From positions 2,240,001-2,304,000 of the forward strand of contig OY730476.1 of NCBI GenBank assembly GCA_963422735.1: a stretch of DNA of 64,000 nucleotides. The letters run 5' to 3'. The translations under genes and the position numbers were made by a program. Source of the DNA: Candidatus Latescibacterota bacterium. Lineage in GTDB: Bacteria; Latescibacterota; UBA2968; UBA8231. Below the pieces are notes generated by a model, which was not told where the DNA came from, did not search any database, and saw only the letters and a program-made list of their open reading frames with translations. This document shows, in pieces, positions 1-64,000 of the stretch (positions within the stretch are counted from its first letter, which is position 1; the number at the start of each line of letters is the position of its first letter).

Positions 1-1458
1 CGCGCTCATTGCCCGCCGCCAAGTATTCGGCCTTGAGCTGTGACAGCGCGTCACCGGCGTAGTCTTCGTCCAGCGCGAGGCCGTATTGCCCGGCGGCGTT
101 AATGCCGAAGATCGCGTTTTTCACCGGACCGTCGGCCGGGCCGGGCCGAGCGGCGCTAGATCGAGCTTGTCCTGCAAGTCGGGCGGCAGTTCAATCCGGC
201 GAAAGGCCTCAATCTGCCGTTGCGGCGAGCCAAACCAAATCGAATCCGCCCCCCACAACACCTGATCAACGCCGAGTCCCTTGACTAATTTGGCCACCAT
301 GGCCGCGGCCAGTCGCGGATGCGTAATCGCCAGCGCCCCGAACGACAGGCCAATATCCGCGTACACGTTCGACACCCCGTATTCAGCCGGGATGGCAGCC
401 AGCTCGTCGATCCAAGCCAGCCGCCCGGTACGCTCAAATTCCTCGCGGACCGCTTCGGCGTCTCGCCATATCTTCAAACCCGCGTGGTAGATGTGAAAAT
501 TCAGGTCGGGCCACGCTGCCGCCGCGCCGCCCACGTCCTCGACACTGGCGTATTGCCAGTTGGAAATGCGCTCGTAGTCAATCGGCAAAACGCCCTTGTG
601 GATGCAGATGTTGCGCGCGCCGAGCTGGCGGGCCTTTTCGTAGGTGGGCCACGTCCGTTCTTCGTCGTCGAGACGCTAAGGCCGGTCAAAGGTGGGATGG
701 TAGCCCAGCACATCGCCGATGGTGTAGCCCTTCCAAGAGTCCACCTTCAATTCCGTTGCCGCCGGTTCCATCAGTTCAAGGTACTCCGATGCACTCGGCC
801 AGATGACCCCGTGGGCGAACATCCGCCGCGTACCGGCAATCTTGTTGACTTGGTCCCGCGTGGCGACCATCTGCCGATCGGACAACAGCGTCTTTTCGGG
901 ATCGACCGAAGGCGAGGTGCTCAACAGCGCGAGCGTGGTATCGCTGTCGAAAAACATGTCTTTGACGTAGTAATCGAACTTGTAGTACTTCAGGTCCAGC
1001 TCCTGCTCAACCAGCACTGGATTCCAAGGGGTCCGGGCTTGGTTGTTGCCCCGCGCCACATCGCGCAGCCAGAGCTGGCCTTCCCAAGTGTAGTCCTCGC
1101 GCACGTGGTGGGTGTGGACGTCAAAGATAAACTGGTCGCGAGTTTGGTTGCGCTGGTCTTTGGCGGCCGCGGGGTCTTCGGCCTCTGTGGATCGACGCGA
1201 TAGACATCGCCATAGACTTGACTCATCGCCATAAACGCCGCGGCCATGCCGCTGGGCGAGTGGAGATACCGCTGGCGGTATCTCCTAGAAATCGGTCTTT
1301 TCGCACATCAGCACCTCAGCCTGAGCTTGGCGGCGAGACTGCGGCGGCGGGAAGCACTCACCGCTGGATACGACTTGGGTAGGGATGGGCGTCTCGACCC
1401 GCTTGCGGTAGCCGCGCTGCACATGCAGCAACTGCCTTGCGGTGAGCCAATCAGACAT
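1..1458 (-). pseudogene. Amidohydrolase_2-family metallohydrolase, disrupted; runs off window start
   Basis: Fragments in several frames: ETPIPTQVVSSGE, FIFDVHTH metal motif, WKGYTIG, ICIHKG, PDLNFHIYHAG, VLWGADSIWFGSP. In-frame TAG at 676-678 (P*RLDD) plus frameshifts. Confidence 0.75.
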
Positions 1459-1583
1459 GGTTAGGGTCCTTTCTTGTGACTGAAGATACGCTACAATAGC
1501 CGTAGTGCATTAATCCGCCGCACTTTACTTTCATCCCCACGCCGAGCACACCACGTGCGCCGGCTTCACTCGGAGGGTTTATC

Positions 1584-2585
1584 ATGCGCATCGGCATCAT
1601 GGGCGTTCACTACGGCCACATCAGGGGCATGATCCAGTCCGCCTTACAGGCGCAAAACGGGCACATCGTCGGCTTGGTTGAAGACGACGACGCGCTGTGT
1701 GCGCGCTACGCATCCATCCCCCGCTTTGCCACTTTAGAGGACATGATCGCCCGCGCCCGACCCGATCTAATCCTCGAAGGCTTGATCCACCACGAGAAAA
1801 CCGCGCTCGTGGAGACCTGCGCCCGCGCCGGTATTCACCTGCTCCTCGATAAACCCCTGTGCCGCACGCTCGACGACTGGGATCGCATGCGCTGCGCTGT
1901 CGCCGAGTGTGCGATCCACGTGTCCATGTGGTTTACCTCGCGCAGCTATCCGCCGTTTATCGCCCTGCGCCAAGCCATTCTCGACGGTGCGCTCGGGACC
2001 CTCGCCAGCCTCATCTCCACCCACCCGCACAAGCTCGGCCGCTCGACGGCCCCGGCGTGGTATTTCGACCCGAATCAGTACACGGGCACGTTCCACGATC
2101 TGGCTTGCCACGGCGTCGATCAAATCCGCTGGCTCACCGGGGCCGAATGTGTCGGCGTCCACGCCCTCACCACTTGCAAGCGGTTCACGGCCGAGCCGCG
2201 CCTAGACGACCACGTGCAGGCTTCCTTCGAGCTATCCGACGGCGCATTAGCAACCCTCACCGCCGACTGGCTCACGCCCCAAGCGGCGCCCTCGTTTGGC
2301 GACACCCGCTTCATCGTCATGGGCACAGCCGGCTCGGCGCACCTGCGCGCTTATGCCGACGATCACCTGCTCATCGCCACCAACGAGCGCGGTCCGTACT
2401 CACCCGATTTGCCCGCAGACCGAAGCGGCGCATTCGTCGCCAACCTAATCGACGCCATTGAACGCAGCACCGACCTCTTCATCCCCACCCGATCGGTGTT
2501 CGCCACGGCCCAAGCCTGCCTGTTGGCCCAAGAGTCCGCCCGGCAAGGGGGCGCGTTCCTCCGCATTCCGCCGTTTGCGCTATGA
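1584..2585 (+). CDS. Gfo/Idh/MocA family oxidoreductase
   Basis: MRIGIMG Rossmann start, LLDKPL and DLACHGVD motifs; RBS GGAGG upstream. Confidence 0.9.
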   Translation: MRIGIMGVHYGHIRGMIQSALQAQNGHIVGLVEDDDALCARYASIPRFATLEDMIARARPDLILEGLIHHEKTALVETCARAGIHLLLDKPLCRTLDDWDRMRCAVAECAIHVSMWFTSRSYPPFIALRQAILDGALGTLASLISTHPHKLGRSTAPAWYFDPNQYTGTFHDLACHGVDQIRWLTGAECVGVHALTTCKRFTAEPRLDDHVQASFELSDGALATLTADWLTPQAAPSFGDTRFIVMGTAGSAHLRAYADDHLLIATNERGPYSPDLPADRSGAFVANLIDAIERSTDLFIPTRSVFATAQACLLAQESARQGGAFLRIPPFAL

Positions 2586-3343
2586 GCGACAAGTTCGGCA
2601 TGGACCTAGCCGCCGAATTAGGATCGCAGATCCAAAAGGTCGAGCCGCGCTTTGGGCTAGCGTCTTTCCTCGCGTCCTTCGCCCACACGTCAAACGGCGG
2701 TTGGGCCAGCCAAATCGCCGCAGCCCTCGCTGAGCACCTGCCGCCCCACTACCCCGACGCCCTGCGTATCTTGCACCAGATCCTCGGCCCAATGCACCCC
2801 GCCGACTACCCCATACCCGACCAAGGCTACAAGCTAGCACCCATCGCCCATTTTGTCGCTCAATACGGGCAGGCGCACTTTGCCACGTCTATGGCCGCAC
2901 TCGCCGCACTGGCCACGCGCACGTATGCCGCCCAAGTCGCACTGCGCTCGTTCATAGCGCTCCAGCCCGAACGCACACTGGCGCAATTGTACGCGTGGAC
3001 CAAGCATCCCAACGCCCGCATCCGCCGCCTCGTCAGCGACGCCACGCGCCCTCGTCTGCGCCTGCGGATCATGCCCGGGGTCAACCAACTAACCGCCTTC
3101 ATCGCCGACCCGCGCCCCCTGCTCGACTTGCTGGAGTACCTAAAAGACGACCCCTGCCCCCAAGTGCGGAAATCCGTGGCCGGCAACCTAAGCGACATCC
3201 TCAAAGACAACCCCGACGCCGCGTACGCCTGTCTAACGCGCTGGCGCGCCGATGCCAGCAAGCAACGCGTACAAATCGTGCGCCACGCTCTGCGCTCTGC
3301 GCGCAAAAAAGGCGATCCGCGCGCCCTCGCCTTACTCCCGTAA
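2582..3343 (+). CDS. DNA alkylation repair protein (AlkC-like, HEAT repeat)
   Basis: WTKHPNARIRRLVSDATRPRL and LKDDPCPQVRKSVAGNLSDILKDNPD motifs; ATGA overlap with upstream gene. Confidence 0.8.
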   Translation: MSDKFGMDLAAELGSQIQKVEPRFGLASFLASFAHTSNGGWASQIAAALAEHLPPHYPDALRILHQILGPMHPADYPIPDQGYKLAPIAHFVAQYGQAHFATSMAALAALATRTYAAQVALRSFIALQPERTLAQLYAWTKHPNARIRRLVSDATRPRLRLRIMPGVNQLTAFIADPRPLLDLLEYLKDDPCPQVRKSVAGNLSDILKDNPDAAYACLTRWRADASKQRVQIVRHALRSARKKGDPRALALLP

Positions 3344-3373
3344 TTCGCAATTTCTTCAGCGAGGTATAAAACC

Positions 3374-4837
3374 ATGTCCACCACGCTCATCGACCCAAAA
3401 AAGCACCGCCAGCTCTTCCTCGACAGTCGCGCCTTAGTCTCTGAACAAGGCACCGCCCGCACTCTGCACCCTCCCAAAAGGTGCGGCCCCTGCATCACCG
3501 GCGGCATCCAGAGCCGCAGCGCACCCTTGTGGAACCCGGACGAGGCGCACTACGAATGGTGGTACAACGGCCCGCAGGCCCGCTTTGCCATCTCCCGCGA
3601 CGGCGAGCACTGGGAGCAACCCTCCCTCGGGTTATGCGAATGGGACGGCAGCAAAGACAACAACATCGCCTGCGACCCCAACGGCCCGGGCCTGTACCAC
3701 ATCGTCCGCGACGAGCGCGATCCAGACCCGAGCCGCCGCTACAAGGCCCTGTTCGACGCGCTCGACGGCCGCTGCGGCGCCATTTCGCCCGACGGCTTTG
3801 CCTGGACCCCGCTCACCAGCTCCTTTATCCCCAGCCAAGACGAGTCCCAGTTCGCGTACGATCCCTATACAGAGCAGTACCTCGCCTTGGTCAAGCAACC
3901 CACCGAGTGGGGCCGCTCGGTCTGGCTGGCGACCAGCCGCGATTTCGACCACTTCACCGCGCCCGAACTCATCTTACACGCCGACGAAACCGACTGGGAA
4001 AACTGCCGTCAGCGCGTCCGCACCATCATCGAAGACCCAGCGTACATCACCCCACCAATCGTCGATGACGAAGACTACCACGCCGAGATCTACAACATGG
4101 CCGTCATGCCCTATCAGGGGCTGTACATCGGCTTCCCCACGGTTTTCAACCCCATCGGTGCCATCCCGCCGCCAGCCACCAACTTCACCCGCATCAACCA
4201 GATCGAAATGGCGGTCTCGCGCGACCTGCACACTTGGGATCGCGTGGCCGACCGCACGCCCTTTATCGGCATTGAACCCTTTGACGGGGAAAACTACGGC
4301 ACCAGCCAGCTCCTCATGGCCGGTGCGCCGCTGGTGCGCGAAGATGGCGAGATTTGGATTTACTACAACGCCCTTCGCATACCGAGTAGCGTGGAAATGT
4401 ACCGGCGCTTCAACCGCTGCAAGGAGTTATTCCGGCTCGGAGTAGAAGAGCGCCACTTCGCCGACCCGGGCGCACTCTGCTTGGCCAAGCTGCCGCCCGA
4501 CCGCTTCGTCTCCATCGACGGCGACGAAATCGCCACCCTCGTCACCCAGCCCTTCCACTGGCGCGGCGAAGACCTCTACCTCAACGCCGACGCCCGCTGG
4601 GGCGCGATATACGCCGAGATCCAAGACGCCGAGACCGGCCGGCCCCATCCCGGCTTCTGGGTGCCCGGGGAGGAACCACCGCCTTTCACCGGCGACAGCC
4701 TGCGGGGCAAATACGCGTGGAAACACCCGCATGACTTGGTATTTGAAAAACCAGTGCGCCTAAAGTTCTACCTGCACCAAGCGCGGCTATACGCCTATTG
4801 GCTGGAAGACCGCAATAATGCACGACGTGCTGAGTAG
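3374..4837 (+). CDS. Hypothetical five-bladed beta-propeller glycoside-hydrolase-like protein (GH32/43-like fold)
   Basis: HRQLFLDS start, SRDGEHW/SPDGFAW/SRDLHTW Asp-box-like repeats, C-terminal LYLNADA...VRLKFYL sandwich; RBS GAGG. Confidence 0.65.
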   Translation: MSTTLIDPKKHRQLFLDSRALVSEQGTARTLHPPKRCGPCITGGIQSRSAPLWNPDEAHYEWWYNGPQARFAISRDGEHWEQPSLGLCEWDGSKDNNIACDPNGPGLYHIVRDERDPDPSRRYKALFDALDGRCGAISPDGFAWTPLTSSFIPSQDESQFAYDPYTEQYLALVKQPTEWGRSVWLATSRDFDHFTAPELILHADETDWENCRQRVRTIIEDPAYITPPIVDDEDYHAEIYNMAVMPYQGLYIGFPTVFNPIGAIPPPATNFTRINQIEMAVSRDLHTWDRVADRTPFIGIEPFDGENYGTSQLLMAGAPLVREDGEIWIYYNALRIPSSVEMYRRFNRCKELFRLGVEERHFADPGALCLAKLPPDRFVSIDGDEIATLVTQPFHWRGEDLYLNADARWGAIYAEIQDAETGRPHPGFWVPGEEPPPFTGDSLRGKYAWKHPHDLVFEKPVRLKFYLHQARLYAYWLEDRNNARRAE

Positions 4838-5146
4838 GGATCTACACCGCGTCGAGAACTACCGCCGCGGCTACACAGCACCGACAGCGCGGCTTCCGCG
4901 CTGCTACGTGTATTGACCTGCTTTTGAAGTACTAGAAATCCGTAGGATTGGATTTGTGGAGGTAAGGTAACGCTCGACCCTGTACAGTATCAATTTCCGG
5001 AATTTCCTAGTGTACGGTTGGGGATTCCGGTTTCATGTAGGCGGTATCACTCGGCTGGCCCGTAGCCCTCGTCCGGGCCCGCGCGGTCCCCCGCGTCAAT
5101 GTTCCGGGGCCCGTCGCCGGGTACCCGCCGCCAAGGGGGCGGATGG

Positions 5147-5181
5147 GACTGATCACTAACCACTGATCACTAACCACTGAT
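5147..5181. repeat. Heptamer tandem repeat (cactgat/cactaac), 5 units
   Basis: gactgat cactaac cactgat cactaac cactgat read directly. Confidence 0.85.
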
Positions 5182-5219
5182 TAAACAGTCCTTATTCTAG
5201 AAAAGTCCGTCAGTTTCGG

Positions 5220-5474
5220 CTAGCCCGAAAAGACCTTAATGGCCACCGTCAACAGCAAGCCCATCATCGCCGCCCACATGCCGATCATCGTGCCAATCAG
5301 CCAGCGAAAATCCCGTCAGTGGCTGCTCTCCAAGCTGTTCATGCGGCTCTCTAAGTCGCTCTTCACGCTGCTTATGTGGGCCTCCAAGCTGCCTAAGCGG
5401 TCGTTGATCTGCTCAGTAATGCCTTCGAGGCGGCCAATGCGGTCGCCGTAGTCGAGGGGGGAACGTTCTGCCAT
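5220..5474 (-). pseudogene. Small coiled-coil + C-terminal TM protein (DUF1640/Bdr-like) with in-frame TGA
   Basis: MAERSPLDYGDRIGRLEG...ESSH*RDFRWLIGTMIGMWAAMMGLLLTVAIKVFSG; the frame continues past TGA 5316-5318 into a TM helix; RBS GGAGAGG. Confidence 0.65.
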
Positions 5475-5580
5475 GCCTGCCTCTCCTTCTTGGTAGGCTA
5501 ACGTATTCGCCGCCGGGCACCTATTCAATAGAGAACCCTGCTGTTCGGCAAAAGCAAAACGCGGACCAGAAGCGCTAGCT

Positions 5581-7533
5581 TCAGCGCACCAACGTCATCT
5601 TCCCGGTCCGCACCCCACCCACAGCATCCAAGCGATACAGGTACACGCCGCTGGCCACCGCCCGTCCCGCGTCGTCTCGCCCATCCCATCGCGCCACGTG
5701 CCACCCCGAGGCCGCCCCGCCCTGCACGAGGATCCGCACCTGCTGGCCGTTTAGCGCATAGACCGCCAGATGCACTGGCCCGGCGGCTGGCAGCGCGTAG
5801 CGAATCGCGGTCGTTGCGTTGAACGGGTTGGGATAATTGGCGGCCAACGCCAGCGCGACTGGCTGCGACGCGGCTTCGGGGAGCACCGCCGTCAGCATCG
5901 GCCCCACAATCCGCAGTTCGTCGAACCAGAACTGGACCCCGTCTAAGGCGTGGTGTTCGGCTACAATGTCGAAGCGATCGACGGCCTGCCAGTCGAACGC
6001 GCCGATCGGATTGAACCACTCATTCTCCCAAGCCCCGTGTTCGGCGAGGTCGCGCAAGGGGATGTGCATCGCGTGCCACGCGCCGTCCCAAGCGGCCACT
6101 TGCTCATCTATGGTGTAGCGCATGCGCCAAGGATGGTCGTCCGGGTCTTCTGCATCCGTATCGACCAACCGGATATCGAACGACGACCCCGGGGTATCCC
6201 CCCGCACCCAGAACTCGACCGCATAGCCCGCCGTGGCCAACGCGGACAGGTCCTTGAAGGGCTTGAAATCGAAGCCAATGAATCCGTAGAGCGGCACCCC
6301 GGTCCAGCGCATGCAGTAACGGCCCACTGCTGGATCCGCCTCGACATAGTAATCGACCGTGCCCGCACTGAGATGGTTGGACTCGACCATGTGCGGGCCG
6401 AGGAAGTCGTCGTAGAGCACAAAACCCTGCTGGTCCGGCTCGGCCATAAAATCCCGTTGCGGCGGCACGTTCAGCCCCAACGCCTCCAACAGGGGCACGT
6501 TCAGGTCAAACTCGAACAACTCGCTCGACCCGCGCTCAAACAGCCCAAAACCGCCTCGGTAGTCCCAAATAGTCCACGCGATGCCCCGGTCCTCCAAGTG
6601 CTGCCGCACCCCCTCGTACCACAAGACGCGGTCGCGGTTGTCGCTGTTGGGGCTGAACACTCCAAATTCCCCGCAAAAAAGCGGCACGCCGCGATCCTTC
6701 TGAAAGGCCGCAGCCTCGTCGATCAGGATGCGCACCTGCGCGATGGTGCCCTCTTGGCTGTAATTGCCCAGCGCATTGCCGACCCAAGTGCCCAGCAGGG
6801 AGGGGGGCAAGGCGGGCATGTGCGCCCGCTCGTAGGGAAAGGGCACACCGCGCAGCGGCACCAAGGAGGGATCGACCCAGCTAGCCCCTTGGTGGGTAAA
6901 GACGAAAGGCTCGTAGAAGTGAAACGTGTACACGAGGTTGTCGTCGGCAAAAACCGGCATCCGGTGCAGGTTGCGGAAGCTGTTCCAGTTGGACGGGCCA
7001 ACGACGATTGCGTGCTGCTGATCAACCTGCCGGATCGCGTCGATTACCTGTTGCTGGATCGCGTTCCAAGCCGCGTCGCTAATACCGTGCGGCTCGTTGA
7101 GGATCTCGTAGTAGAGCTGGGCCGGATGCGCGGCAAAGTGCGCGGCGAGCTGGGTCCACACCGGCACCAACACGTCGCCGACCTGCGGCGAGGTACTCAC
7201 CGCCGGATCGAACGTGTGGTTATCCAAGATCAGATGCAGCCCCAACTCGTCGGCCCAATCCGCGATTTGATCTAGAAAGACGTAGAGCAAGGGGTCGATG
7301 CGATAGTCCGGCGGGCCGCTGGTCATGGCGTGCAGATTAATCGGCAGGCGCACCACATCGCAGCCGAGCTGTTGGATCTGCGCGAAGTCGGCCCGGCTAA
7401 ACTTGGCAAAGTGTACGTGCTGCGCACTGGGCACTTGCAGCCAATTGGTCAGGTTGACGCCCCGTCGGAACGGGATTTCGGCACTCCACGCAGCGGCAGT
7501 CCAACACAAAAGCATGAGACAAACTTTTCGCAT
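5581..7533 (-). CDS. Exported GH5 glycoside hydrolase with CBM-like module and FlgD-Ig/T9SS type A-like C-terminal domain
   Basis: Signal peptide, RGVNL, YEILNEPH (acid/base Glu), HFYEPFVFTHQGA, CGEFG (nucleophile); C-term NYPNPFN...WDGRDDAG...SGVYLYRL...KMTLVR. Confidence 0.9.
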   Translation of the reverse strand: MRKVCLMLLCWTAAAWSAEIPFRRGVNLTNWLQVPSAQHVHFAKFSRADFAQIQQLGCDVVRLPINLHAMTSGPPDYRIDPLLYVFLDQIADWADELGLHLILDNHTFDPAVSTSPQVGDVLVPVWTQLAAHFAAHPAQLYYEILNEPHGISDAAWNAIQQQVIDAIRQVDQQHAIVVGPSNWNSFRNLHRMPVFADDNLVYTFHFYEPFVFTHQGASWVDPSLVPLRGVPFPYERAHMPALPPSLLGTWVGNALGNYSQEGTIAQVRILIDEAAAFQKDRGVPLFCGEFGVFSPNSDNRDRVLWYEGVRQHLEDRGIAWTIWDYRGGFGLFERGSSELFEFDLNVPLLEALGLNVPPQRDFMAEPDQQGFVLYDDFLGPHMVESNHLSAGTVDYYVEADPAVGRYCMRWTGVPLYGFIGFDFKPFKDLSALATAGYAVEFWVRGDTPGSSFDIRLVDTDAEDPDDHPWRMRYTIDEQVAAWDGAWHAMHIPLRDLAEHGAWENEWFNPIGAFDWQAVDRFDIVAEHHALDGVQFWFDELRIVGPMLTAVLPEAASQPVALALAANYPNPFNATTAIRYALPAAGPVHLAVYALNGQQVRILVQGGAASGWHVARWDGRDDAGRAVASGVYLYRLDAVGGVRTGKMTLVR

Positions 7534-7536
7534 TCC

Positions 7537-7878
7537 CTAATCCTCACTCCCGCCAACAGCATCGGCAACGCTCGCAGTTGGCGTTTTAGGGGATCCAGCA
7601 CATACCCCGAGGCCCATACCGAGAAGATGGCTATCGCCGGGCTCGCCCGCGGCCGCCCGCTGTTCCTTGTAGCGAAACAGTGCATCGCCCAAATGGCGTT
7701 CGATCTGGTCGCCATTGGCCAAGGTAAAGGTCCGACGAGAGTGCTGCCGAATGCCCAAGGCCTCTAGGACAGGACGTTGGACGACCGAATAGACGGCACC
7801 GGAGTCCACTAAAAAACGCTCGGTGTGAAAGCCCTCGGAGCGAGCGGAGTTGGCGATGGCGAGAAAGGTACGTCCCAT
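7537..7878 (-). pseudogene. Clan AA aspartyl protease (AF_0612-like), frameshifted
   Basis: FLVDSGAVYSV and TFTLANG motifs; the expected C-terminus GYVLDPLKRQLRALPMLL lies in another frame. Confidence 0.7.
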
Positions 7879-8188
7879 AAAATGCTCTGTTTTTGATATT
7901 GCGGTTAGGCCGCTTCCAAGCCCTCCGCTCTATCATCGCTTTTTTGCGTGCGAAGTCAAGGCAGATCAGAAGGGTTTAATACCCCAAGCAGCCGGTTCCA
8001 CCTTTATGACTCAGTAACTTTCTCGCATTCGCGCCAAGGATTCATAGATGTGCCGGTACGGCGGCGCGTACAGGTTCGCCAACGCCGGCCAGCCGCCAAG
8101 AATGTACGCCGATTCATGACAATAGCTCTCTGAGACTACATTAGGTGTATTTGCATAGGCCAAGCGCCGCAATGGCCCTTCGTCTAAT

Positions 8189-8245
8189 TTTCAGTTGCGG
8201 CAACAGATTCTTTACCACAATCTTTCAGTTGCGGCAACAGATTCT
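8189..8245. repeat. 23-bp direct repeat x2 with internal palindrome
   Basis: tttcagttgcggcaacagattct at 8189-8211 and 8223-8245; core gttgc-g-gcaac. Confidence 0.85.
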
Positions 8246-8425
8246 CAACAATCGGTTGAGCGGCGAGTTCCCGCCGAACGGCAACCTCGAAAATCCGTTC
8301 AGCGGCCCGCTTCCACAGAGCCTGACGAGGCTGTCGAGACTGGAGTGGGAACTGTTCAACAAAACCTGATAGCATCCCCTATCTCCCGCCTAGTTTGAGA
8401 CCATTAGGCCCACAGGAGCCACGCC

Positions 8426-9682
8426 GTGAACATCACCACCATCGAAGTCATTCCCCTGCGCCTTCCCTATGAGGACCGCATCCGCAAGGCGTTCTACCAC
8501 TTCGGCATGAGCGAAGAGGTGACCGTGTATAAGTTCCACACCGATACCGGCCTAGTGGGCTTGGGTGAAAACCCCGGCCCGCCCTTTGAGCAGAGCTTGC
8601 TCGACGCCTACCTCGGCACCAACCCTTTCGACCACGTCATGGGCACCGGACGCTTCAATCTCGACATGGCCTGTTACGACCTGATGGGCAAACACCTCGG
8701 GCTGCCGGCCTATAAGCTAATGGGCCAACAGGTGCGGGAGTGGGTGAGCATGGGCTGGTGGATGCCCAGCATGTCGCCGGAAGATTCGGCCGCCGAGGTG
8801 CAAGAAGCCGCGGCTCGTGGCTATCGCGGGCTGAAATGCAAGGCCCGCGCCTTCTACGACGTAGTCGAGCAAGCCGAGGCCATGCAGGAGGCAGCCCCGC
8901 CCGACTTCCGCATTGAATTCGACTTCAACGGCGCACTCGTCAACGTCGAAAAAGCCCTTCCTATCCTGCGCCAGCTAGAGCAGATTCCCATAGTCAAAGG
9001 AGTCGAGGAGCCGATTTTCGCCTATGACATCGAGGGCTGGCGACGCTTGCACCAAGAGATCCGCATTCCCTTCTACCTCCACGGCGTCAGCACGATCTTC
9101 GACGGCCCCTCGCGCCAGCCTTCTGGGCCTTGGCTTGGGCTGCGTGCTGGCGATTTCGACGGCGCGCTCTGTAGCCACGAGACCCTCCGCAACGCGCTGG
9201 CTGCTTCTTGGGCCTTTGCCGCGGCCAATACCCCAATCCTTTTGCAGTACGTCGGCACGGGCATCACCGCGGCCTTCGCCTGCCACCTAGGCGCGGTCAT
9301 GCACACAGCCACCCTACCGGGCGTAACCACCCATCACACCTACGAAGACGACCTGATCGTCGAGCCACACCCCGTTCAGCGCGGCTTTATGAAGGTGCCC
9401 ACAGGCCCAGGCTTAGGGGTAGAACTGGACGAGGACGCAATCGTGCGCTACCGCGATGTGCCCGCGCCCCAATGGCCGCGCCACTTCTCAGTCGTAACCC
9501 TGCCCGGCGGCCTCAAACACTACTACCGCAACCTGCGACAGGCCGAGCGCCTAATGAAACAAGGCGTTGACGAAGCCTTCGCCCCTGGCGTCCGCCTCAC
9601 CGAGCGCGAAGACGACGGCAGCGCGGATTTCGATAGGCTCTGGCGCAGGCTCCAAGAACGCGATTGGCCCGTCTGGGCCTAG
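8426..9682 (+). CDS. Enolase-superfamily (mandelate racemase/muconate cycloisomerase-like) enzyme
   Basis: NITTIEVIPLRLP, TDTGLVGLGE, YDLMGKHLGLP, LKCK, DFNG, EEP, PTGPGLGVELD; RBS AGGAG. Confidence 0.9.
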   Translation: MNITTIEVIPLRLPYEDRIRKAFYHFGMSEEVTVYKFHTDTGLVGLGENPGPPFEQSLLDAYLGTNPFDHVMGTGRFNLDMACYDLMGKHLGLPAYKLMGQQVREWVSMGWWMPSMSPEDSAAEVQEAAARGYRGLKCKARAFYDVVEQAEAMQEAAPPDFRIEFDFNGALVNVEKALPILRQLEQIPIVKGVEEPIFAYDIEGWRRLHQEIRIPFYLHGVSTIFDGPSRQPSGPWLGLRAGDFDGALCSHETLRNALAASWAFAAANTPILLQYVGTGITAAFACHLGAVMHTATLPGVTTHHTYEDDLIVEPHPVQRGFMKVPTGPGLGVELDEDAIVRYRDVPAPQWPRHFSVVTLPGGLKHYYRNLRQAERLMKQGVDEAFAPGVRLTEREDDGSADFDRLWRRLQERDWPVWA

Positions 9683-9693
9683 AGGAGGCTCCC

Positions 9694-10779
9694 GTGAAAA
9701 TCACTCGCATCACCCTCCACATCGTCAACGTGCCCGAGCACCGCTGGTGGTGGTCGGACGATGTGTATGGCCAGCCCCTGCACCAGCGGACCGAGCGCGG
9801 CGTCGTCGAAGTCGAAACCGATCAAGGCTTGACCGGCCTGACGCTGATCGGGCGTTTTACCGCCACCATGCGCCAGCAGTTCGAGACTTGGCTAGGACAG
9901 GATGTCCTCCAGGTCAACTTGGCGCAGAGTAGCGACCCCTTGCAGAGCGCTTTTGAACAGGCTGTGCTCGACTTGCGCGGCCAAGCCCTAGGCGTGCCTA
10001 TATGGCAATTATTGGGGGGGCGGTTGCGCGACCGCATCCCGGTCACCCAATGCACTGGGTACAAAACGCCCGAACACACGGCCAAGGATGCCCAATGGGG
10101 ATGGGAGCAAGGTTTCCGCACGTACAAGATGAAGTGCATCACCAGCCGCGAGAAAACCCCCGAGGAGCGCATCCGCTACATCACCGACCGGATCGAGGCC
10201 ATCCACCGCGTGGTCCCCGACATGGTGGTGCGCCCAGATATCCGCTGGCGTCTAGAGGAAGTGTGGGTGGCCCAAGAACTGGCGCGCCGCCTCCAAGGCC
10301 ATCGCCTAGACTCGCTCGAAAGCCCCATTGCCAAAGGTGCTCGCGGCGGTACGTTTTCCGAATGGCGTCGCCTGCGCCACATCATCCACCTGCCCATTGG
10401 CGACCACGTCGGCGACGCGGCCGATCTGTTGCGCCGCTTTCAGGCCGAGGCCCTCGACTATGTCATTGTCGGCGGAGCCAGCCACTTTGAAACTTTGCGC
10501 CACTCGCATCTGGCACACGCGCTAGGACTAGGCGGCTGGTCGCAGACCGTGGCCTATGGACCAGGTGCCGCTATGGGCCTGCAAGTAGCCGCCTGTATGC
10601 CGCATTTGACTCAGCCCTACGACATGGTCGGCCCCATCGCTTGGGAACACTCCTTGGTCAACGAGAAATTCATCCTCGAAGAGGGCAGCTTCCTAGTCTC
10701 CGACCGACCGGGCTTGGGCTACACCCTCGACCGCGACGGCGTCGAGCACTACTTAGTGGAACGCTACATTTTCCCTTAG
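9694..10779 (+). CDS. Second enolase-superfamily enzyme
   Basis: GTG start after AGGAGG; ETDQGLTG, DLRGQALGVPIWQLLGG, YKMK, ESP, RPGLGYTLD. Confidence 0.88.
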   Translation: MKITRITLHIVNVPEHRWWWSDDVYGQPLHQRTERGVVEVETDQGLTGLTLIGRFTATMRQQFETWLGQDVLQVNLAQSSDPLQSAFEQAVLDLRGQALGVPIWQLLGGRLRDRIPVTQCTGYKTPEHTAKDAQWGWEQGFRTYKMKCITSREKTPEERIRYITDRIEAIHRVVPDMVVRPDIRWRLEEVWVAQELARRLQGHRLDSLESPIAKGARGGTFSEWRRLRHIIHLPIGDHVGDAADLLRRFQAEALDYVIVGGASHFETLRHSHLAHALGLGGWSQTVAYGPGAAMGLQVAACMPHLTQPYDMVGPIAWEHSLVNEKFILEEGSFLVSDRPGLGYTLDRDGVEHYLVERYIFP

Positions 10780-10782
10780 GAC

Positions 10783-11040
10783 CTGATGTTACGCAGCTTT
10801 TGTCATGCCTGCTTTCGCAGGCATCCAGAGTACCCCTCGGCGGTTCGGGCTTGGGTGCGTTCCGTCGAACCGCCGAGTGACCCGACGACTCGACGGAACG
10901 CGCCCAAGCCTGTCCCCGTGCAGACGGGGGCTGAATGTCACGCGCCCGTGAAAACGGGTGGCGCGGTGAAGCCCGCGTGCGCGGGAATGACAAGGGAGGG
11001 CGGCAGGAAGCCGCAGACGATAACGACTGCGTAACATCAG
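10783..11040. mobile_element. MITE-like element with 14-bp perfect TIRs and flanking 7-bp direct repeat
   Basis: ctgatgttacgcag 10783-10796 and ctgcgtaacatcag 11027-11040; TTAGGAC at 10776-10782 and 11041-11047; internal gtcatgcctgc..gcaggcat and cccgcg..cgcgggaatgac hairpins. Confidence 0.75.
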
Positions 11041-11059
11041 TTAGGACTTTTACAACGCC

Positions 11060-12748
11060 ATGTCCGAAACCCTCGAATACCGCACCCGCGCCGAAGCCTC
11101 CTTCGCGCTCGACCGTCCCCTCGACAAAGCGCTGACGGTCGCCGCTTGGGTCGAAAGCTGCACGGCTCGCGCCGAAGCCGTGCAGCCGCTCGTCTCGCAG
11201 TGGCGGCCGCGCGCTGCATTCGACGCCTTCTCCGCCTATGACGCCAGCCACACCGACGGCTTGGTGACCCAAGGCTACTTCGGCGCAGTATTCGACGGAC
11301 GCTACGCGTACTTCTGCCCCGTCCGCGACCAGCAGGAGCGCACTTCAGTCCACGGCCGCGTCCTCCGCCTCGACACCCAAGCCGACTTCAAAGACCCAGC
11401 CGCTTGGGCCGCCTACGACGCCAGCCACACCGACGGCCTGCACACCGCGGGCTTCTACGGCGGGGCCTTTGACGGCCGCTACGTGTACTTTAACCCCCGC
11501 GACGATGGCACCGTCCATCACTCGCGGCTCTTGCGTTACGACACCCAAGCCGACTTCAAAGACCCAGCCGCTTGGGCTGCTCACGATGCTCAGTTCCCCC
11601 ACTCGGGGCAGGGCCTCGCCTTTGACGGACACTACCTCTACTTCTGCCCAGGTTATACCCGGTCGGCGACCGCTAGCTTGGACGACGAGCACAGCGGCCA
11701 TATCCTCCGTTGCGACACGGGCGCGCCCCTGAAGGATCCAGCGAGCTATGCAGTCTTCAATGCCCAACAACTTTGCCCGGAGGCGGCCTGTTTCGACGGT
11801 GCCGTATTCGATGGGCGACATATCTACTTCGCGCCACTCGACAGCGGCCACGTCCTCCGCTACGCAGTCGCCGGGGGTTTCGACGACCCGCAAAGCTGGG
11901 ACATCTACGACGCCCGTCCCTTGGGAATGAAAATGAACGTCGGTGCTGTATTCGACGGGCGGCACATCTATTTTTGCGCTTATGGCAATAGCGCGATGCT
12001 GCGCTACGACACGGCCACGTCGTTCGACGATCCAGCCGCTTGGGACACCTACACTCTTGGGTTCAACAGCGGCTTTGACGGTGGCTTCTTCGACGGACGC
12101 TACGTGTACTACGTGCCCTTCACCCGCGCCGCCGCGCCCGGAGAGAGCGTCTTCCACGGCACTTGGCTGCGCTACGACACGGCCGCGCCGTTTGACGATC
12201 CAGCCGCTTGGGACACTCACGACGCCAGTCATACCGACGGCCTGCATACGACCGCGTACAACGCTGGCGCGTTCGACGGACGCTATTTCTACACCGCTCC
12301 CTGGCGCGGCGACCGCGACGGCGGCCACACCCACGGCCGCGTTCTCCGCTACGACACGCTCGGGGCAGACGGCGCGTTCTCCTTGCGCTACGGCGACGTG
12401 GGGCACAACGGCGGGCTCTGCGCGGCCGTGCCCGGCCCCAGCTTCATCGTCAATACTACCAGCGGCGCGGTCAGCGTTGCTGCCCACCAAACCCTCATGC
12501 CCGGCATCCATCACCTCGCCGGGGTGTACGATGGCGCACATATCCAGCTCTACATCGACGGCGCGCTCGCGGCCTCGCGCCCGGCCTGTAGCCGTCCGTT
12601 GCAACAGACGACTATCCCCGCGACCATCGGCCATATCGCCGACGGCAGCGCCCGCTTCCAAGGCACCATCGCCGAGGTGTATCTATCGCCTGTCGCCCAA
12701 AGCACCGCTTGGGCCGCAGCAACTTACCACGCGGGTGTACCAACCTAA
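11060..12748 (+). CDS. Seven-repeat FDGRY beta-propeller protein with LamG-like jellyroll
   Basis: Seven FDG(R/H)(Y/H)xY repeats mostly separated by LRYDT..F.DP..W; LTVAAWV at N-term and HHLAGVYDG..IQLYIDG at C-term. Confidence 0.75.
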   Translation: MSETLEYRTRAEASFALDRPLDKALTVAAWVESCTARAEAVQPLVSQWRPRAAFDAFSAYDASHTDGLVTQGYFGAVFDGRYAYFCPVRDQQERTSVHGRVLRLDTQADFKDPAAWAAYDASHTDGLHTAGFYGGAFDGRYVYFNPRDDGTVHHSRLLRYDTQADFKDPAAWAAHDAQFPHSGQGLAFDGHYLYFCPGYTRSATASLDDEHSGHILRCDTGAPLKDPASYAVFNAQQLCPEAACFDGAVFDGRHIYFAPLDSGHVLRYAVAGGFDDPQSWDIYDARPLGMKMNVGAVFDGRHIYFCAYGNSAMLRYDTATSFDDPAAWDTYTLGFNSGFDGGFFDGRYVYYVPFTRAAAPGESVFHGTWLRYDTAAPFDDPAAWDTHDASHTDGLHTTAYNAGAFDGRYFYTAPWRGDRDGGHTHGRVLRYDTLGADGAFSLRYGDVGHNGGLCAAVPGPSFIVNTTSGAVSVAAHQTLMPGIHHLAGVYDGAHIQLYIDGALAASRPACSRPLQQTTIPATIGHIADGSARFQGTIAEVYLSPVAQSTAWAAATYHAGVPT

Positions 12749-12761
12749 AGGAGCTTTTGTC

Positions 12762-13847
12762 ATGGACGAAAAATACACGGTCGCCATTATTGGCTGCGGC
12801 CGCCTCGGCCAGCACTACGCCCAAGTCTATCAAACCCTGCCCAACACCGAGCTAGTCGCCATCGCCGAATACGACCCCGAGCGCCGCCAAGCCGTCGGCG
12901 AGCGCTTTGGCATCCGCACGCTCTATCAGGACGCGCAAGACCTCTTCCGACACATGGTACCCGATATTGCCGCAGTCGTGCTGCCCGGCAAGTACATTAA
13001 GGAGGCCGTCATTGCCGCCGCGCAAGCTGGCGTCAAGGGCGTCTCCACCGACAAGCCCATTGAGGCCCGCCTATCGGATGTCGATAAAATGATCGAGGAA
13101 TGCACAGCGCGTGGTGTGGTCTTTGCCGGCGGCAACCTGCAAAGGGCCATGGGCGAGGTGCAAGAAGCAGCCGGCTGGCTGTGCGCGGGCGAGTACGGCC
13201 CATTGCGCGGAGCCAGCGTCCACGGCTGGGGTGGCGAGATTTCCGGCGGGGGCTGCCAGCACATCGCCGTCCTGCGGCTTTTCACCCAAGCCGAGATTAC
13301 CCAAGTCATCGCCTGGGGTACGCCGCCGGAGGCCCTTGCACGCAACGACGATGAGAGCCTGATCATCAACGGACAATTCTTGCTCAGCAACGGCCTCGTC
13401 TGCCCGGTTTTTGGCCAACAGACACCCAGTCGCGGCGTGGATGTGTGGACCGACGACGCGCTCGTGCGCTGGGACTGGGGACCACCCGAAATTTTCCAAG
13501 GCCGCGACGCGGAGGGAGCTCGCATACAGATCGACCGTCCCTATACCCCACTCAAATACCCCCGCTTTTCCTATCTAGGCACTTCGGTGCTGTCGTTTTT
13601 GGATGTCGTAAAAAACGGCGGCGAGCTGTACATCTCTGGCCACGACCTGCGCCAGTCGCTCGAAGTAGCCATCGCCGCCAAGTACTCAGCGCTGTGGGGC
13701 AATGTGCCGCTCGACCTGCCGCTCGCCGATCGTTCGCTCGCGCTCTACCCGAGGGCCTACCGCTGGCTCGGCGGCGACCACTCCGGGCGACCTCAAACCT
13801 ATGCAGAGGCTTTGGAAGGGACGCTTTTTTCTAAGAATCCTTCTTAG
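12762..13847 (+). CDS. Gfo/Idh/MocA family oxidoreductase
   Basis: VAIIGCGRLG, TDKPIE, GGGCQH; RBS AAGGAG. Confidence 0.88.
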   Translation: MDEKYTVAIIGCGRLGQHYAQVYQTLPNTELVAIAEYDPERRQAVGERFGIRTLYQDAQDLFRHMVPDIAAVVLPGKYIKEAVIAAAQAGVKGVSTDKPIEARLSDVDKMIEECTARGVVFAGGNLQRAMGEVQEAAGWLCAGEYGPLRGASVHGWGGEISGGGCQHIAVLRLFTQAEITQVIAWGTPPEALARNDDESLIINGQFLLSNGLVCPVFGQQTPSRGVDVWTDDALVRWDWGPPEIFQGRDAEGARIQIDRPYTPLKYPRFSYLGTSVLSFLDVVKNGGELYISGHDLRQSLEVAIAAKYSALWGNVPLDLPLADRSLALYPRAYRWLGGDHSGRPQTYAEALEGTLFSKNPS

Positions 13848-14031
13848 AGGCCCTAACAAAATTAAATGTGGCACCTAAAGGCGCGATGCAGCCTGTTTGT
13901 CCGGCCTAAAGGCAGGGTGAAGCGCAGGAATGACATGGGCGGGCGGGATGCCCGCGTTCCGAGGAGCACCTAGCTATACGTCCCCGTGCGTGCGGTGGAT
14001 TCCGGGCACTTCTTCCGTTATACTTTCATTT

Positions 14032-14424
14032 ATGGACGCCTACAGGTCGTACATCAAGGCTTGGCAAAAGCGTCTGCGCCAAGAACGCCAAGCACTCGAC
14101 CAAGCCGCACGCCAAGCACGGGAACAGGCGCAGGTCTGCGCCCAAGCCCTAGTCGAGGAATACGCGGTCGAGCGCGTGTACCTGATCGGCTCGCTGGCCA
14201 GAGGTAGCAGCTTCCATCCGCGTTCAGATATCGACTTAGTCGTCGCAGGCCTAGCATCGGAACGCTACTTTGCGGTGCTAGCAGACATCGCCGAGCGGGT
14301 GGGCCGCGAGATCGATTTGATTCTACTTGAGTCGGCGACGCCAGCGTTGCTCAAGTGCGTTGCCGACGAGGGAGTGCTGCTGTATGAGCGCACAGAAATT
14401 CCTGCTGCTGCGAGCGGACATTGA
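14032..14424 (+). CDS. Minimal nucleotidyltransferase (MNT) antitoxin
   Basis: VYLIGSLARG...SDIDLVV motif; overlaps the downstream HEPN gene. Confidence 0.88.
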   Translation: MDAYRSYIKAWQKRLRQERQALDQAARQAREQAQVCAQALVEEYAVERVYLIGSLARGSSFHPRSDIDLVVAGLASERYFAVLADIAERVGREIDLILLESATPALLKCVADEGVLLYERTEIPAAASGH

Positions 14425-14872
14425 CCGCGCACTAGAACAGATCGCAGCCGTGGTGGCGGAAGGTCGGGAGACCTTGGAAAAACTCGACGGATCGCCCACC
14501 ACGTTGGAACTGCGCGGCATTGGCAGCATCCTACACGACTTCTACACCGGCATGGAACAGCTCCTAGCGCATATCGCCCGTGAGCTCGATGGCGAGATAC
14601 CGGTCGGTGCCGATTGGTACGCGCAGCTCTTGGGCCGGATGACGAGCGCAATCGAGTCGGTGCGCCCGGCCATCTTCAGCCCCGAACTCGCAGACGCGCT
14701 TAGACCCTATCTGCGCTTCCGCCATCTTTTTAGGAATATATACTGCACCCAATTGCGCTGGGATCTGTGCCGCGGATTGGCCACGGAGTTGGAGGATGTT
14801 TGGGAAAAATTCCACGGCGAAATGGAAGCGTTCAAAGACGTGTTGAAGAGTTTGCACGCCGGCTGTAGCTAG
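14384..14872 (+). CDS. HEPN-domain ribonuclease toxin (HepT-like)
   Basis: LHDFYTGME and LRFRHLFRNIY motifs; paired with MNT. Confidence 0.82.
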   Translation: MSAQKFLLLRADIDRALEQIAAVVAEGRETLEKLDGSPTTLELRGIGSILHDFYTGMEQLLAHIARELDGEIPVGADWYAQLLGRMTSAIESVRPAIFSPELADALRPYLRFRHLFRNIYCTQLRWDLCRGLATELEDVWEKFHGEMEAFKDVLKSLHAGCS

Positions 14873-14889
14873 CCCCAAATCCGTTTTCC

Positions 14890-16335
14890 TCAATCGAGGC
14901 AAGGCAACCTCACCTCGTCGCCGGTCTGCTCCTGCCAAGCGCGGATCCGTTCGCTCAATTCGCCGATCCGTACGCGCTGCTCGGGCCGGTGGTATAGATT
15001 CTCCAATTCGTGAGGATCCGCGTTCAGATCGTATAGCTCGCCTTGGCCCTTGCCATACAGGTTGAGCTTCCAGCCATCGGCCGCAACGATGGTGCGGAGG
15101 GGATGTACCAAGCTGTGGTTCGGCTCGGCTTCGCCGATCGAGGCCGGCGGGTGGCCATCGGCACCGCTCCACTCGACAAACACGTCGTTGGCCGCCAAGT
15201 CGTCGCGACCGCACAGCACCGACACCCGACTCTGCCCCTGCAAGTGGTCCGGTGCATCCAGCCCCAGCAAGTCGAGCAGCGTGGGCACCAAGTCAATGTG
15301 GCTGAACTGGCCATCGATTCGCCGAGGATCCGCATCCAGCATAGGCGCACGCAGCAGCAACGGTACCTTGATCGACTCCTCGTACATCAGGGTCTTGCCC
15401 AAAATCCCGTGATCGCCCATAAGCTCGCCGTGATCCGACGTGAAAATCACAAGGGTGTCGTCGGCCTTGCCGCTCTCATCCAAAGCCTGGAGGATCTTGG
15501 CCACCGAGCGATCCACCAGCGTCACATTGCCCCAATAGCGGGCCATCAGCCCGCGCCAGCCAGCCTCGGTCTGCAAGTCCAACCCGTAGTTTTCCGAGGC
15601 CGAGTAAAAGGCCGCCATCAGCCGCACGATCAAGGGCGCGTCGGCCAGCGGAGGCTGCCTAAAACTCGGCCCGGTCGGCAGGGTTTCCGGGTCGTAGTAC
15701 TCATTGAGCGCCCCGGTGTGCGGCGGATGCGGCTCCAGATAGCTGACGCACAGCGCGAAGGGCGCGTCGCCACTCTGGCGGATGTACTCTGCGGCCTGCT
15801 CGCCCAAAAACGTCGCCTTTGTGTACTCCTCCGGCATGGATGCCTCGGCGTGGCGCGAGAATATGCGCTGGCCGAGATTTTCCGCGTCGGGCGCAAATCC
15901 CTGCTCGACCAAGAAGTGGTGATACGGGCTGAGGACGGCCAGCCGCTCCGGCGCGGAATAGCAACGCCGGTACGAGTCTTCGCTGCCGACCCACGTCGCA
16001 AACCCGTGCTGGGGAAAAATTTCATCCCCCAAGTGCCATTTGCCCATAAAGGCCGTCTGATATTCCGGCGGCAGCATCTCGGCAAAGGTCGGCACCTCGG
16101 CGCACAGCGGCACATTGCACGCGGGTACGCCAGCGGTGTGCGGCCACAGCCCGGTCAGCATGGTGGCCCGCGCCGGGCTGCACACCGGCTGGCTCACATA
16201 GGCGTTTTCAAAGACAAAGCCAGCGGCGGCCAACTCGTCAAGGGCTGGAGTCTCGATCTGCTCATTGCCGTAACAGCGCAGCGTATCCACGCGCTGCTGA
16301 TCGGTGAAGATGTAAAGTAGGTTAGGATGTCCCAT
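14890..16335 (-). CDS. Sulfatase (formylglycine-dependent)
   Basis: PNLLYIFTDQQR, CSPAR (CxPxR), GKWHLG, FTSDHG, ELYDLNADPHE. Confidence 0.93.
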   Translation of the reverse strand: MGHPNLLYIFTDQQRVDTLRCYGNEQIETPALDELAAAGFVFENAYVSQPVCSPARATMLTGLWPHTAGVPACNVPLCAEVPTFAEMLPPEYQTAFMGKWHLGDEIFPQHGFATWVGSEDSYRRCYSAPERLAVLSPYHHFLVEQGFAPDAENLGQRIFSRHAEASMPEEYTKATFLGEQAAEYIRQSGDAPFALCVSYLEPHPPHTGALNEYYDPETLPTGPSFRQPPLADAPLIVRLMAAFYSASENYGLDLQTEAGWRGLMARYWGNVTLVDRSVAKILQALDESGKADDTLVIFTSDHGELMGDHGILGKTLMYEESIKVPLLLRAPMLDADPRRIDGQFSHIDLVPTLLDLLGLDAPDHLQGQSRVSVLCGRDDLAANDVFVEWSGADGHPPASIGEAEPNHSLVHPLRTIVAADGWKLNLYGKGQGELYDLNADPHELENLYHRPEQRVRIGELSERIRAWQEQTGDEVRLPCLD

Positions 16336-16379
16336 AGAAATTCCTCCGTTCCATTCCCCCGTAGGGGCACGCCGGTGCC

Positions 16380-17438
16380 CTAGCCCGGCTGATCCCCCTG
16401 CCGGTTGGCGCACGAGCGCGGCGTCAGGTCAAAATAGGTCTCGTGGCCCGAGAAAAAGCGCTCTAATTCATCGACCACGAGGCGGAAAAAATGCGGGTAT
16501 TCGTCGCCCGTGCGCCCGGAAAAGTGCGGAGTCAAAAATACGTTGGGCAGGTCGATGATTTCGCTGTCGGCCGGGATCGGCTCCGGGTCGAAGACATCCA
16601 AGCCCGCGGCAATGTCGCCGCGCTTGAGGCGCTCTATCAGAGCCGTAGAGTCGAAAATGGGGCCGCGCGATACGTTCACCAAAGCGGCCCCCGACGGAAT
16701 AAGCTCCAACTCGCGCCGGCCAATCATGCCCTTGGTCTGTGGCGTCAGCGGCGCGACGCAGACAATCGCATCGCATTGCGACAGCACGTTGTCCAGCGAC
16801 GTTTGCAAAAAGCCCAACGCCTCGGCCAACTCCTGCGGCAAGTACGGATCGTGGACCCACAGTTCGACCTCAAAAGGCCGCAACAGCTTCATCAACCGCC
16901 GTCCCATGTGGCCGCCGCCGATCAATCCCACCCGCTTGCCGGTGAGCATCCCGGCCATCGGCTCAACAGTGGAACGGTTTTGCGTATTCCCAGCGAGGAT
17001 GCGGCGGAAGAGCGCACCGGCATTGCGCATGGCAATCAGCGTCAGCGCCAAGGCCCATTCGGCCACCGGATAGGACGAGCCATTGGTCGTATCCACCGTG
17101 CGAATGCCCCGCGCCCACGCCGCGTCCAAGTCGATGCGCGTGGCAAAGCGATCGCCTTCCAATTCGCCGATGAGGCGCAGCCGGGGCGCGGCTTCCAAGA
17201 CTGTTACATCAATCTTAGGTGCGCCGTGGCAGATGACGAGCGCATCCACCGCACCCATTTCCTTTGCCAACTGCGCGGTGGCCTCGGCGTCTTCGCTGGC
17301 GCGGTAAATATTGCCGCCCTCGCAGGCAAACCACGCCCAATCGGCAAAGCGCTCCAGCCGCGCCAATTCCTCGGGCGACAGGTAGCCATGGCGCACCCGT
17401 TTGCTACAGGCGATAAGTACTTTCGGACGATTCGACAT
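16380..17438 (-). CDS. D-isomer-specific 2-hydroxyacid dehydrogenase
   Basis: GLIGGGHMG, VNVSRG, GLDVFDPEP, LTPHFSG; RBS AAGGAG. Confidence 0.92.
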   Translation of the reverse strand: MSNRPKVLIACSKRVRHGYLSPEELARLERFADWAWFACEGGNIYRASEDAEATAQLAKEMGAVDALVICHGAPKIDVTVLEAAPRLRLIGELEGDRFATRIDLDAAWARGIRTVDTTNGSSYPVAEWALALTLIAMRNAGALFRRILAGNTQNRSTVEPMAGMLTGKRVGLIGGGHMGRRLMKLLRPFEVELWVHDPYLPQELAEALGFLQTSLDNVLSQCDAIVCVAPLTPQTKGMIGRRELELIPSGAALVNVSRGPIFDSTALIERLKRGDIAAGLDVFDPEPIPADSEIIDLPNVFLTPHFSGRTGDEYPHFFRLVVDELERFFSGHETYFDLTPRSCANRQGDQPG

Positions 17439-17571
17439 GTGTTGCTCCTTTGAAGAATTTAACATACCTGACGCATTGCGGATGCTTTTCTGAGGCGGGC
17501 GACACACAGGTCGGCCCGATCTTTGTGGTTAGCTGTGCGATTCTGACGGCTACGAAGCCCGCCATAGAGCA

Positions 17572-18462
17572 TCAACAAGAACGGTGCTCCAATCTGAGGA
17601 TTCCCCAGAAGTCGCTTTCCGACAATATTTGCACATCCTGTCCGCCTGCGATCAATGCCTCCGCTTTTCCGTGCTTGGAACTTTTTTTAGAGCCTTTGAG
17701 CTTGTTCGCATCTTGTATGCCGACGACCAGCATGGTGGTTTTTTGCGTAACACTACTATCCACATCACAACCTGCGTTCGCAGCCCGGTCAGCGGCCTCG
17801 CTACGCGCGACTGACAAAGTCCCGGTGAATACAATGGTTTCGCCGTATAAATGCCCTTCGACATGGCCGGTTTTAGTCGGGGAAGGTTATTGGTAAGCAG
17901 ACCGGTGCTGAGCTGAGAAAATGGGCCGCCTCACGCGTTGTAACCAGCCTTCGAGGTCCAAGCCGCTGGATTCGCAGGCGCAAAGAACGATCTGAGCGGC
18001 TGCTTTGGCATCCTCCAAGGCATCGTGATGGTTGAATGTTATCGCAAGATCTCGGGCGACGTTCTTTAATCCAAAGCCGCGACGTCCGTATTTTTCCGGC
18101 CAAGCCCGACGTGCGATTTTGGCACTGTCCAGCCAAGTGACCTGGCATTGTTCGAGCTGGTACTTGTTCGCGGCTCGCACAACCGCGGTGCGGTCAAAAG
18201 ACGTGTGGCTCACCAAGACCGAGCCATGCAAACGACGGATCAACCCATCCCACACTTGGGGCAAAGTGAGACTGTCCCGAACTGCGTCTTCGTCAATCCC
18301 GTGAATTTCAACGTTCCACGGATCAAACCAGTCCTCGGGGTCGATCAAAGTTTTCCATTGATCTCGGATTTCCCCTTTGTAGACATGGACGACGCCAATC
18401 TGACAAATGCTGGCGCGATCGGCGTTGGCAGTCTCCACATCGATGGAATTGAAGGTCAGCAT
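17572..18462 (-). pseudogene. DEDDh 3'-5' exonuclease (DnaQ-like) + BRCT domain, split by one in-frame TAA
   Basis: IDVETAN, HHDALEDA; after TAA 17887-17889 the same frame continues GETIVFTGTLSVARSEAA...SVTQKTTMLVVG (BRCT). Confidence 0.8.
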
Positions 18463-18551
18463 ACCTAGTGTCTCTTTTTAATTATTTTTTATGTCTCCTA
18501 AGAGAACGCAAAAATTGCGAAAATCAAAGCAACGTTGCCATCCACCCAGCG

Positions 18552-18686
18552 TCACTTTTTGTCATTCTTGGGCGGCGGATTCTGCTTTTGCGGTTTGGGT
18601 CTCGGAGGAGGAGTTGTCTTGCCCGGTATTGCCGGCTTGCCGCTATCGCGAATGTTGGACTTACGCGTACTTCTGTCAGACAGCAT
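18552..18686 (-). CDS. 44-aa basic proline-rich small protein
   Basis: GGAGG RBS, then MLSDRSTRKSNIRDSGKPAIPGKTTPPPRPKPQKQNPPPKNDKK*; below the ORF-track cutoff. Confidence 0.45.
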   Translation of the reverse strand: MLSDRSTRKSNIRDSGKPAIPGKTTPPPRPKPQKQNPPPKNDKK

Positions 18687-18875
18687 ATTGGTCCTCCATG
18701 ACTTTGTAGGCCATTATTTTACACTCGGCGTTCAGCTTCTGATCTTCGCGGATGTCAGCTATTCCGGCCCATCCGGTTACATTTGAAATGCGACATGCCC
18801 GACCTGATCAACGACCCCAAGCAGCGCGTCACCATCACGGACCTGCCAATGCCCTTTATCGCAGTCAACTTCCCC

Positions 18876-19001
18876 ATGATCCACCAAGAGCACGAAGAAA
18901 CTCTTGAGTATCGTGCGATGATCCACCAAGAGCACGAAGAAACTCTAAGAATACTCAAGAAAACCTTCGTGGCCCTTCGCGTTCCTTCGTGGATAAACCC
19001 C
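18876..19001. repeat. REP-like CACGAAG/CTTCGTG repeat cluster
   Basis: 29-bp atgatccaccaagagcacgaagaaactct at 18876-18904 and 18918-18946, followed by complementary ccttcgtgg units; related copy at ~24242-24288. Confidence 0.75.
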
Positions 19002-19075
19002 TAAAGAAATTCCCACGATGACACCACCCCCTCGCGTCAACTCCCTGACCGCGGACCATGCGTAACATCAATTCG

Positions 19076-20624
19076 TTAAAAGAAATACCAATAGACCGCC
19101 CCGTACACCAAGAGCAACCCTGCCGTCCCCAGCCAATAGACCTTGTCCTGCCGCTGAGTCGGCATCAGCGCGTCGTCGCCTTGCTGCAGACGCGCTGGCT
19201 CTTCGTCCTTGAGCACAAAGCTAAAGCCAAAGAGCAGCGCACTCGCCACGGCAAACACGACAAAGGCCGCGTGCAGAAAGTGCATCTCCAAGAAAGCCAA
19301 GCCCAAGCCCTCCTCCCCGCACACCAGCCGGTTAAATATCTGTGAGTCGTTGACCAGCCACAGCAAGACCCCGAAGAGCGACCCGGTGATCAGGGTGGTA
19401 AAGGCCGCTTTGCGCGTGGGCCGCCGCGACAAAATGCCCCACAGAAAGCAGGCCGCAATCGCGCCCGGCAGGTACGAGGCGAACTTGGCGAGATACTCGT
19501 AGAGGAAGCGAAAGTGGGGAATGACCACAATTGCCCAGAACACGCCCGTGACCACGACGACGGCGAGTACGCGCCCGGCCCACAACACGCGCTTCTGGGC
19601 TGCCTGCGGCCGATAGGGCTAGTACCAATCCATCAGGGCGGCGATCAAGCCGGCCAAGACCAAGCCCACCAAGCCGGTGGGAAGCAGCGTTTGCACCATC
19701 GCCGGATAGACCTGGTCCGGGCTGGCGACTTCGAGCAGCGGCTGCGGCCCCTGCGCCATGACGTAGCCCACCAGCCCGGGAATCAGAATGATAAAGACCG
19801 CCACCACTTTCAATAGCCCGGCCAGCAGACCACCCATCCGCGCCTCGTGGACGCTGCGCGCCGCCAAGGCCCGCTGCACCATGACGTGGGTGGATGGACA
19901 GGCCCAGCACCACGCCTGTCCAAGGCACACTGGGATGGTCGAGCGGCTGCACCAGCGACAACATGTCCCAGTCTCCGGCCGTTTGCATCCGGGCCGTGAA
20001 CTCATCCCAGCCACCCAGATGACTCAGGCCCACCACGAGCATTACCGCACCGCCGCCAACCAGCAGCAAGCACTGGACAAAGTCCGTCAAGATGACGGCG
20101 CGCAAACCACCCGCCATGGCGTACGGGCCGGCCGCCAGTGCCAAGATCAGCACCCCCGGCACAATCGACTCAAAGCCGAACAGCACCTCCATCACCCGCC
20201 CGCCGGCGTACAGGGAACCGGGAATGCCGGCAAAAGCAATGGTCACGAGGGTGATTAAAGAAAAGAAGCGGCGGCTTTCCGGGCCGTAGCGCCGCTCCAA
20301 GAACTCCGGCGTGGTATATAGCCCCAGCCGCATGTACACCGGCAGGAAGACCGCCCCCATGGCCACGAAGGCCACGACCCCGGCGAGTTGGTAATTGGCG
20401 ACCGCCAAGCCTACTACAAAGGCCAAACCCGCTTGGCCGACGAACTGCTCGGCGGAAATGTTGGTGGCAAACAGGGAGGCACCGACAAAGGGCCAGCGCA
20501 TACTGCGTCCAGTGAGGAAGAAGTCGCTCGTGCCGCAGACGCGGCGGCTAGTCGCAACCGCTATGGCGACGACCACGAGCAAGTAGGCCGCGATGATCGC
20601 ACTATCAAGCGCGGAAATGTTCAT
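19076..20624 (-). pseudogene. Sodium:solute symporter (SSS), disrupted
   Basis: DFFLTGRSM, ASLFATNISAE, PEFLERRYG, GGLRAVILTD, VQRALAAR; frameshift near 19890, in-frame TAG 19619-19621, internal deletions. Confidence 0.88.
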
Positions 20625-20736
20625 TGGAACTCACCACTGCCCTTGCAGTGAGTCCTAAAGGGGCACCAAACAGCAGAGCGGTATCGGCGCGCTCCTTCCG
20701 ACACCGCTCGCGTTAGCAGTTTGCAGTTTTCACACT

Positions 20737-20928
20737 TCACTCCAACTGGCCTTGCAAATGGCTCTTAACCCGGCCCCACGAGGTTTCCTCCACGGCCGTC
20801 GGCTCATCGGCACCCAGGCCGATCCAGTCGATCATCTGATCGCCCTTCTGGTCTTGCGCGGCGGCCGCTCCCAAGAGCGGTCGCGCTGATGAGGAGCACC
20901 AAGGCTCCTCCCAAAAGCATCTGTGCAT
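20737..20928 (-). pseudogene. Remnant of exported protein with TAVEETSWGRVK C-terminal tail
   Basis: Only the C-terminal IDWIGLG..PTAVEETSWGRVKS survives; followed by a hairpin at ~20677-20710. Confidence 0.55.
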
Positions 20929-21084
20929 GCGTTCTCATCTGATTTTCCTCGTTTTAGAGTAAAACAACTCGACAAAAAACATGCCCGCTCGCCTTTTCTA
21001 AAATCCCTCCTTTCTCGGCGCGCAATGGAAACGACAGTTAATGAGCGCATATCCTTCGCAAGTGATCAAGTGCTTATTGCTAAT

Positions 21085-21195
21085 ACCCCGCCGGTAGCAT
21101 TGGCGAAAGCGCATATCTCCCGCCCGAGGTCGGAGAGCATGGCTCGTTTGAACTTGGTGGTAAAGCCTTCGCCGAGAGCGATGAGGTCGGTAAGG
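21085..21195 (-). pseudogene. AlbA_2/Schlafen-like DNA-binding domain remnant (copy 1)
   Basis: Translates LTDLIALGEGFTTKFKRAMLSDLGREICAFANATGGVL. Confidence 0.7.
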
Positions 21196-21209
21196 GCTTG
21201 GGGTTCATA

Positions 21210-21611
21210 TCAGCGGACCCAGTTTTCCAGCATGAGCCCCGGAACTTTTTCAAACTCTTTTACATTATTGCTCACCAAAACCAGCCCGTACGCACGCGCC
21301 TGACCCGCGATCATCATATCGTAGGGGCCAATCGGAGCACCGACGCGATACAGTTCTGCACGGATCCGACCAAAATGGCTGGCTGCAACTTGATCAAACG
21401 GCATGATCTCAAGCCTAGTGCCCAGCGATTCAATATCCGCCAGATTGCGCTCGGGCTGGGCGGAGCGTTCAACGCCATAGACAAGTTCGCCCCAAGTTAC
21501 GGAAGAAATCGCCATCTGACCTTGCGACCGATTGAATTTTTGCCGCAGCGATTGAGGGCGGTTCTTGATGGCATAAATCACCACATTGGTATCTAGCAAA
21601 TACCTGAGCAT
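21210..21611 (-). CDS. vapC: VapC PIN-domain toxin
   Basis: YLLDTNVVI, PIGPYDMMIAGQA, LVSNNVKEFEKVPGL.ENW. Confidence 0.95.
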   Translation of the reverse strand: MLRYLLDTNVVIYAIKNRPQSLRQKFNRSQGQMAISSVTWGELVYGVERSAQPERNLADIESLGTRLEIMPFDQVAASHFGRIRAELYRVGAPIGPYDMMIAGQARAYGLVLVSNNVKEFEKVPGLMLENWVR

Positions 21612-21847
21612 CACAGTTTTTCTCGCCGTGCATCGGCCGGCTGTTCCCTCACCGACATAAAATCATCCGAAACACCGGGTCCGTTGAACCACTCATCCCA
21701 ACTCTCGCCAGCAGGTGTGATAACGCGCTTTGACCCTATCGCGACGATATCGACCTCGCGCACCGATTCCGGCAGTTCAACGGCCTTGGGCAGCCGCACT
21801 GCTTGGCTCTTGTTGCTCATAAAAACTTTCGTGTGTGCCGTTGCCAT
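21611..21847 (-). CDS. vapB: VapB (VagC-like AbrB-type) antitoxin
   Basis: TKVFMSNKSQAVRLPK, SWDEWF, VSDDFM..REQP; stop overlaps the vapC start. Confidence 0.93.
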   Translation of the reverse strand: MATAHTKVFMSNKSQAVRLPKAVELPESVREVDIVAIGSKRVITPAGESWDEWFNGPGVSDDFMSVREQPADARREKL

Positions 21848-21913
21848 GCTATGACCTCGCTTCAATTTAATTTGGATATACGATAAGCATATACAAAAGT
21901 GGCGAAGGCACCA

Positions 21914-21994
21914 ATCTTCCGCCCGAGGTCGGAGGGCATGGCCCGTTTGAACTCGGTGGTGAAGCCTTAACAGAGGGCAATAAGGTCGGAGAGG
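21914..21994 (-). pseudogene. AlbA_2-like remnant (copy 2, diverged direct repeat of 21115-21195)
   Basis: cgcccgaggtcggag.gcatggc.cgtttgaact.ggtggt.aagcctt shared between the two copies. Confidence 0.7.
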
Positions 21995-22200
21995 TATTTA
22001 TCTCGCCGCTCATCAGGCGTGGGAGAAGCAGGTCGCGGGATCTTTCAAACCGTGTCCTCGAAAAGGCAGTGGTACGACGATGATGGAGTCAAGATCAGAC
22101 AGCTATGGGCGAAATCGCGGTTCAATCCGGGGACCGCAACGCCTGTGCCCCTTTCCATAGGCAAATTGAACGAAATCTCCCAAAATATCAGCTACACCGA
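21993..22200 (-). pseudogene. hsdS: Type I R-M specificity subunit remnant
   Basis: VAVPGLNRDFAHS and the typical C-terminal RSRDLLLPRLMSGEI. Confidence 0.7.
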
Positions 22201-22203
22201 CCT

Positions 22204-22431
22204 CTATTTTTTAACTCTCACCGTCGCCAACTCATCCTCACAGTCCTCGTACATTTCCGGATCTGGCTCGATCTCCACCACCTCACCATCGCGCATCGCG
22301 ATAACGCCAGTCCCGGTTTGATGCGCGATCAGGTGGGCGCGTCTAGCGGCTCGCATGAGGGCGGCCAGTACAGCTTGCATGTCGGGATCTTCCAGTTTGG
22401 ATACAGGGATCTCGCGTTCTTCTTTTTTCAT
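22204..22431 (-). CDS. Small hypothetical protein
   Basis: 75-aa ORF (AALMRAARRAHLIAHQTGTGVIAMRDGEVVEI) with RBS AAGGAA. Confidence 0.6.
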   Translation of the reverse strand: MKKEEREIPVSKLEDPDMQAVLAALMRAARRAHLIAHQTGTGVIAMRDGEVVEIEPDPEMYEDCEDELATVRVKK

Positions 22432-22457
22432 AGGTCGTTTTTTCCTTTGTTTTCTAA

Positions 22458-22607
22458 GAAGCTGTCTAAAACTCTGGAGGCCGTCCCTCGTGCGCAGACG
22501 ATACCGGCTAGATGTCAGCCCGCTTGTCCTACCTAAAGCGCAGGAATGACGAAGACCGTCTCTACCGCTTGCTCAACACGATTCAAGGTAGGTTTTCAGA
22601 AGGCTTC
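22458..22607. mobile_element. Probable IS5-type MITE
   Basis: TAA|gaagctgtctaaaac ... gttttcagaaggcttc|TAA: imperfect TIRs and TAA on both sides; internal gcgcaggaatgac block shared with ~13884-13935. Confidence 0.5.
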
Positions 22608-23351
22608 TAAGACGCATCAAGGGCCGCTAGCGCTAGTATAAAACTCAGTTCGCCTCGTCGTATCCCCAGTTCCTCGTGAATCTCGCGCCGGGTCTCCCTG
22701 AAGTCGAAATCCTCCTCCTTTTCGGGCGCGACCCCTACATAGCGGCCCGGAGTCAGGCTCCAGTCATTGGCTTCAATCTCGGCGCGGTCCGCCAACTCAA
22801 CCAGCCCCTCCACATCGAGCAGTTCGGCATCCGGGAAGCGGGTACGGTGCAGATGAAGTTGCTGCGGATGGCGATCATCGCGTCCACATCGCCGGTCTCC
22901 ACCAGCTTCCGCCGCCCCTGCGCCTCGCCGCCACCAGCACTAGACGCCTGCGACGACATCACAAAGCCAGCCCGGCCCCCCTCGTTCAGATAGCTATAGA
23001 AGTAGCTAATCCAGACATAGTTGCCGCTGCTGACTTTGCCCTGCTTGTTGACACAGGTAGGCCAAACAGCAAGCGCGGATCAACCTTCACCTTGTCGGCG
23101 TCAATCTCGTCCACATTGAAGGGAGGATCGGCCATTACGTAGTCGGCCTGCCCCACCAGTTCGTGCGGCTCCTCGTAGCACGTGATGACCTGCTCGATGT
23201 CGCTTGGCCTCAATACCGGGCTTGACGGCCAGATAGCGGCTATAGGCATGGCGCAGGAAAACCAAGCCCATGAATTCGTTGCTAGCGTAGTTGAAACCGC
23301 CGCGCCCCAAAGGCGTCTTCCGATAGCTTCACTGTGTTCGAGTTGCAACAT
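22607..23351 (-). pseudogene. hsdM: Type I R-M N6-adenine methyltransferase, collapsed remnant
   Basis: Ordered fragments RRLWGAA, MGLVFLRHA, ADYVMADPPFN, RRKLVETGDVDAMIAIRSNF, EIEANDWSLTPGRYVG within only ~750 bp. Confidence 0.85.
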
Positions 23352-23459
23352 ACCTATCCCGCAGCAAAAGAGGGCTTACCATGCCCACGCGATGATGACT
23401 TCATTGCTAGCTTGGCCGGCCCATACGCCATACCAATCGAGAAAGGGCTGCGGCATGGC

Positions 23460-24062
23460 CTAGGTCGGCCAGTTTTGATGGGCCAAAAGGCGCAAGCGCT
23501 CGGCTTCGCTCAGGTGCTTTTTGATTTCTCCTGCGGACTCCGCCAAGGTCTGCTCCACCGTGGCGTTGGACGTGTCGAGGGCAAATTTCTTGCGGAGGAG
23601 CAAGTCGCGGTATTCCTCCTCAAAGCGCTGCAACACGTATTCTATATCCTTTTCCTGCACCACCGGCCGTGCCTGCGGCTGCTCGCGTAGGCGCTGGGCA
23701 ATGACTTCGGGCCGGGCGCGCAGCAGTGTCGGGCGCGTACTGCATGATCTCCTCGTCGAGGGCACGAGCCAGCGCGCGGTCGGCGTACTCGCCGCGACCC
23801 CCGTAGCCGTAGTACAGAGGCGCGTACACGGCCTCTTCAATGTGGAAACCCACCAAGTTGTGTCCGGGTCGCTGTAAAAGGCGGGATGGAAGTGGTAGTG
23901 CATCATGTAGCGCTGGAACATCTCCTTCAGTCGCGAGCCGAGCGCCAGCAGTTGCTCCTGTTCCTCTACGGGGAACTCGTTACACGGCAGGCTGAAGTGG
24001 TCGTGGAAGGTGCGCGCCGAGCCAAAAGTGCGCTCGAGCCAACAGACAATGGCGTTGGCCAA
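23460..24062 (-). pseudogene. Hypothetical nucleotide-kinase-like protein, frameshifted
   Basis: VGFHIEEAVYAPLYYGYGG lies in a different frame from the flanking FHDHF and ARPEVIAQRLRE...LDTS segments. Confidence 0.5.
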
Positions 24063-24291
24063 GGTCGTCTTGACTGATTTAGGGCGAATTCCCCAAAACT
24101 TTCCGCGGTCTTGCGGCGATTTTCAACAGGGTTTTGCGGTCGAGTCGTTGGACCAGATTGCCCATTTGCAGGGGATTGGCTGGCCGTATTTACAAATATT
24201 TCTTATACTAAATAGTTCAAATAGTTCGGACATTTTTTAATGATCGGCCACACAAGGCACAAAAACGTGTCCTTCGTGGATAAACCCTTTA

Positions 24292-24980
24292 GAAGCGTTC
24301 TTAAAGCTCCTTTTGTTGTCAGGATTTGACCTTGGCGTACTCACCGAACCCCTTGAGGTTTCGACCAAGAACCCTGAACTAAAGGTGCTCCGATGAGTAC
24401 GCCGTATCAATAACCGACGCCCGGTGGCGTCGTGGTGGTCCGGGCCGCCCACCCCATGCTCTGCGTTTAGTCATCAATGGCATTCTCTATCGGGCTAAAA
24501 CCGGCGGCGAGTGGCCGATGCTACCGCCGATGTTTGGTCCGTGGCAAACCGGGTATGGATACTTCAATCGCTGGCGTCAAAACGGGCCTCGGCAGCCTCT
24601 CTTAGAGGTGCTGACCCTCCAACAGCGCACCCGACAAGGCTGCGCGCCGACGCCTTCGGCTGGCGGCCTCGACGCGCAGCGTGTTAAGACGGCTGGGCAA
24701 GGCACCGCCATAGGGTATGACCCTCGCAAACGGGTCAAAGGGCGCAAAAGCCACTTGCTGGTCAATAGCCAAGGCTCGATCCTGCAATGCAAGGTCCCTG
24801 CCGCCAACGGCTTAAAGGCGCTGTTGAGGGCCTATTTTTTGCCAGGCGTCCAACGGTTGAGAAGGCTGTGGGTCATGCCGGCTATAGAGGTCAGGCACTC
24901 AACGCATGGGTAGCTAACTTAAAACGCACCCATAAATCTGAGCGTCATAGCTCCAAAAACGGTCCGAAGTATTGTTAGAC
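24292..24980 (+). mobile_element. IS5-family transposase pseudogene
   Basis: INGILYRAKTGGEWPMLP..FGPWQT.YGYFNRW, LDAQRVKT, GYD..KRVKGRK.HLLV; left end tta|gaagcgttcttaaa; right end approximate. Confidence 0.85.
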
Positions 24981-25032
24981 GCGAGTAGCCTAGAATCTCT
25001 TGTACAGGAATTGAGGTCGAATAGAAAGTATT

Positions 25033-25986
25033 GTGCAGATTGTCGTAACAGGTGCCGCAGGTTTTGTAGGGTCGCATCTTTGTGAACGGCTAGCGTCCCT
25101 CAACCACAACGTAGTTGGCATCGACTCTTTCAGCGATCACTACCCGGTCTGGATGAAGATGCGCAACGCATGCGAGCTTGCAGACGCGGGGGTGCAGATC
25201 GAGCGGCTGGACTTGGCCCGCGATCGGTTGGAGGGGGCGATTGCAGATGCCGAGCTGGTATTCCATCTTGCAGCGCAACCCGGCCTTGCCGATCGCGTTT
25301 CCCTAGACTCGTACGTTCGCAACAATCTGGTCGCCACCCACGCATTGCTCGAGGTGTGCGCTAGCTGCAAGCAACGGCCTTTCCTAGTCAACATCTCTAC
25401 TTCGTCGGTATATGGACGGTGTGCCACCGAGGCGGAGACTGCCGTGCCCACGCCCATCTCCTACTACGGCGTGACAAAGCTCGCCGCCGAGCAATTGGCA
25501 TTGGCGTACTGGCGCGAGCGCAGGTTGCCCGTGTGTTCCATGCGTCTGTTCGCTGTTTATGGCCCACGCGAGCGTCCAGAAAAACTCTACACAAAACTGA
25601 TAAGCAGCATCTTGCAGGGCGAGGAATTTCCTCTATACGACGGCAGTCAGTACCACAAGCGCACCTACACATTTGTAGAAGACTCCGTAGCCGGGCTCCT
25701 CGCGGTGCTCGACCATCGAGACCGGTGTATAGGTGAAATTTTCAATATCGGATCGGATATCGAGACGACGACAAGGCGCGGGATTGAAATCGTGGAAGAG
25801 ATTTTGGGCAAGAAGGCTCGCCTGAAAATTCTTCCTCCGCGCCCCGGTGATCAAACCCATACGCGGGCCAATATCGACAAGGCGCGAGCCATGCTCGGCT
25901 TCGTCCCCCACACCAAACTGGAGGACGGCCTCAACACCCAAATCGCATGGTGTAAGAAACTGTTGGCGGACAGGCGCAACGACTAG
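25033..25986 (+). CDS. NAD-dependent nucleotide-sugar epimerase/dehydratase (UDP-glucuronate 4-epimerase-like)
   Basis: VTGAAGFVG, HLAAQPG, STSSVYG, YGVTK, VYGPRERP. Confidence 0.92.
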   Translation: MQIVVTGAAGFVGSHLCERLASLNHNVVGIDSFSDHYPVWMKMRNACELADAGVQIERLDLARDRLEGAIADAELVFHLAAQPGLADRVSLDSYVRNNLVATHALLEVCASCKQRPFLVNISTSSVYGRCATEAETAVPTPISYYGVTKLAAEQLALAYWRERRLPVCSMRLFAVYGPRERPEKLYTKLISSILQGEEFPLYDGSQYHKRTYTFVEDSVAGLLAVLDHRDRCIGEIFNIGSDIETTTRRGIEIVEEILGKKARLKILPPRPGDQTHTRANIDKARAMLGFVPHTKLEDGLNTQIAWCKKLLADRRND

Positions 25987-26232
25987 TCGACAACCGCGAC
26001 CGCGCGTTGTCGACTGTAGATTTTCTCGTCTCCTTCGACGCACAATTCCGCCACGTATAACCTAGCGCTACCCGCATACCCCAGCTTCCTCAGGTATTCA
26101 CCATCTGAATAGGACTTGCACATCCCATGACAGACTGGTGTGATTTTATGAATCTAAAATTCATATTGAGGTCACATGCGAATATTTGAACGAGGACAAA
26201 TCCCATCCCCAAGCAACTGAGAGACCGCTTCG

Positions 26233-26734
26233 TAATGAACCCCAAGATCACTCCAACAGAGCACGGCCTGCTCATTCAGAAACGGACCGCATCGAGGCAC
26301 CCGGTGGAGCGCGTGTACGCCATCCTAGGCAGGGGCATAAGCACCGACGACTACATCGAAGAAATCCGTGGAAGATGATCACCGCCTTCGACGCGAGCTC
26401 CCCGACGAGCGTCACGGCCCCCGGTCGAAGGAGTTGCTGCGGAACGCCTATGATAGAGGGGCTATTCTCGTCTGGGAAGTGGTCTACGCGGAACTCGCGC
26501 CGGCGTTTGATGACCGAGCCATGCTCGATGAAGCACTGTGGGAGATCAGCGCGACGATCTTACCCATCGATACCGATATCGCTTGCGAAGCCGGGCAGCA
26601 CTGGTCGCGCTACCGGAAGGCCGGCGGGCCCAAATAGAATTATTACCAACCACGCGGCTGTTAAAGCCGAAACCTTTCTCACCCGGGACCGCGGCTTCTA
26701 CGCGACCTACTTCCCGGAATTGCACAGAGGGTGA
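26233..26734 (+). pseudogene. Decayed antitoxin + PIN toxin pair
   Basis: MITAFDAS, EVVYAELA, AGQHWSRYRKAGG and LTRDRGFYATYFPEL spread over several frames. Confidence 0.7.
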
Positions 26735-26778
26735 GGTTATACCCTCTTGACGTTCTCAACCGCAGCACCACCCAAGCG

Positions 26779-29082
26779 CTAGTACGCCACCGCTACCAAG
26801 CGCTGCTGACTATGGCTTTCCTCGTCTCCTTCGACGCGCAATTCCGCCACGTATAGCCCTGGCACTACCTGCGTACCCCAACTCCCCCGGCCATCCCAAA
26901 CCCAAGCCCGACCACCAGCCCGGCCCTCCTCTTCCCGCACCCACATCAGCCGCCCCGCAAGGTCGAAAATCCGCAGGCCAATCCACCGTGCGGCCAAGAC
27001 ATTGACCAGATCGAATTCTACCCGCAGCGCGTCGTTGACCCCGTCGCCATTGGGCGTCAACGCCGGCGGCCCCATCGCCACGTTGGCCAACAACCGCGCC
27101 CCCACGGGCAGACGCACGGCATTTGTGCTGCTGGCGACCTCCGCGTACGCATCGCCCGCATCCACCCGCTGTCGCAACAGCGCATCGGCGGGCCCCTGGG
27201 CGATAAAGGCGTCAAAGCGCGTGGCATCGACAAACACGGTTCCAGCAAAGCGCAGTTCCACTAGCTGACGGCTCCTGATCGGCGCGGCCAAGGCGATGGC
27301 TAACCCCCCTTCCGTCAGTTCAGCCGTTGCCTTCACCACCTCGCCCTCCACCAGCACCGCCACAAACTCAATCGGCGCGGAGGTCTCCACCTCCAAGTGG
27401 TCAAAGCCGCGGCCGGCCACCTGCTGCGGACGAATGTAATAGGCAAACTCGGTCGGTTCCCCGGGCTGCACTTCGACCGGAAAAATCTCCCCCACCACCT
27501 CTTGCGCCACCGGATCGCCGAACTCGATCTCCAGCCAATCTAAGGCCACCCCCGCATCCGGCCGCTCAGACACCAAAGCAACCTCCAACTCGGCGTATTG
27601 TCGCGGCGTGGGCGAAGCGAACGGCTCGCCCGGCTGCAAGTACAGCTTGCTCCACGGGCTCCAATTGGCCCCCGGCGAAAGCGCGGTGTCGATCCGGCCC
27701 TTAAAGGACGGAATGAGCTTGTTGTACTTTCGCTCGGAGACGATCCGGCCGTTTTTGTCGCGATAGGTGATGTCCATTTGCAGGTCATTGCCCGTGCGGC
27801 TGCGCACCTCCACCCGCGTCCCAGTGGGCGCGTCGGCCCGCCAGCGGATCGCGTGTACCTGCTTGTCGCCGCCGAGGTCGAGCAGAGGCGAGGGCAACAC
27901 CAACCGCTGCGGATAGCCCTCGCCAAAAACCTGCAACTCGCGCGTACCGCCCCAATACTGGCAGGGCGGCACAATGCCACAGCCCACGCAAGCGGCCGCG
28001 CAGGCCGCGTCCCAAAACACCCACTCGACCCGCACGTAGCGCGTCTTGATAGGCGCAAAGTGGTGGTTGGCGATCCCGAGCTGGCGATGGGACCTCGTAG
28101 CTTTACCCGCGAATTGCCGGTGCCAGATGCGCGTACCATCCGGCGCCAGTGACCCATCCGTGGTCAGCACTTCGTAGCGGTCAAAGTTGAAGCGGAATTG
28201 CCCGGGCCGCGACAAAAAATCTCCGACGATGCGCACCAAATCCACCCAAAAGACCGCGCCCAAGTCCAAGGTCATGCGCGAGATCACATCGACCGGGCGG
28301 TTGATGCGGCGGTTCTCCGTCCACAGGGAAAACCGGCCGTCGGCCAGCGGCAGCGAATTGGCAAACGACGCAGCGTCGCCAAAGCCGTCGATATCCACAA
28401 TGATTTCCAAGTCCCCGCCCTTGGCCGCCAGATCCAAGGAGAGATTGTCGCCGATGGCTTCGACCTCCACCTCGGCCAGCGCGGCCCCAGCTCCACAGTC
28501 GAGCATTTCGACGCGAATAAATTGCACAAACGGGTCGCGCACCGGGTCCAGCTCCAGCGCGACCTGCTGCCGTTTATTTTCCTTAAAGCGCGCCTTCTCC
28601 CGGTACACAAGGCTACCTTCAATGGGGTTGCCGACCACGTCGATGGCTGGCTCCCCAGTGGAAAGCAACACGTCGAACAGCACACACGGCGGAGCACTCT
28701 CCAAAAAGGTCAGCGCTACCCGGCGCGCTGCCACGGCTCGTCCCAAGTCGATCTCGATCCACCAATCGTCTGGATCGTCGGTCGGGTCGGGTCCCCAGCC
28801 GGTCAGCCGATCTCCGTCAATAGCCCGTGCCGCAGCCAGCACATTGGAGCCAGCCGCGTGAATCCCGCCACCAAAGGCCGCGGCATCGCGCACGGGGTCG
28901 GGATTTTTGCGGATTTTGATCGGACGGATCACCCCAGCGTCGTCGAGCGCGACAATCCCCAGCGGCAAGTGCCAAGTCCGCCACTCATCAGCCGCGTCAA
29001 AGCGGAGCTGCTCGGCGGCGAGTGCACTTGAGAGCAAAGCGCTACTGCCCCACAGGGCGGCTTGGAGTATCTTGCAAATCAT
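26779..29082 (-). CDS. Exported discoidin-like/FlgD-Ig domain protein, subtype A (paralog 1)
   Basis: Signal peptide; AIDGD..TGW..WWIEIDLGR; GEGYP; RSRTGN; WSPWS; LTPNGDGVND; WDGR..VPGLY; ends VAY. Confidence 0.85.
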   Translation of the reverse strand: MICKILQAALWGSSALLSSALAAEQLRFDAADEWRTWHLPLGIVALDDAGVIRPIKIRKNPDPVRDAAAFGGGIHAAGSNVLAAARAIDGDRLTGWGPDPTDDPDDWWIEIDLGRAVAARRVALTFLESAPPCVLFDVLLSTGEPAIDVVGNPIEGSLVYREKARFKENKRQQVALELDPVRDPFVQFIRVEMLDCGAGAALAEVEVEAIGDNLSLDLAAKGGDLEIIVDIDGFGDAASFANSLPLADGRFSLWTENRRINRPVDVISRMTLDLGAVFWVDLVRIVGDFLSRPGQFRFNFDRYEVLTTDGSLAPDGTRIWHRQFAGKATRSHRQLGIANHHFAPIKTRYVRVEWVFWDAACAAACVGCGIVPPCQYWGGTRELQVFGEGYPQRLVLPSPLLDLGGDKQVHAIRWRADAPTGTRVEVRSRTGNDLQMDITYRDKNGRIVSERKYNKLIPSFKGRIDTALSPGANWSPWSKLYLQPGEPFASPTPRQYAELEVALVSERPDAGVALDWLEIEFGDPVAQEVVGEIFPVEVQPGEPTEFAYYIRPQQVAGRGFDHLEVETSAPIEFVAVLVEGEVVKATAELTEGGLAIALAAPIRSRQLVELRFAGTVFVDATRFDAFIAQGPADALLRQRVDAGDAYAEVASSTNAVRLPVGARLLANVAMGPPALTPNGDGVNDALRVEFDLVNVLAARWIGLRIFDLAGRLMWVREEEGRAGGRAWVWDGRGSWGTQVVPGLYVAELRVEGDEESHSQQRLVAVAY

Positions 29083-29211
29083 GGTGCCTCCTATGGCATC
29101 GGTCTCCTCGGCTGGCGTTGAGTCGCCCCAAGCGACGCGAAGTCATAGTATATTGAACCTCGCTTCTCCATCCAATCCGCGCTTGCTTCTTATATATTGC
29201 CCTTGTTATTG

Positions 29212-29437
29212 TAGTGGTCAGTGGCCAGTGATTAGTGAGCAGCCCCCGGCCACAGACCCCTGACCACAGGCCACTGACCCCTGACCCCTGACCCCTGACC
29301 CCTGACCCCTGACCACAGGCCACAGACCCCTGACCACAGGCCACAGACCCCTGACCACAGGCCACTGACCCCTGACCCCTGACCACTGACCACAGGCCAC
29401 AGGCCACTGACCACTGACCCCTGACCCCTGACCACTT
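29212..29437. repeat. Heptamer array: short YAGTGRY arm, then 26 units of four variants
   Basis: 29250-29431 is 26 x 7 bp of ccacaga/cccctga/ccacagg/ccactga; complementary tagtggt cagtggc cagtgat tagtgag arm at 29212-29239. Confidence 0.95.
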
Positions 29438-29453
29438 CACTGGAGGAAAAGCA

Positions 29454-30461
29454 ATGCCCGCGCTCACATCCCACCAACTCGACCACTTTGCCAGCGAAGG
29501 CTACGTCGTCGTCAAAGGCGTCCTCGATCCGGTCACCACCTTGGACCCGGTCATCGACGAATACGCCACCGTTCTCGACAGCTTGGCCGACGCGCTCTAC
29601 GCTCAGGGCGAAATTACCTCGCGCTACGAAGATCTCGAGTTTGGCGACCGCTACATCCAAATTTGCGTTGAAACCGGCCGCGTCCACAGCCAGTACTTCG
29701 ACTTCTCACTGCCCTTTCAAAACGTCCAGCCCAACACCCCCTTCTGGGCCGGGCCGGCCGTCTTCCGCGCCTTCACAGACCCGAACCTACTCAATGTCGT
29801 CGAGTCGCTGATTGGACCGGAAATCTACTCCAACCCGGTCCAGCACGTGCGCATCAAGCCGCCCGAGCACTACCTGCCCAAAAATCAGTTCGGCAACCCC
29901 ATTCTCGGCGCTACTCAGTGGCACCAAGACCACGGCGTCGTAACCAAGGAAGCGGATGACACGCAGATGCTGACCGTGTGGTTCTCGCTCCAAGACACCC
30001 CCATCGAGAAGGGGCCGCTGATGGTCGCGCCCGGCTCGCACAAAAGCGGCCTTTTGCCCCACTGCCCCAACTACATGGACAACGCGCCGCAATTCGCAGG
30101 TGCGGCCCAAGTCCCGGAAAAGCTCTTCGCCGCCGATCGGGCCATTCCCCTGCCGGTCGAGCGCGGCGACGTCATCTGCGTCCACAAGCAGACCGTCCAC
30201 GGCTCCTATCCCAACGCCAGCGACGAGGTCCGTTGGAGCTTTGACCTGCGCTACAATCCCACCGACCAGCCCACCGGGCGCATCGCCTTCCCCGGGTTTG
30301 TGGCGCGCAGCCGCCGCGATCCAGATAGCGAGCTACGCGACCCAGCCGAGTGGCACCGGCTATGGCTGGAGGCGCGGGCCAAAATGTCCGCTATCAATCA
30401 AGGCGACCAGATCGACGTCCCCTTCCGCCGCGCGCAGATGGCGCACCCTCTGTGCGCCTAG
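29454..30461 (+). CDS. Phytanoyl-CoA dioxygenase (PhyH)-family Fe(II)/2OG oxygenase
   Basis: FASEGYVVVK, WHQD, PGSHK, HGS..N.S..VRWSFDLRY; RBS GGAGG. Confidence 0.92.
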   Translation: MPALTSHQLDHFASEGYVVVKGVLDPVTTLDPVIDEYATVLDSLADALYAQGEITSRYEDLEFGDRYIQICVETGRVHSQYFDFSLPFQNVQPNTPFWAGPAVFRAFTDPNLLNVVESLIGPEIYSNPVQHVRIKPPEHYLPKNQFGNPILGATQWHQDHGVVTKEADDTQMLTVWFSLQDTPIEKGPLMVAPGSHKSGLLPHCPNYMDNAPQFAGAAQVPEKLFAADRAIPLPVERGDVICVHKQTVHGSYPNASDEVRWSFDLRYNPTDQPTGRIAFPGFVARSRRDPDSELRDPAEWHRLWLEARAKMSAINQGDQIDVPFRRAQMAHPLCA

Positions 30462-30466
30462 ACGCC

Positions 30467-31495
30467 ATGCAGCCATTCGACCGCTACGCCGACCTGCTCA
30501 CCTATATCCAAGACAACGGCTACACCCCGCAAATCCTCGGCCGCGCGCCCGACGGACAACCCATTGTCGCGGTCAAAAGCGGCGGTGCCAAAACACCGGC
30601 AATCTTCATCAGTGCCGGCAGCCACTCCACCGAACAGGCCGGCGTCAGCGCGGCCGGTGCCCTCATCGACGAGATAGAGACCGAGCACCAGCTCTACACT
30701 ATTCCCAGTCGCGACCCCATCGGCATGAATGGCCTCGCCTACGCGCTCGGCCTGAGTCTAGATGCAGCCCCGAACCTCGGCGACCTTGACGACATTGCTC
30801 CCTTGCTCAGAAAGCGCGGTAAAATTCTCTATGACGAAGGCGAAACCGCGGTTGCCCTCATCGGCGAGTATGGCTACGCGACGAGCAACCTGTACAACCA
30901 TCCAGTAGGGGATTGGCTCGAAGCACTCAAAGGCCGTCGACTCTACTTCCCCGCCAGCAATCCCGGCGTCGAGCGTGCGTACACGCTGGTGATTACCCCG
31001 GCCGGTGAAGTCCTCCATCTCAACCGCTTCCACGACACGCCTTGGGCACCTGTCGAGCCGCGTTGCACCCGCGACCTGATGGCCGCCATACGGCCCGGCT
31101 TGACGCTGGACCTCCACGAGCACGGGGGCGACTTCTTTTGGTTTTCGGCGCGGCAGCAGCGCACCCCCAGCGACCAGCAGTGGGAGGAGGCCATGGCCAG
31201 CGAGATGATCGCTGCGGTCGCGGCCTCTGGCGTGGCCCTCGCCCCGAGCGATTACTTGCCCGGGTCTTTTTTCACCAAAGGGCCGCGCAGCGTCTTCTGG
31301 CTCAACCCCCAACAGCGCGGCGAGGGCCTCAACCTCGCCGACTTTGCCGCGCACACCTACGGCTTGGCCTTCACCATTGAGACCGGCATGGAGCGGCCCT
31401 TTGCCGAGCGGGTCCACACCGCAAAGATCGCCGTGCAAAAGGCCGTCGAGGTCTTTGAGAGACGCCACGCCGGATGCCCGTCGGCCACGCCCTAA
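30467..31495 (+). CDS. M14-like zinc carboxypeptidase/deacylase
   Basis: AGSHSTE (HxxE), LNRF, LDLHE, FTIE motifs. Confidence 0.75.
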   Translation: MQPFDRYADLLTYIQDNGYTPQILGRAPDGQPIVAVKSGGAKTPAIFISAGSHSTEQAGVSAAGALIDEIETEHQLYTIPSRDPIGMNGLAYALGLSLDAAPNLGDLDDIAPLLRKRGKILYDEGETAVALIGEYGYATSNLYNHPVGDWLEALKGRRLYFPASNPGVERAYTLVITPAGEVLHLNRFHDTPWAPVEPRCTRDLMAAIRPGLTLDLHEHGGDFFWFSARQQRTPSDQQWEEAMASEMIAAVAASGVALAPSDYLPGSFFTKGPRSVFWLNPQQRGEGLNLADFAAHTYGLAFTIETGMERPFAERVHTAKIAVQKAVEVFERRHAGCPSATP

Positions 31496-32718
31496 GCCGC
31501 TTTCGGCTGCGGGAATTTAACCGCAATGTCCGGCTGTTTTTTGCTTTCGGCACCTCGATCAACGCCGGCATGGCGCTCTTTTCCCTGCTGTACAATCTCT
31601 ATCTACTGCGCCTGAGCTACCAAGAGGACTTCATCGGCCAAGTCGCCAGCATGGCACCGTTGGCGACCGGCTTGTTAGCACTGCCCACCGGCATCCTGAG
31701 CGACCGCCTCGGCCGCAAGCCCTTCCTCATAGCCTCGGGTCTGCTGCTAGCCATCTCCCAGTTGGGCCTATGCTTGACCACATCGCCGGGTGCGCTGCTG
31801 GCGTTCTCGTTTGTCGGCGGCGTGGCCATGGCCTTCGTCTGGGTCAACCACGTCCCCTTCCTCTCGGACAACGCCCACCCAGCGCGTCGCGCCGAAGCCC
31901 TCGCCATCTGGTCGGCTCTGCAAATAATCGTCCGCATGCTTTTGAGCCTAGTCGGCGGCTTCATGCCCGGAGTCATGGGCTACTTCCTCGGCCTTTCCAC
32001 CGAGGCCCCTGCGCCCTTCCGCTACGCGCTGTTTTTCGGCGCGGCTTGTTCGCTCATAGCCGTCGTGCCGCTGTTGTACGCATCCGGTCCGGGTCGCCGC
32101 GAAAGAGCACCCGCACCGACCCGGTCGCCGGACGACAACGAGCCAGCAGCCTCGCCGTGGCGCGTCTTTGCCGCCATTGCCGCCTTGAGTGGTACGCGCG
32201 GCTTCTCCATGGGGCTGACGTATCCGTTTTTCAACGTATTCTTCGAGGCCGAGTTGGGCGTCGGTCCGGCTGCAATCGGCGTGATTTTCTTCCTCAGCCA
32301 ACTCGCCGGTCTGCCAGCGACCTTCGCCGCACCGGCACTGATGCGCCGCTTCGGGCCGACGCTGGCCATCCTCCCGGCCCGCACTGTGGGCGGTAGTGCA
32401 CTCGGGATCATGGGGGCCTTTATCAGCCTGCCGTTGGCCGTGCCCATGTTCCTGCTCGTGCGCATCGGCGAAGTCATTGACAACCCGTCCGACCAGCACT
32501 TCTCCACCCAAGTGCTGCCCCGGCGTTACTGGGCGCGGATCCAAGGTCTCCGCGTGTGCGGCTTCCAGCTTTTGAGCTTCCTCGGCAGCCTCGTAGGCGG
32601 TACGCTCATCCTCGACTATGGCTACGGGGCCGCCTTTGGACTAGCCTGCGCGTCGCGGATTGCGAGCGGCCTGATCATGGCGGCTTTTTTCGGGCTGCGG
32701 CCAACGCGCCCCTTATAG
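31474..32718 (+). CDS. MFS transporter
   Basis: About 12 hydrophobic segments; GILSDRLGRK motif A. Confidence 0.92.
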   Translation: MPVGHALSRFRLREFNRNVRLFFAFGTSINAGMALFSLLYNLYLLRLSYQEDFIGQVASMAPLATGLLALPTGILSDRLGRKPFLIASGLLLAISQLGLCLTTSPGALLAFSFVGGVAMAFVWVNHVPFLSDNAHPARRAEALAIWSALQIIVRMLLSLVGGFMPGVMGYFLGLSTEAPAPFRYALFFGAACSLIAVVPLLYASGPGRRERAPAPTRSPDDNEPAASPWRVFAAIAALSGTRGFSMGLTYPFFNVFFEAELGVGPAAIGVIFFLSQLAGLPATFAAPALMRRFGPTLAILPARTVGGSALGIMGAFISLPLAVPMFLLVRIGEVIDNPSDQHFSTQVLPRRYWARIQGLRVCGFQLLSFLGSLVGGTLILDYGYGAAFGLACASRIASGLIMAAFFGLRPTRPL

Positions 32719-32807
32719 GAGCGCGCTATTGCCAATCTAATCACCCCAACTCGCTGGAGTGCTTCCCGACCGACGAATTTCCTGTTGACAAGGACGCTCA
32801 GCCCTGA

Positions 32808-32870
32808 TAGTGGTTAGTGATTAGTTCTCATATCTCGCCCGGGTTGGGGCCACTGGCCACTAACCTCTGA
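32808..32870. repeat. Heptamer palindromic element
   Basis: tagtggt tagtgat tag ... cactggc cactaac. Confidence 0.65.
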
Positions 32871-32896
32871 TATAAAATTCCCCAAAGAGGTCCCCT

Positions 32897-34864
32897 ATGC
32901 GACATGAGTTTGCTCTTGCATTAATGCTAAGCGGTCTGTCGGCGCGCTCATGGGCGGTAGATGAGTTTCGCCTCGGCGGCACAAAGCCGTGGGCGGCGTG
33001 GACCGGGCAGCAGCAAATGATGGACGACGCTACCGACCCGTCCGCACTCCAGCCGCGCGAGCTCAAACCCGGCGAAAACTTGCTCCCCCAATTAGGGCCT
33101 TGGTATCGCTGGCGATCCCCCGGAGAATCCACCTATCGCTTAGGCGATGTCCGCATCTGGCGCGGGATCAACTACCTCCGCCCACGCGCCGAGCCACGCG
33201 ACTTCGTCGATGGCGACCCCACAACCTTTTTCTCCGCCCAAAATTTTTCCGATCCCAACGAGTTCTATACTATCGATCTGGGCGTACCGGTACCAGTAGA
33301 GCGTTTCGCCTTCTACCCGCCGGAGGGCAAAGACGCCCTTACTCAAGAGCCGTACCGTCCCAACTTCGCCTTTAAAAAATACGAACTCTCGGGTAGCCTC
33401 GACGCGGTGGGGATAGAAGCAGAAGATGGAGTCGCCTACCGTCCGCTGGACATCGTGCTGGCCAGTGTAGATTTGAACATCGAGGCCGTAGTAAACATCG
33501 ATTTCCGTCTGCAGTACTTGCGTTTTTTTCGCATCTACTTTTTCCCCGACAAGAGTGGGCGGTTCTACTTCAGATTCGCCTTAGCCGAGTTTGAAGTGTC
33601 CGGCCGAGGATTCCCACCGCGGGCTGTGTGGACGTCGCAAGTAATCGATTTAGGCCAAGAGGTCAATATCGGGCGCGTACGCTTTGGCGCGAGTAAGTGG
33701 CGGCGCGAAGGCGACCAAATCGCAGCCGCGCCCGACGCGTCAACATCCGCGCAAGTAGAAATCAAGACCGGCCTAGATACCACCCCCACCGGCTACCACG
33801 GGTACGACGACATCGGCCAACTCGTGGAAGTAACGCAAAGCGCATACGAACGGCTCAAGCAGCGCATCTGGCCCTGGGATCCCCCGGCCGTGGGCTGGCG
33901 CGGCCCCATTTTCGACGACGCGGACAACTGGAGCTTTTGGTCGCCGCCGCTGCGCCATTCCGGCGAGTTGCCCCGAGTGCCGAGCGGGCGTTACCTACAA
34001 GTACGCCTGACGCTAACGACCGAAGCGCTGTGGGATTTTACGCGCTTGGATTCGCTGGCGATTGCGTATTCTCCGCTGCTGGCCGAGCGGGTGTTAGGCG
34101 AGGTAGCCGCGGCCGGCGACCTGCAGCCCATAGGCCATATCGCCGAGGTGCCGGCCGGGCAAACGATCGAGTTGGTCTGCGACCTGCGGGCCGAGTTCGC
34201 GGCGGAGCAAGCCGGTTTTGACGCGGTGCGCCTGACCCTGCCCGGGGCGGGTGCCCTGCTCGGCTTGGAGATGGGCGATCCCCTGCAGGCGGTGGCTGCC
34301 GACAGCACAGTCGCCGAACCCGAGGGTCTAGCGATCTACCTACCCGAACCCATCCGCGACGGGGGCGCGCAAACGCTGCGCTTGCACTTGGAAACCGTCA
34401 TGTACACGGCTTCGGGTGCTGTGCAAGCCGAGGTATTCACGCGCACTGGACAGAGCCTACCGCAGCAGGTGGAAGGGGGCGACGCCAGCGACGCCTTAGG
34501 CACAGATCAACTGCACATGGTCGCCATCGGGCGAGCATTGGATGAGGTATTGGGTGAGGTAGAGGTGCTGCCGACCGCGTTCACCCCGCAGGGCGACAGC
34601 ATCAACGACCACGTAGCGATCCAGTACACCTTGTTCCGCTTGCTAGCGGCCGCCGAGGTAGAGTTGGAAATCTACGCGCTCGACGGGCGCTCCACGTGGC
34701 GGCAAGCCCTCGGTGCACGGCTCAGCGGCCGCCATCAAGCGATGTGGAACGGGCGCGACGAGAAAGAACAACTCGTCGCACCCGGGATATACGTCGTGCA
34801 GGTGCGCGCCAAAACGGACCAAGGGCAATGGGCGCAGGAACGCAGCCTCGCAGTGGTCTATTAA
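32897..34864 (+). CDS. Exported discoidin-like/FlgD-Ig domain protein, subtype B (paralog 2)
   Basis: Signal peptide; IDLGVPVPVERFAFYP; EFEVSGRGFP; NWSFWS; YSPLLAE..GEV; FTPQGDSIND; WNGRD..VAPGIY; ends VVY. Confidence 0.85.
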   Translation: MRHEFALALMLSGLSARSWAVDEFRLGGTKPWAAWTGQQQMMDDATDPSALQPRELKPGENLLPQLGPWYRWRSPGESTYRLGDVRIWRGINYLRPRAEPRDFVDGDPTTFFSAQNFSDPNEFYTIDLGVPVPVERFAFYPPEGKDALTQEPYRPNFAFKKYELSGSLDAVGIEAEDGVAYRPLDIVLASVDLNIEAVVNIDFRLQYLRFFRIYFFPDKSGRFYFRFALAEFEVSGRGFPPRAVWTSQVIDLGQEVNIGRVRFGASKWRREGDQIAAAPDASTSAQVEIKTGLDTTPTGYHGYDDIGQLVEVTQSAYERLKQRIWPWDPPAVGWRGPIFDDADNWSFWSPPLRHSGELPRVPSGRYLQVRLTLTTEALWDFTRLDSLAIAYSPLLAERVLGEVAAAGDLQPIGHIAEVPAGQTIELVCDLRAEFAAEQAGFDAVRLTLPGAGALLGLEMGDPLQAVAADSTVAEPEGLAIYLPEPIRDGGAQTLRLHLETVMYTASGAVQAEVFTRTGQSLPQQVEGGDASDALGTDQLHMVAIGRALDEVLGEVEVLPTAFTPQGDSINDHVAIQYTLFRLLAAAEVELEIYALDGRSTWRQALGARLSGRHQAMWNGRDEKEQLVAPGIYVVQVRAKTDQGQWAQERSLAVVY

Positions 34865-34890
34865 AAAAGCCCCTGAAAAATCAGGGGCTT
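34862..34890. terminator. Intrinsic terminator between convergent units (T-run on minus strand)
   Basis: aagcccctga-aaaa-tcaggggctt perfect hairpin with an A-run on the left. Confidence 0.8.
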
Positions 34891-34896
34891 AGAAGA

Positions 34897-34973
34897 TGGT
34901 GGGCGATCCCAGACTCGAACTGGGGACATCCTGCTTGTAAGGCAGGCGCTCTGACCAACTGAGCTAACCGCCC
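34897..34973 (-). tRNA. tRNA-Val (TAC)
   Basis: GGGCGGTTAGCTCAGTTGGTCAGAGCGCCTGCCTTACAAGCAGGATGTCCCCAGTTCGAGTCTGGGATCGCCCACCA; cloverleaf, TTCGA, encoded CCA. Confidence 0.97.
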
Positions 34974-35026
34974 GGTCTCTAAGCATAGCCATTTCGGCCC
35001 TTGTCTGCAAAGCGAGCACCGTCCAT

Positions 35027-36418
35027 TTACTGCTCATCAGCCGCGGCGATTTGTTCATACCGGGCCATGGCCGCCCCCGCTTCGGTGTGCAGGCCCTGTT
35101 CCCTGTAGGCCATAGCAATCCCGTAATACGCATCGGCATAGTCCGGGCGAATCCGCAGCGCGTGTCGGTAGCACTCCAGCGCCTGATGCGGTTGGCCATT
35201 GAGGAGCTGGGCACCCCCCAAATTGTTGTAGGCCAGCGCGTACGCCGTGTCGATGCGGACGGCGACTTCGTACATTGCAATGGCTTCTCCGGTATCTCCT
35301 AGGCGCAAATGCGCGTTGCCTAAATTGTTGTAGGCGGGCGCGTAATCCGGCCGCACGGCGAGACAGCTTCTCAGGGCGCTGATTGCCTCGGAGGGCATAT
35401 TCAGTTTGGCGTAAATCCCGGCCAAGGCGTAATGGGCCAGCGCGCCATCCGGCTCTCGCCGCAGTCGGTCTCTGAGCTGGGCTAGGCCTGCGGCATGGGG
35501 CTTCAGCTTTGCAAAGCGGCCCAAGTACTGTTGGGCTTCCTCGCGCCTTCCCTGTCTGGCATAGAGCGTACCGAGCCTGAAATACGTTTGCGCCCGCACC
35601 GGGTCCAGTGCGATGGCGCGCAGATAATGCGCCTCGGCCAACCCCTCGGTGCGCCGTCTCTCCCCGGCCAACCCCAAGCCTAAATGAGCTTGGGCCGCGC
35701 TCGGATCGAGCGCGAGGGCCGCGCCAAAAGCCGTCGCGGCCGCATCGATTTGGCCGGCTTTTAACAGGGCGTGGCCCAGCCCTATGTGCGCCCTCGGCCA
35801 GTCCGCTCGCAGCGCCACCGCCCGGTCAAACGCCGCGATAGCCTCTTGGTACTCGCCGAGGCGCTCGGCGTAGATCTGACCTAAGGCGTAAAATGCCAGA
35901 CCGTAATTAGCATCCATGCGGGTGGCCTGCCGCAGGGCTGTAACCGCCTCGTAGTAAGCCGTGAGCTTAACGTAGGCCAAACCGAGGTTATAGAACGCCC
36001 CGGCATTGTCGGGCTCGAGCGCCAGCGCCTGCCGATACAAATCGCGGCTGCGGACGTACTTCTCCTGTTCCAAGGCCAAACTGGCCAAGCTGCACAACGC
36101 ACCTACGTGCTCATCATCCAGCGAAAGCGCCCTGAGAAAATGGCTTTCGGCCTGTTCGTATAGTCCCTGTTTGCAGGAGATATTCCCCAGCCCGACCCAA
36201 GCGTCTGCAGTGAGCGGACGGATGCTTAGGGCCTGGCGGTAGTGGTGCTCGGCCCCTTGGTAGTCGCGCTCGCGCAAGAGCAAATCGGCCAGTTTCCAAT
36301 GGGCTTCGGCATCCTGCGGATGGCGGTGCAGCCACGCTTGGTAGCCGGTCTTGGTCGTGGGGAGACGCTCGCACGCGACCAGCGCGGCCAGCACTATCCC
36401 CAAGAGGACACCGTTCAT
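35027..36418 (-). CDS. Tetratricopeptide-repeat protein, probable lipoprotein
   Basis: Lipobox-like ALVAC; about 11 TPRs (AFYNLGLAY, AYNNLGNAH, AYNNLGGA). Confidence 0.88.
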   Translation of the reverse strand: MNGVLLGIVLAALVACERLPTTKTGYQAWLHRHPQDAEAHWKLADLLLRERDYQGAEHHYRQALSIRPLTADAWVGLGNISCKQGLYEQAESHFLRALSLDDEHVGALCSLASLALEQEKYVRSRDLYRQALALEPDNAGAFYNLGLAYVKLTAYYEAVTALRQATRMDANYGLAFYALGQIYAERLGEYQEAIAAFDRAVALRADWPRAHIGLGHALLKAGQIDAAATAFGAALALDPSAAQAHLGLGLAGERRRTEGLAEAHYLRAIALDPVRAQTYFRLGTLYARQGRREEAQQYLGRFAKLKPHAAGLAQLRDRLRREPDGALAHYALAGIYAKLNMPSEAISALRSCLAVRPDYAPAYNNLGNAHLRLGDTGEAIAMYEVAVRIDTAYALAYNNLGGAQLLNGQPHQALECYRHALRIRPDYADAYYGIAMAYREQGLHTEAGAAMARYEQIAAADEQ

Positions 36419-36425
36419 CGTCCTG

Positions 36426-39062
36426 TTAGCGCAGCCCAGCGAAGATGGTTACAAACGTGAGGAAATTGGTCTCATCGCCTTGTTGCAACGCCCGGCGTTG
36501 CCAGCGCACACCGATCTTGGTAGAAAGTGCGTAGCCCTGATACTCGGAGCTATTGGTGAACTGAGTGGCCAAGGTCAGGGTAGTGAAATCCTCGACAAAG
36601 GCCGGCGGCAGCGGATCTGGCTTTTGTCGTAGGTTCCTAAAGACCTCCCACTCGATCCCCGACTCCGAGACGACTTGGCCGGGTATGAGATCGTACGTAC
36701 CGATTAAGAAAAAAATCTCCGACAGCTCATTGCGTTGCAGTGCCAAGGGATCCGTCGGGACTTGACGGGCGTACTGCTGCTTCCACTTGGGCGAAATGGC
36801 GATCCCGGCGAACGGCTCGTAGAAGTACTCCGCTCTCAGTATTACACCTAAGAAACTCTCGTCGCGATTTTCCCGGGACTGATTCCTGTGCTGAAAATAA
36901 TGGTCCCATTTGACTTTACCAGACACGTTCAGCGGCCGCAGGCGATGGATGGCAAAATCTAGGTACGAAGTGTTGATCATCGCGTTCTGGGCTATCAGGC
37001 GGTCCTGCACATCCTGCAGGCTCCCTGCCGAAAAGGGAGACTGGACCCACTGAATCAGCGCGTCGGGAATATCGTCGCGGGCGAAGCGCAAAAATTCCAT
37101 AAAGCGAAACTTAAAACCGCGCAATGGTAGGTCTTCCTGCCAAGTGAAAAGCCCATAGCTCGTCTGGTTCCGCCGCGCACTACCGATCAACCACTCGCGT
37201 AGATGCCCAACCACGACCTTGGAACCGGGCTGCATCTCAGCCCCCAAGTAGAGGTTGTAGCCCCGGTGGTCGCGCTTGTAGGGATAATCGGGTTCGGTAT
37301 CGTTTTCGAGGCGGTCTATGACGGTATTATTGTTCATGTCGGTGCCGAAGAGAAATTCGGGCGGATCGACATTGTAGCGCAGAAAGGGTTCGACGTAATC
37401 GGGCTGCAAATTGTCGTTCTGGTTAAAGTCGTTAACCAAGTCGTTGTTCTCGTCGAGACCGGGGAACACCTCGACATCGGCGGCGCGGGTCGTCTGCTGC
37501 CCCGGCACAAAACCACCCCCGGTAACGCGCCGACGCCAGTCGGGAAAGCGGTCTTGGTCGTCGTTGTCGTCGACAAACTCATAGGTGAAGTTAAGCTCAT
37601 CCTCGTAGTCAATAAAACCGCGCTGGTCGGGAATTACCATGGATGTGCCGTAGTTCGGATCCATGGAGAAGATCTCGCCATAGGCGAACCAAGGATAGGT
37701 CAACCGCGAGGCGGTAACGTAAAAAGCTTCGGCGCGGTCGGACGCTAGGGCCTGCCTCTTGACGATATTCTGGTTGGGGAACTTGCGGTGGTGGCGGTTG
37801 ACGTTGAATTCGGAGCGGAGATTGAATCCGGCAAGCTCGGAGACTTCAAAAGTAAAACCCATGATTTCGTTGGCCGTAGGCAGGCCGTACTGGAAGCGGA
37901 CGACCTGCTGGTTGGAGCCATCGCTGATATTGCCGTTGCTCCGCTTGACCGGCCGGAAGACCGTCTCGCCCGTGAAATTGGTCTGCATATTGGAGGTTAC
38001 TTCTATGCGAAAATCATTGGCCACCACCAGTTCGATATCGATCTTGCGGGCTTCTTTGAAATCGCTGATCTGGTCCTTTACGCCCGGGACGAAATCGCGT
38101 TCGACATCGTAACTGAGCCTCAGCACGTCGCCGCCGTTGGCCTCGAGCAAGCCCTGACGCCGCGTCCCTCCGTCAATCGAAGGTTTTATTTCTGGGTGCT
38201 CGACCTCGTCGATGAATATCCGTGCGCGGAACAGCAGCGCACCTCCGGTGTTGTCTTCGGGCGAATCGTCGCTGAGGCGGACGACGATGCGGCGGACGTT
38301 TTCCGCATTCAGGCGCCCTCCTAAGACACCCTTGAGGGAATTCTCCTCGACGCTCAAGCGGCTGTTCCCGTGGTTGGCATTGACGTACGTCAAGCCCAGC
38401 GTGGCGAAATCGCCGACTTGGGCGACTCCTCGCAATCCATACAAATTGGTGAAGACCGTCTCTCTGGCTTCGGAGATCTCGCTGTCGAGACGCTGGACAG
38501 CCGGATTGTCGATGCGCGAGGTAATGAAGGTCAAGGCGTATTTGTCGGACTGCATATCCCACTGAATACCGTCGAAGAGAGGTTTCGAGAAGGTCAGTGG
38601 CGTAAGCGTGGTCCGTAGCTGTTCGCCGACGGTCAACGCGGTGTAGAATTGCCCTTTGGAAGCCGAGGATATCAGGACTCGGTTGAACCAACTATTGAAT
38701 CGGGGATTTTTGAAAATGCTGCTGCCGAAATCGAGCGGGTGTTCCTGGCGCCAGTCGTAGATGCGCCAACCACGAGTGATATAGTTGCCGTACAGGTCGT
38801 AATAGCGATCGCCTTCCAAGAAGAGATTGACGTAGCGCTGGTAGTTGTCCCGGGCGTAGTTAGTGTACTCGTAGGTCTTCCATCCATAGAGATAAAGCAG
38901 CGTCTGGGGCACGTACCATTTCCGCATAACCGGATTTAGTGACTCAAAATCGACGGGCGTTCCCGTCGCTCTATACGGATTGAAGAACCCGCTCTGCAAA
39001 TCGGCCTTGAGTTTTAGTGGCAAGAGGGCGAGAAAGGCAAAGGACCAAATGGCTTTATTCAT
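36426..39062 (-). CDS. Large hypothetical exported protein, predicted outer-membrane beta-barrel with Ca-binding-like loops
   Basis: Signal peptide from MNKAIW; many amphipathic strands; DDNDDQD, DENND, DMNNN motifs; ends FLTFVTIFAGLR. Confidence 0.7.
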   Translation of the reverse strand: MNKAIWSFAFLALLPLKLKADLQSGFFNPYRATGTPVDFESLNPVMRKWYVPQTLLYLYGWKTYEYTNYARDNYQRYVNLFLEGDRYYDLYGNYITRGWRIYDWRQEHPLDFGSSIFKNPRFNSWFNRVLISSASKGQFYTALTVGEQLRTTLTPLTFSKPLFDGIQWDMQSDKYALTFITSRIDNPAVQRLDSEISEARETVFTNLYGLRGVAQVGDFATLGLTYVNANHGNSRLSVEENSLKGVLGGRLNAENVRRIVVRLSDDSPEDNTGGALLFRARIFIDEVEHPEIKPSIDGGTRRQGLLEANGGDVLRLSYDVERDFVPGVKDQISDFKEARKIDIELVVANDFRIEVTSNMQTNFTGETVFRPVKRSNGNISDGSNQQVVRFQYGLPTANEIMGFTFEVSELAGFNLRSEFNVNRHHRKFPNQNIVKRQALASDRAEAFYVTASRLTYPWFAYGEIFSMDPNYGTSMVIPDQRGFIDYEDELNFTYEFVDDNDDQDRFPDWRRRVTGGGFVPGQQTTRAADVEVFPGLDENNDLVNDFNQNDNLQPDYVEPFLRYNVDPPEFLFGTDMNNNTVIDRLENDTEPDYPYKRDHRGYNLYLGAEMQPGSKVVVGHLREWLIGSARRNQTSYGLFTWQEDLPLRGFKFRFMEFLRFARDDIPDALIQWVQSPFSAGSLQDVQDRLIAQNAMINTSYLDFAIHRLRPLNVSGKVKWDHYFQHRNQSRENRDESFLGVILRAEYFYEPFAGIAISPKWKQQYARQVPTDPLALQRNELSEIFFLIGTYDLIPGQVVSESGIEWEVFRNLRQKPDPLPPAFVEDFTTLTLATQFTNSSEYQGYALSTKIGVRWQRRALQQGDETNFLTFVTIFAGLR

Positions 39063-39119
39063 CGCGCTAGTTTCCCATCTCGATAGCGGCTTTGCATCGT
39101 GCATCAATCCACTGCCCGA

Positions 39120-41453
39120 CTAATAGACCAGATGGACGACGCGCTGTCGTCGCTCCGTTCTAGTGTCGGTCTCTAGCTTGGCGTCCAGAATGTAGATACC
39201 GGGAGGTAACAATAGATCGTTCTCATCCCGACCATCCCACACATAGTGAGTCTGATCCACCTGCTCAGTGCTAGCGACTAAAGCACCACTCAAGTCGTAA
39301 ATCACAACCTTGGGTTGGGCAGAGGTTTTTACCACTAGCAGGCGTAACTCCAGTCTGTCGTTGATGCCGTCTCCGTTCGGCGTGACAATCGCCGGGATCA
39401 CCTCCAATGCGCGGATGCTGTGCTCCTCTTGGGCGATCTCGGGCACAAATACCGTCAAAGCCCCTTGGTCTTCCGGCTGGATCCCCTGGCGAATATCGGG
39501 CTGCGTCGTCGAGCTTACCCAAGCATCGAAAGTAGCAGCATCGGCCAAGAGGCGCAGCGGCAGATCGACTGCGATGCTGTCCCCGCGGACCTGTTCGGGC
39601 AAGTCGATCACTACCGAATCCCCTCTGGACTCCACCTTCAACGGTGCGATGCGGCGATCCCCTATCCGCAATTGTACCTCGCCTTCGAGGGGATTCGGCA
39701 AATCGAGCACTAGGCGGTTGAAACCCCGATCGGCAGGTCTAGTGCGACCTCCGAGGCGGAAGGTAAAAACAGTCCGCGAATCGAGGGCCGCTTCGCGTGG
39801 GGAAACGCTGGCGAAAACCCCACCGCCGATGAGCGGATCGTCGAAGTCGAGGGCGATCTCGCGCAGCGTCGGTGCCGCCTGCGGATCTTCGGTCTGCAGG
39901 CGCACCTCCACTTGGACAAATTTCCTCGGCGTGGGCGAGCGGAAGACTTCCCCTGACTCCTTGTAGGCCGAACTCCACGCACTCCAGTCGGCACCGGCTT
40001 TCGCCACTTTTACTTCGGGCAATTTCTGGCTAGCCGGCAGTTTGTCCCAGCGTCCTTTGGGAACTTCTCGACCGTTTTTGTCGTAATAGAATATCTCTTC
40101 GTCCAACGCATTGCCGGTGCGCGTGCGAATTTCTATGCGTGTCCCGGCCGTTGTCTCCGCCTCCCAGCGCAGCCGGCGCAGGCTTTTGGCACCTACCAGA
40201 TCGATGAAATTAGAGGTCATCACCACTGCAGCCGGATAGCCTTCGCCGTAGAGGAAAACCTCGAATAAATGGAAAGCGGTTTCTCTGTTGGTGGGGGCCT
40301 CGTGGTGATAGAACAGATAGCGCACCTTGCGGGTGGGAAAGCGGAAATCGAAGTTGCGGTTTCTCGTGCCCGCGCTGCTCAGCGTTTCGTTATTGACGAA
40401 GCTGAGCAACTGGTAATCGACGGGACTCTGGAGCCGGTCTTCCCCCTCGGTGGGGATCGGCGTACCATCCGAGGTCAACAGTTCAAAACCGGACTGATTC
40501 CTGTACGAATTCACCCCCATCGTAGCAAATCCCGGCGGCGGCTCCACCATCGTTAGCTGATCGATCCAGAAAGTGGCTCCCAGATCCCATTCAAACCAAT
40601 CGCCTTTATCGCGCCAGTCGAGGTCGCCCCGCGAGGTCAGGGTCCACCACGTGGCTGCAGTTCCATCCATGATATTGGCGATGGTGCGCGGGTCGCGCCC
40701 GGTCCTTATGTCGCCTCCCCGCTCGATAGTCCCCGGCGCAATATTGTCGCCTATGGCCTCAACCTCGATGGCTGCCAGCGCCGCATTTAGGCTCTTGGCA
40801 TGGGCGACGACGCGGACGTACTGGATGGACATATACTCCAAGGAATCGCTGGACATGGTGGCCAAATGATTTCCGGTGGCGTTTCCCAATTCCGGCGTCG
40901 CAAGGTCGTATTCTATCACCGTCTCTCGGCTGGGCTGAGTCGTACCGCCCACCCGGTCGTAGCGAAAAACATCCTGGCCCGTGAGAAAAGGCGTTCCCTC
41001 GGTGACGAAAACGGAAAACTCCCGCAATGGCCGCGCCCCATCAGTATCGGGAAAGGTCAGCCGTATCTTTTTGGCTTGGACGAGGCGGCCCAAATCGATC
41101 TCGATCCACCAATCGTCGAGCGGGGCCTCTTGGCCAGGTTGCCACCAAGTGGTGGCAGCGCCATCGAGAATATGGGCAGCTTGGTCAATGTGGGTCCCCG
41201 CACTGCGGATCCCTCCCTGCACCTCTTTTCCCTTGGCGTTTGGGTGGAAAAACTCAGCCGCGTCGGCGACGGCGTCTATATTGCGCCGAAAGCGTCTGAG
41301 GGCCACGCTACCATCTGCTGCCAACGACAGCACTCCTTGTGGAAAAGTCCATTGCCGCCACTGGTCTTGGCTGTTTATGAGCAGCGTTCCGGCTTCCGTT
41401 TCCCCAACTGGGAAGAGTGCCAACAGCATCAGCAGGTATGTCCGTTTCAACAT
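39120..41453 (-). CDS. Exported discoidin-like/FlgD-Ig domain protein, subtype A (paralog 3)
   Basis: ILDG..TWW..WWIEIDLGR; YGEGYP; RTRTGN; WSAWS; VTPNGDGIND; WDGRD..PPGIY; ends LVY. Confidence 0.85.
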   Translation of the reverse strand: MLKRTYLLMLLALFPVGETEAGTLLINSQDQWRQWTFPQGVLSLAADGSVALRRFRRNIDAVADAAEFFHPNAKGKEVQGGIRSAGTHIDQAAHILDGAATTWWQPGQEAPLDDWWIEIDLGRLVQAKKIRLTFPDTDGARPLREFSVFVTEGTPFLTGQDVFRYDRVGGTTQPSRETVIEYDLATPELGNATGNHLATMSSDSLEYMSIQYVRVVAHAKSLNAALAAIEVEAIGDNIAPGTIERGGDIRTGRDPRTIANIMDGTAATWWTLTSRGDLDWRDKGDWFEWDLGATFWIDQLTMVEPPPGFATMGVNSYRNQSGFELLTSDGTPIPTEGEDRLQSPVDYQLLSFVNNETLSSAGTRNRNFDFRFPTRKVRYLFYHHEAPTNRETAFHLFEVFLYGEGYPAAVVMTSNFIDLVGAKSLRRLRWEAETTAGTRIEIRTRTGNALDEEIFYYDKNGREVPKGRWDKLPASQKLPEVKVAKAGADWSAWSSAYKESGEVFRSPTPRKFVQVEVRLQTEDPQAAPTLREIALDFDDPLIGGGVFASVSPREAALDSRTVFTFRLGGRTRPADRGFNRLVLDLPNPLEGEVQLRIGDRRIAPLKVESRGDSVVIDLPEQVRGDSIAVDLPLRLLADAATFDAWVSSTTQPDIRQGIQPEDQGALTVFVPEIAQEEHSIRALEVIPAIVTPNGDGINDRLELRLLVVKTSAQPKVVIYDLSGALVASTEQVDQTHYVWDGRDENDLLLPPGIYILDAKLETDTRTERRQRVVHLVY

Positions 41454-41468
41454 GCTACCCCCGGACCA

Positions 41469-43481
41469 TCAATACGCTACCGAGACCGAACGAAATTGCT
41501 CTGATGCTTCCTTGTCTGCATCTGCCTTTATGTGCAGGAGGTATATGCCGGGGGGGACCAACTCCCCTTGGTCGTCGCGTCCGTTCCATTGCTCAGTATA
41601 AAAACCCTTGTTGAATTTCCCGCGCACCAAGACTCTGACCTGCTGGCCTGCAAGGGTATAGACGCCGATCTCGGTGGCGGTATCTTCGACGCCCAGTAGC
41701 GTGAATGCGATGTCGAGTTCGTCGTTGATGCGGTCGCCGTTGGGAGTCAGGACCGACGTCGCCAACGCGATCTCAGAGAGCGTTTCTAGGGAGGTACCCG
41801 TGGCGAAAACGCGGACATCGTTGCTATTGAGATCTGCACTCGCGTCGCCAGGATCAATAGACTGGGGCAGGTTTTCCCCCTCCAACTCCAACACCTCTCC
41901 GAGGAAGTGGGTAGTGAAGTCCAATAAGGCCGTGCGAAAGGTAAGCCGTAGGTGCTCCTCTCCATCGGCGCGCACCACTTTATGCGAGGGAAAATACACG
42001 GCTAAAACCCCGTCGGCGAAGCGGACGCTGTCGGGGGCTATCTCCTCGAGTGGCTGTCCGATTTCTAGCTTGACGAGCTCGGCCTCGGCTACGGTATTGA
42101 GTTTGATAGCATCAAAGCCTAGCTGGCCGTCGGTGCCGAAACTAGCTAAGAGATCGTAGATAAATGTCGTCTCTTGGCCAGCCGGCGCTTCGGGCACCCG
42201 GTCTTCTCCCCCGGCCAAACCCACCTCGCCGACGATGGCCTCCACGAGGAGCGGCGAGTACTCAATCGCTACGGATTGTACCTGGCCGAAGGTGTGGAAA
42301 TCCTCGGCTACCATATTGAACTGAAGCTGCATATAACGCCGTGCGTCCGGCGAACGGAGCAATTGGCCGGGAAGGTCGTAGGGCGTTGACCAGAAACTCC
42401 AGTTTTGCTCATCGAGCTTGATCGACGATTTGTCGCCGGGGCGGTCTCCCTGAACAAAGGGCGATTTCTCCAGTGCTTTATTGTAAACCGCTTCTTCTAC
42501 TTTCCGTTCCGTGCCTATATCGCTGATGATGTAATACGCCTTCGGAGTATCGTCCTTGCCGGTGCGGGTTTCCACTACCAAGCTAATCGGCGCATCCGGC
42601 GACGGAATGGGTTCTGGTTCGCCCGGCGTTTTGCGGAACTTTTCAAACTCCCAAAAAATGCGCCCGAAATTCACCGGTACTCCCAGGTCGATAACCGATG
42701 TGAGATAACTAGTATCCGGCGCAAAACCCTCGCCATACACCTCAACCTCGCTCAGCATGTACACCTGTTCAATCAGATTAAAGGAAATGCGCAAAAAACG
42801 CAGAGTCTGCGCGGGGAAGCCAACATCTATAACGCGGTCGGAGTTGACAAAGGTGCGGAACAGTACCTGCTCTAGGGTGCGAGGTCTGTCTTCTTCGCTG
42901 AGCAGGAGAAAATCCGCAGGTTCTCTGGCACCCGATATTTCATACGCCCGGGGAAAGCGTTGCTTTCTCAAGCCCCCGGATTCGTCCAGTCCGGTAGCCG
43001 GAGGATAGAATACCACGCGATTTACGGGAATGGGAAACGCAAAGTCAAAAGTATATATATCTTCCCGGCGACCCCCACCCACCCTAGACCAACGCAGCTT
43101 GGTCACCGTAGCGAGATCGCCGTCAATGACCTGAAAGGGTGCCGTGTGGTAGAGGGGCAGAATACTGGTCCAGAAACGAGGCGTTACCCCCAGTTCAAAA
43201 TCGTCCCTTTTGGGCTGCTTGCCTAGCTGCCAAGTGCTGCCCAGAATCGTAGTATATTCACCGCTCTCCGTGCGGGGACCGGCGATGATATTCTGATGCG
43301 GCAAAAGTTCGAGGGGCTGTAGGGCACCATTGACCGAGACCGTCTCCAAGCCGACGGCGCGCTCACCGAGTTCGTCCCAAGGGACCCCGCCCTGTCCGAG
43401 AACCAAAGTGTGGGTCTCGGCCCGCAGCGGCTCGACGCCGCTCAACAAGACCGCAGCAACGGCAATGAAAGTAATTTTCAT
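41469..43481 (-). CDS. Exported discoidin-like/FlgD-Ig domain protein, subtype B (paralog 4)
   Basis: FPIPVNRVVFYPP; EVEVYGEGF; TRTGKDDTP; NWSFWS; LTPNGDRIND; WNGRD..VPPGIY; ends VAY. Confidence 0.85.
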   Translation of the reverse strand: MKITFIAVAAVLLSGVEPLRAETHTLVLGQGGVPWDELGERAVGLETVSVNGALQPLELLPHQNIIAGPRTESGEYTTILGSTWQLGKQPKRDDFELGVTPRFWTSILPLYHTAPFQVIDGDLATVTKLRWSRVGGGRREDIYTFDFAFPIPVNRVVFYPPATGLDESGGLRKQRFPRAYEISGAREPADFLLLSEEDRPRTLEQVLFRTFVNSDRVIDVGFPAQTLRFLRISFNLIEQVYMLSEVEVYGEGFAPDTSYLTSVIDLGVPVNFGRIFWEFEKFRKTPGEPEPIPSPDAPISLVVETRTGKDDTPKAYYIISDIGTERKVEEAVYNKALEKSPFVQGDRPGDKSSIKLDEQNWSFWSTPYDLPGQLLRSPDARRYMQLQFNMVAEDFHTFGQVQSVAIEYSPLLVEAIVGEVGLAGGEDRVPEAPAGQETTFIYDLLASFGTDGQLGFDAIKLNTVAEAELVKLEIGQPLEEIAPDSVRFADGVLAVYFPSHKVVRADGEEHLRLTFRTALLDFTTHFLGEVLELEGENLPQSIDPGDASADLNSNDVRVFATGTSLETLSEIALATSVLTPNGDRINDELDIAFTLLGVEDTATEIGVYTLAGQQVRVLVRGKFNKGFYTEQWNGRDDQGELVPPGIYLLHIKADADKEASEQFRSVSVAY

Positions 43482-43719
43482 TCGTCCGAACTCTGGGTTG
43501 CAACCTCATGTTTTAGACGGGATCGCTTGTCTCGCCCTTTGGGCGAGGTGAATCAGCAAGTGGGTGGCTTATATTGAGATGTAAGCGACAGAAGATACGG
43601 CAGAACAACGGCTATATAAACCCCTTGCCGCCGGGCGAGAAACCGCTTGGCACTGTTGATCTCCTGCCCTAGAATTAAAATTTGCGCCAATGGCCGACGC
43701 GGATTAGCGAGAACACGAC

Positions 43720-45276
43720 ATGACTAATGCTACGCACACCCTGCTGCTCCCCAACCAAGTTGACGAGGCCCTCGCCGCGCACTTTGCCGCGCTCGGCGTC
43801 GGCACGATATCGGCCTACAAGCTCTGGTGCCACCGGCACGGCCTGAGCACGGCACTGGACAAAACACCGCAAGAGTGGGCCGAGGAGCGGGCACTTTTCG
43901 CCGCGTTGCAGCCATCGGTAGATCCAACAGCCAGCAAGGAGCACGACCCGCGTCGCGCTGCGCTGATCGGCCGGCTCTTCAACGGTGAGCTAGAGGGAGA
44001 AAAGCTCAACGATCTGCTCTCTCGGTTGCGCGTCGAACGCAACGCGCTGGCCGGCGTCCCAGACGCCCAAAAGGCCCTAGGGCGGCTGGTGCTGCACGTC
44101 GAAAAGTACGGCCACTTGCTGCGGCCCATGCCCGTGCTCAAGCGCCTCGGTGCCAACCGCACCAACACCTATATCGCCGCCTTGGGGCAACTGGCGCAGC
44201 ACCATCGCGACTGGCTGCGGCCGGTGGAGGAGTGGCGGCCCGACACGACCAAGGAGCGACCCCAGTTCCGGGCACTGGCGCGGCATCTGCTCGCCCGCTA
44301 CGAGGTCCCCGCGCCCATGGACACCGCTTGGCTCCAAGGACACACTGCGGAAGCCTATCAGCAGCAGGAGTGGTTCAAGCACGTAGCAGGCGGCCAAAAC
44401 TTGCGCACCGCGGGTGTGCCGATGAAGGTCACCAAGCGCATGGCGCATATCTTCATGCAGACCGACCATCCGCACCATACCCTGCTCCAAGCGCTGCGCA
44501 TGGCCCAAGTGGAGGCGCTCGGCGGCGACTCCCACGTATCTTGGTACGTGGCCGCCACGCCGCTGGGCGATTCGTTGGAAAACGAGGACTTCTGGATTTC
44601 GGTCGTCCACTTCTACGTCAACAACTACCCCATGCTACACCGCAGCTACTTCCTGCCGGTCTACGACTACATCCGCCACCAGAAGTACCTGCCCCAGCAG
44701 ATCACGCGGCCCGATGGCACCCAAGTCGAAGGGCCGCCGCCGCAGCCCAACTTCTGCATGAAAGGCCGCAGTGCTGCCAAATTGCTCCACCAAGTGGATC
44801 AATGGCATGAGACGTTGTCGGGAGAAGAAGATGTACCGCTCAAGACGTGGGCGGCTACGGGTTTGGCTGGTTTCCGCCTCGAAGAATACGACGCGCAACT
44901 CAAGTACAACCTCGTCTGGACCCTGTACGAACTCTGCACCTCGCAGCAGCTTCAGACCGAAGGCCGCATCATGGGCCACTGCGTCTTTTCTTACACCGAG
45001 CGATGCCTTGCTGGCGACACTTCGATCTGGTCGCTGCGGGCACTCAACGCCGATGCCGAAGAGGCCCTCGAAAAGCGCGTCCTCACCATCGCCGTTGACA
45101 ACCGCCAGCGGGCCATTACCCAAGCCCGAGGCAAGTTCAACATGGCACTCAATCAGCGGGAGCGGCTGGAGAAGAGACGCCGAGCCGGTTCTCTATACGT
45201 GCATTTGTTGCGCGAGTCGGCGCGGATTTTGCGCTTGTGGACCGATAAGGTGGGATTGGTGCAGAAGAGCACGTGA
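43720..45276 (+). CDS. PcfJ-like domain-containing protein
   Basis: C-terminal LQTEGRIMGHCVFSY...SIWSL...TIAV...QARGKFN pattern. Confidence 0.72.
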   Translation: MTNATHTLLLPNQVDEALAAHFAALGVGTISAYKLWCHRHGLSTALDKTPQEWAEERALFAALQPSVDPTASKEHDPRRAALIGRLFNGELEGEKLNDLLSRLRVERNALAGVPDAQKALGRLVLHVEKYGHLLRPMPVLKRLGANRTNTYIAALGQLAQHHRDWLRPVEEWRPDTTKERPQFRALARHLLARYEVPAPMDTAWLQGHTAEAYQQQEWFKHVAGGQNLRTAGVPMKVTKRMAHIFMQTDHPHHTLLQALRMAQVEALGGDSHVSWYVAATPLGDSLENEDFWISVVHFYVNNYPMLHRSYFLPVYDYIRHQKYLPQQITRPDGTQVEGPPPQPNFCMKGRSAAKLLHQVDQWHETLSGEEDVPLKTWAATGLAGFRLEEYDAQLKYNLVWTLYELCTSQQLQTEGRIMGHCVFSYTERCLAGDTSIWSLRALNADAEEALEKRVLTIAVDNRQRAITQARGKFNMALNQRERLEKRRRAGSLYVHLLRESARILRLWTDKVGLVQKST

Positions 45277-45281
45277 TCGTA

Positions 45282-45538
45282 TTACAGTTTGAAGAAAAGC
45301 GTACCCATCATCGACAGCCAAGTGGTAATAGCCAAGCCGATAACCAAGTTAAATTTGCTGTTGAACTCGCGGCGTATTTCGCGGATTTCGGACTTAAGTT
45401 CGGTCTCTAGACCGTCGATCTTGGACTCGATTTTGGTATTGTTTCCGCGCACATCCGTCTCAATGAGGCTTAGGCGATGGTCGATCTGCTGCAAAACATC
45501 GCGAGTGGTGAGTCGGGAGAGGATTGTGGGTTGGACAT
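45282..45538 (-). pseudogene. Small coiled-coil + C-terminal TM protein, probable N-terminal frameshift
   Basis: ATG 45538 (MSNPQSSPD) is one base out of frame with LTTRDVLQQIDHRL...FNLVIGLAITTWLSMMGTLFFKL; TTG 45494 is an alternative start. Confidence 0.55.
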
Positions 45539-45885
45539 GGTGAGCATCCTTTGGTATTCGAGCAAAGATAATCGGCTACATGGCTAATGCAAAATGCAGA
45601 CCAGTCGTTGCACTCTGAGCGACGGCGTTTTGTTAGATGCACGGTGTAGTATGGGAGGAACAGTCGTGTTGCGATTGCGCTACAGCTTATGTGCATAGCC
45701 CGACGTGGCAATTACCGAGGTATAGGTGCATGCCGACGGCACGGTTGAGCAGCGCTTTTTGCCCTGTAAGACCTAAGTATTGGCCATCGCGCACTTCGGC
45801 AGTGATTACTTGGATTTTGCGCTTGTGGACGATAAGGTGAGGCTGGTACAGAAGATCCCGTAGGGACCCTACGGACAAGACGCGA

Positions 45886-46410
45886 TTAACGGGTACCCAC
45901 TGAAAGCAGCGATTTGACCTGTCCCCAGGTCTGGGCTTCGACGCTCGTAGCGGAAGGGGAGGCTGGCCGCCATTCGGGAAAATTTCCGCCCAAGCCATTG
46001 GTCAGTTCGACCAAGTTGCTCCCATCTGTATCAATAGTCCAAATCTCAAACGGGCCGCCTATATCGGGGCTAGAAGCGAAGGCTATTCTCATGCCGTCGG
46101 ATGACCAAGTCGGGTTTATATCATAGTTGGGGCTGTCGGTCAGGCGAGTGGGCGTACGCTCGTCTCCACTGTTATCAACAATATAGATGTCAGTCTGGTC
46201 CTCATCCCCCCGGATGAACATGTTTTTAGTTCCGTCTGGAGAAGGCGTCCTTATTGTTCGGGCGATAGCCCCCTCCTTCCGGTCCGCAGGTAGGGGACCA
46301 CTTCCGTCTTCTATCCCTATAACAAACGACTCAGTGCCCGCTTGCCCCCAGCCATCAACTGTCAACCCCAGCGTTGCCAAGCAGACGATTAGTAGAGACC
46401 GATAGCCCAT
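45886..46410 (-). CDS. Exported TolB/PD40-like repeat protein with TWGQVK tail
   Basis: Signal peptide; RLTDSPNYDINPTWSSDGMRIAFAS; ends ATSVEAQTWGQVKSLL; RBS AAGGAG. Confidence 0.78.
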   Translation of the reverse strand: MGYRSLLIVCLATLGLTVDGWGQAGTESFVIGIEDGSGPLPADRKEGAIARTIRTPSPDGTKNMFIRGDEDQTDIYIVDNSGDERTPTRLTDSPNYDINPTWSSDGMRIAFASSPDIGGPFEIWTIDTDGSNLVELTNGLGGNFPEWRPASPSATSVEAQTWGQVKSLLSVGTR

Positions 46411-46550
46411 AACGTGGCTCCCTTTAAATTTGCGAATTGGGCAAAGTGTGGCTAGACACTATGACTAAAACCTGATGACTTACAAGTACGGCGTACGCAA
46501 GGCATCTTCAACCGGTGAAGGGGATTTCAGTCCCGTCGGCAGTCGTCTCT

Positions 46551-48455
46551 TCAATAGAACACGCTGAGCGTCCTAGCTAGCACCTCTTCCCCCGACTCGG
46601 CCTCGGCCGCGATGCGCACTATATAAGCCCCTGGAGGTACCAGATTGCCGATCGCATCGCGGCCGTCCCAGGTTTGTTCGTAGGCTCCGGCGGACAAGGC
46701 GTCAAAAAAAAGCTGACGCACCCGGCGTCCAGCCAGATCGTAGATGCCGATGGAGAAATCGACCTCCTGCACCAAACGCAAGACTTGAAAAGTAATGCGA
46801 CTCTCTTCGTTGACGCCGTCCCCATTGGGGGTACACACCGCCGGTACGACCTGCATAGTGGATAAAATCCCACCCTCTGCGGCATTGGAGAAAAAGACCC
46901 GGCTAGTGTTGGTGCCAACACTCGGACTGGCATCGCCGGCAGCGACGGGCTGGGGTAAACGACCTCCAGAGTCGATTAGGTGGCTCGCCAAGTTAGTAGC
47001 ATAGACCAGAATAGCCGTGCGAAAAGTAACGCGCAGCGGCTTGTTGTTGTTCGGCCCGATCCGGTTCGATGGGAAGGACAGCATCAGCCCACTCGCATTC
47101 GCGTGGACGCTGTCGGGCACCACCTCGACGAGCGGCTCACCCATCTCGAATTTGAGCAACGTCGGTTCGCTCTGGGTTGCGATGTGCAAGCCATCGAACC
47201 CCATCTGCGCGTCGCTGCTAAATTCTGCCCGAATGTCATAGGTAAAAAGAGTATCTCGACCTGCTGGCACCGCAACTATACCCCCTGGGGGGAACGGGTC
47301 TGCGACAACGGCGACCTCGCCTACGGCGCGGTCGGCCAGAGGCAGTGAGTAGCTAACAGCCAAGCTGTCTATCTGGATGAGATCGGTAGAGGTGCCCCGA
47401 AAAAAAAGCTGGAAATCAAAATACCTTCTTGGGCCAGGCAGTTCGAGGGGATAGGTAAAAATACCTGTCGAATCAATGCGGATCGGATTCTTCCAGGTCC
47501 AGCTTTCGGCATCGTTGAGGATGGAACCGCGAAAATCCTCCGCCAGCTTGGCATAGGCGTCTGCGGTCGTGGGTTGCTCTGAACCCGTTTCGCGATCGAC
47601 GATTTCAAAATGGACTAGGGGAGTCTCATCAGTGCCGTTGCGCAGGGTCAGGTCCACGGACGCCGCGGCTGTCGCTGTCGGGAGCAGGACGCCGTCTGGC
47701 TGTCGGCGCAACTTGGTGGTTTTGACGGAGAGCGTGCCGAGAATCGCTGCTGTGGGCAATTCAATAAGCTTGGAAATATAAGTGCCTTTGGGCACGAAAC
47801 CTGTGCCAAAGGCTTCGATTTCCGCTATTTCAAATGGATTGGGCGAAAGAATGCGCAGCCTGATAAAACGGATTAGCTGCACTGGAAAGTCGATTGTCGC
47901 TCTCGGCTCGGTCTGCAAATCAACGCGTTTCAAGACCTGATAGCGCGGCTCTCCTTGCTGGGTATAGTCGCGGCCATCACTCACAGAAAGTTCAAAGGCC
48001 CTAGGAAAGTCGTCGGGAAAGGATGGGCTGGGAAAGTAGATCAGACGATTGGCCGGAAAAGAAGCCCCTAAGTCCAAAAAAAAGATGCGACCAGTCTGAT
48101 CGGTGCCCAGCCCTTTGAATCGGCCGCCGGAAGAAGTCTGGTCATCGCCATCGACTAGGACGGCGGCAGAGCCTTCGATGGCGGCGTTGTCCCAGATGTG
48201 GGCACTGCCTTCGGTGACAAAGTCCAACGTAGGCGAGTCGCTCCAATCGAGTGTGCGGAGGATATTGTCGGTTTCTGCCAAGCCGATAGGACGGATCAAA
48301 GCCGGGTTCTGCAGATCTACTCCTCCTGCGACCGCGGCCTGAGAATCCCAAGAAAGCCCATCCCCACCGACTCTATAGCTTTCAACCTGTGCTCCGAGCG
48401 GCGCATTCAGCCAACATACTCCGCATAAAACGAGGCTGCCTGTGAGCAGTCTCAT
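46551..48455 (-). CDS. Exported discoidin-like/FlgD-Ig domain protein, subtype B (paralog 5)
   Basis: ATGA-coupled to the upstream lipoprotein; LDLGASFPANRLIYFP; EIEAFGTGF; CTPNGDGVNE; WDGRD..VPPGAY; ends VFY. Confidence 0.85.
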   Translation of the reverse strand: MRLLTGSLVLCGVCWLNAPLGAQVESYRVGGDGLSWDSQAAVAGGVDLQNPALIRPIGLAETDNILRTLDWSDSPTLDFVTEGSAHIWDNAAIEGSAAVLVDGDDQTSSGGRFKGLGTDQTGRIFFLDLGASFPANRLIYFPSPSFPDDFPRAFELSVSDGRDYTQQGEPRYQVLKRVDLQTEPRATIDFPVQLIRFIRLRILSPNPFEIAEIEAFGTGFVPKGTYISKLIELPTAAILGTLSVKTTKLRRQPDGVLLPTATAAASVDLTLRNGTDETPLVHFEIVDRETGSEQPTTADAYAKLAEDFRGSILNDAESWTWKNPIRIDSTGIFTYPLELPGPRRYFDFQLFFRGTSTDLIQIDSLAVSYSLPLADRAVGEVAVVADPFPPGGIVAVPAGRDTLFTYDIRAEFSSDAQMGFDGLHIATQSEPTLLKFEMGEPLVEVVPDSVHANASGLMLSFPSNRIGPNNNKPLRVTFRTAILVYATNLASHLIDSGGRLPQPVAAGDASPSVGTNTSRVFFSNAAEGGILSTMQVVPAVCTPNGDGVNEESRITFQVLRLVQEVDFSIGIYDLAGRRVRQLFFDALSAGAYEQTWDGRDAIGNLVPPGAYIVRIAAEAESGEEVLARTLSVFY

Positions 48456-49177
48456 TCCTGCGCCCAATCTGCCGGAGGCTGATACCCCCTGAATACCTCG
48501 CGCTGAAAATGGTACGCCAGATCTATGGTCTCGACGGGCTGCTGCCTGAAGTCGAAGCGAATTGCCACGTCGCTGAGGTGAACGGTAAACTCATTGATAT
48601 CGTGGGGTAACGCGGGAAATACCACAAACCCCTCAACTTCTTGGCCACTGAAAATGTCTTCGTCTGGATATATGGTGCGGGTCAGAATCTCTCTCCGCTC
48701 CCGAAAGACACTGTAGGCATTGCCCGCATACCCGGGAATCATGGAACCATAGAATTCGAGGATATCCGTTCTGTTGAGAGGATCGTACTCGCGGCCGGCC
48801 TGTTGGGAGACCAGCGTTATTCGGGTGGGGTCCAGATGTACCTTGGGATACTCGTAGTTTTTCACCTGGACCGAAAAGACGGTGTACTTTGGTGGCGTGT
48901 AGGTATCGCCTAGCGGCTTCCAATTGCCAAAGGTATATGGATTCTTGGAGTTGGCACCCGCCGCAGAGTAGTCGGCAAATTGACGGTTCAGCTCTTCGTC
49001 CGCCATGGGGCGCAGAGAGATTTCGAGGCGGTTGAAAACGGCGGTAATGGTCCCGTCGTCCTCAACCGAGGCATAGGCTTCCTGGCGATTTTCGGGCGCG
49101 GGTGCGATCAGCCCGGGGAAATAGCGACCACAACCAACCAGCACCAGCAGAACCAAGGCACCCAAGCATGGACTCAT
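48452..49177 (-). CDS. Hypothetical lipoprotein
   Basis: Lipobox LVLVG|C; alternative start 49198. Confidence 0.75.
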   Translation of the reverse strand: MSPCLGALVLLVLVGCGRYFPGLIAPAPENRQEAYASVEDDGTITAVFNRLEISLRPMADEELNRQFADYSAAGANSKNPYTFGNWKPLGDTYTPPKYTVFSVQVKNYEYPKVHLDPTRITLVSQQAGREYDPLNRTDILEFYGSMIPGYAGNAYSVFRERREILTRTIYPDEDIFSGQEVEGFVVFPALPHDINEFTVHLSDVAIRFDFRQQPVETIDLAYHFQREVFRGYQPPADWAQE

Positions 49178-49210
49178 CGCAAAGCGCTTCCCAGACATCC
49201 TACAAAATGC

Positions 49211-49250
49211 AAAAGCGGGAAGTAGAGATATGTACACCTCTCCTCCCCGC
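49211..49250 (-). terminator. Intra-operon terminator/stabilising hairpin
   Basis: Minus strand gcggggaggagag...ctctacttcccgc followed by tttt. Confidence 0.55.
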
Positions 49251-49268
49251 TGCTGAAATGGGAAAATT

Positions 49269-50177
49269 TTACTCGTCGAAAGTCGCCTTGATTTTTCCCC
49301 AAGTACTGCCTTCGACTGCGGTGCCGACATCGCTGCCCCGGGTGTACTCATCTACGGTCAACAGAGTAAAGTCAGAGGCGAAATCCTGATCTCTATGCGC
49401 CCCATTGACGTCTCCGGTTACTAGCTGATGCGTCCGGGCCGCGCCTTCAGCAGGCGTCGTATCGGCCTCGTTGAGCTGGTAGGTGAGACCAACCGTCATG
49501 CCCGGCTGCAAGATCACTCGGTCTGTAGAGGCCTCGTCGTTTTCCAAGTTGACCCACAGCGGCATGGCGAACTCATAGCCTAGGGTGACATTAGTCGATC
49601 CGTGCGTAGCACCAGGAGGGCTAAGACCGACATCGGCCTCAATATAGGCCGTAGCCCACTGCTTAGCCGGATCGGCGTCTTTGCGTAGCCAAGTCGTCCC
49701 GTTGCCGTAGGGCGTCGAATACCCGCCGGGAACCTGCGCGTGCATGGTCCACTGCTGCGCGTTCACTTGGTTCGGATCGCGGTACGGACCGCCGCTATGG
49801 TCGCCATCGGTAATAATTTCGAGATCGTCCTCAAACCACCCGTTTTCTGGATCCGTTTCGGCCGCGTGCAGAGAATCGTCCGTCACCCGCACAAAGCCCA
49901 AGATGCGGTTGTCAGGTGGCTGCGTCCAAGCCGTCCTTATGGAAACATCGATATCGCTCTTGTCTGGAATCACCTGTTGTACGACCTCGCCCATTTCGTC
50001 GGGAGTGATGATGAAATTAGGGTCGTACCAAGTCCAATCTCCGTCCTCGCCATCGGCGACGTACGTCACATCCGCTGGCCATTCCAAAGCGAAATATCCA
50101 AAACCATTGGCACTGCTGTGTGCAAAGCACGCGCTCGCAGCCAACAGCAAAACGCCAGAAACAGCAAATATCCTCAT
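49269..50177 (-). CDS. Exported CBM9/DOMON-like protein with TWGKIK tail
   Basis: Signal peptide; DGEDGDW, VRVTDD, DDLEIITDGDHSGG, YEFAMPLW; ends TAVEGSTWGKIKATFDE; RBS AAGGAG. Confidence 0.7.
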   Translation of the reverse strand: MRIFAVSGVLLLAASACFAHSSANGFGYFALEWPADVTYVADGEDGDWTWYDPNFIITPDEMGEVVQQVIPDKSDIDVSIRTAWTQPPDNRILGFVRVTDDSLHAAETDPENGWFEDDLEIITDGDHSGGPYRDPNQVNAQQWTMHAQVPGGYSTPYGNGTTWLRKDADPAKQWATAYIEADVGLSPPGATHGSTNVTLGYEFAMPLWVNLENDEASTDRVILQPGMTVGLTYQLNEADTTPAEGAARTHQLVTGDVNGAHRDQDFASDFTLLTVDEYTRGSDVGTAVEGSTWGKIKATFDE

Positions 50178-50344
50178 AGTTCATCTCCTTTAAATTAGGT
50201 TGGAGTTAGCTGTTTTGTTTGTCGGATATGTCTTTCTACTAACGATTAAAAACCTCCTTTTTGAAGAGTTATAACATACGCCTCTTTGCCCGTTCAAGCT
50301 ATTTAGTAGCATAGTGCATGTCAACTTTCATGGCGATTGACCTA

Positions 50345-51600
50345 TGGAGGCTGTACACCATGCTTAAGTGTGTGCAGAGCGGCTTGCTGGCTGCAGCCTG
50401 CTCTTTGCCTGCAGCATTCAACGACGGGGCTGGCGTCCCCGCAACCGCTCCTTCATAATGAACTGTACGCCGGCCAGATCCAAGACTGCGATTCCTTCAA
50501 CCCATTTCTCCCCGGCAGCGTCTCCAGCACCGGACACAACTTCCTCTACGAACCGCTCTACTTCTACAACCCCTATAGCAAAGAACAAAACCTCATACCT
50601 TGGTTCACCGAAGTGACCATACACCTCAGAGATGGAGTAAAATGGAGCGACGGTACGCCCGACTTGTTGAATAAAGAACGCCCCCGTCCTCAACTCCTCA
50701 GTGGCCATGGAGCTATGGGTTGCAGAGGCCAAGGTCGTAGATGATCTACAGGTAAAGATCGCGCTGAAATCGCCGAATCCGCGCTTTGTATTCGAGTATT
50801 TGACCAACAATTTCGGCAACGGCATACCCATGGTCCCCAAGCATATCTGGGAGGGCAAAGACGCGAGAACCTTTGCCAACCTTGATCTTCAGCGCGGCTG
50901 GCCCGTAGTCAGCGGCCCCTACCGGCTCGTTCGTTCCGAGCCTCAGCAGCGGATCTGGGATCTGCGGCAGAATTGGTAGGCGGCTGAGACGGGCTTTCGC
51001 CGACTCCCCCGAGTAGAACGCCTGATCTATCTGCCCACATTGGACGAAGACAAAAGGATGCAACCGGTCGACATGCACGACCCAACCAAGCCCGCAGAGA
51101 TCATGCAGCACCGGGGTTGGGTCTTAAAAAAGGGCCTTTGGACCAAGGGAGGCGCACCGTTCAAGATTACCATCGACCTGCATCCGGATCTTCACGACAT
51201 CGTCCCCGTGTTGGTCGGACAGCTACGCCGCGCCGGCTTCGATGCTAGTCTCAGAATGGCTTCTGATTATTACACCCGCATGACAGTGGGAGACGCCCGG
51301 TCCTTTCTGATCGGCAACGCAGGCAGCGTGCGCGACCCGTACTTCACCCTCAGACTCTATCACAGCCGCTACGTGCAACCAACCGGTACGGCCGCTATCT
51401 ACTTCTGGCGTTGGCAAAATGCCCGCTTCGATCAGATCGTCGATCGAATGGCCGGTACAGCCCCCGACGATCCGCGACTACTCGAACACTTTCGCCAAGC
51501 TATGGAAATCTGGCTGCGCGAGCTGCCCTCCACTCCACTGCTCCAGTGGTACCACAGAATCCCCCACAACGAAACCTACTGGCAGAATTGACCCACGGCG
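50345..51600 (+). pseudogene. Family 5 ABC substrate-binding protein, decayed
   Basis: LYEPLYFYN, HLRDGVKWSDG, PVVSGPY, IWLRELP; in-frame TAG 50977-50979, TGA 51589-51591, frameshifts and deletions. Confidence 0.85.
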
Positions 51601-52106
51601 GAGACGCGCACCTACTGGGCGCACACTTGGCTGCTGGCTAAGTACGTGGGCTCTATCGCTGGGCGTGTTTCAGTTGCTGTCGTGCTTGGTGTATGCTCTG
51701 CGTGAGTGGGTCCAGTCCGCGGCGACAGAGGCTTATGGCTGATCGTCGATGTTTTTTGCGTTGGAAGGGTTGGCTGTGATGGAGGTGCTCGCCGACCCGC
51801 GGTGCCCGCATCAGGTGCAAGCGTTGGGGGTGGTCAGATGGAGTCCTTTGGCCTTGAAAACCCCAACCGCCGTTTCAACGACCTGCGCTGGCCATACAGA
51901 TTGAGTCCCTGCTTGCGGTTGGTTGGGTTGTAGCAGGCGGGCTTCGCCCTCGGCTTGATCCGATCGATAGGGTGGTGCGTGAGGGCTTTTTGTAGCATAT
52001 GTATAAACATGGTGCAGTTCCTGTATGTAGGGTTTGGGCGATTACGAATAAACCTAACTCGCGGCTGCACTGCCTCTTAGATCAATGTAGTGTACTTAAA
52101 GAGCAA

Positions 52107-53216
52107 CTATCGGCTAGCATACGGATCGGCCGCGTCGCGCATCCCATCGCCCACCACGTTGAAGGCCAAGACCGAGACGACTACGAAAAGCCCGGGCAGC
52201 AAAAGCCACGGCGCCATGGCCACGGCCTGAAAGTTCTGCGCCTTTTGCAGCAGCACCCCCCAGCTAACCACGGGTGCCCGCAGCCCAATCCCCAAAAAAC
52301 TCAGCGCGGTCTCGCCGAGAATCATGCTCGGCACCGCTAAGGTGGCCGACGTGATCACGTGGCTGAGGAACGACGGCAGCAGGTGCTTGAAAATGATCTT
52401 CAACTCGTTGGTGCCCGACAGGCGAGCGGCGACCACGAAATCCTCTTCGCGCAGCGACAGAAAGCGGCCGCGCACCACCCGCGCCAACCCGGTCCAACCC
52501 ATCAGCGAGAGGATGATGGTGACGCCAAAGTAAATCCGCAGCGGTGCCCAGTGCGCCGGCAGCGCCGCGCTCAACGCCATCCACAGCGGTAGCTGCGGGA
52601 CGGCCATCAGGACCTCGATCATCCGCTGCACCACCACATCAACCCAGCCGCTGTAATAACCAGCCAGTCCCCCGAGCAGAATGCCGATGAGGAAGGTCAG
52701 GGCCACGCCGATTAGCCCAATGGTAAGCGAAATGCGCGCGCCGTGTATAATTCGGCTGAACAGATCGCGGCCCAAGTCGTCGGAGCCAAAGAGGAACAAC
52801 GGCCCGGTGCCCGCGCTGAACAAGTGCAAGTCCGCGTTGAAAAGCCCCCAAAACTCGTAGGCCGGGCCGCGTACGAGAAAGCGGACCGGATATATAGCCT
52901 CGGTATCGACGAGATACTCGCGTTGCCACGGGCCGGCAGCCGTGTCTTGCCGCACGCCGTGGACAAAGGGCCGCCAGTGAAAGCGCCCCTCGCCGTCGAA
53001 AAAGCGGATCGACTGCGGCGGGCAGAGGACATATTGCGCGTGGCGCTGGTCGGGCCGGTAGGGCGAGATAAATTCGCACAGGGCCGCGAGGCCATAGAGC
53101 GCGATCAGGACCGCGCTGCCGGCTAGGGCCAGCCGATGGCGGCGGAAGCGCATCCACATCAACCGCCACTGCGAGGCGTCGGCTAGTTGGGTTGCGGGGC
53201 GAGCTTCATCACTCAT
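52107..53216 (-). CDS. Opp/Dpp-type ABC permease (OppC-like)
   Basis: GSDDLGRDLFSRIIHGARISL; EAA loop FVVAARLSG; FNVVGDGMRDAADP. Confidence 0.93.
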   Translation of the reverse strand: MSDEARPATQLADASQWRLMWMRFRRHRLALAGSAVLIALYGLAALCEFISPYRPDQRHAQYVLCPPQSIRFFDGEGRFHWRPFVHGVRQDTAAGPWQREYLVDTEAIYPVRFLVRGPAYEFWGLFNADLHLFSAGTGPLFLFGSDDLGRDLFSRIIHGARISLTIGLIGVALTFLIGILLGGLAGYYSGWVDVVVQRMIEVLMAVPQLPLWMALSAALPAHWAPLRIYFGVTIILSLMGWTGLARVVRGRFLSLREEDFVVAARLSGTNELKIIFKHLLPSFLSHVITSATLAVPSMILGETALSFLGIGLRAPVVSWGVLLQKAQNFQAVAMAPWLLLPGLFVVVSVLAFNVVGDGMRDAADPYASR

Positions 53217-54192
53217 AACGGATGCGTGGGTCGGCAATGGCCAAGAGAATATCCGACAGCAGGGTGCCTATCACCGTCAGGACGCTGAGTATGAGGAGAA
53301 AACTGCCCGCCAAATACATGTCTTGGTTGCGGAGGGATTCGAGCAGCAAGGGGCCGGTCGTCGGCAGGCTCAATACCACGCTGGTGATGGCCGAGCCGGA
53401 AATCAGGTGCGGCAGCATCCAGCCGACCGTGCTGATAAAGGGATTGATGGCAATGCGCAACGGGTACTTAATCACCAAGCGGACTGGGCCAAGGCCCTTG
53501 GCCAGTGCCGTCGTGACGTAGGGCTTGCCCAGCTCGTCGAGGAGATTGGCCCGCATGACCCGCATCAGCCCGGCCATCCCGGCCGTGCCGATAACCACGG
53601 CCGGGATCCACAGATGCCCGAGCAAGTCGGCGAACTTGGCCAAGCTCCACGGCGCACTCGCGTATTCTGGAGAAAACAACCCGCCCACGGCGATCCCAAA
53701 CCACTCGTATCCCAAGTACATCAAAACCAGCGCGAGCAGGAAGTTGGGAGTCGCCAAGCCGACGAAGGCCGCGAGGGTCGCCGCGTAGTCGAGCACTGAG
53801 TACTGGCGCAGGGCCGAATAGACGCCCACCGGGAAGGCCACCAGCCAAGTCAACAAGGTCGCGGTCGAGGTGATCAGCAAGGTGTAGCCAAGCCGCTCCC
53901 AGATCAGGCTGTTGACCGACTGGCCGTACATTACCGAATAGCCCATATCGCCTTGTAGGAAGCCACCCATCCACTTGCAGTATTGGATAAACATCGGGTC
54001 GTCGAGGTGATAGCGGGCGCGCAGGGCAGCGATTTGTTCCTCGGATATGTCTTGGCCCTCGGCCTGTAGCTCTTGCAGGCGCGACGTGATGATGTCCCCG
54101 GGCGGCAACTGGATGACGACGAAGACCAGCACCGAGACGGCTAGCAGCGTGGGGATCATAATCAAGACGCGGCGGATTATGTAGTTGATCAT
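53209..54192 (-). CDS. Opp/Dpp-type ABC permease (OppB-like)
   Basis: YIIRR, GDMGYS, YVTTALAKGL, DPRIR. Confidence 0.93.
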   Translation of the reverse strand: MINYIIRRVLIMIPTLLAVSVLVFVVIQLPPGDIITSRLQELQAEGQDISEEQIAALRARYHLDDPMFIQYCKWMGGFLQGDMGYSVMYGQSVNSLIWERLGYTLLITSTATLLTWLVAFPVGVYSALRQYSVLDYAATLAAFVGLATPNFLLALVLMYLGYEWFGIAVGGLFSPEYASAPWSLAKFADLLGHLWIPAVVIGTAGMAGLMRVMRANLLDELGKPYVTTALAKGLGPVRLVIKYPLRIAINPFISTVGWMLPHLISGSAITSVVLSLPTTGPLLLESLRNQDMYLAGSFLLILSVLTVIGTLLSDILLAIADPRIRYE

Positions 54193-54200
54193 GATTGTTT

Positions 54201-54285
54201 GTGGTCAGTGGTCAGTGGTCAGTGGTTAGTGGTTAGTGGTTAGTGTGGGGTGGTGGGACTGATCGCTAATCACTGATCACTGGCC
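54201..54285. repeat. Heptamer palindromic element overlapping the SBP stop codon
   Basis: (gtggtca)3 (gtggtta)3, spacer, gactgat cgctaat cactgat cactggc. Confidence 0.85.
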
Positions 54286-56255
54286 CCTGCTAGATACCAA
54301 GTCTCTGGATAGTAGGGCCAAGACCAGCGCGAGTCCCACCCCCAATAGCCTTGGCGCGGGACATTGCGCAGCCGGTTGCTAACGATGACGGGATGTGGCC
54401 CTAGGCCGATGACGCCGAGCACCCACAGGTTTTCGGCTTGGCTCTGGAGAATTTTCTTGCCCATGGCGATGCGCTCTTGGAGATCCGATGTGCGGCGGAG
54501 CACCTCCCACCAGGCGATCAGGTCTCGGACCTTGCCGGGTGGCATCCAGCCGCGTACTCCGTCCGACCGGTACCACCGCGACCACTCCGGCCACTGAGTC
54601 ACCTCCTGCCCCACGTGCATGGGCACGTACCAAAAAGGCTCAATGGGAAAGAGGATGTCGGCGTTGCGATCGGCGTGCCAGATGCTCATGTCCATAACCC
54701 CGCCTCGGGTGCGGATACCTTGCAGTGCGCCGCTTATTTGCTTGCGGTTGATGTGCAGCCCCACTTCTCGCCAGTGGGCGGTCACCAAGTCCACGGTGAC
54801 TTGCTTGGGCGTCTCCCCGAGCGTGTACTCCAGCGTGATTTCGAGAGGGCGACCATCGGGATGGTCGCGCTGGCCGTCGCCGTTGCAGTCTATCAGTCCC
54901 ATCTCGTCAAGCAGGGCGCGGGCGCGTTGCGGATCGTGCTTGGCCCAAGCCGCGGCAAAGGCCGGCTCAAAGTAGCGACTCGAAGATACGACCGTCAACT
55001 GGCGCGGGATCCCTTGCCCGTAATAGGCGATGTTGTTGATCTCGGCGCGGTCAATGGCCAGCGAGAGGGCGCGGCGAAAACGCACGTCCTGAAAAATCCG
55101 CCTGAGCCGCTCGTTGGGGTGGGTCATATTGACCATGAGGGCCACGTCCGAGCCGTAGGGACGGGGCCAGAGGTAGGTCGCATAGCCGTTGTCCTGCTCG
55201 AAGCGCTTAAACAGCGGGATGTCGGCGGTCTTAAACTGCCGCCCGGCAAAATCGACCTGCCCGGTGGCGGCCTTGGCCGCCATGATCTCGGGGCTGTCAA
55301 CCCGCTGGACTTCGAGATAGTCGATATAGGGCAGTTGATGGCCGGCTGGATCTACTTTGGGGTAATAAGGGTTGCGGCGGTAGCGGACGCGCGTCGAAGT
55401 CTTGCTGACCACCACATAAGCGGTCTGCACCGGCTTGTGGAAGACCATTAGGTCGCGCGTGTTGACAACGGCTTGAAAGTAGGTGCGCCAGTCTTGCAGG
55501 CCGAGATCTGCTGCTTCGCGCTCTAGTTGATCCGCGTCGGTAAAGTCGGGATGATAGCGGCGCATAAAGTGCGCCGGTGCCGACAGGTGCGAGCTGTTGT
55601 GGGCGAGGTGCTTGACAAAGAGGGGCACCGGCTGAGGAAAGTGGTAGCTAAAGAGGTGGAGGCCGTGCTTTTCGATGCGGGCACCCTTAAAGCGGGGCGA
55701 CACCACGGGCGTGAGGCTTTTGTTCATGTGTACGCGATCGAACCAAAAGACAAAGTCGTCGGCCGTCACCGGGTGGCCGTCGGACCACTTGTGACCGGGC
55801 CGGAGGGCGACTGTCAGGGTCTGCGCGTCGTTGTGGTATTCGACTCGCTCGGCAAAGTTGGGCAGGGTTAGCTGGAGTTGCGGGCCCGGGCGCAGGGTTC
55901 CTTCGGGCACATTGAGGAGTTGTTCGCCGGCGAGGAAGAGCCGAGCGGTGCCCCCGTAGGTTCCAATCCCGTCGAGTGGCTCGACGACAATCGGGTCGTC
56001 GGGGAGCCGCTCTGCCACCGGCGGCAACTCGCCGGCGGCCACAAGTTCGTCGAGCATGGGCGACTGGCGGAAGATCGTCAAACCGACTTCCGAGGCCGTG
56101 CGCGGCGGGTGGAACCAGCTTTCTGGCCACGCAGTGCGAGGTATGTCGCCTTCGGCCGCTGGGCGCATAGCTTGACTTTCCCGGCCGCATCCTGCCAAGG
56201 CCACTAGCACTAGCAGGAACCCGGCCTGCGTTGAGTTCACGAGCGTCATATACAT
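54270..56255 (-). CDS. Family 5 ABC substrate-binding lipoprotein
   Basis: Lipobox LAGC; LPPVAERLPDDP, KWSDGHPVTADD, RNPYY, RRALSLAIDR. Confidence 0.92.
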   Translation of the reverse strand: MYMTLVNSTQAGFLLVLVALAGCGRESQAMRPAAEGDIPRTAWPESWFHPPRTASEVGLTIFRQSPMLDELVAAGELPPVAERLPDDPIVVEPLDGIGTYGGTARLFLAGEQLLNVPEGTLRPGPQLQLTLPNFAERVEYHNDAQTLTVALRPGHKWSDGHPVTADDFVFWFDRVHMNKSLTPVVSPRFKGARIEKHGLHLFSYHFPQPVPLFVKHLAHNSSHLSAPAHFMRRYHPDFTDADQLEREAADLGLQDWRTYFQAVVNTRDLMVFHKPVQTAYVVVSKTSTRVRYRRNPYYPKVDPAGHQLPYIDYLEVQRVDSPEIMAAKAATGQVDFAGRQFKTADIPLFKRFEQDNGYATYLWPRPYGSDVALMVNMTHPNERLRRIFQDVRFRRALSLAIDRAEINNIAYYGQGIPRQLTVVSSSRYFEPAFAAAWAKHDPQRARALLDEMGLIDCNGDGQRDHPDGRPLEITLEYTLGETPKQVTVDLVTAHWREVGLHINRKQISGALQGIRTRGGVMDMSIWHADRNADILFPIEPFWYVPMHVGQEVTQWPEWSRWYRSDGVRGWMPPGKVRDLIAWWEVLRRTSDLQERIAMGKKILQSQAENLWVLGVIGLGPHPVIVSNRLRNVPRQGYWGWDSRWSWPYYPETWYLAGASDQ

Positions 56256-56358
56256 TTAGATGGGGAAGAGCAAAACTAAAAGTCTAAAGCGACCGTGCCC
56301 ATTGCGCCAGAGGGCGCGGCAACCTACCTTAGGCACCAATACGTGAGGAGATGCCGAT

Positions 56359-56697
56359 ATGAAACTGCTAATGTGCATAGTGAGACCCAATGCGCTAGAC
56401 GCGATCAAAGAGGCGTTGAGCGCGTTGGGCATCCAAGGCATAACAGTCAGCGAAGTTAAGGGTTTTGGCCGCCAGAAGGGTCATAAGGAGATATACCGCG
56501 GTGCCGAGTACGTCGTCGATTTTACTCCCAAACTCAAGGTCGAAGTAGTGGTGCGGAAAGACCTTGCCGAGCAGTGCTTGGATGCTGTGCGCGAGGCCGC
56601 GCAGACCGGCCACATCGGCGATGGCAAAATTTTCATGCTGTCGGTGGATGAGGTAGTGCGGATCCGCACCGGGGAGACCGGCGACGCGGCTGTCTAG
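56359..56697 (+). CDS. glnB: Nitrogen regulatory protein P-II
   Basis: EVKGFGRQKG, YRGAEY T-loop, TGHIGDGKIF, RIRTGE; no adjacent amtB. Confidence 0.93.
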   Translation: MKLLMCIVRPNALDAIKEALSALGIQGITVSEVKGFGRQKGHKEIYRGAEYVVDFTPKLKVEVVVRKDLAEQCLDAVREAAQTGHIGDGKIFMLSVDEVVRIRTGETGDAAV

Positions 56698-56770
56698 CGG
56701 GCGAGACACCCCCTAGAGCAACCACAAGGGCCGGGGGTCAACAACTAGAGAAACAACAATCAACCCCGAC

Positions 56771-56807
56771 GCGGGCGAGGGAGCTATGTCCCTCGCCCGC
56801 TTTTTTT
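56771..56807 (+). terminator. Intrinsic terminator
   Basis: gcgggcgaggga-gctatg-tccctcgcccgc followed by T7. Confidence 0.92.
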
Positions 56808-56819
56808 GTAAAAAATACA

Positions 56820-57900
56820 CTCTACGTTCGACGGTACTGGCCCGGAGACTTGGTCGCTTTCGACATCACCGATCCCGATGCGCCACGCGAGATCGGATAC
56901 TGGTCTTTTAATGCTCGCACTGCTATAAAAATAATCGACGGCTGGTGTACCGCGCGGAACAGAATGGGTTGTCTGTATATCGGCTGACCCCTTATCACAT
57001 CGTATGAGCGCGTGTATTATTGGCAAGCACCTTCGCCTTCTTTTCGTAGTGATTGGAAACGGCTCCATCTCGTCCGCGATCATTTCTACACCCTAATCGG
57101 GCGTTCGCTCATGGTGTTTTCGCCGGAGCCAATCAAAGGAGGCCGGCTATGAGTGCCTTGTACGCGTTGTTGTGAAAAAAGGGCCGCGAAATCCTGCCCA
57201 AGGTGCTAGGAATAGTCGCGCTCGCCGCGGTGATCTATCTGATGCTGATGCGGCACGATACTGGTTTCAATATCACCTACACAGAGTTATCCGTAGGGCT
57301 GATCACGGTTGGTCTGGCGGGGATGGCGATTGTGCTGGCCATGGACGCCATCGCCCTCGAGCGCAGTACCGGCACCCTGTCCTTTCTCCTAGACAAGTCG
57401 GTGGCGGGCATGAGCTGATGTCCAAACATGGAAGCACTGGTGCCATGTACAGATGCGCGGCAATCGCGCCTATATCGGTGCGCGAATTGGTGGTCCTCGA
57501 TGTGGCCGATGCGTACGCTTTGCGTGAGGCCGGAGAGTCCTTTCAGCCGCGTACTTACTGAGGGCCTAGGTTGGACAGGCTCTACGTTGAGTGCTTCTGG
57601 CCGCACGAGCGAGTCGAGTTCGATATCACCGATCCCGACTCACTGCGCGAAGTAGGATACCTGCCGTTGTCTCAGAGCGATAGGCAGGTTGCTGCCGATG
57701 GAGTAGCCTACGGCCTAGTAGGCCATTCAGACGTCGAGGTGAGAGCGTGGACTATCGCCGACGGGGCACTCATCGAGGGCGATCCCTTGGTTGTACCTAA
57801 AGAGCCCGATAGGGATCCTTGGAGCTTCAACGCCCTATCCGTTCTTTACGCGACTAAGCGCGGTGCGCTGCTGGCGTACCGTTTAAGACTAAGGGAGGCC
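56820..57900 (+). pseudogene. Decayed membrane/LVIVD-like repeat gene fragments
   Basis: Two related pieces FDITDPDAPREIG (~56860) and FDITDPDSLREVG (~57620), plus a permease-like TM fragment; multiple stops. Confidence 0.4.
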
Positions 57901-57980
57901 GTGGGGACGACGGAATTCTTCTGGACGCAATGTAGTGTTAGACGGCGTTGCTCGGCAATTTTCGAGGGAGGCCAATGAAG

Positions 57981-58010
57981 AGGGGTCGGGATTGCTCCCG
58001 GCCCTTTTTT
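57981..58010 (+). terminator. Intrinsic terminator
   Basis: agggg tcggga ttgc tcccgg ccc followed by T6. Confidence 0.7.
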
Positions 58011-58054
58011 GCGCTATCATCAAAATCTCTCCTGAACAACGAAAGCCAACGCAC

Positions 58055-58804
58055 ATGACCACAGCAGTATTTGCCGAGCGCACCGCCTTAGTAACCGGCG
58101 GCAGTCGCGGCATCGGCCGAGCCATCGCTCGGATGCTGGCCCAGCACGGGGCCAGGGTCGCCATCAACTACCAACACAACGCCGAGGCCGCGCAGGAGAT
58201 CTTGGCGCAGGTCAAGTCATGCGGCACCGAGGGAATGATCGTTCAGGCCGACGTGTCGCAGCAGGCAGAAGTCGAGCAAATGGTCACCCAAGTGCGCGCG
58301 GCATTCGGGCCGATCGAGCTGCTGGTCAACAACGCCGGAATCGCCTTCACCCAAGAGCATGGCGAGTTCGGCTTTGCCGAGTGGGAAAGGATGTTTGCGG
58401 TCAACGTCCACGGGCCTTTTTTGACCACCTGGGCCGTCAAGGACGAGATGATCGTGCAGCGCTTTGGACGGATCGTCAATATCTCCTCACTGGCCGCTTG
58501 GCTCCTCAAGCCGAACATGATCCACTACGCCACGACGAAGGCGGCCGTCATCGCCTTCACCCGGCAGTGCGCTCAAGCACTCGCCGAGCACAATGTGCGG
58601 ATCAACTGCCTAGCGCCGGGATTGACGGATACTGAACTGGCGCGCACGGCCAACCCCGGCCAAGTTGCCCAGCTAATCGCCAGCACCCCAATGGGACGGA
58701 TGGCCGATCCGGCAGAAATGGCGTCAGTGGTCCGCTTTTTATTGTCCGAAGAGTCCAGTTTTATCACCAGGCAGACGATTACCGCCTGCGGTGGACGGTC
58801 GTAG
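58055..58804 (+). CDS. Short-chain dehydrogenase/reductase (FabG-like)
   Basis: TGGSRGIG, LVNNAG, NISS, YATTK. Confidence 0.93.
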   Translation: MTTAVFAERTALVTGGSRGIGRAIARMLAQHGARVAINYQHNAEAAQEILAQVKSCGTEGMIVQADVSQQAEVEQMVTQVRAAFGPIELLVNNAGIAFTQEHGEFGFAEWERMFAVNVHGPFLTTWAVKDEMIVQRFGRIVNISSLAAWLLKPNMIHYATTKAAVIAFTRQCAQALAEHNVRINCLAPGLTDTELARTANPGQVAQLIASTPMGRMADPAEMASVVRFLLSEESSFITRQTITACGGRS

Positions 58805-58815
58805 GTAGAAAGGCT

Positions 58816-60186
58816 ATGGCGATGCACAGCGAAATATACGCGGCCTACGGGGCGGCGCGCCCCCGGTCTCAGGAGTACTTTGCCCGCGCTTGTAAAGTGC
58901 TCGGCGGCAAGGCTGGGCACGACCTGCGCTACGCGACGCCGGTGCCGCTCTACATCGAGCGGGGGGCCGGCGGCCGCAAGTGGGATGTCGATGGCAACGA
59001 GTACATCGACTTCCTGCTCGGCAACGGGGCCCTGCTCTTGGGGCACGCGCCCGCCGAAGTTGTAGCGGCCATTGCCGAGGCCGTGGGGCGAGGGACGCAC
59101 TTTGGCAACGACCATCCACTGCACATCGAGTGGGCCGAGCGCATACAGGCGCTTGTCCCCTCGGCCGAGCGCGTGCGCTTAGTCAATTCGGGGACGGAGG
59201 CGACCCTGCTGGCGCTGCGCTTGGCGCGGGCGTTTACCGGTCGCCGCAAGATCCTGCGCTTTGCCGGCCACTTCCACGGGTGGCACGACGACGTGATGAG
59301 CGGCGTTCAGCCGCCCTTTGACGCAGAGGGCTCATTGGGCATTCCGCCGCAGGTGCGCGAGCATGTGGTCTGCGTACCAGCGGGGGATGCGGACCACGTC
59401 GCCCGCGTCCTCGACACAGAGGGCGATATTGCAGCGGCTATTATCGAGCCGTCGGGGGGATCGTGGGGCCGAGTACCCTTGGCACCGGAGTTTTTGCGCG
59501 ATCTACAAGCAATGACTAGCGCGCACGGGGTGGTGCTGATTTTCGACGAGGTGGTCACCGGCTTTCGCTTCAGTCCGGGCGGTGCCCAAGTGCTCTACGG
59601 GCTGCGGCCGGACCTGTCTTGTTTTGCCAAGGTGGTCGCTGGCGGTATGCCCGGCGGGGCCGTGGTGGGACGGGCGGACATTATGGAGCTTTTCGACGTG
59701 ACGGATGATGCCCGCCCGCGCGTGACGCATCAAGGGACTTTTAACGGAGCACCGCTTTCGGCCGCGGCTGGGATTGCCGTGCTCGAGCGCGTGGCCACGG
59801 GCGAGCCGATAGACCAAGCCAACGCTCGCGCCGCTGAGCTGCGCACCACTTGGGACGAAGTATTGGAGCACCGAGGCATCGCCGGGTACGTATACGGGGT
59901 GTGTTCGACCTTCCACGTCTATTTTGAAACCGATCGCCAGCGCGTACAAAACGCCCACAGCCGGGCGGATTTGTACGCGACTGGGGCCGAGCGGCTCAAG
60001 GGGATGCCGGGGAAGTTGATCGAAGAGTACCAGCGCAATCTGCGCTTTTATGGGGTCGATAACATGAGCTCCACCGGCGGCGTACTCTCGGCGGCGCACA
60101 CGACCCAAGATGTCGAAGAGGCGACCGCGGCGTTTGCCCAGACGGTTGATTCACTCCTAGCACAGGGGCTGATTCTGACGTCGTAG
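58816..60186 (+). CDS. Class III PLP aminotransferase (HemL-like paralog)
   Basis: DVDGNEYID, NSGTEA, FHGWHD, FDEVVTGFR, FAKVVAGGMP; lacks the usual HemL SPVR motif. Confidence 0.85.
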   Translation: MAMHSEIYAAYGAARPRSQEYFARACKVLGGKAGHDLRYATPVPLYIERGAGGRKWDVDGNEYIDFLLGNGALLLGHAPAEVVAAIAEAVGRGTHFGNDHPLHIEWAERIQALVPSAERVRLVNSGTEATLLALRLARAFTGRRKILRFAGHFHGWHDDVMSGVQPPFDAEGSLGIPPQVREHVVCVPAGDADHVARVLDTEGDIAAAIIEPSGGSWGRVPLAPEFLRDLQAMTSAHGVVLIFDEVVTGFRFSPGGAQVLYGLRPDLSCFAKVVAGGMPGGAVVGRADIMELFDVTDDARPRVTHQGTFNGAPLSAAAGIAVLERVATGEPIDQANARAAELRTTWDEVLEHRGIAGYVYGVCSTFHVYFETDRQRVQNAHSRADLYATGAERLKGMPGKLIEEYQRNLRFYGVDNMSSTGGVLSAAHTTQDVEEATAAFAQTVDSLLAQGLILTS

Positions 60187-60265
60187 CACCGTGGCCTTGC
60201 CGTGCGGCGCGGTCGGCTGTAGTTTTTTGTTACATTCCCTTCACATTCTGCCGCGAGGTACGTCT

Positions 60266-61741
60266 ATGGCCGAAGTTGTTCGCCACAACTGTGGTTTGAC
60301 CGTAGCCCACTCTCTGCACGACGCCTACCGCTTTATTCATTCGTTACAGCATCGGGGCCGCGAGGCGGCCGGCATCGCCGCAGTAGGTGACGGCCGCATT
60401 GACGTGATCAAGTGGAAGGGAGGGGTCTCGCGCTTCGACGTAACTGACCTCCACAAAATTTTCCTCAGCCCCAACTACCACACCTACATGGCCCACGTGC
60501 GCTACGCCACTCGCGGCTCGAAGGACAAAATCCTCGAGGAGGCGCATCCGCACGTCATTGGCGGCACGGTCGAACACCGCGACAACCACATTCTGATCTG
60601 GGACTGCGACATGGCGGCCGTCCACAACGGCCAAATTGACCGGATCTTCTTCGAGGACTCGGCTCCCTTGCACCTGTATTCGAGCTGCGATACCGAGGCT
60701 GTGCTCTACCTCTACCGCGAGCGCGGTGGGCACAACTTCCTCAAGGAAGTGCCCGGTGCCTATACCTTGGCCATTGCCGACAAGCGCGAGCGCGACGTGA
60801 TCGCAATACGCGATCGCACCGGGATCAAACCTGGGGTCCTCGGCTGGAAGGACGGCAAGTACGTGATGGCCTCAGAGGACATCGCCTTCCGCAAAAACGG
60901 TGGCGAATACGTCGAGGATTTGGAGCCAGGAGCGATCTACTATCTCACGCCCGAAGGGAACTACAGCAAGGAAGTCGTGGTCGCGACCAACCTCGCCTAT
61001 TGCTTTTTTGAATGGAACTACATCACCGACCTCGACTCGATCATCAATGGCGTCAGCGTGCGCCGCATTCGCGAATCGCTCGGGGAAGTGCTCAGCGAGG
61101 AGTTTCAGCCGCCTGACGTCGATTTGGTTACGTACCTGCCGCGCTGTCCCGAGGTAGCGGCCCGCGCCTACGCCAAGCAGGCGGAACTGCCCTTTGAACC
61201 CGTGTTTTACAAGATGCGCGGCGAGCGCTCGTTCCAAGGTTCGACCGCTGGCGAGCGCAAAGAGTCAATCGACCAGAACCTGCACCTTTTGCCCGGGATG
61301 GCGCAGAAGCTCAAGGGCAAGGCCGTGATCCTGATTGACGACAGCATCATCCGCGGCAACAACTCCAAACGCGCCTGCGACCTGCTCTACAAAGAGGCCG
61401 GCGTCAAGCAGGCTTATTTGGTGAGTTACACGCCGCCGATTGGCATTATCGGCGACGATGGCGTGCCGAGAGGATGCACCTTTGGGGTGGATATGCCGCC
61501 GGATCCACCGCCGGGCGACGAGTTTATCGCACGTGGGCGCACGGCCGAGGCCATCGGCGAGGTCATGGGGATGCCAGTGATTTACTTGTCGTGGCAGGGG
61601 ATGCTAGACGCCTTTGCGCGCGCTGGCCTGCCCGAGCGCGACTTGTGTACGTACTGCATTGGCGGGCGCACGCCCTTTGAAGCGGCCGGTTCGCTAATCC
61701 AAATCGGCGATAGGCCGCAGCTCGACTTGTGGCGGGCTTGA
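60266..61741 (+). CDS. purF: Amidophosphoribosyltransferase (divergent PurF-like)
   Basis: Propeptide then CG; LQHRG, HVRYAT, HNG, PRT motif IDDSIIRG, CFFE, CTFGVDM, CTYC. Confidence 0.8.
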   Translation: MAEVVRHNCGLTVAHSLHDAYRFIHSLQHRGREAAGIAAVGDGRIDVIKWKGGVSRFDVTDLHKIFLSPNYHTYMAHVRYATRGSKDKILEEAHPHVIGGTVEHRDNHILIWDCDMAAVHNGQIDRIFFEDSAPLHLYSSCDTEAVLYLYRERGGHNFLKEVPGAYTLAIADKRERDVIAIRDRTGIKPGVLGWKDGKYVMASEDIAFRKNGGEYVEDLEPGAIYYLTPEGNYSKEVVVATNLAYCFFEWNYITDLDSIINGVSVRRIRESLGEVLSEEFQPPDVDLVTYLPRCPEVAARAYAKQAELPFEPVFYKMRGERSFQGSTAGERKESIDQNLHLLPGMAQKLKGKAVILIDDSIIRGNNSKRACDLLYKEAGVKQAYLVSYTPPIGIIGDDGVPRGCTFGVDMPPDPPPGDEFIARGRTAEAIGEVMGMPVIYLSWQGMLDAFARAGLPERDLCTYCIGGRTPFEAAGSLIQIGDRPQLDLWRA

Positions 61742-61753
61742 AGGTCTGGTCTG

Positions 61754-62668
61754 CTATTCGGCTCCTAGCATTTCGACCCAGTTTTCGGGGTCGTCGGTCT
61801 TAATTCCGGTGAACAATTCCAACTCTTGCTCCATCCACAAGGTGTTGCCCGGCATCAGCTCGCTCAGAGGGCCGACGTTTTCAATCTCGCCAAAGCGCGG
61901 CTTGCCGTCGAAAACCGCGGCCGTGGAGTTGAACATAGTCGCGGTGCCGCCGTCTTCGGGGTATTCGGCGTTAGATGCGTGGGCGACCGTAGATTTGAGC
62001 GCGTTTCCACTCCATATAAAGGCGATCCAACCGGCGTCGCTATTGGTACCGACCTTTTGCCAGCCGTTTTGCGGCTCGACCCGATAGTCGAGCGCGAGCG
62101 CACGGGGGCCTAGGTGGATGCCGATTTCGTTGGGGTCAGTGCTCGGCCAGAACAGCAAGCTGCGGCGGCCCGTGCTGCGCCAGGGCACGACGCCGACACC
62201 CGCATCGGGTCGGATGACGTTAAGGGCCCAACAGGCTACGCGGCGCTTTTCGGCGCGCATGTTTTTGAAGCCGTGGCGGATCTGGAGCACGGGGCGCTCG
62301 CTGTCGAGCGCGACCTCCATGATAAGCTGTAAGCCCGAGCTGTCGTCTGGGGCGGCGGTGAGGCGCACGGAGCGCGCGCCGGTCATCTCAGCGGTGGCTG
62401 GTTGCAAGGCCGGCATCCCGGATTCGGGGATTTGGGTCGGCTCGAAGAACCATGAACGGACGCCGACGTATTCGTATTCTCGGGAGACATGGAGGGGGTT
62501 TTCACCGCCTTTGAGGCGGAAGGCGAGGACCCGTGGATAGGGCGCGGCGATGGCAAAAGCCTCGGCGCGGTCGTTTTCGAGCCAGAAGCCGGCGAAGCCT
62601 TCGTATTGGTCGGTTTGGGCGGCTAGGGGCAGGGCGGTCAAGAGTAAAAAATAGCAAGCGATGTGCAT
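61754..62668 (-). CDS. Exported hypothetical protein (galactose-mutarotase-like/DUF4380-like)
   Basis: Signal peptide; PRVLAF, YPEDGG, EIENVGPL patterns. Confidence 0.55.
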   Translation of the reverse strand: MHIACYFLLLTALPLAAQTDQYEGFAGFWLENDRAEAFAIAAPYPRVLAFRLKGGENPLHVSREYEYVGVRSWFFEPTQIPESGMPALQPATAEMTGARSVRLTAAPDDSSGLQLIMEVALDSERPVLQIRHGFKNMRAEKRRVACWALNVIRPDAGVGVVPWRSTGRRSLLFWPSTDPNEIGIHLGPRALALDYRVEPQNGWQKVGTNSDAGWIAFIWSGNALKSTVAHASNAEYPEDGGTATMFNSTAAVFDGKPRFGEIENVGPLSELMPGNTLWMEQELELFTGIKTDDPENWVEMLGAE

Positions 62669-62750
62669 AGGCGTTGTCTCCGGTCAATTAATTTTGCATG
62701 ATAGGCCCTGAGAGTTGCACTGTCAAACGCGAATCCGAGGAGTAGAAGCG

Positions 62751-63482
62751 ATGATAGTCGAAGAAGTACGGCTGTGGAAATTGACTCGCCGCCACGTGCG
62801 CGAGCGGCTGGAACAGGGCCTGATCAAGGGGGCGATTCTGCCCACCGGCAGCACGGAGCAGCACAACGAGCACTTGGCAATGGAGCACGACACCGCCAGC
62901 GCGGCGCATGTCGCGCACCAAGCGGCCTTGCAGCTATATCCGCAAGTGGTGGTGGCCACGCCCCTGTCGGTGGGCATATCCGAGCACTGGATGGAGTTCC
63001 CCGGCACCTTGAGCCTGCGGCCAGAGACCTTCTTTGCCGTGGCCTACGATGTGTGCGAGTCGCTCAAGCGGCACGGGATTGAGCACGTCCTGATATGCAA
63101 TGGCCACGCCGGCAACGGCCCCTTGGGCGGCCAAGTCGAAGAGTTCAGCAAGCGGCTGGATATGGATGTGCAGTTTTATTCGTATTGGGCGGCGTATTCG
63201 CAGGAGCTGGTCGCCCAAGTGCTGGAGTCCGGGGACTGCCCGGCGCACGCGGCCGAGTTTGAGACCTCGTTTGCCATGGCGGCGTTTCCCGAGAATGTGC
63301 AGTGGAAAGGGGTTGATTACGAGGGAGCCAATCTCCAGATACAGAGCGAAAGCTACGCGCCGCGCGATCCAATATACTTTGAGGCGGGCCGCGACTTGGC
63401 CACGCCCAAGAAAGGCCGGGTGATGGCCGATGTGGCTATTGACTGGGTCGCCGCTAAGATGCGGGAGATGATCGGCGCTTAG
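62751..63482 (+). CDS. Creatininase-family amidohydrolase
   Basis: PTGSTEQHNEHL..D, GISEHWMEFPGTLSL, NGHAGN, HAAEFETS. Confidence 0.92.
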   Translation: MIVEEVRLWKLTRRHVRERLEQGLIKGAILPTGSTEQHNEHLAMEHDTASAAHVAHQAALQLYPQVVVATPLSVGISEHWMEFPGTLSLRPETFFAVAYDVCESLKRHGIEHVLICNGHAGNGPLGGQVEEFSKRLDMDVQFYSYWAAYSQELVAQVLESGDCPAHAAEFETSFAMAAFPENVQWKGVDYEGANLQIQSESYAPRDPIYFEAGRDLATPKKGRVMADVAIDWVAAKMREMIGA

Positions 63483-63533
63483 GGAAGGAATGGGTGTCCG
63501 GGCCAATGGGCGTTGCTGTAGCAAGGAGAGCGT

Positions 63534-63803
63534 ATGAAGAAAGGGGCTTCTAGAAAACTCACCAGTGAGCAGGAGGTGGAGATTGAATCACTTGCGCCCC
63601 TTCCCGACGAGAAAATCGATGCGAGCGACATATCCGAGCTTCTGGATTGGTCCGATGCCAGACGAGAGCAGCAGATCACGCTGAGGCTGGATGCCGATGT
63701 GGTGGCATGGTTCAGGGCAAACGCCCCAGACGGACGGGGATATCAGACCGAGATCAATCGCGTACTTCGCGAGCACACCAAGTTGACTCTGAGGCAAACG
63801 TAA
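63534..63803 (+). CDS. BrnA-family antitoxin (no adjacent BrnT)
   Basis: IDASDISEL, QITLRLDADVVAWFR, GYQTEINRVLR. Confidence 0.88.
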   Translation: MKKGASRKLTSEQEVEIESLAPLPDEKIDASDISELLDWSDARREQQITLRLDADVVAWFRANAPDGRGYQTEINRVLREHTKLTLRQT

Positions 63804-63950
63804 GTGCAGTGTTGACGACCGCTTGGCGCCTTGATCTCTGACCCCGGTTCACATCCTCGACCGAGATTGCAGACGCCAGCACCAGCTCCCTTGACGAAGA
63901 TATTTGCCGCATGGTGCTGTTAGATATGACCTCAACCCAATAGGTGTACT

Positions 63951-64000
63951 ATGAGGGAGCTTACGGAGCGGGTTGCTAAGCTCGAAGGCGCGTATAACCA
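63951..64000 (+). CDS. Start of probable small coiled-coil protein (truncated by window)
   Basis: AGGTG RBS; MRELTERVAKLEGAYN resembles DRIGRLEGITE of the 5220-5474 ORF. Confidence 0.4.
   Translation, partial: MRELTERVAKLEGAYN

What the first reader, a model, noticed from the sequence alone, without database searches (positions are those of the whole stretch)
26779..50177. Candidate undescribed cell-surface secretion/display or uptake system: five paralogous CTD-tagged proteins, a large barrel, a lipoprotein and a TPR protein
Seen: a co-oriented minus-strand run of CBM9-like TWG protein > lipoprotein > paralog 5 (ATGA-coupled) > TolB-like TWG protein > [PcfJ insert] > paralog 4 > paralog 3 (15-bp gap) > ~880-aa barrel-like protein > TPR protein (7-bp gap) > tRNA-Val, with paralogs 1 and 2 just beyond the tRNA. 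The paralogs share an ordered motif set (a few motifs are degenerate in single copies): discoidin-like IDLG, ExxxxGxG(F/Y), TG(N/x D), WSxWS, GEV, TP(N/Q)GD, WxGR..PGxY, terminal Tyr. They split into subtype A (767/777 aa) and subtype B (635-670 aa). Known: TPNGDGxND is the hallmark of T9SS type B CTDs (TIGR04131/CHU_C), whose Bacteroidota carriers depend on co-encoded PorP/SprF-like barrels. Inference: this is an analogous but distinct module, in which A and B subunits may assemble on a dedicated barrel. No SusC/SusD or TonB-type receptor is recognisable here.
Basis: partly seen in the sequence, partly recalled or inferred. Interest (0 to 1): 0.88.

Follow-up and report, generated by a model that had tools for sequence, protein, structure and literature searches.

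The report
Repeated lectin and giant-barrel surface cassette
This is one copy of an undescribed gene set, repeated about twenty times in one Latescibacterota-type genome, that joins a new kind of large outer-membrane barrel and its lipoprotein to three sugar-binding-type surface proteins and probably captures, and perhaps imports, nutrients.

Summary
The locus is one copy of a cassette: CBM9-like protein, lipoprotein, two B-type lectins, one A-type lectin, an 893-aa barrel and a TPR lipoprotein.

- **Copy number:** the genome holds 32 full-length barrels and 69 lectin paralogues in 21 regions, 5.6% of its DNA.
- **Barrel:** the AlphaFold model (pLDDT 80.9) is a large outer-membrane barrel, about 24 strands. 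It has no Pfam hit and no significant PDB sequence relative.
- **A-type lectin:** two CBM32/discoidin domains, Ig-like sandwiches, and a CHU_C/FlgD-Ig tail.
- **Secretion parts:** SprA, PorU and a PorV-like gene are present. PorP/SprF and GldL/M were not found, and only weak FGE-like hits matched GldK.
- **Distribution:** in 151 genomes of the phylum, barrel, lipoprotein and lectin co-occur.
- **Importers:** ABC importer operons are enriched beside the cassettes.

Best reading (0.45): a surface capture and uptake module that works like a Sus system but is not related to it. The contact between lectins and barrel is untested. My paper searches found no description. This scan had already noted the same cassette on other genomes.

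The parts
49269..50177 (-). Secreted CBM9-like protein (302 aa) that ends in the short tag TAVE..STWGKIK; first gene of the cassette
   Evidence: The signal peptide is read from the translation. This Pfam copy gives no hit even at E<=10. 16 of 27 homologues carry precomputed PF06452 CBM9_1. A family profile hits the xylanase chain 7nwn at E=0.0022. ESM Atlas neighbours carry CBM9_1 in 13-100% of members. There are 24 paralogues in 18 of 21 cassette regions. The tag is seen.
48452..49351 (-). Outer-membrane-type lipoprotein of an unnamed family. The likely start is the Met at 49198 or 49177; the lipobox is ...LVGC.
   Evidence: The Cys is invariant in 11 of 11 aligned homologues. There is no Pfam hit, no NCBIfam hit, and no significant PDB hit for the profile. 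BLAST finds 17 copies in the genome. Its distribution across 151 genomes nearly equals the barrel's.
46551..48467 (-). B-type lectin, 'B5' position (638 aa; likely ATG start at 48455, overlapping the lipoprotein stop as ATGA)
   Evidence: FlgD_ig 39.9 bits and CHU_C 25.1 bits. It sits in a position-specific clade (99*) with the third-upstream genes of four other canonical cassettes. The ATGA overlap is read.
45886..46410 (-). Small secreted PD40 (TolB-like repeat) protein with the same C-terminal tag (...TWGQVKSLL); part of an insertion, not of the canonical cassette
   Evidence: PD40 E=1.1e-8. The tag is seen. The gene is absent from relatives L005 and L009 at this place.
43720..45276 (+). 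PcfJ-like gene on the opposite strand, inserted between the two B genes
   Evidence: PF14284 E=1.4e-10. Other canonical cassettes have the two B genes side by side. Relative L009 has them about 22 bp apart with no PcfJ. PcfJ is present in 12 orthologous loci.
41469..43481 (-). B-type lectin, 'B4' position (670 aa)
   Evidence: CHU_C 31.5 bits (over the cut-off) and FlgD_ig 28.1 bits. It sits in a position-specific clade (97*) with the second-upstream genes of four other cassettes.
39120..41453 (-). A-type lectin (777 aa): signal peptide, two tandem CBM32/discoidin-type domains (about 58-234 and 240-405), Ig-like sandwiches, and a CHU_C/FlgD-Ig C-terminal domain (about 680-777)
   Evidence: Model pLDDT 89.1. 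CBM32 4a42_B gives Z 16.4, rmsd 1.9, 125 residues. Neuropilin b1b2 2qqi_A gives Z 13.3 over 270 residues. Fucolectin 3cqo is the top Foldseek hit. CHU_C 38.6 bits and PF22633 34 bits. The A clade holds 24 rows with 100* support.
36426..39107 (-). Large outer-membrane beta-barrel of an undescribed family (893 aa from TTG; 878 aa from the ATG at 39062). It has about 24 strands, a beta-rich insertion at about 249-408, and an Asp/Asn-rich, probably calcium-binding, loop at about 483-613.
   Evidence: Model pLDDT 80.9, pTM 0.80. Only generic barrel matches were found: SlpA/SDBC, MtrB, FimD and LptD with TM 0.2-0.26, and VIA Z up to 13.6. Pfam gives nothing at E<=10, NCBIfam gives nothing, and the PDB profile search gives nothing significant. 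A search of 1.84 billion representatives found 701 relatives. There are 32 full-length paralogues in the genome.
35027..36418 (-). TPR lipoprotein (463 aa, N-terminus ...LVAC), 7 bp after the barrel gene
   Evidence: Many TPR families hit. The gene is kept after the barrel in the orthologous loci L001-L019. TPR paralogues lie in 15 of 21 regions.
32897..34864 (+). Orphan B-type lectin (paralog 2, 655 aa), beyond the tRNA-Val gene and on the other strand
   Evidence: FlgD_ig 28.8 bits and CHU_C 24.2 bits. It groups with B genes of two other cassettes (98-99*).
26779..29082 (-). Orphan A-type lectin (paralog 1, 767 aa)
   Evidence: CHU_C 27.6 bits. It groups with A genes of another region at 100* support.
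52107..56255 (-). Opp/Dpp-type ABC importer genes (a family-5 solute-binding protein and two permeases) 2 kb upstream of the cassette; a possible inner-membrane partner
   Evidence: SBP_bac_5 and BPD_transp_1 hits. 6 of 20 permease operons of the genome lie within 5 kb of cassette genes, in 6.9% of the non-cassette DNA, binomial P=0.0017.

Best explanation
The cassette builds a cell-surface nutrient-capture module that works like a Bacteroidota Sus system but is made of unrelated parts.

- **Core:** a ~24-strand outer-membrane barrel and a small lipoprotein, acting as channel and platform.
- **Binding arms:** three lectin-like proteins, one A and two different B types. They are exported by Sec, then carried across the outer membrane by the T9SS translocon through their CHU_C/FlgD-Ig tail. 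They stay at the surface and bind glycans or glycoconjugates with CBM32-type domains.
- **Helpers:** a CBM9-like protein with a short C-terminal docking tag and a TPR lipoprotein.
- **Downstream:** captured material would pass the barrel and enter the cell through nearby ABC importers or, at other copies, DUF6785 membrane proteins.
- **Range:** about 20 diverged copies would give the cell a range of ligand specificities.

Shown: the genes, the folds, the linkage, the amplification, and the presence of SprA, PorU and a PorV-like gene.

Inferred: surface location, contact between lectins and barrel, transport through the barrel, and the ligands.
For: **Gene set**
- The order CBM9-like > lipoprotein > B > B > A > barrel recurs in this genome, for example at genome 2516038-2526981, 2548980-2560071, 3726730-3737473 and 3797767-3808850. 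It also recurs in other genomes (L020 without a recognised CBM9-like gene, and L021).
- The genome holds 32 full-length barrels, and 69 lectins lie in 21 of 21 regions. Core genes make up 278,704 bp, or 5.6% of the genome.
- All ten cassette-linked proteins begin with a signal peptide or a lipobox.

**Folds**
- Barrel model: pLDDT 80.9. By strand parity, both large insertions face outward (this is my inference).
- A-type lectin: two CBM32/discoidin domains, Z 16.4 and 13.3.
- Among 24 A paralogues the second lectin domain is the least conserved part, 24% against 38% for the tail.

**Secretion parts in the genome**
- SprA_N 84 bits in a 2140-aa frame.
- PorU 632 bits, over its cut-off, with a PorV-like gene (152 bits) next to it.
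- 91 CHU_C matches in the genome.

**Old, fixed trio**
- The A, B5-like and B4-like clades each gather the same-position genes of different cassettes.

**Phyletic pattern in 151 genomes**
- Barrel in 94, lipoprotein in 92 (91 genomes share both, by my reading of the tables), lectin without its tail in 79, all inside the barrel-positive set.
- Two families (0 of 30 and 0 of 19) have none of the three.

**Link to import**
- 6 of 20 ABC permease operons lie within 5 kb of cassette genes, P=0.0017. One of them is beside this window's copy.
- DUF6785 multi-pass proteins lie in 9 of 21 regions.
Against: - No contact between any two parts has been shown.
- The barrel has no recognisable plug or TonB box, and its first ~100 residues are modelled poorly. 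How transport would be driven or gated is open.
- Among 117 flanking proteins there is no glycoside hydrolase family in the 25 most frequent Pfam families. Bacteroidota PULs are rich in such enzymes.
- The ABC enrichment rests on six operons.
- GldL and GldM were not found, and only weak FGE-like hits answer GldK. The T9SS motor is therefore unidentified, and export of the lectins by T9SS is an inference.
- 9 of 21 regions lack the lipoprotein.
- This window's copy has no PPIase, FG-GAP or DUF6785 gene within 15 kb.
- CBM32 and discoidin folds also serve adhesion.
Confidence: 0.45

Rival explanations
1. Display only. The barrel is the functional counterpart of the PorP/SprF shuttle or anchor proteins of Bacteroidota. 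It receives the three type-B-like tails after T9SS transport and holds the lectins on the surface as adhesins, for example toward host or particle glycans. Nothing passes through it.
For: - CHU_C (type B) is among the tail matches of all five paralogues, and three pass its cut-off. FlgD_ig outscores it on two B proteins.
- In Flavobacterium johnsoniae, type B substrates are genetically linked to PorP/SprF-like shuttles and depend on them (PMC12618676, abstract and section 10). A search listing shows that PMC9143113 reports anchorage of type B proteins by PorP-like proteins (abstract start only).
- Every lectin set here sits beside a barrel.
- No PorP_SprF match was found in this genome.
Against: - The barrel shows no sequence relation to PorP/SprF: Pfam gives nothing at E<=10. 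It is about three times the length of that 273-position model.
- The PF11751 search rang in no control genome, so its silence is weak.
- An anchor needs neither about 24 strands, nor a partner lipoprotein that tracks it across the phylum, nor the tie to ABC importers.
- PorU and a PorV-like gene are present, so lectins could be attached in the type-A way instead.
Confidence: 0.25
2. Export pore. The barrel is itself a translocon that brings its partner lipoprotein and/or the tag-bearing CBM9-like protein to the cell surface, in the manner of Slam proteins or chaperone-usher pores. The TPR lipoprotein would be the periplasmic receptor for the C-terminal tag.
For: - Barrel and lipoprotein co-occur in 91 of 151 genomes, with only 4 mismatches.
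- A TPR lipoprotein gene follows the barrel gene by 7 bp, and TPR_Slam scores 39.7 bits on it.
- FimD and PapC ushers (24 strands, as recalled) are among the Foldseek hits.
- The tag sits on 37 of 4101 ORFs, 24 of them cassette CBM9-like proteins, against 32 barrels.
- SurA-like PPIase genes lie in 17 of 21 regions.
Against: - The TPR_Slam hit is one of 25 overlapping TPR families and has no stretch that passes on its own.
- The barrel is not a DUF560 or usher family member.
- By strand parity the inserted domain faces outward, unlike an usher plug (my inference).
- 9 of 21 regions have no lipoprotein gene.
- This reading gives no role to the three lectins.
Confidence: 0.1
3. Surface coat. The barrels and lectins form a variable outer layer, S-layer-like or serving immune or grazer evasion and host recognition. 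The many copies would serve surface variation rather than nutrition.
For: - The best Foldseek matches of the barrel are the SlpA/SDBC S-layer barrels of Deinococcus (8agd, 7zgx, 8ae1; E 1e-9 to 6e-9).
- The family is strongly amplified and diverged (25-56% identity between barrels).
- Discoidin domains often mediate cell-surface recognition (established knowledge).
Against: - TM-scores to SlpA are only 0.20-0.26, and the PDB profile search finds no relation.
- No SLH or coiled-coil part is seen in the model.
- All copies are intact, old and position-specific rather than recently shuffled.
- The link to ABC importers is not expected for a coat.
Confidence: 0.12

Closest known systems
T9SS type B C-terminal-domain cargo with a cognate PorP/SprF-like outer-membrane shuttle or anchor (SprB-SprF in Flavobacterium johnsoniae; PG1035-PorP in Porphyromonas gingivalis)
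   Same: - The secreted proteins end in a CHU_C-type domain with the TPNGDGxND motif.
- The cargo gene lies beside an outer-membrane barrel gene.
- The genome has SprA, PorU and a PorV-like gene.
- The logic of cognate pairs is described in PMC12618676 (abstract and section 10 read).
   Different: - The barrel is about 890 aa with about 24 strands and no sequence relation to PorP/SprF.
- There are three cargo genes per barrel, or per barrel pair, in fixed A/B/B' positions.
- A lipoprotein and a CBM9-like protein belong to the set.
- The tails score below the TIGR04131 cut-off (31 against 35 bits) and also match FlgD_ig.
- The organism is outside Bacteroidota, and no GldL or GldM was found.
Bacteroidota polysaccharide utilisation loci (SusC/SusD with surface glycan-binding proteins)
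   Same: - An outer-membrane barrel with a partner lipoprotein and extra surface carbohydrate-binding proteins, in one co-oriented gene run.
- The set is amplified into many diverged copies per genome.
- Importers lie nearby.
   Different: - No TonB-dependent receptor, plug or SusD family is recognisable.
- The lipoprotein is about 225 aa and of an unknown family.
- The binding proteins are T9SS-type cargo, not lipoproteins.
- No glycoside hydrolase family is among the 25 commonest families in 117 flanking proteins.
Large outer-membrane barrels with solved structures: SlpA/SDBC (7zgx, 8ae1, 8agd), MtrB (6r2q_B), ushers FimD/PapC (3rfz_B, 2vqi_B), LptD with its lipoprotein LptE (5iv9)
   Same: - A very large barrel: these are the best Foldseek hits, and they give the longest VIA alignments (432, 338, 338 and 344 residues).
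- Like LptD-LptE, the barrel travels with a small lipoprotein.
   Different: - TM-scores are only 0.18-0.26, and rmsd is 7-8 A over the aligned parts.
- A profile search shows no sequence relation.
- The two large insertions, one of them an Asp/Asn-rich loop, have no counterpart in those rows.
- Whether the lipoprotein sits in or on the barrel is untested.
CBM32 / F5/8 type C (discoidin) and F-type lectin domains; CBM9 modules of xylanases
   Same: - Domain 1 of the A protein superposes on CBM32 modules at Z 15-16.4 and rmsd about 2 A. Domains 1+2 superpose on tandem discoidin (neuropilin b1b2) and on tandem fucolectin.
- The CBM9-like family profile hits a xylanase chain (7nwn, E=0.0022).
   Different: - These domains are not appended to an enzyme. 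They are followed by Ig-like domains and a secretion tail.
- Pfam scores for F5_F8_type_C are below its cut-off (20-27 bits against 28.2).
- No ligand is known.
- The CBM9-like protein stands alone and carries a C-terminal tag.

Membership tests
T9SS type B sorting domain (Pfam CHU_C PF13585 / NCBIfam TIGR04131) | Match to the family model over its curated cut-off, at the extreme C-terminus | tested here: inconclusive
   PF13585 scores are 38.6, 31.5 and 27.6 bits (cut-off 27) for 39120-41453, 41469-43481 and 26779-29082. They are 25.1 and 24.2 bits for the other two. TIGR04131 gives 31 bits against a cut-off of 35, on one protein only. All matches end within 20 residues of the C-terminus. FlgD_ig also matches on four of the five (26.4-39.9 bits).
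T9SS type B sorting domain (Pfam CHU_C PF13585 / NCBIfam TIGR04131) | A type IX secretion machine encoded in the same genome | tested here: inconclusive
   Found: SprA_N at 84 bits, PorU at 632 bits, over its cut-off, and a PorV-like gene at 152 bits, under its cut-off of 250. For GldK there are only FGE-like hits of 65 bits against 350. GldL and GldM gave no match, but those searches rang in no control genome.
T9SS type B sorting domain (Pfam CHU_C PF13585 / NCBIfam TIGR04131) | Secretion depends on the tail and on a cognate shuttle | not testable with these tools
   This needs genetics or biochemistry.
PorP/SprF outer-membrane shuttle family (PF11751) | Sequence match of the barrel to the PorP_SprF model | tested here: not met
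   The barrel has no Pfam family at E<=10. The whole genome has no PF11751 match, though the control genomes were silent too. The barrel is 893 aa against a 273-position model.
TonB-dependent transporter / SusC | Plug domain and TonB_dep_Rec barrel recognisable | tested here: not met
   The barrel has no Pfam or NCBIfam family. Structural rows for TonB-dependent receptors are only generic (Z 9.2-10.4).
SusD-like lipoprotein | SusD/RagB family match | tested here: not met
   The lipoprotein has no Pfam family at E<=10 and no significant PDB profile hit. It is about 225 aa in its mature form.
F5/8 type C (discoidin) / CBM32 fold | Galactose-binding-like beta-sandwich, by sequence model and by fold | tested here: met
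   PF22633 gives 34 bits, over its cut-off of 27.8, on 39120-41453. PF00754 stays below its cut-off, at 20-27 bits. The model superposes on CBM32 4a42_B at Z 16.4, rmsd 1.9 A, 125 of 126 residues. 74 of 114 homologues carry precomputed PF00754 (my count from the table).
CBM9 (PF06452) | Match to the CBM9_1 model or to a solved CBM9 module | tested here: inconclusive
   The window protein has no Pfam hit at E<=10. 16 of 27 homologues carry precomputed PF06452. The family profile hits the beta-xylanase chain 7nwn at E=0.0022; that this chain is a CBM9 module is recalled, not shown by a call. No structure was predicted here.
Chaperone-usher pore / Slam (DUF560) / LptD | Family model match of the barrel | tested here: not met
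   No Pfam family at E<=10. There is only generic barrel likeness in Foldseek and VIA.

The most novel reading that the evidence does not exclude
The cassette is a new class of outer-membrane uptake machine. A TonB-independent ~24-strand barrel with a dedicated lipoprotein would be loaded by a fixed trio of T9SS-delivered lectins and by a tag-docked CBM9-like protein. Its roughly 20-fold amplification would be the Latescibacterota equivalent of the PUL repertoire of Bacteroidota. The short TAVE..SWGxIK tail would be the address that docks soluble helpers onto this barrel family.
Probability: 0.25. Interest if true: 0.85.

Novelty: new variant of a known kind. Interest (0 to 1): 0.68.

Why it matters
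Latescibacterota are widespread, have no cultured member that I know of (recalled), and are read mainly as degraders of polymers (PMC4454575; passages read). How they take up substrates across the outer membrane has only been guessed at, as 'non-specific porins' in that paper. This genome spends 5.6% of its DNA on a module built around a barrel family and a lipoprotein family that no database names.

If the module is a capture and uptake device, it would be a second, independent solution to the problem that Sus systems solve in Bacteroidota. It would also show a use of type-IX-style tails for building a nutrient machine outside that phylum.

Even on the narrower 'anchor' reading, it widens the known partners of type-B-like tails. 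It also gives about 700 related barrels a testable role.

Tried and rejected
- **Complex prediction:** barrel (alignment A1) with the C-terminal domain of the A lectin (residues 680-777 of A3) gave 'no answer', ipSAE 0.00 in two runs, and the controls were not run. It says nothing either way.
- **RNA evidence:** no RNA holder is listed.
- **T9SS searches with silent controls:** PorP_SprF, GldM and GldL gave no match in this genome, but these models rang in none of the 14 control genomes, so absence is not shown.
- **Sequence searches against solved structures:**
  - CBM9-like protein alone: nothing.
  - A lectin: only FlgD 3osv at E=0.009.
  - Lipoprotein profile: nothing significant.
  - Barrel profile: nothing significant.
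- **Pfam at E<=10:** nothing for the barrel, the lipoprotein or the CBM9-like protein.
- **Carbohydrate-active enzymes beside the cassettes:** I scanned 117 of 120 unlabelled flanking ORFs (200 aa or more, within 5 kb), dropping the three longest to fit the size limit. No glycoside hydrolase family is in the 25 most frequent families shown. Rarer families were not listed, so single enzymes may be there.
- **Tree building:** the first tree run did not finish in time, so the tree used is FastTree with local supports only.
- **Papers:**
  - 'Latescibacter' with 'type IX secretion': 0.
  - 'Latescibacteria' with 'T9SS': 0.
  - 'Latescibacter' with 'discoidin': 0.
  - Broader searches gave no description of the cassette in their listings.
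  - Supplements were not available, and subscription papers are not covered.
- **Histidine brace:** I considered a copper (histidine-brace) site for the CBM9-like protein and left it as a note. 5 of 24 paralogues lack the N-terminal His.

Full report

Yes. The ORF list and translations give every gene at the stated coordinates, and ARAGORN gives tRNA-Val(tac) at 34897-34973 on the minus strand.
- The intergenic distances hold: 15 bp between 41469-43481 and 39120-41453, 12 bp between 39120-41453 and the barrel gene, and 7 bp between the barrel and the TPR gene.
- The lipoprotein stop overlaps an ATG of paralog 5 as ATGA.
- Pfam finds weak F5/8-type-C matches on four of the five paralogues (all but 46551-48467) and CHU_C and/or FlgD_ig at the C-terminus of all five. 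CHU_C passes its cut-off on three of five. NCBIfam adds a sub-threshold TIGR04131 hit (31 against 35 bits) and matches to the tail of PorU.
- PcfJ and PD40 are confirmed.
- One correction: paralog 2 is on the plus strand.

**2. What the locus is part of.**

I laid the whole genome (4.95 Mb, one contig, 95% complete by the tool's figures) and ran BLAST with the window's proteins against all its ORFs. The window holds one copy of a repeated cassette.
- After clustering the ORFs that lie within 15 kb of a barrel gene, 32 full-length barrels lie in 21 regions.
- Those regions also hold 69 lectin paralogues (21 of 21 regions), 24 CBM9-like proteins (18), 20 TPR proteins (15), 19 proteins whose one scanned representative is a SurA-like PPIase (17), 19 FG-GAP/UnbV_ASPIC proteins (13), 12 lipoproteins (10 by clustering; 17 copies in 12 regions by BLAST) and 11 DUF6785+DUF6784 multi-pass proteins (9).
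- Barrel, lectin, CBM9-like and lipoprotein genes together are 278,704 bp, 5.6% of the genome.
- The canonical order is CBM9-like > lipoprotein > B > B > A > barrel, seen four more times in this genome.
- The window's copy is canonical except for a roughly 3-kb insertion (PcfJ on the other strand plus a small PD40 protein) between the two B genes. A close relative (L009) has the two B genes about 22 bp apart, and another (L005) has PcfJ only.
- Paralogs 1 and 2, beyond the tRNA gene, are an orphan A+B pair.

**3. The lectins.**

A FastTree of the 69 paralogues (local supports only) splits them into an A clade (24 rows, 100*) and the B proteins.
- In the canonical cassettes the gene next to the barrel is always A. 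The second upstream gene falls in one B clade (97*) and the third in another (99*).
- The A/B/B' triplication is therefore older than the amplification of the cassette. This argues for three non-interchangeable subunits.
- The AlphaFold model of the 777-aa A protein (59-row alignment, pLDDT 89.1) shows two tandem galactose-binding-like domains:
  - CBM32 module 4a42_B: Z 16.4, rmsd 1.9 A over 125 residues, for residues 58-234.
  - Neuropilin b1b2: Z 13.3 over 270 residues, for residues 57-409.
  - Tandem fucolectin 3cqo: best Foldseek hit.
- Ig-like sandwiches and the tail follow the two lectin domains.
- Among the 24 A paralogues the second lectin domain is the least conserved part (24% mean identity against 38% for the tail).

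**4. The barrel.**

A search of 1.84 billion representative proteins finds 701 relatives, 189 of them at E<=1e-30.
- The model from a 62-row alignment (pLDDT 80.9, pTM 0.80) is a large beta-barrel.
- Foldseek and VIA-align return only generic outer-membrane barrels. The largest ones come first or give the longest alignments (SlpA/SDBC, MtrB, FimD, LptD), at TM 0.18-0.26.
- Pfam at E<=10, NCBIfam and a profile search of PDB sequences give nothing significant.
- Counting strands in the DSSP string from the C-terminus gives 24 strands, with short turns on one side and longer loops on the other. By that parity the beta-rich insertion (about 249-408) and the best-conserved part of the family, an Asp/Asn-rich stretch (about 483-613; DDNDD..PGLDED.DG.PD.N.N.N..NNNG.ID.REND in the consensus), are both extracellular.
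- There is no plug or TonB-type domain. The first ~100 residues are poorly modelled.

**5. The other parts.**

- The lipoprotein has an invariant lipobox Cys (11 of 11) and no known family.
- The 302-aa protein is CBM9-like on indirect evidence: 16 of 27 homologues have precomputed PF06452, a family profile hits the xylanase chain 7nwn at E=0.0022, and ESM Atlas neighbours agree.
- It ends in TAVE..SWGxIK. The core of that tag lies within the last 25 residues of 37 of 4101 ORFs in this genome, among them the PD40 protein of the window and other unrelated secreted proteins.
- The TPR protein starts with a lipobox-like sequence.

**6. Secretion machinery.**

- The genome has an SprA_N match (84 bits, 2140-aa frame).
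- It has PorU over its cut-off (632 bits), with a PorV-like gene next to it (152 bits, under the cut-off).
- It has 91 CHU_C matches.
- GldK is answered only by weak FGE-like hits.
- GldL, GldM and PorP/SprF gave nothing, but those three searches rang in no control genome, so they do not show absence.
- Export of the lectins through a T9SS translocon is therefore a reasonable inference, not a shown fact.

**7. Conservation elsewhere.**

- The barrel pulled 54 loci from public genomes. Most record titles say Candidatus Latescibacterota, and some say Gemmatimonadota or Handelsmanbacteria.
- All 54 hold lectin paralogues. In 53 a lectin is the next recognised gene beside the barrel or barrel pair; L013 is the exception.
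- Two layouts recur: a single barrel with a lipoprotein, and tandem double barrels.
- In an even sample of 151 genomes of the phylum:
  - The barrel is found in 94.
  - The lipoprotein profile is found in 92. By my reading of the tables, 91 genomes have both, 3 have the barrel only and 1 has the lipoprotein only.
  - The A lectin without its tail is found in 79, all of them barrel-positive.
  - Two families have none of the three (0 of 30 and 0 of 19), while the window's own family has 63, 63 and 62 of 63.
- Related genomes are not independent, so this is a pattern and not a statistic. It does show that the parts are not scattered, and that barrel plus lipoprotein is the oldest pair.

**8. What it does.**

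Clues for uptake:
- All parts are exported.
- The lectin folds are carbohydrate-binding types.
- 6 of the genome's 20 ABC permease operons lie within 5 kb of cassette genes, in 6.9% of the remaining DNA (binomial P=0.0017). One of them is the Opp-type set 2 kb from this cassette.
- DUF6785 membrane proteins lie beside nine regions.

Clues against a PUL-like reading:
- No glycoside hydrolase family is among the 25 commonest families in 117 flanking proteins.
- There is no plug or energy link on the barrel.

I therefore put 0.45 on a Sus-like capture and uptake module, 0.25 on a pure display or anchor role analogous to PorP/SprF, 0.10 on an export pore for the lipoprotein or the tagged proteins, and 0.12 on a surface coat. 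These readings overlap in part. No contact between parts has been shown.

**9. Comparison with the known, and novelty.**

The module shares logic with two known systems: type B cargo and their PorP/SprF shuttles (PMC12618676, abstract and section 10 read; PMC9143113, listing only), and SusC/SusD loci. The barrel and the lipoprotein fail the membership tests for both.

My searches of the paper library found no description of the cassette. The 2015 Latescibacteria analysis speaks only of non-specific porins (PMC4454575; passages read). Supplements could not be seen.

This scan has met the same cassette before on other genomes: 43 notes hold the words 'Latescibacterota barrel', and two look-alike stretches were found by sequence. 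Their readings are similar to mine, but they are unchecked AI notes and not independent support.

- The position-specific A/B/B' clades.
- The barrel-lipoprotein co-distribution.
- The strand-parity topology.
- The ABC-operon enrichment.
- The counts for this genome.

Noticed in passing
window 49269-50177 (-) and 45886-46410 (-); genome-wide: A short tail, TAVE..[ST]WGx[IV]K, a few residues before the stop codon. Its core pattern lies in the last 25 residues of 37 of 4101 ORFs. These include the cassette CBM9-like proteins, the PD40 protein of the window, and frames that also give FGE-sulfatase-like hits (genome 2418902-2419819 and 4765826-4766758). It looks like a docking or address tag. Its reader is unknown; the barrel or a TPR protein are candidates.
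   Followed up: partly
window 49269-50177 (-), residue 20, and its 23 paralogues in the genome: In 19 of 24 CBM9-like paralogues a His follows directly on the predicted end of the signal peptide (...A-x-A|H). The other five have Gln or Tyr there. D42, W48, W84, D100, H127, W174 and E202 are also conserved. An N-terminal His could be a metal ligand, but this was not tested.
   Followed up: no
window 43720-46410: The PcfJ-like gene and the PD40 gene form an insertion that varies among close relatives. L009 has neither, L005 has PcfJ only, and 12 orthologous loci have PcfJ. The genome has four PcfJ-like genes, and a second one lies about 7 kb from another barrel pair (genome 3262698-3264311).
   Followed up: partly
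genome regions around the other cassettes (for example L055, L056, L057): Other families recur beside cassettes but are absent within 15 kb of this window's copy: SurA-like PPIase (17 of 21 regions), FG-GAP/UnbV_ASPIC proteins often paired with TPR genes (13 regions), and DUF6785+DUF6784 proteins with 7-13 hydrophobic segments (9 regions). One representative of each was scanned with Pfam.
   Followed up: partly
window 52107-56255 (-): An Opp/Dpp-type ABC importer lies just upstream of the cassette. Across the genome, 6 of 20 permease operons lie within 5 kb of cassette genes.
   Followed up: yes
window 5581-7533 (-): A further 650-aa ORF whose C-terminus matches the tail of the lectins (83 residues, 36%) and the PorU tail (genome 2245626-2245856). 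It is another T9SS-type cargo candidate, outside the finding.
   Followed up: no
window 29454-32718 (+): Three genes lie between the two orphan lectins: a PhyH-type dioxygenase, a 381-aa ORF with no Pfam family, and an MFS transporter. PhyH-like genes recur near four cassette regions.
   Followed up: no
phylum sample, families f2 and f3: Two families of the same class, with large and nearly complete genomes, show no barrel, lipoprotein or lectin with these queries (0 of 30 and 0 of 19). The whole module is therefore lineage-specific within the phylum.
   Followed up: partly
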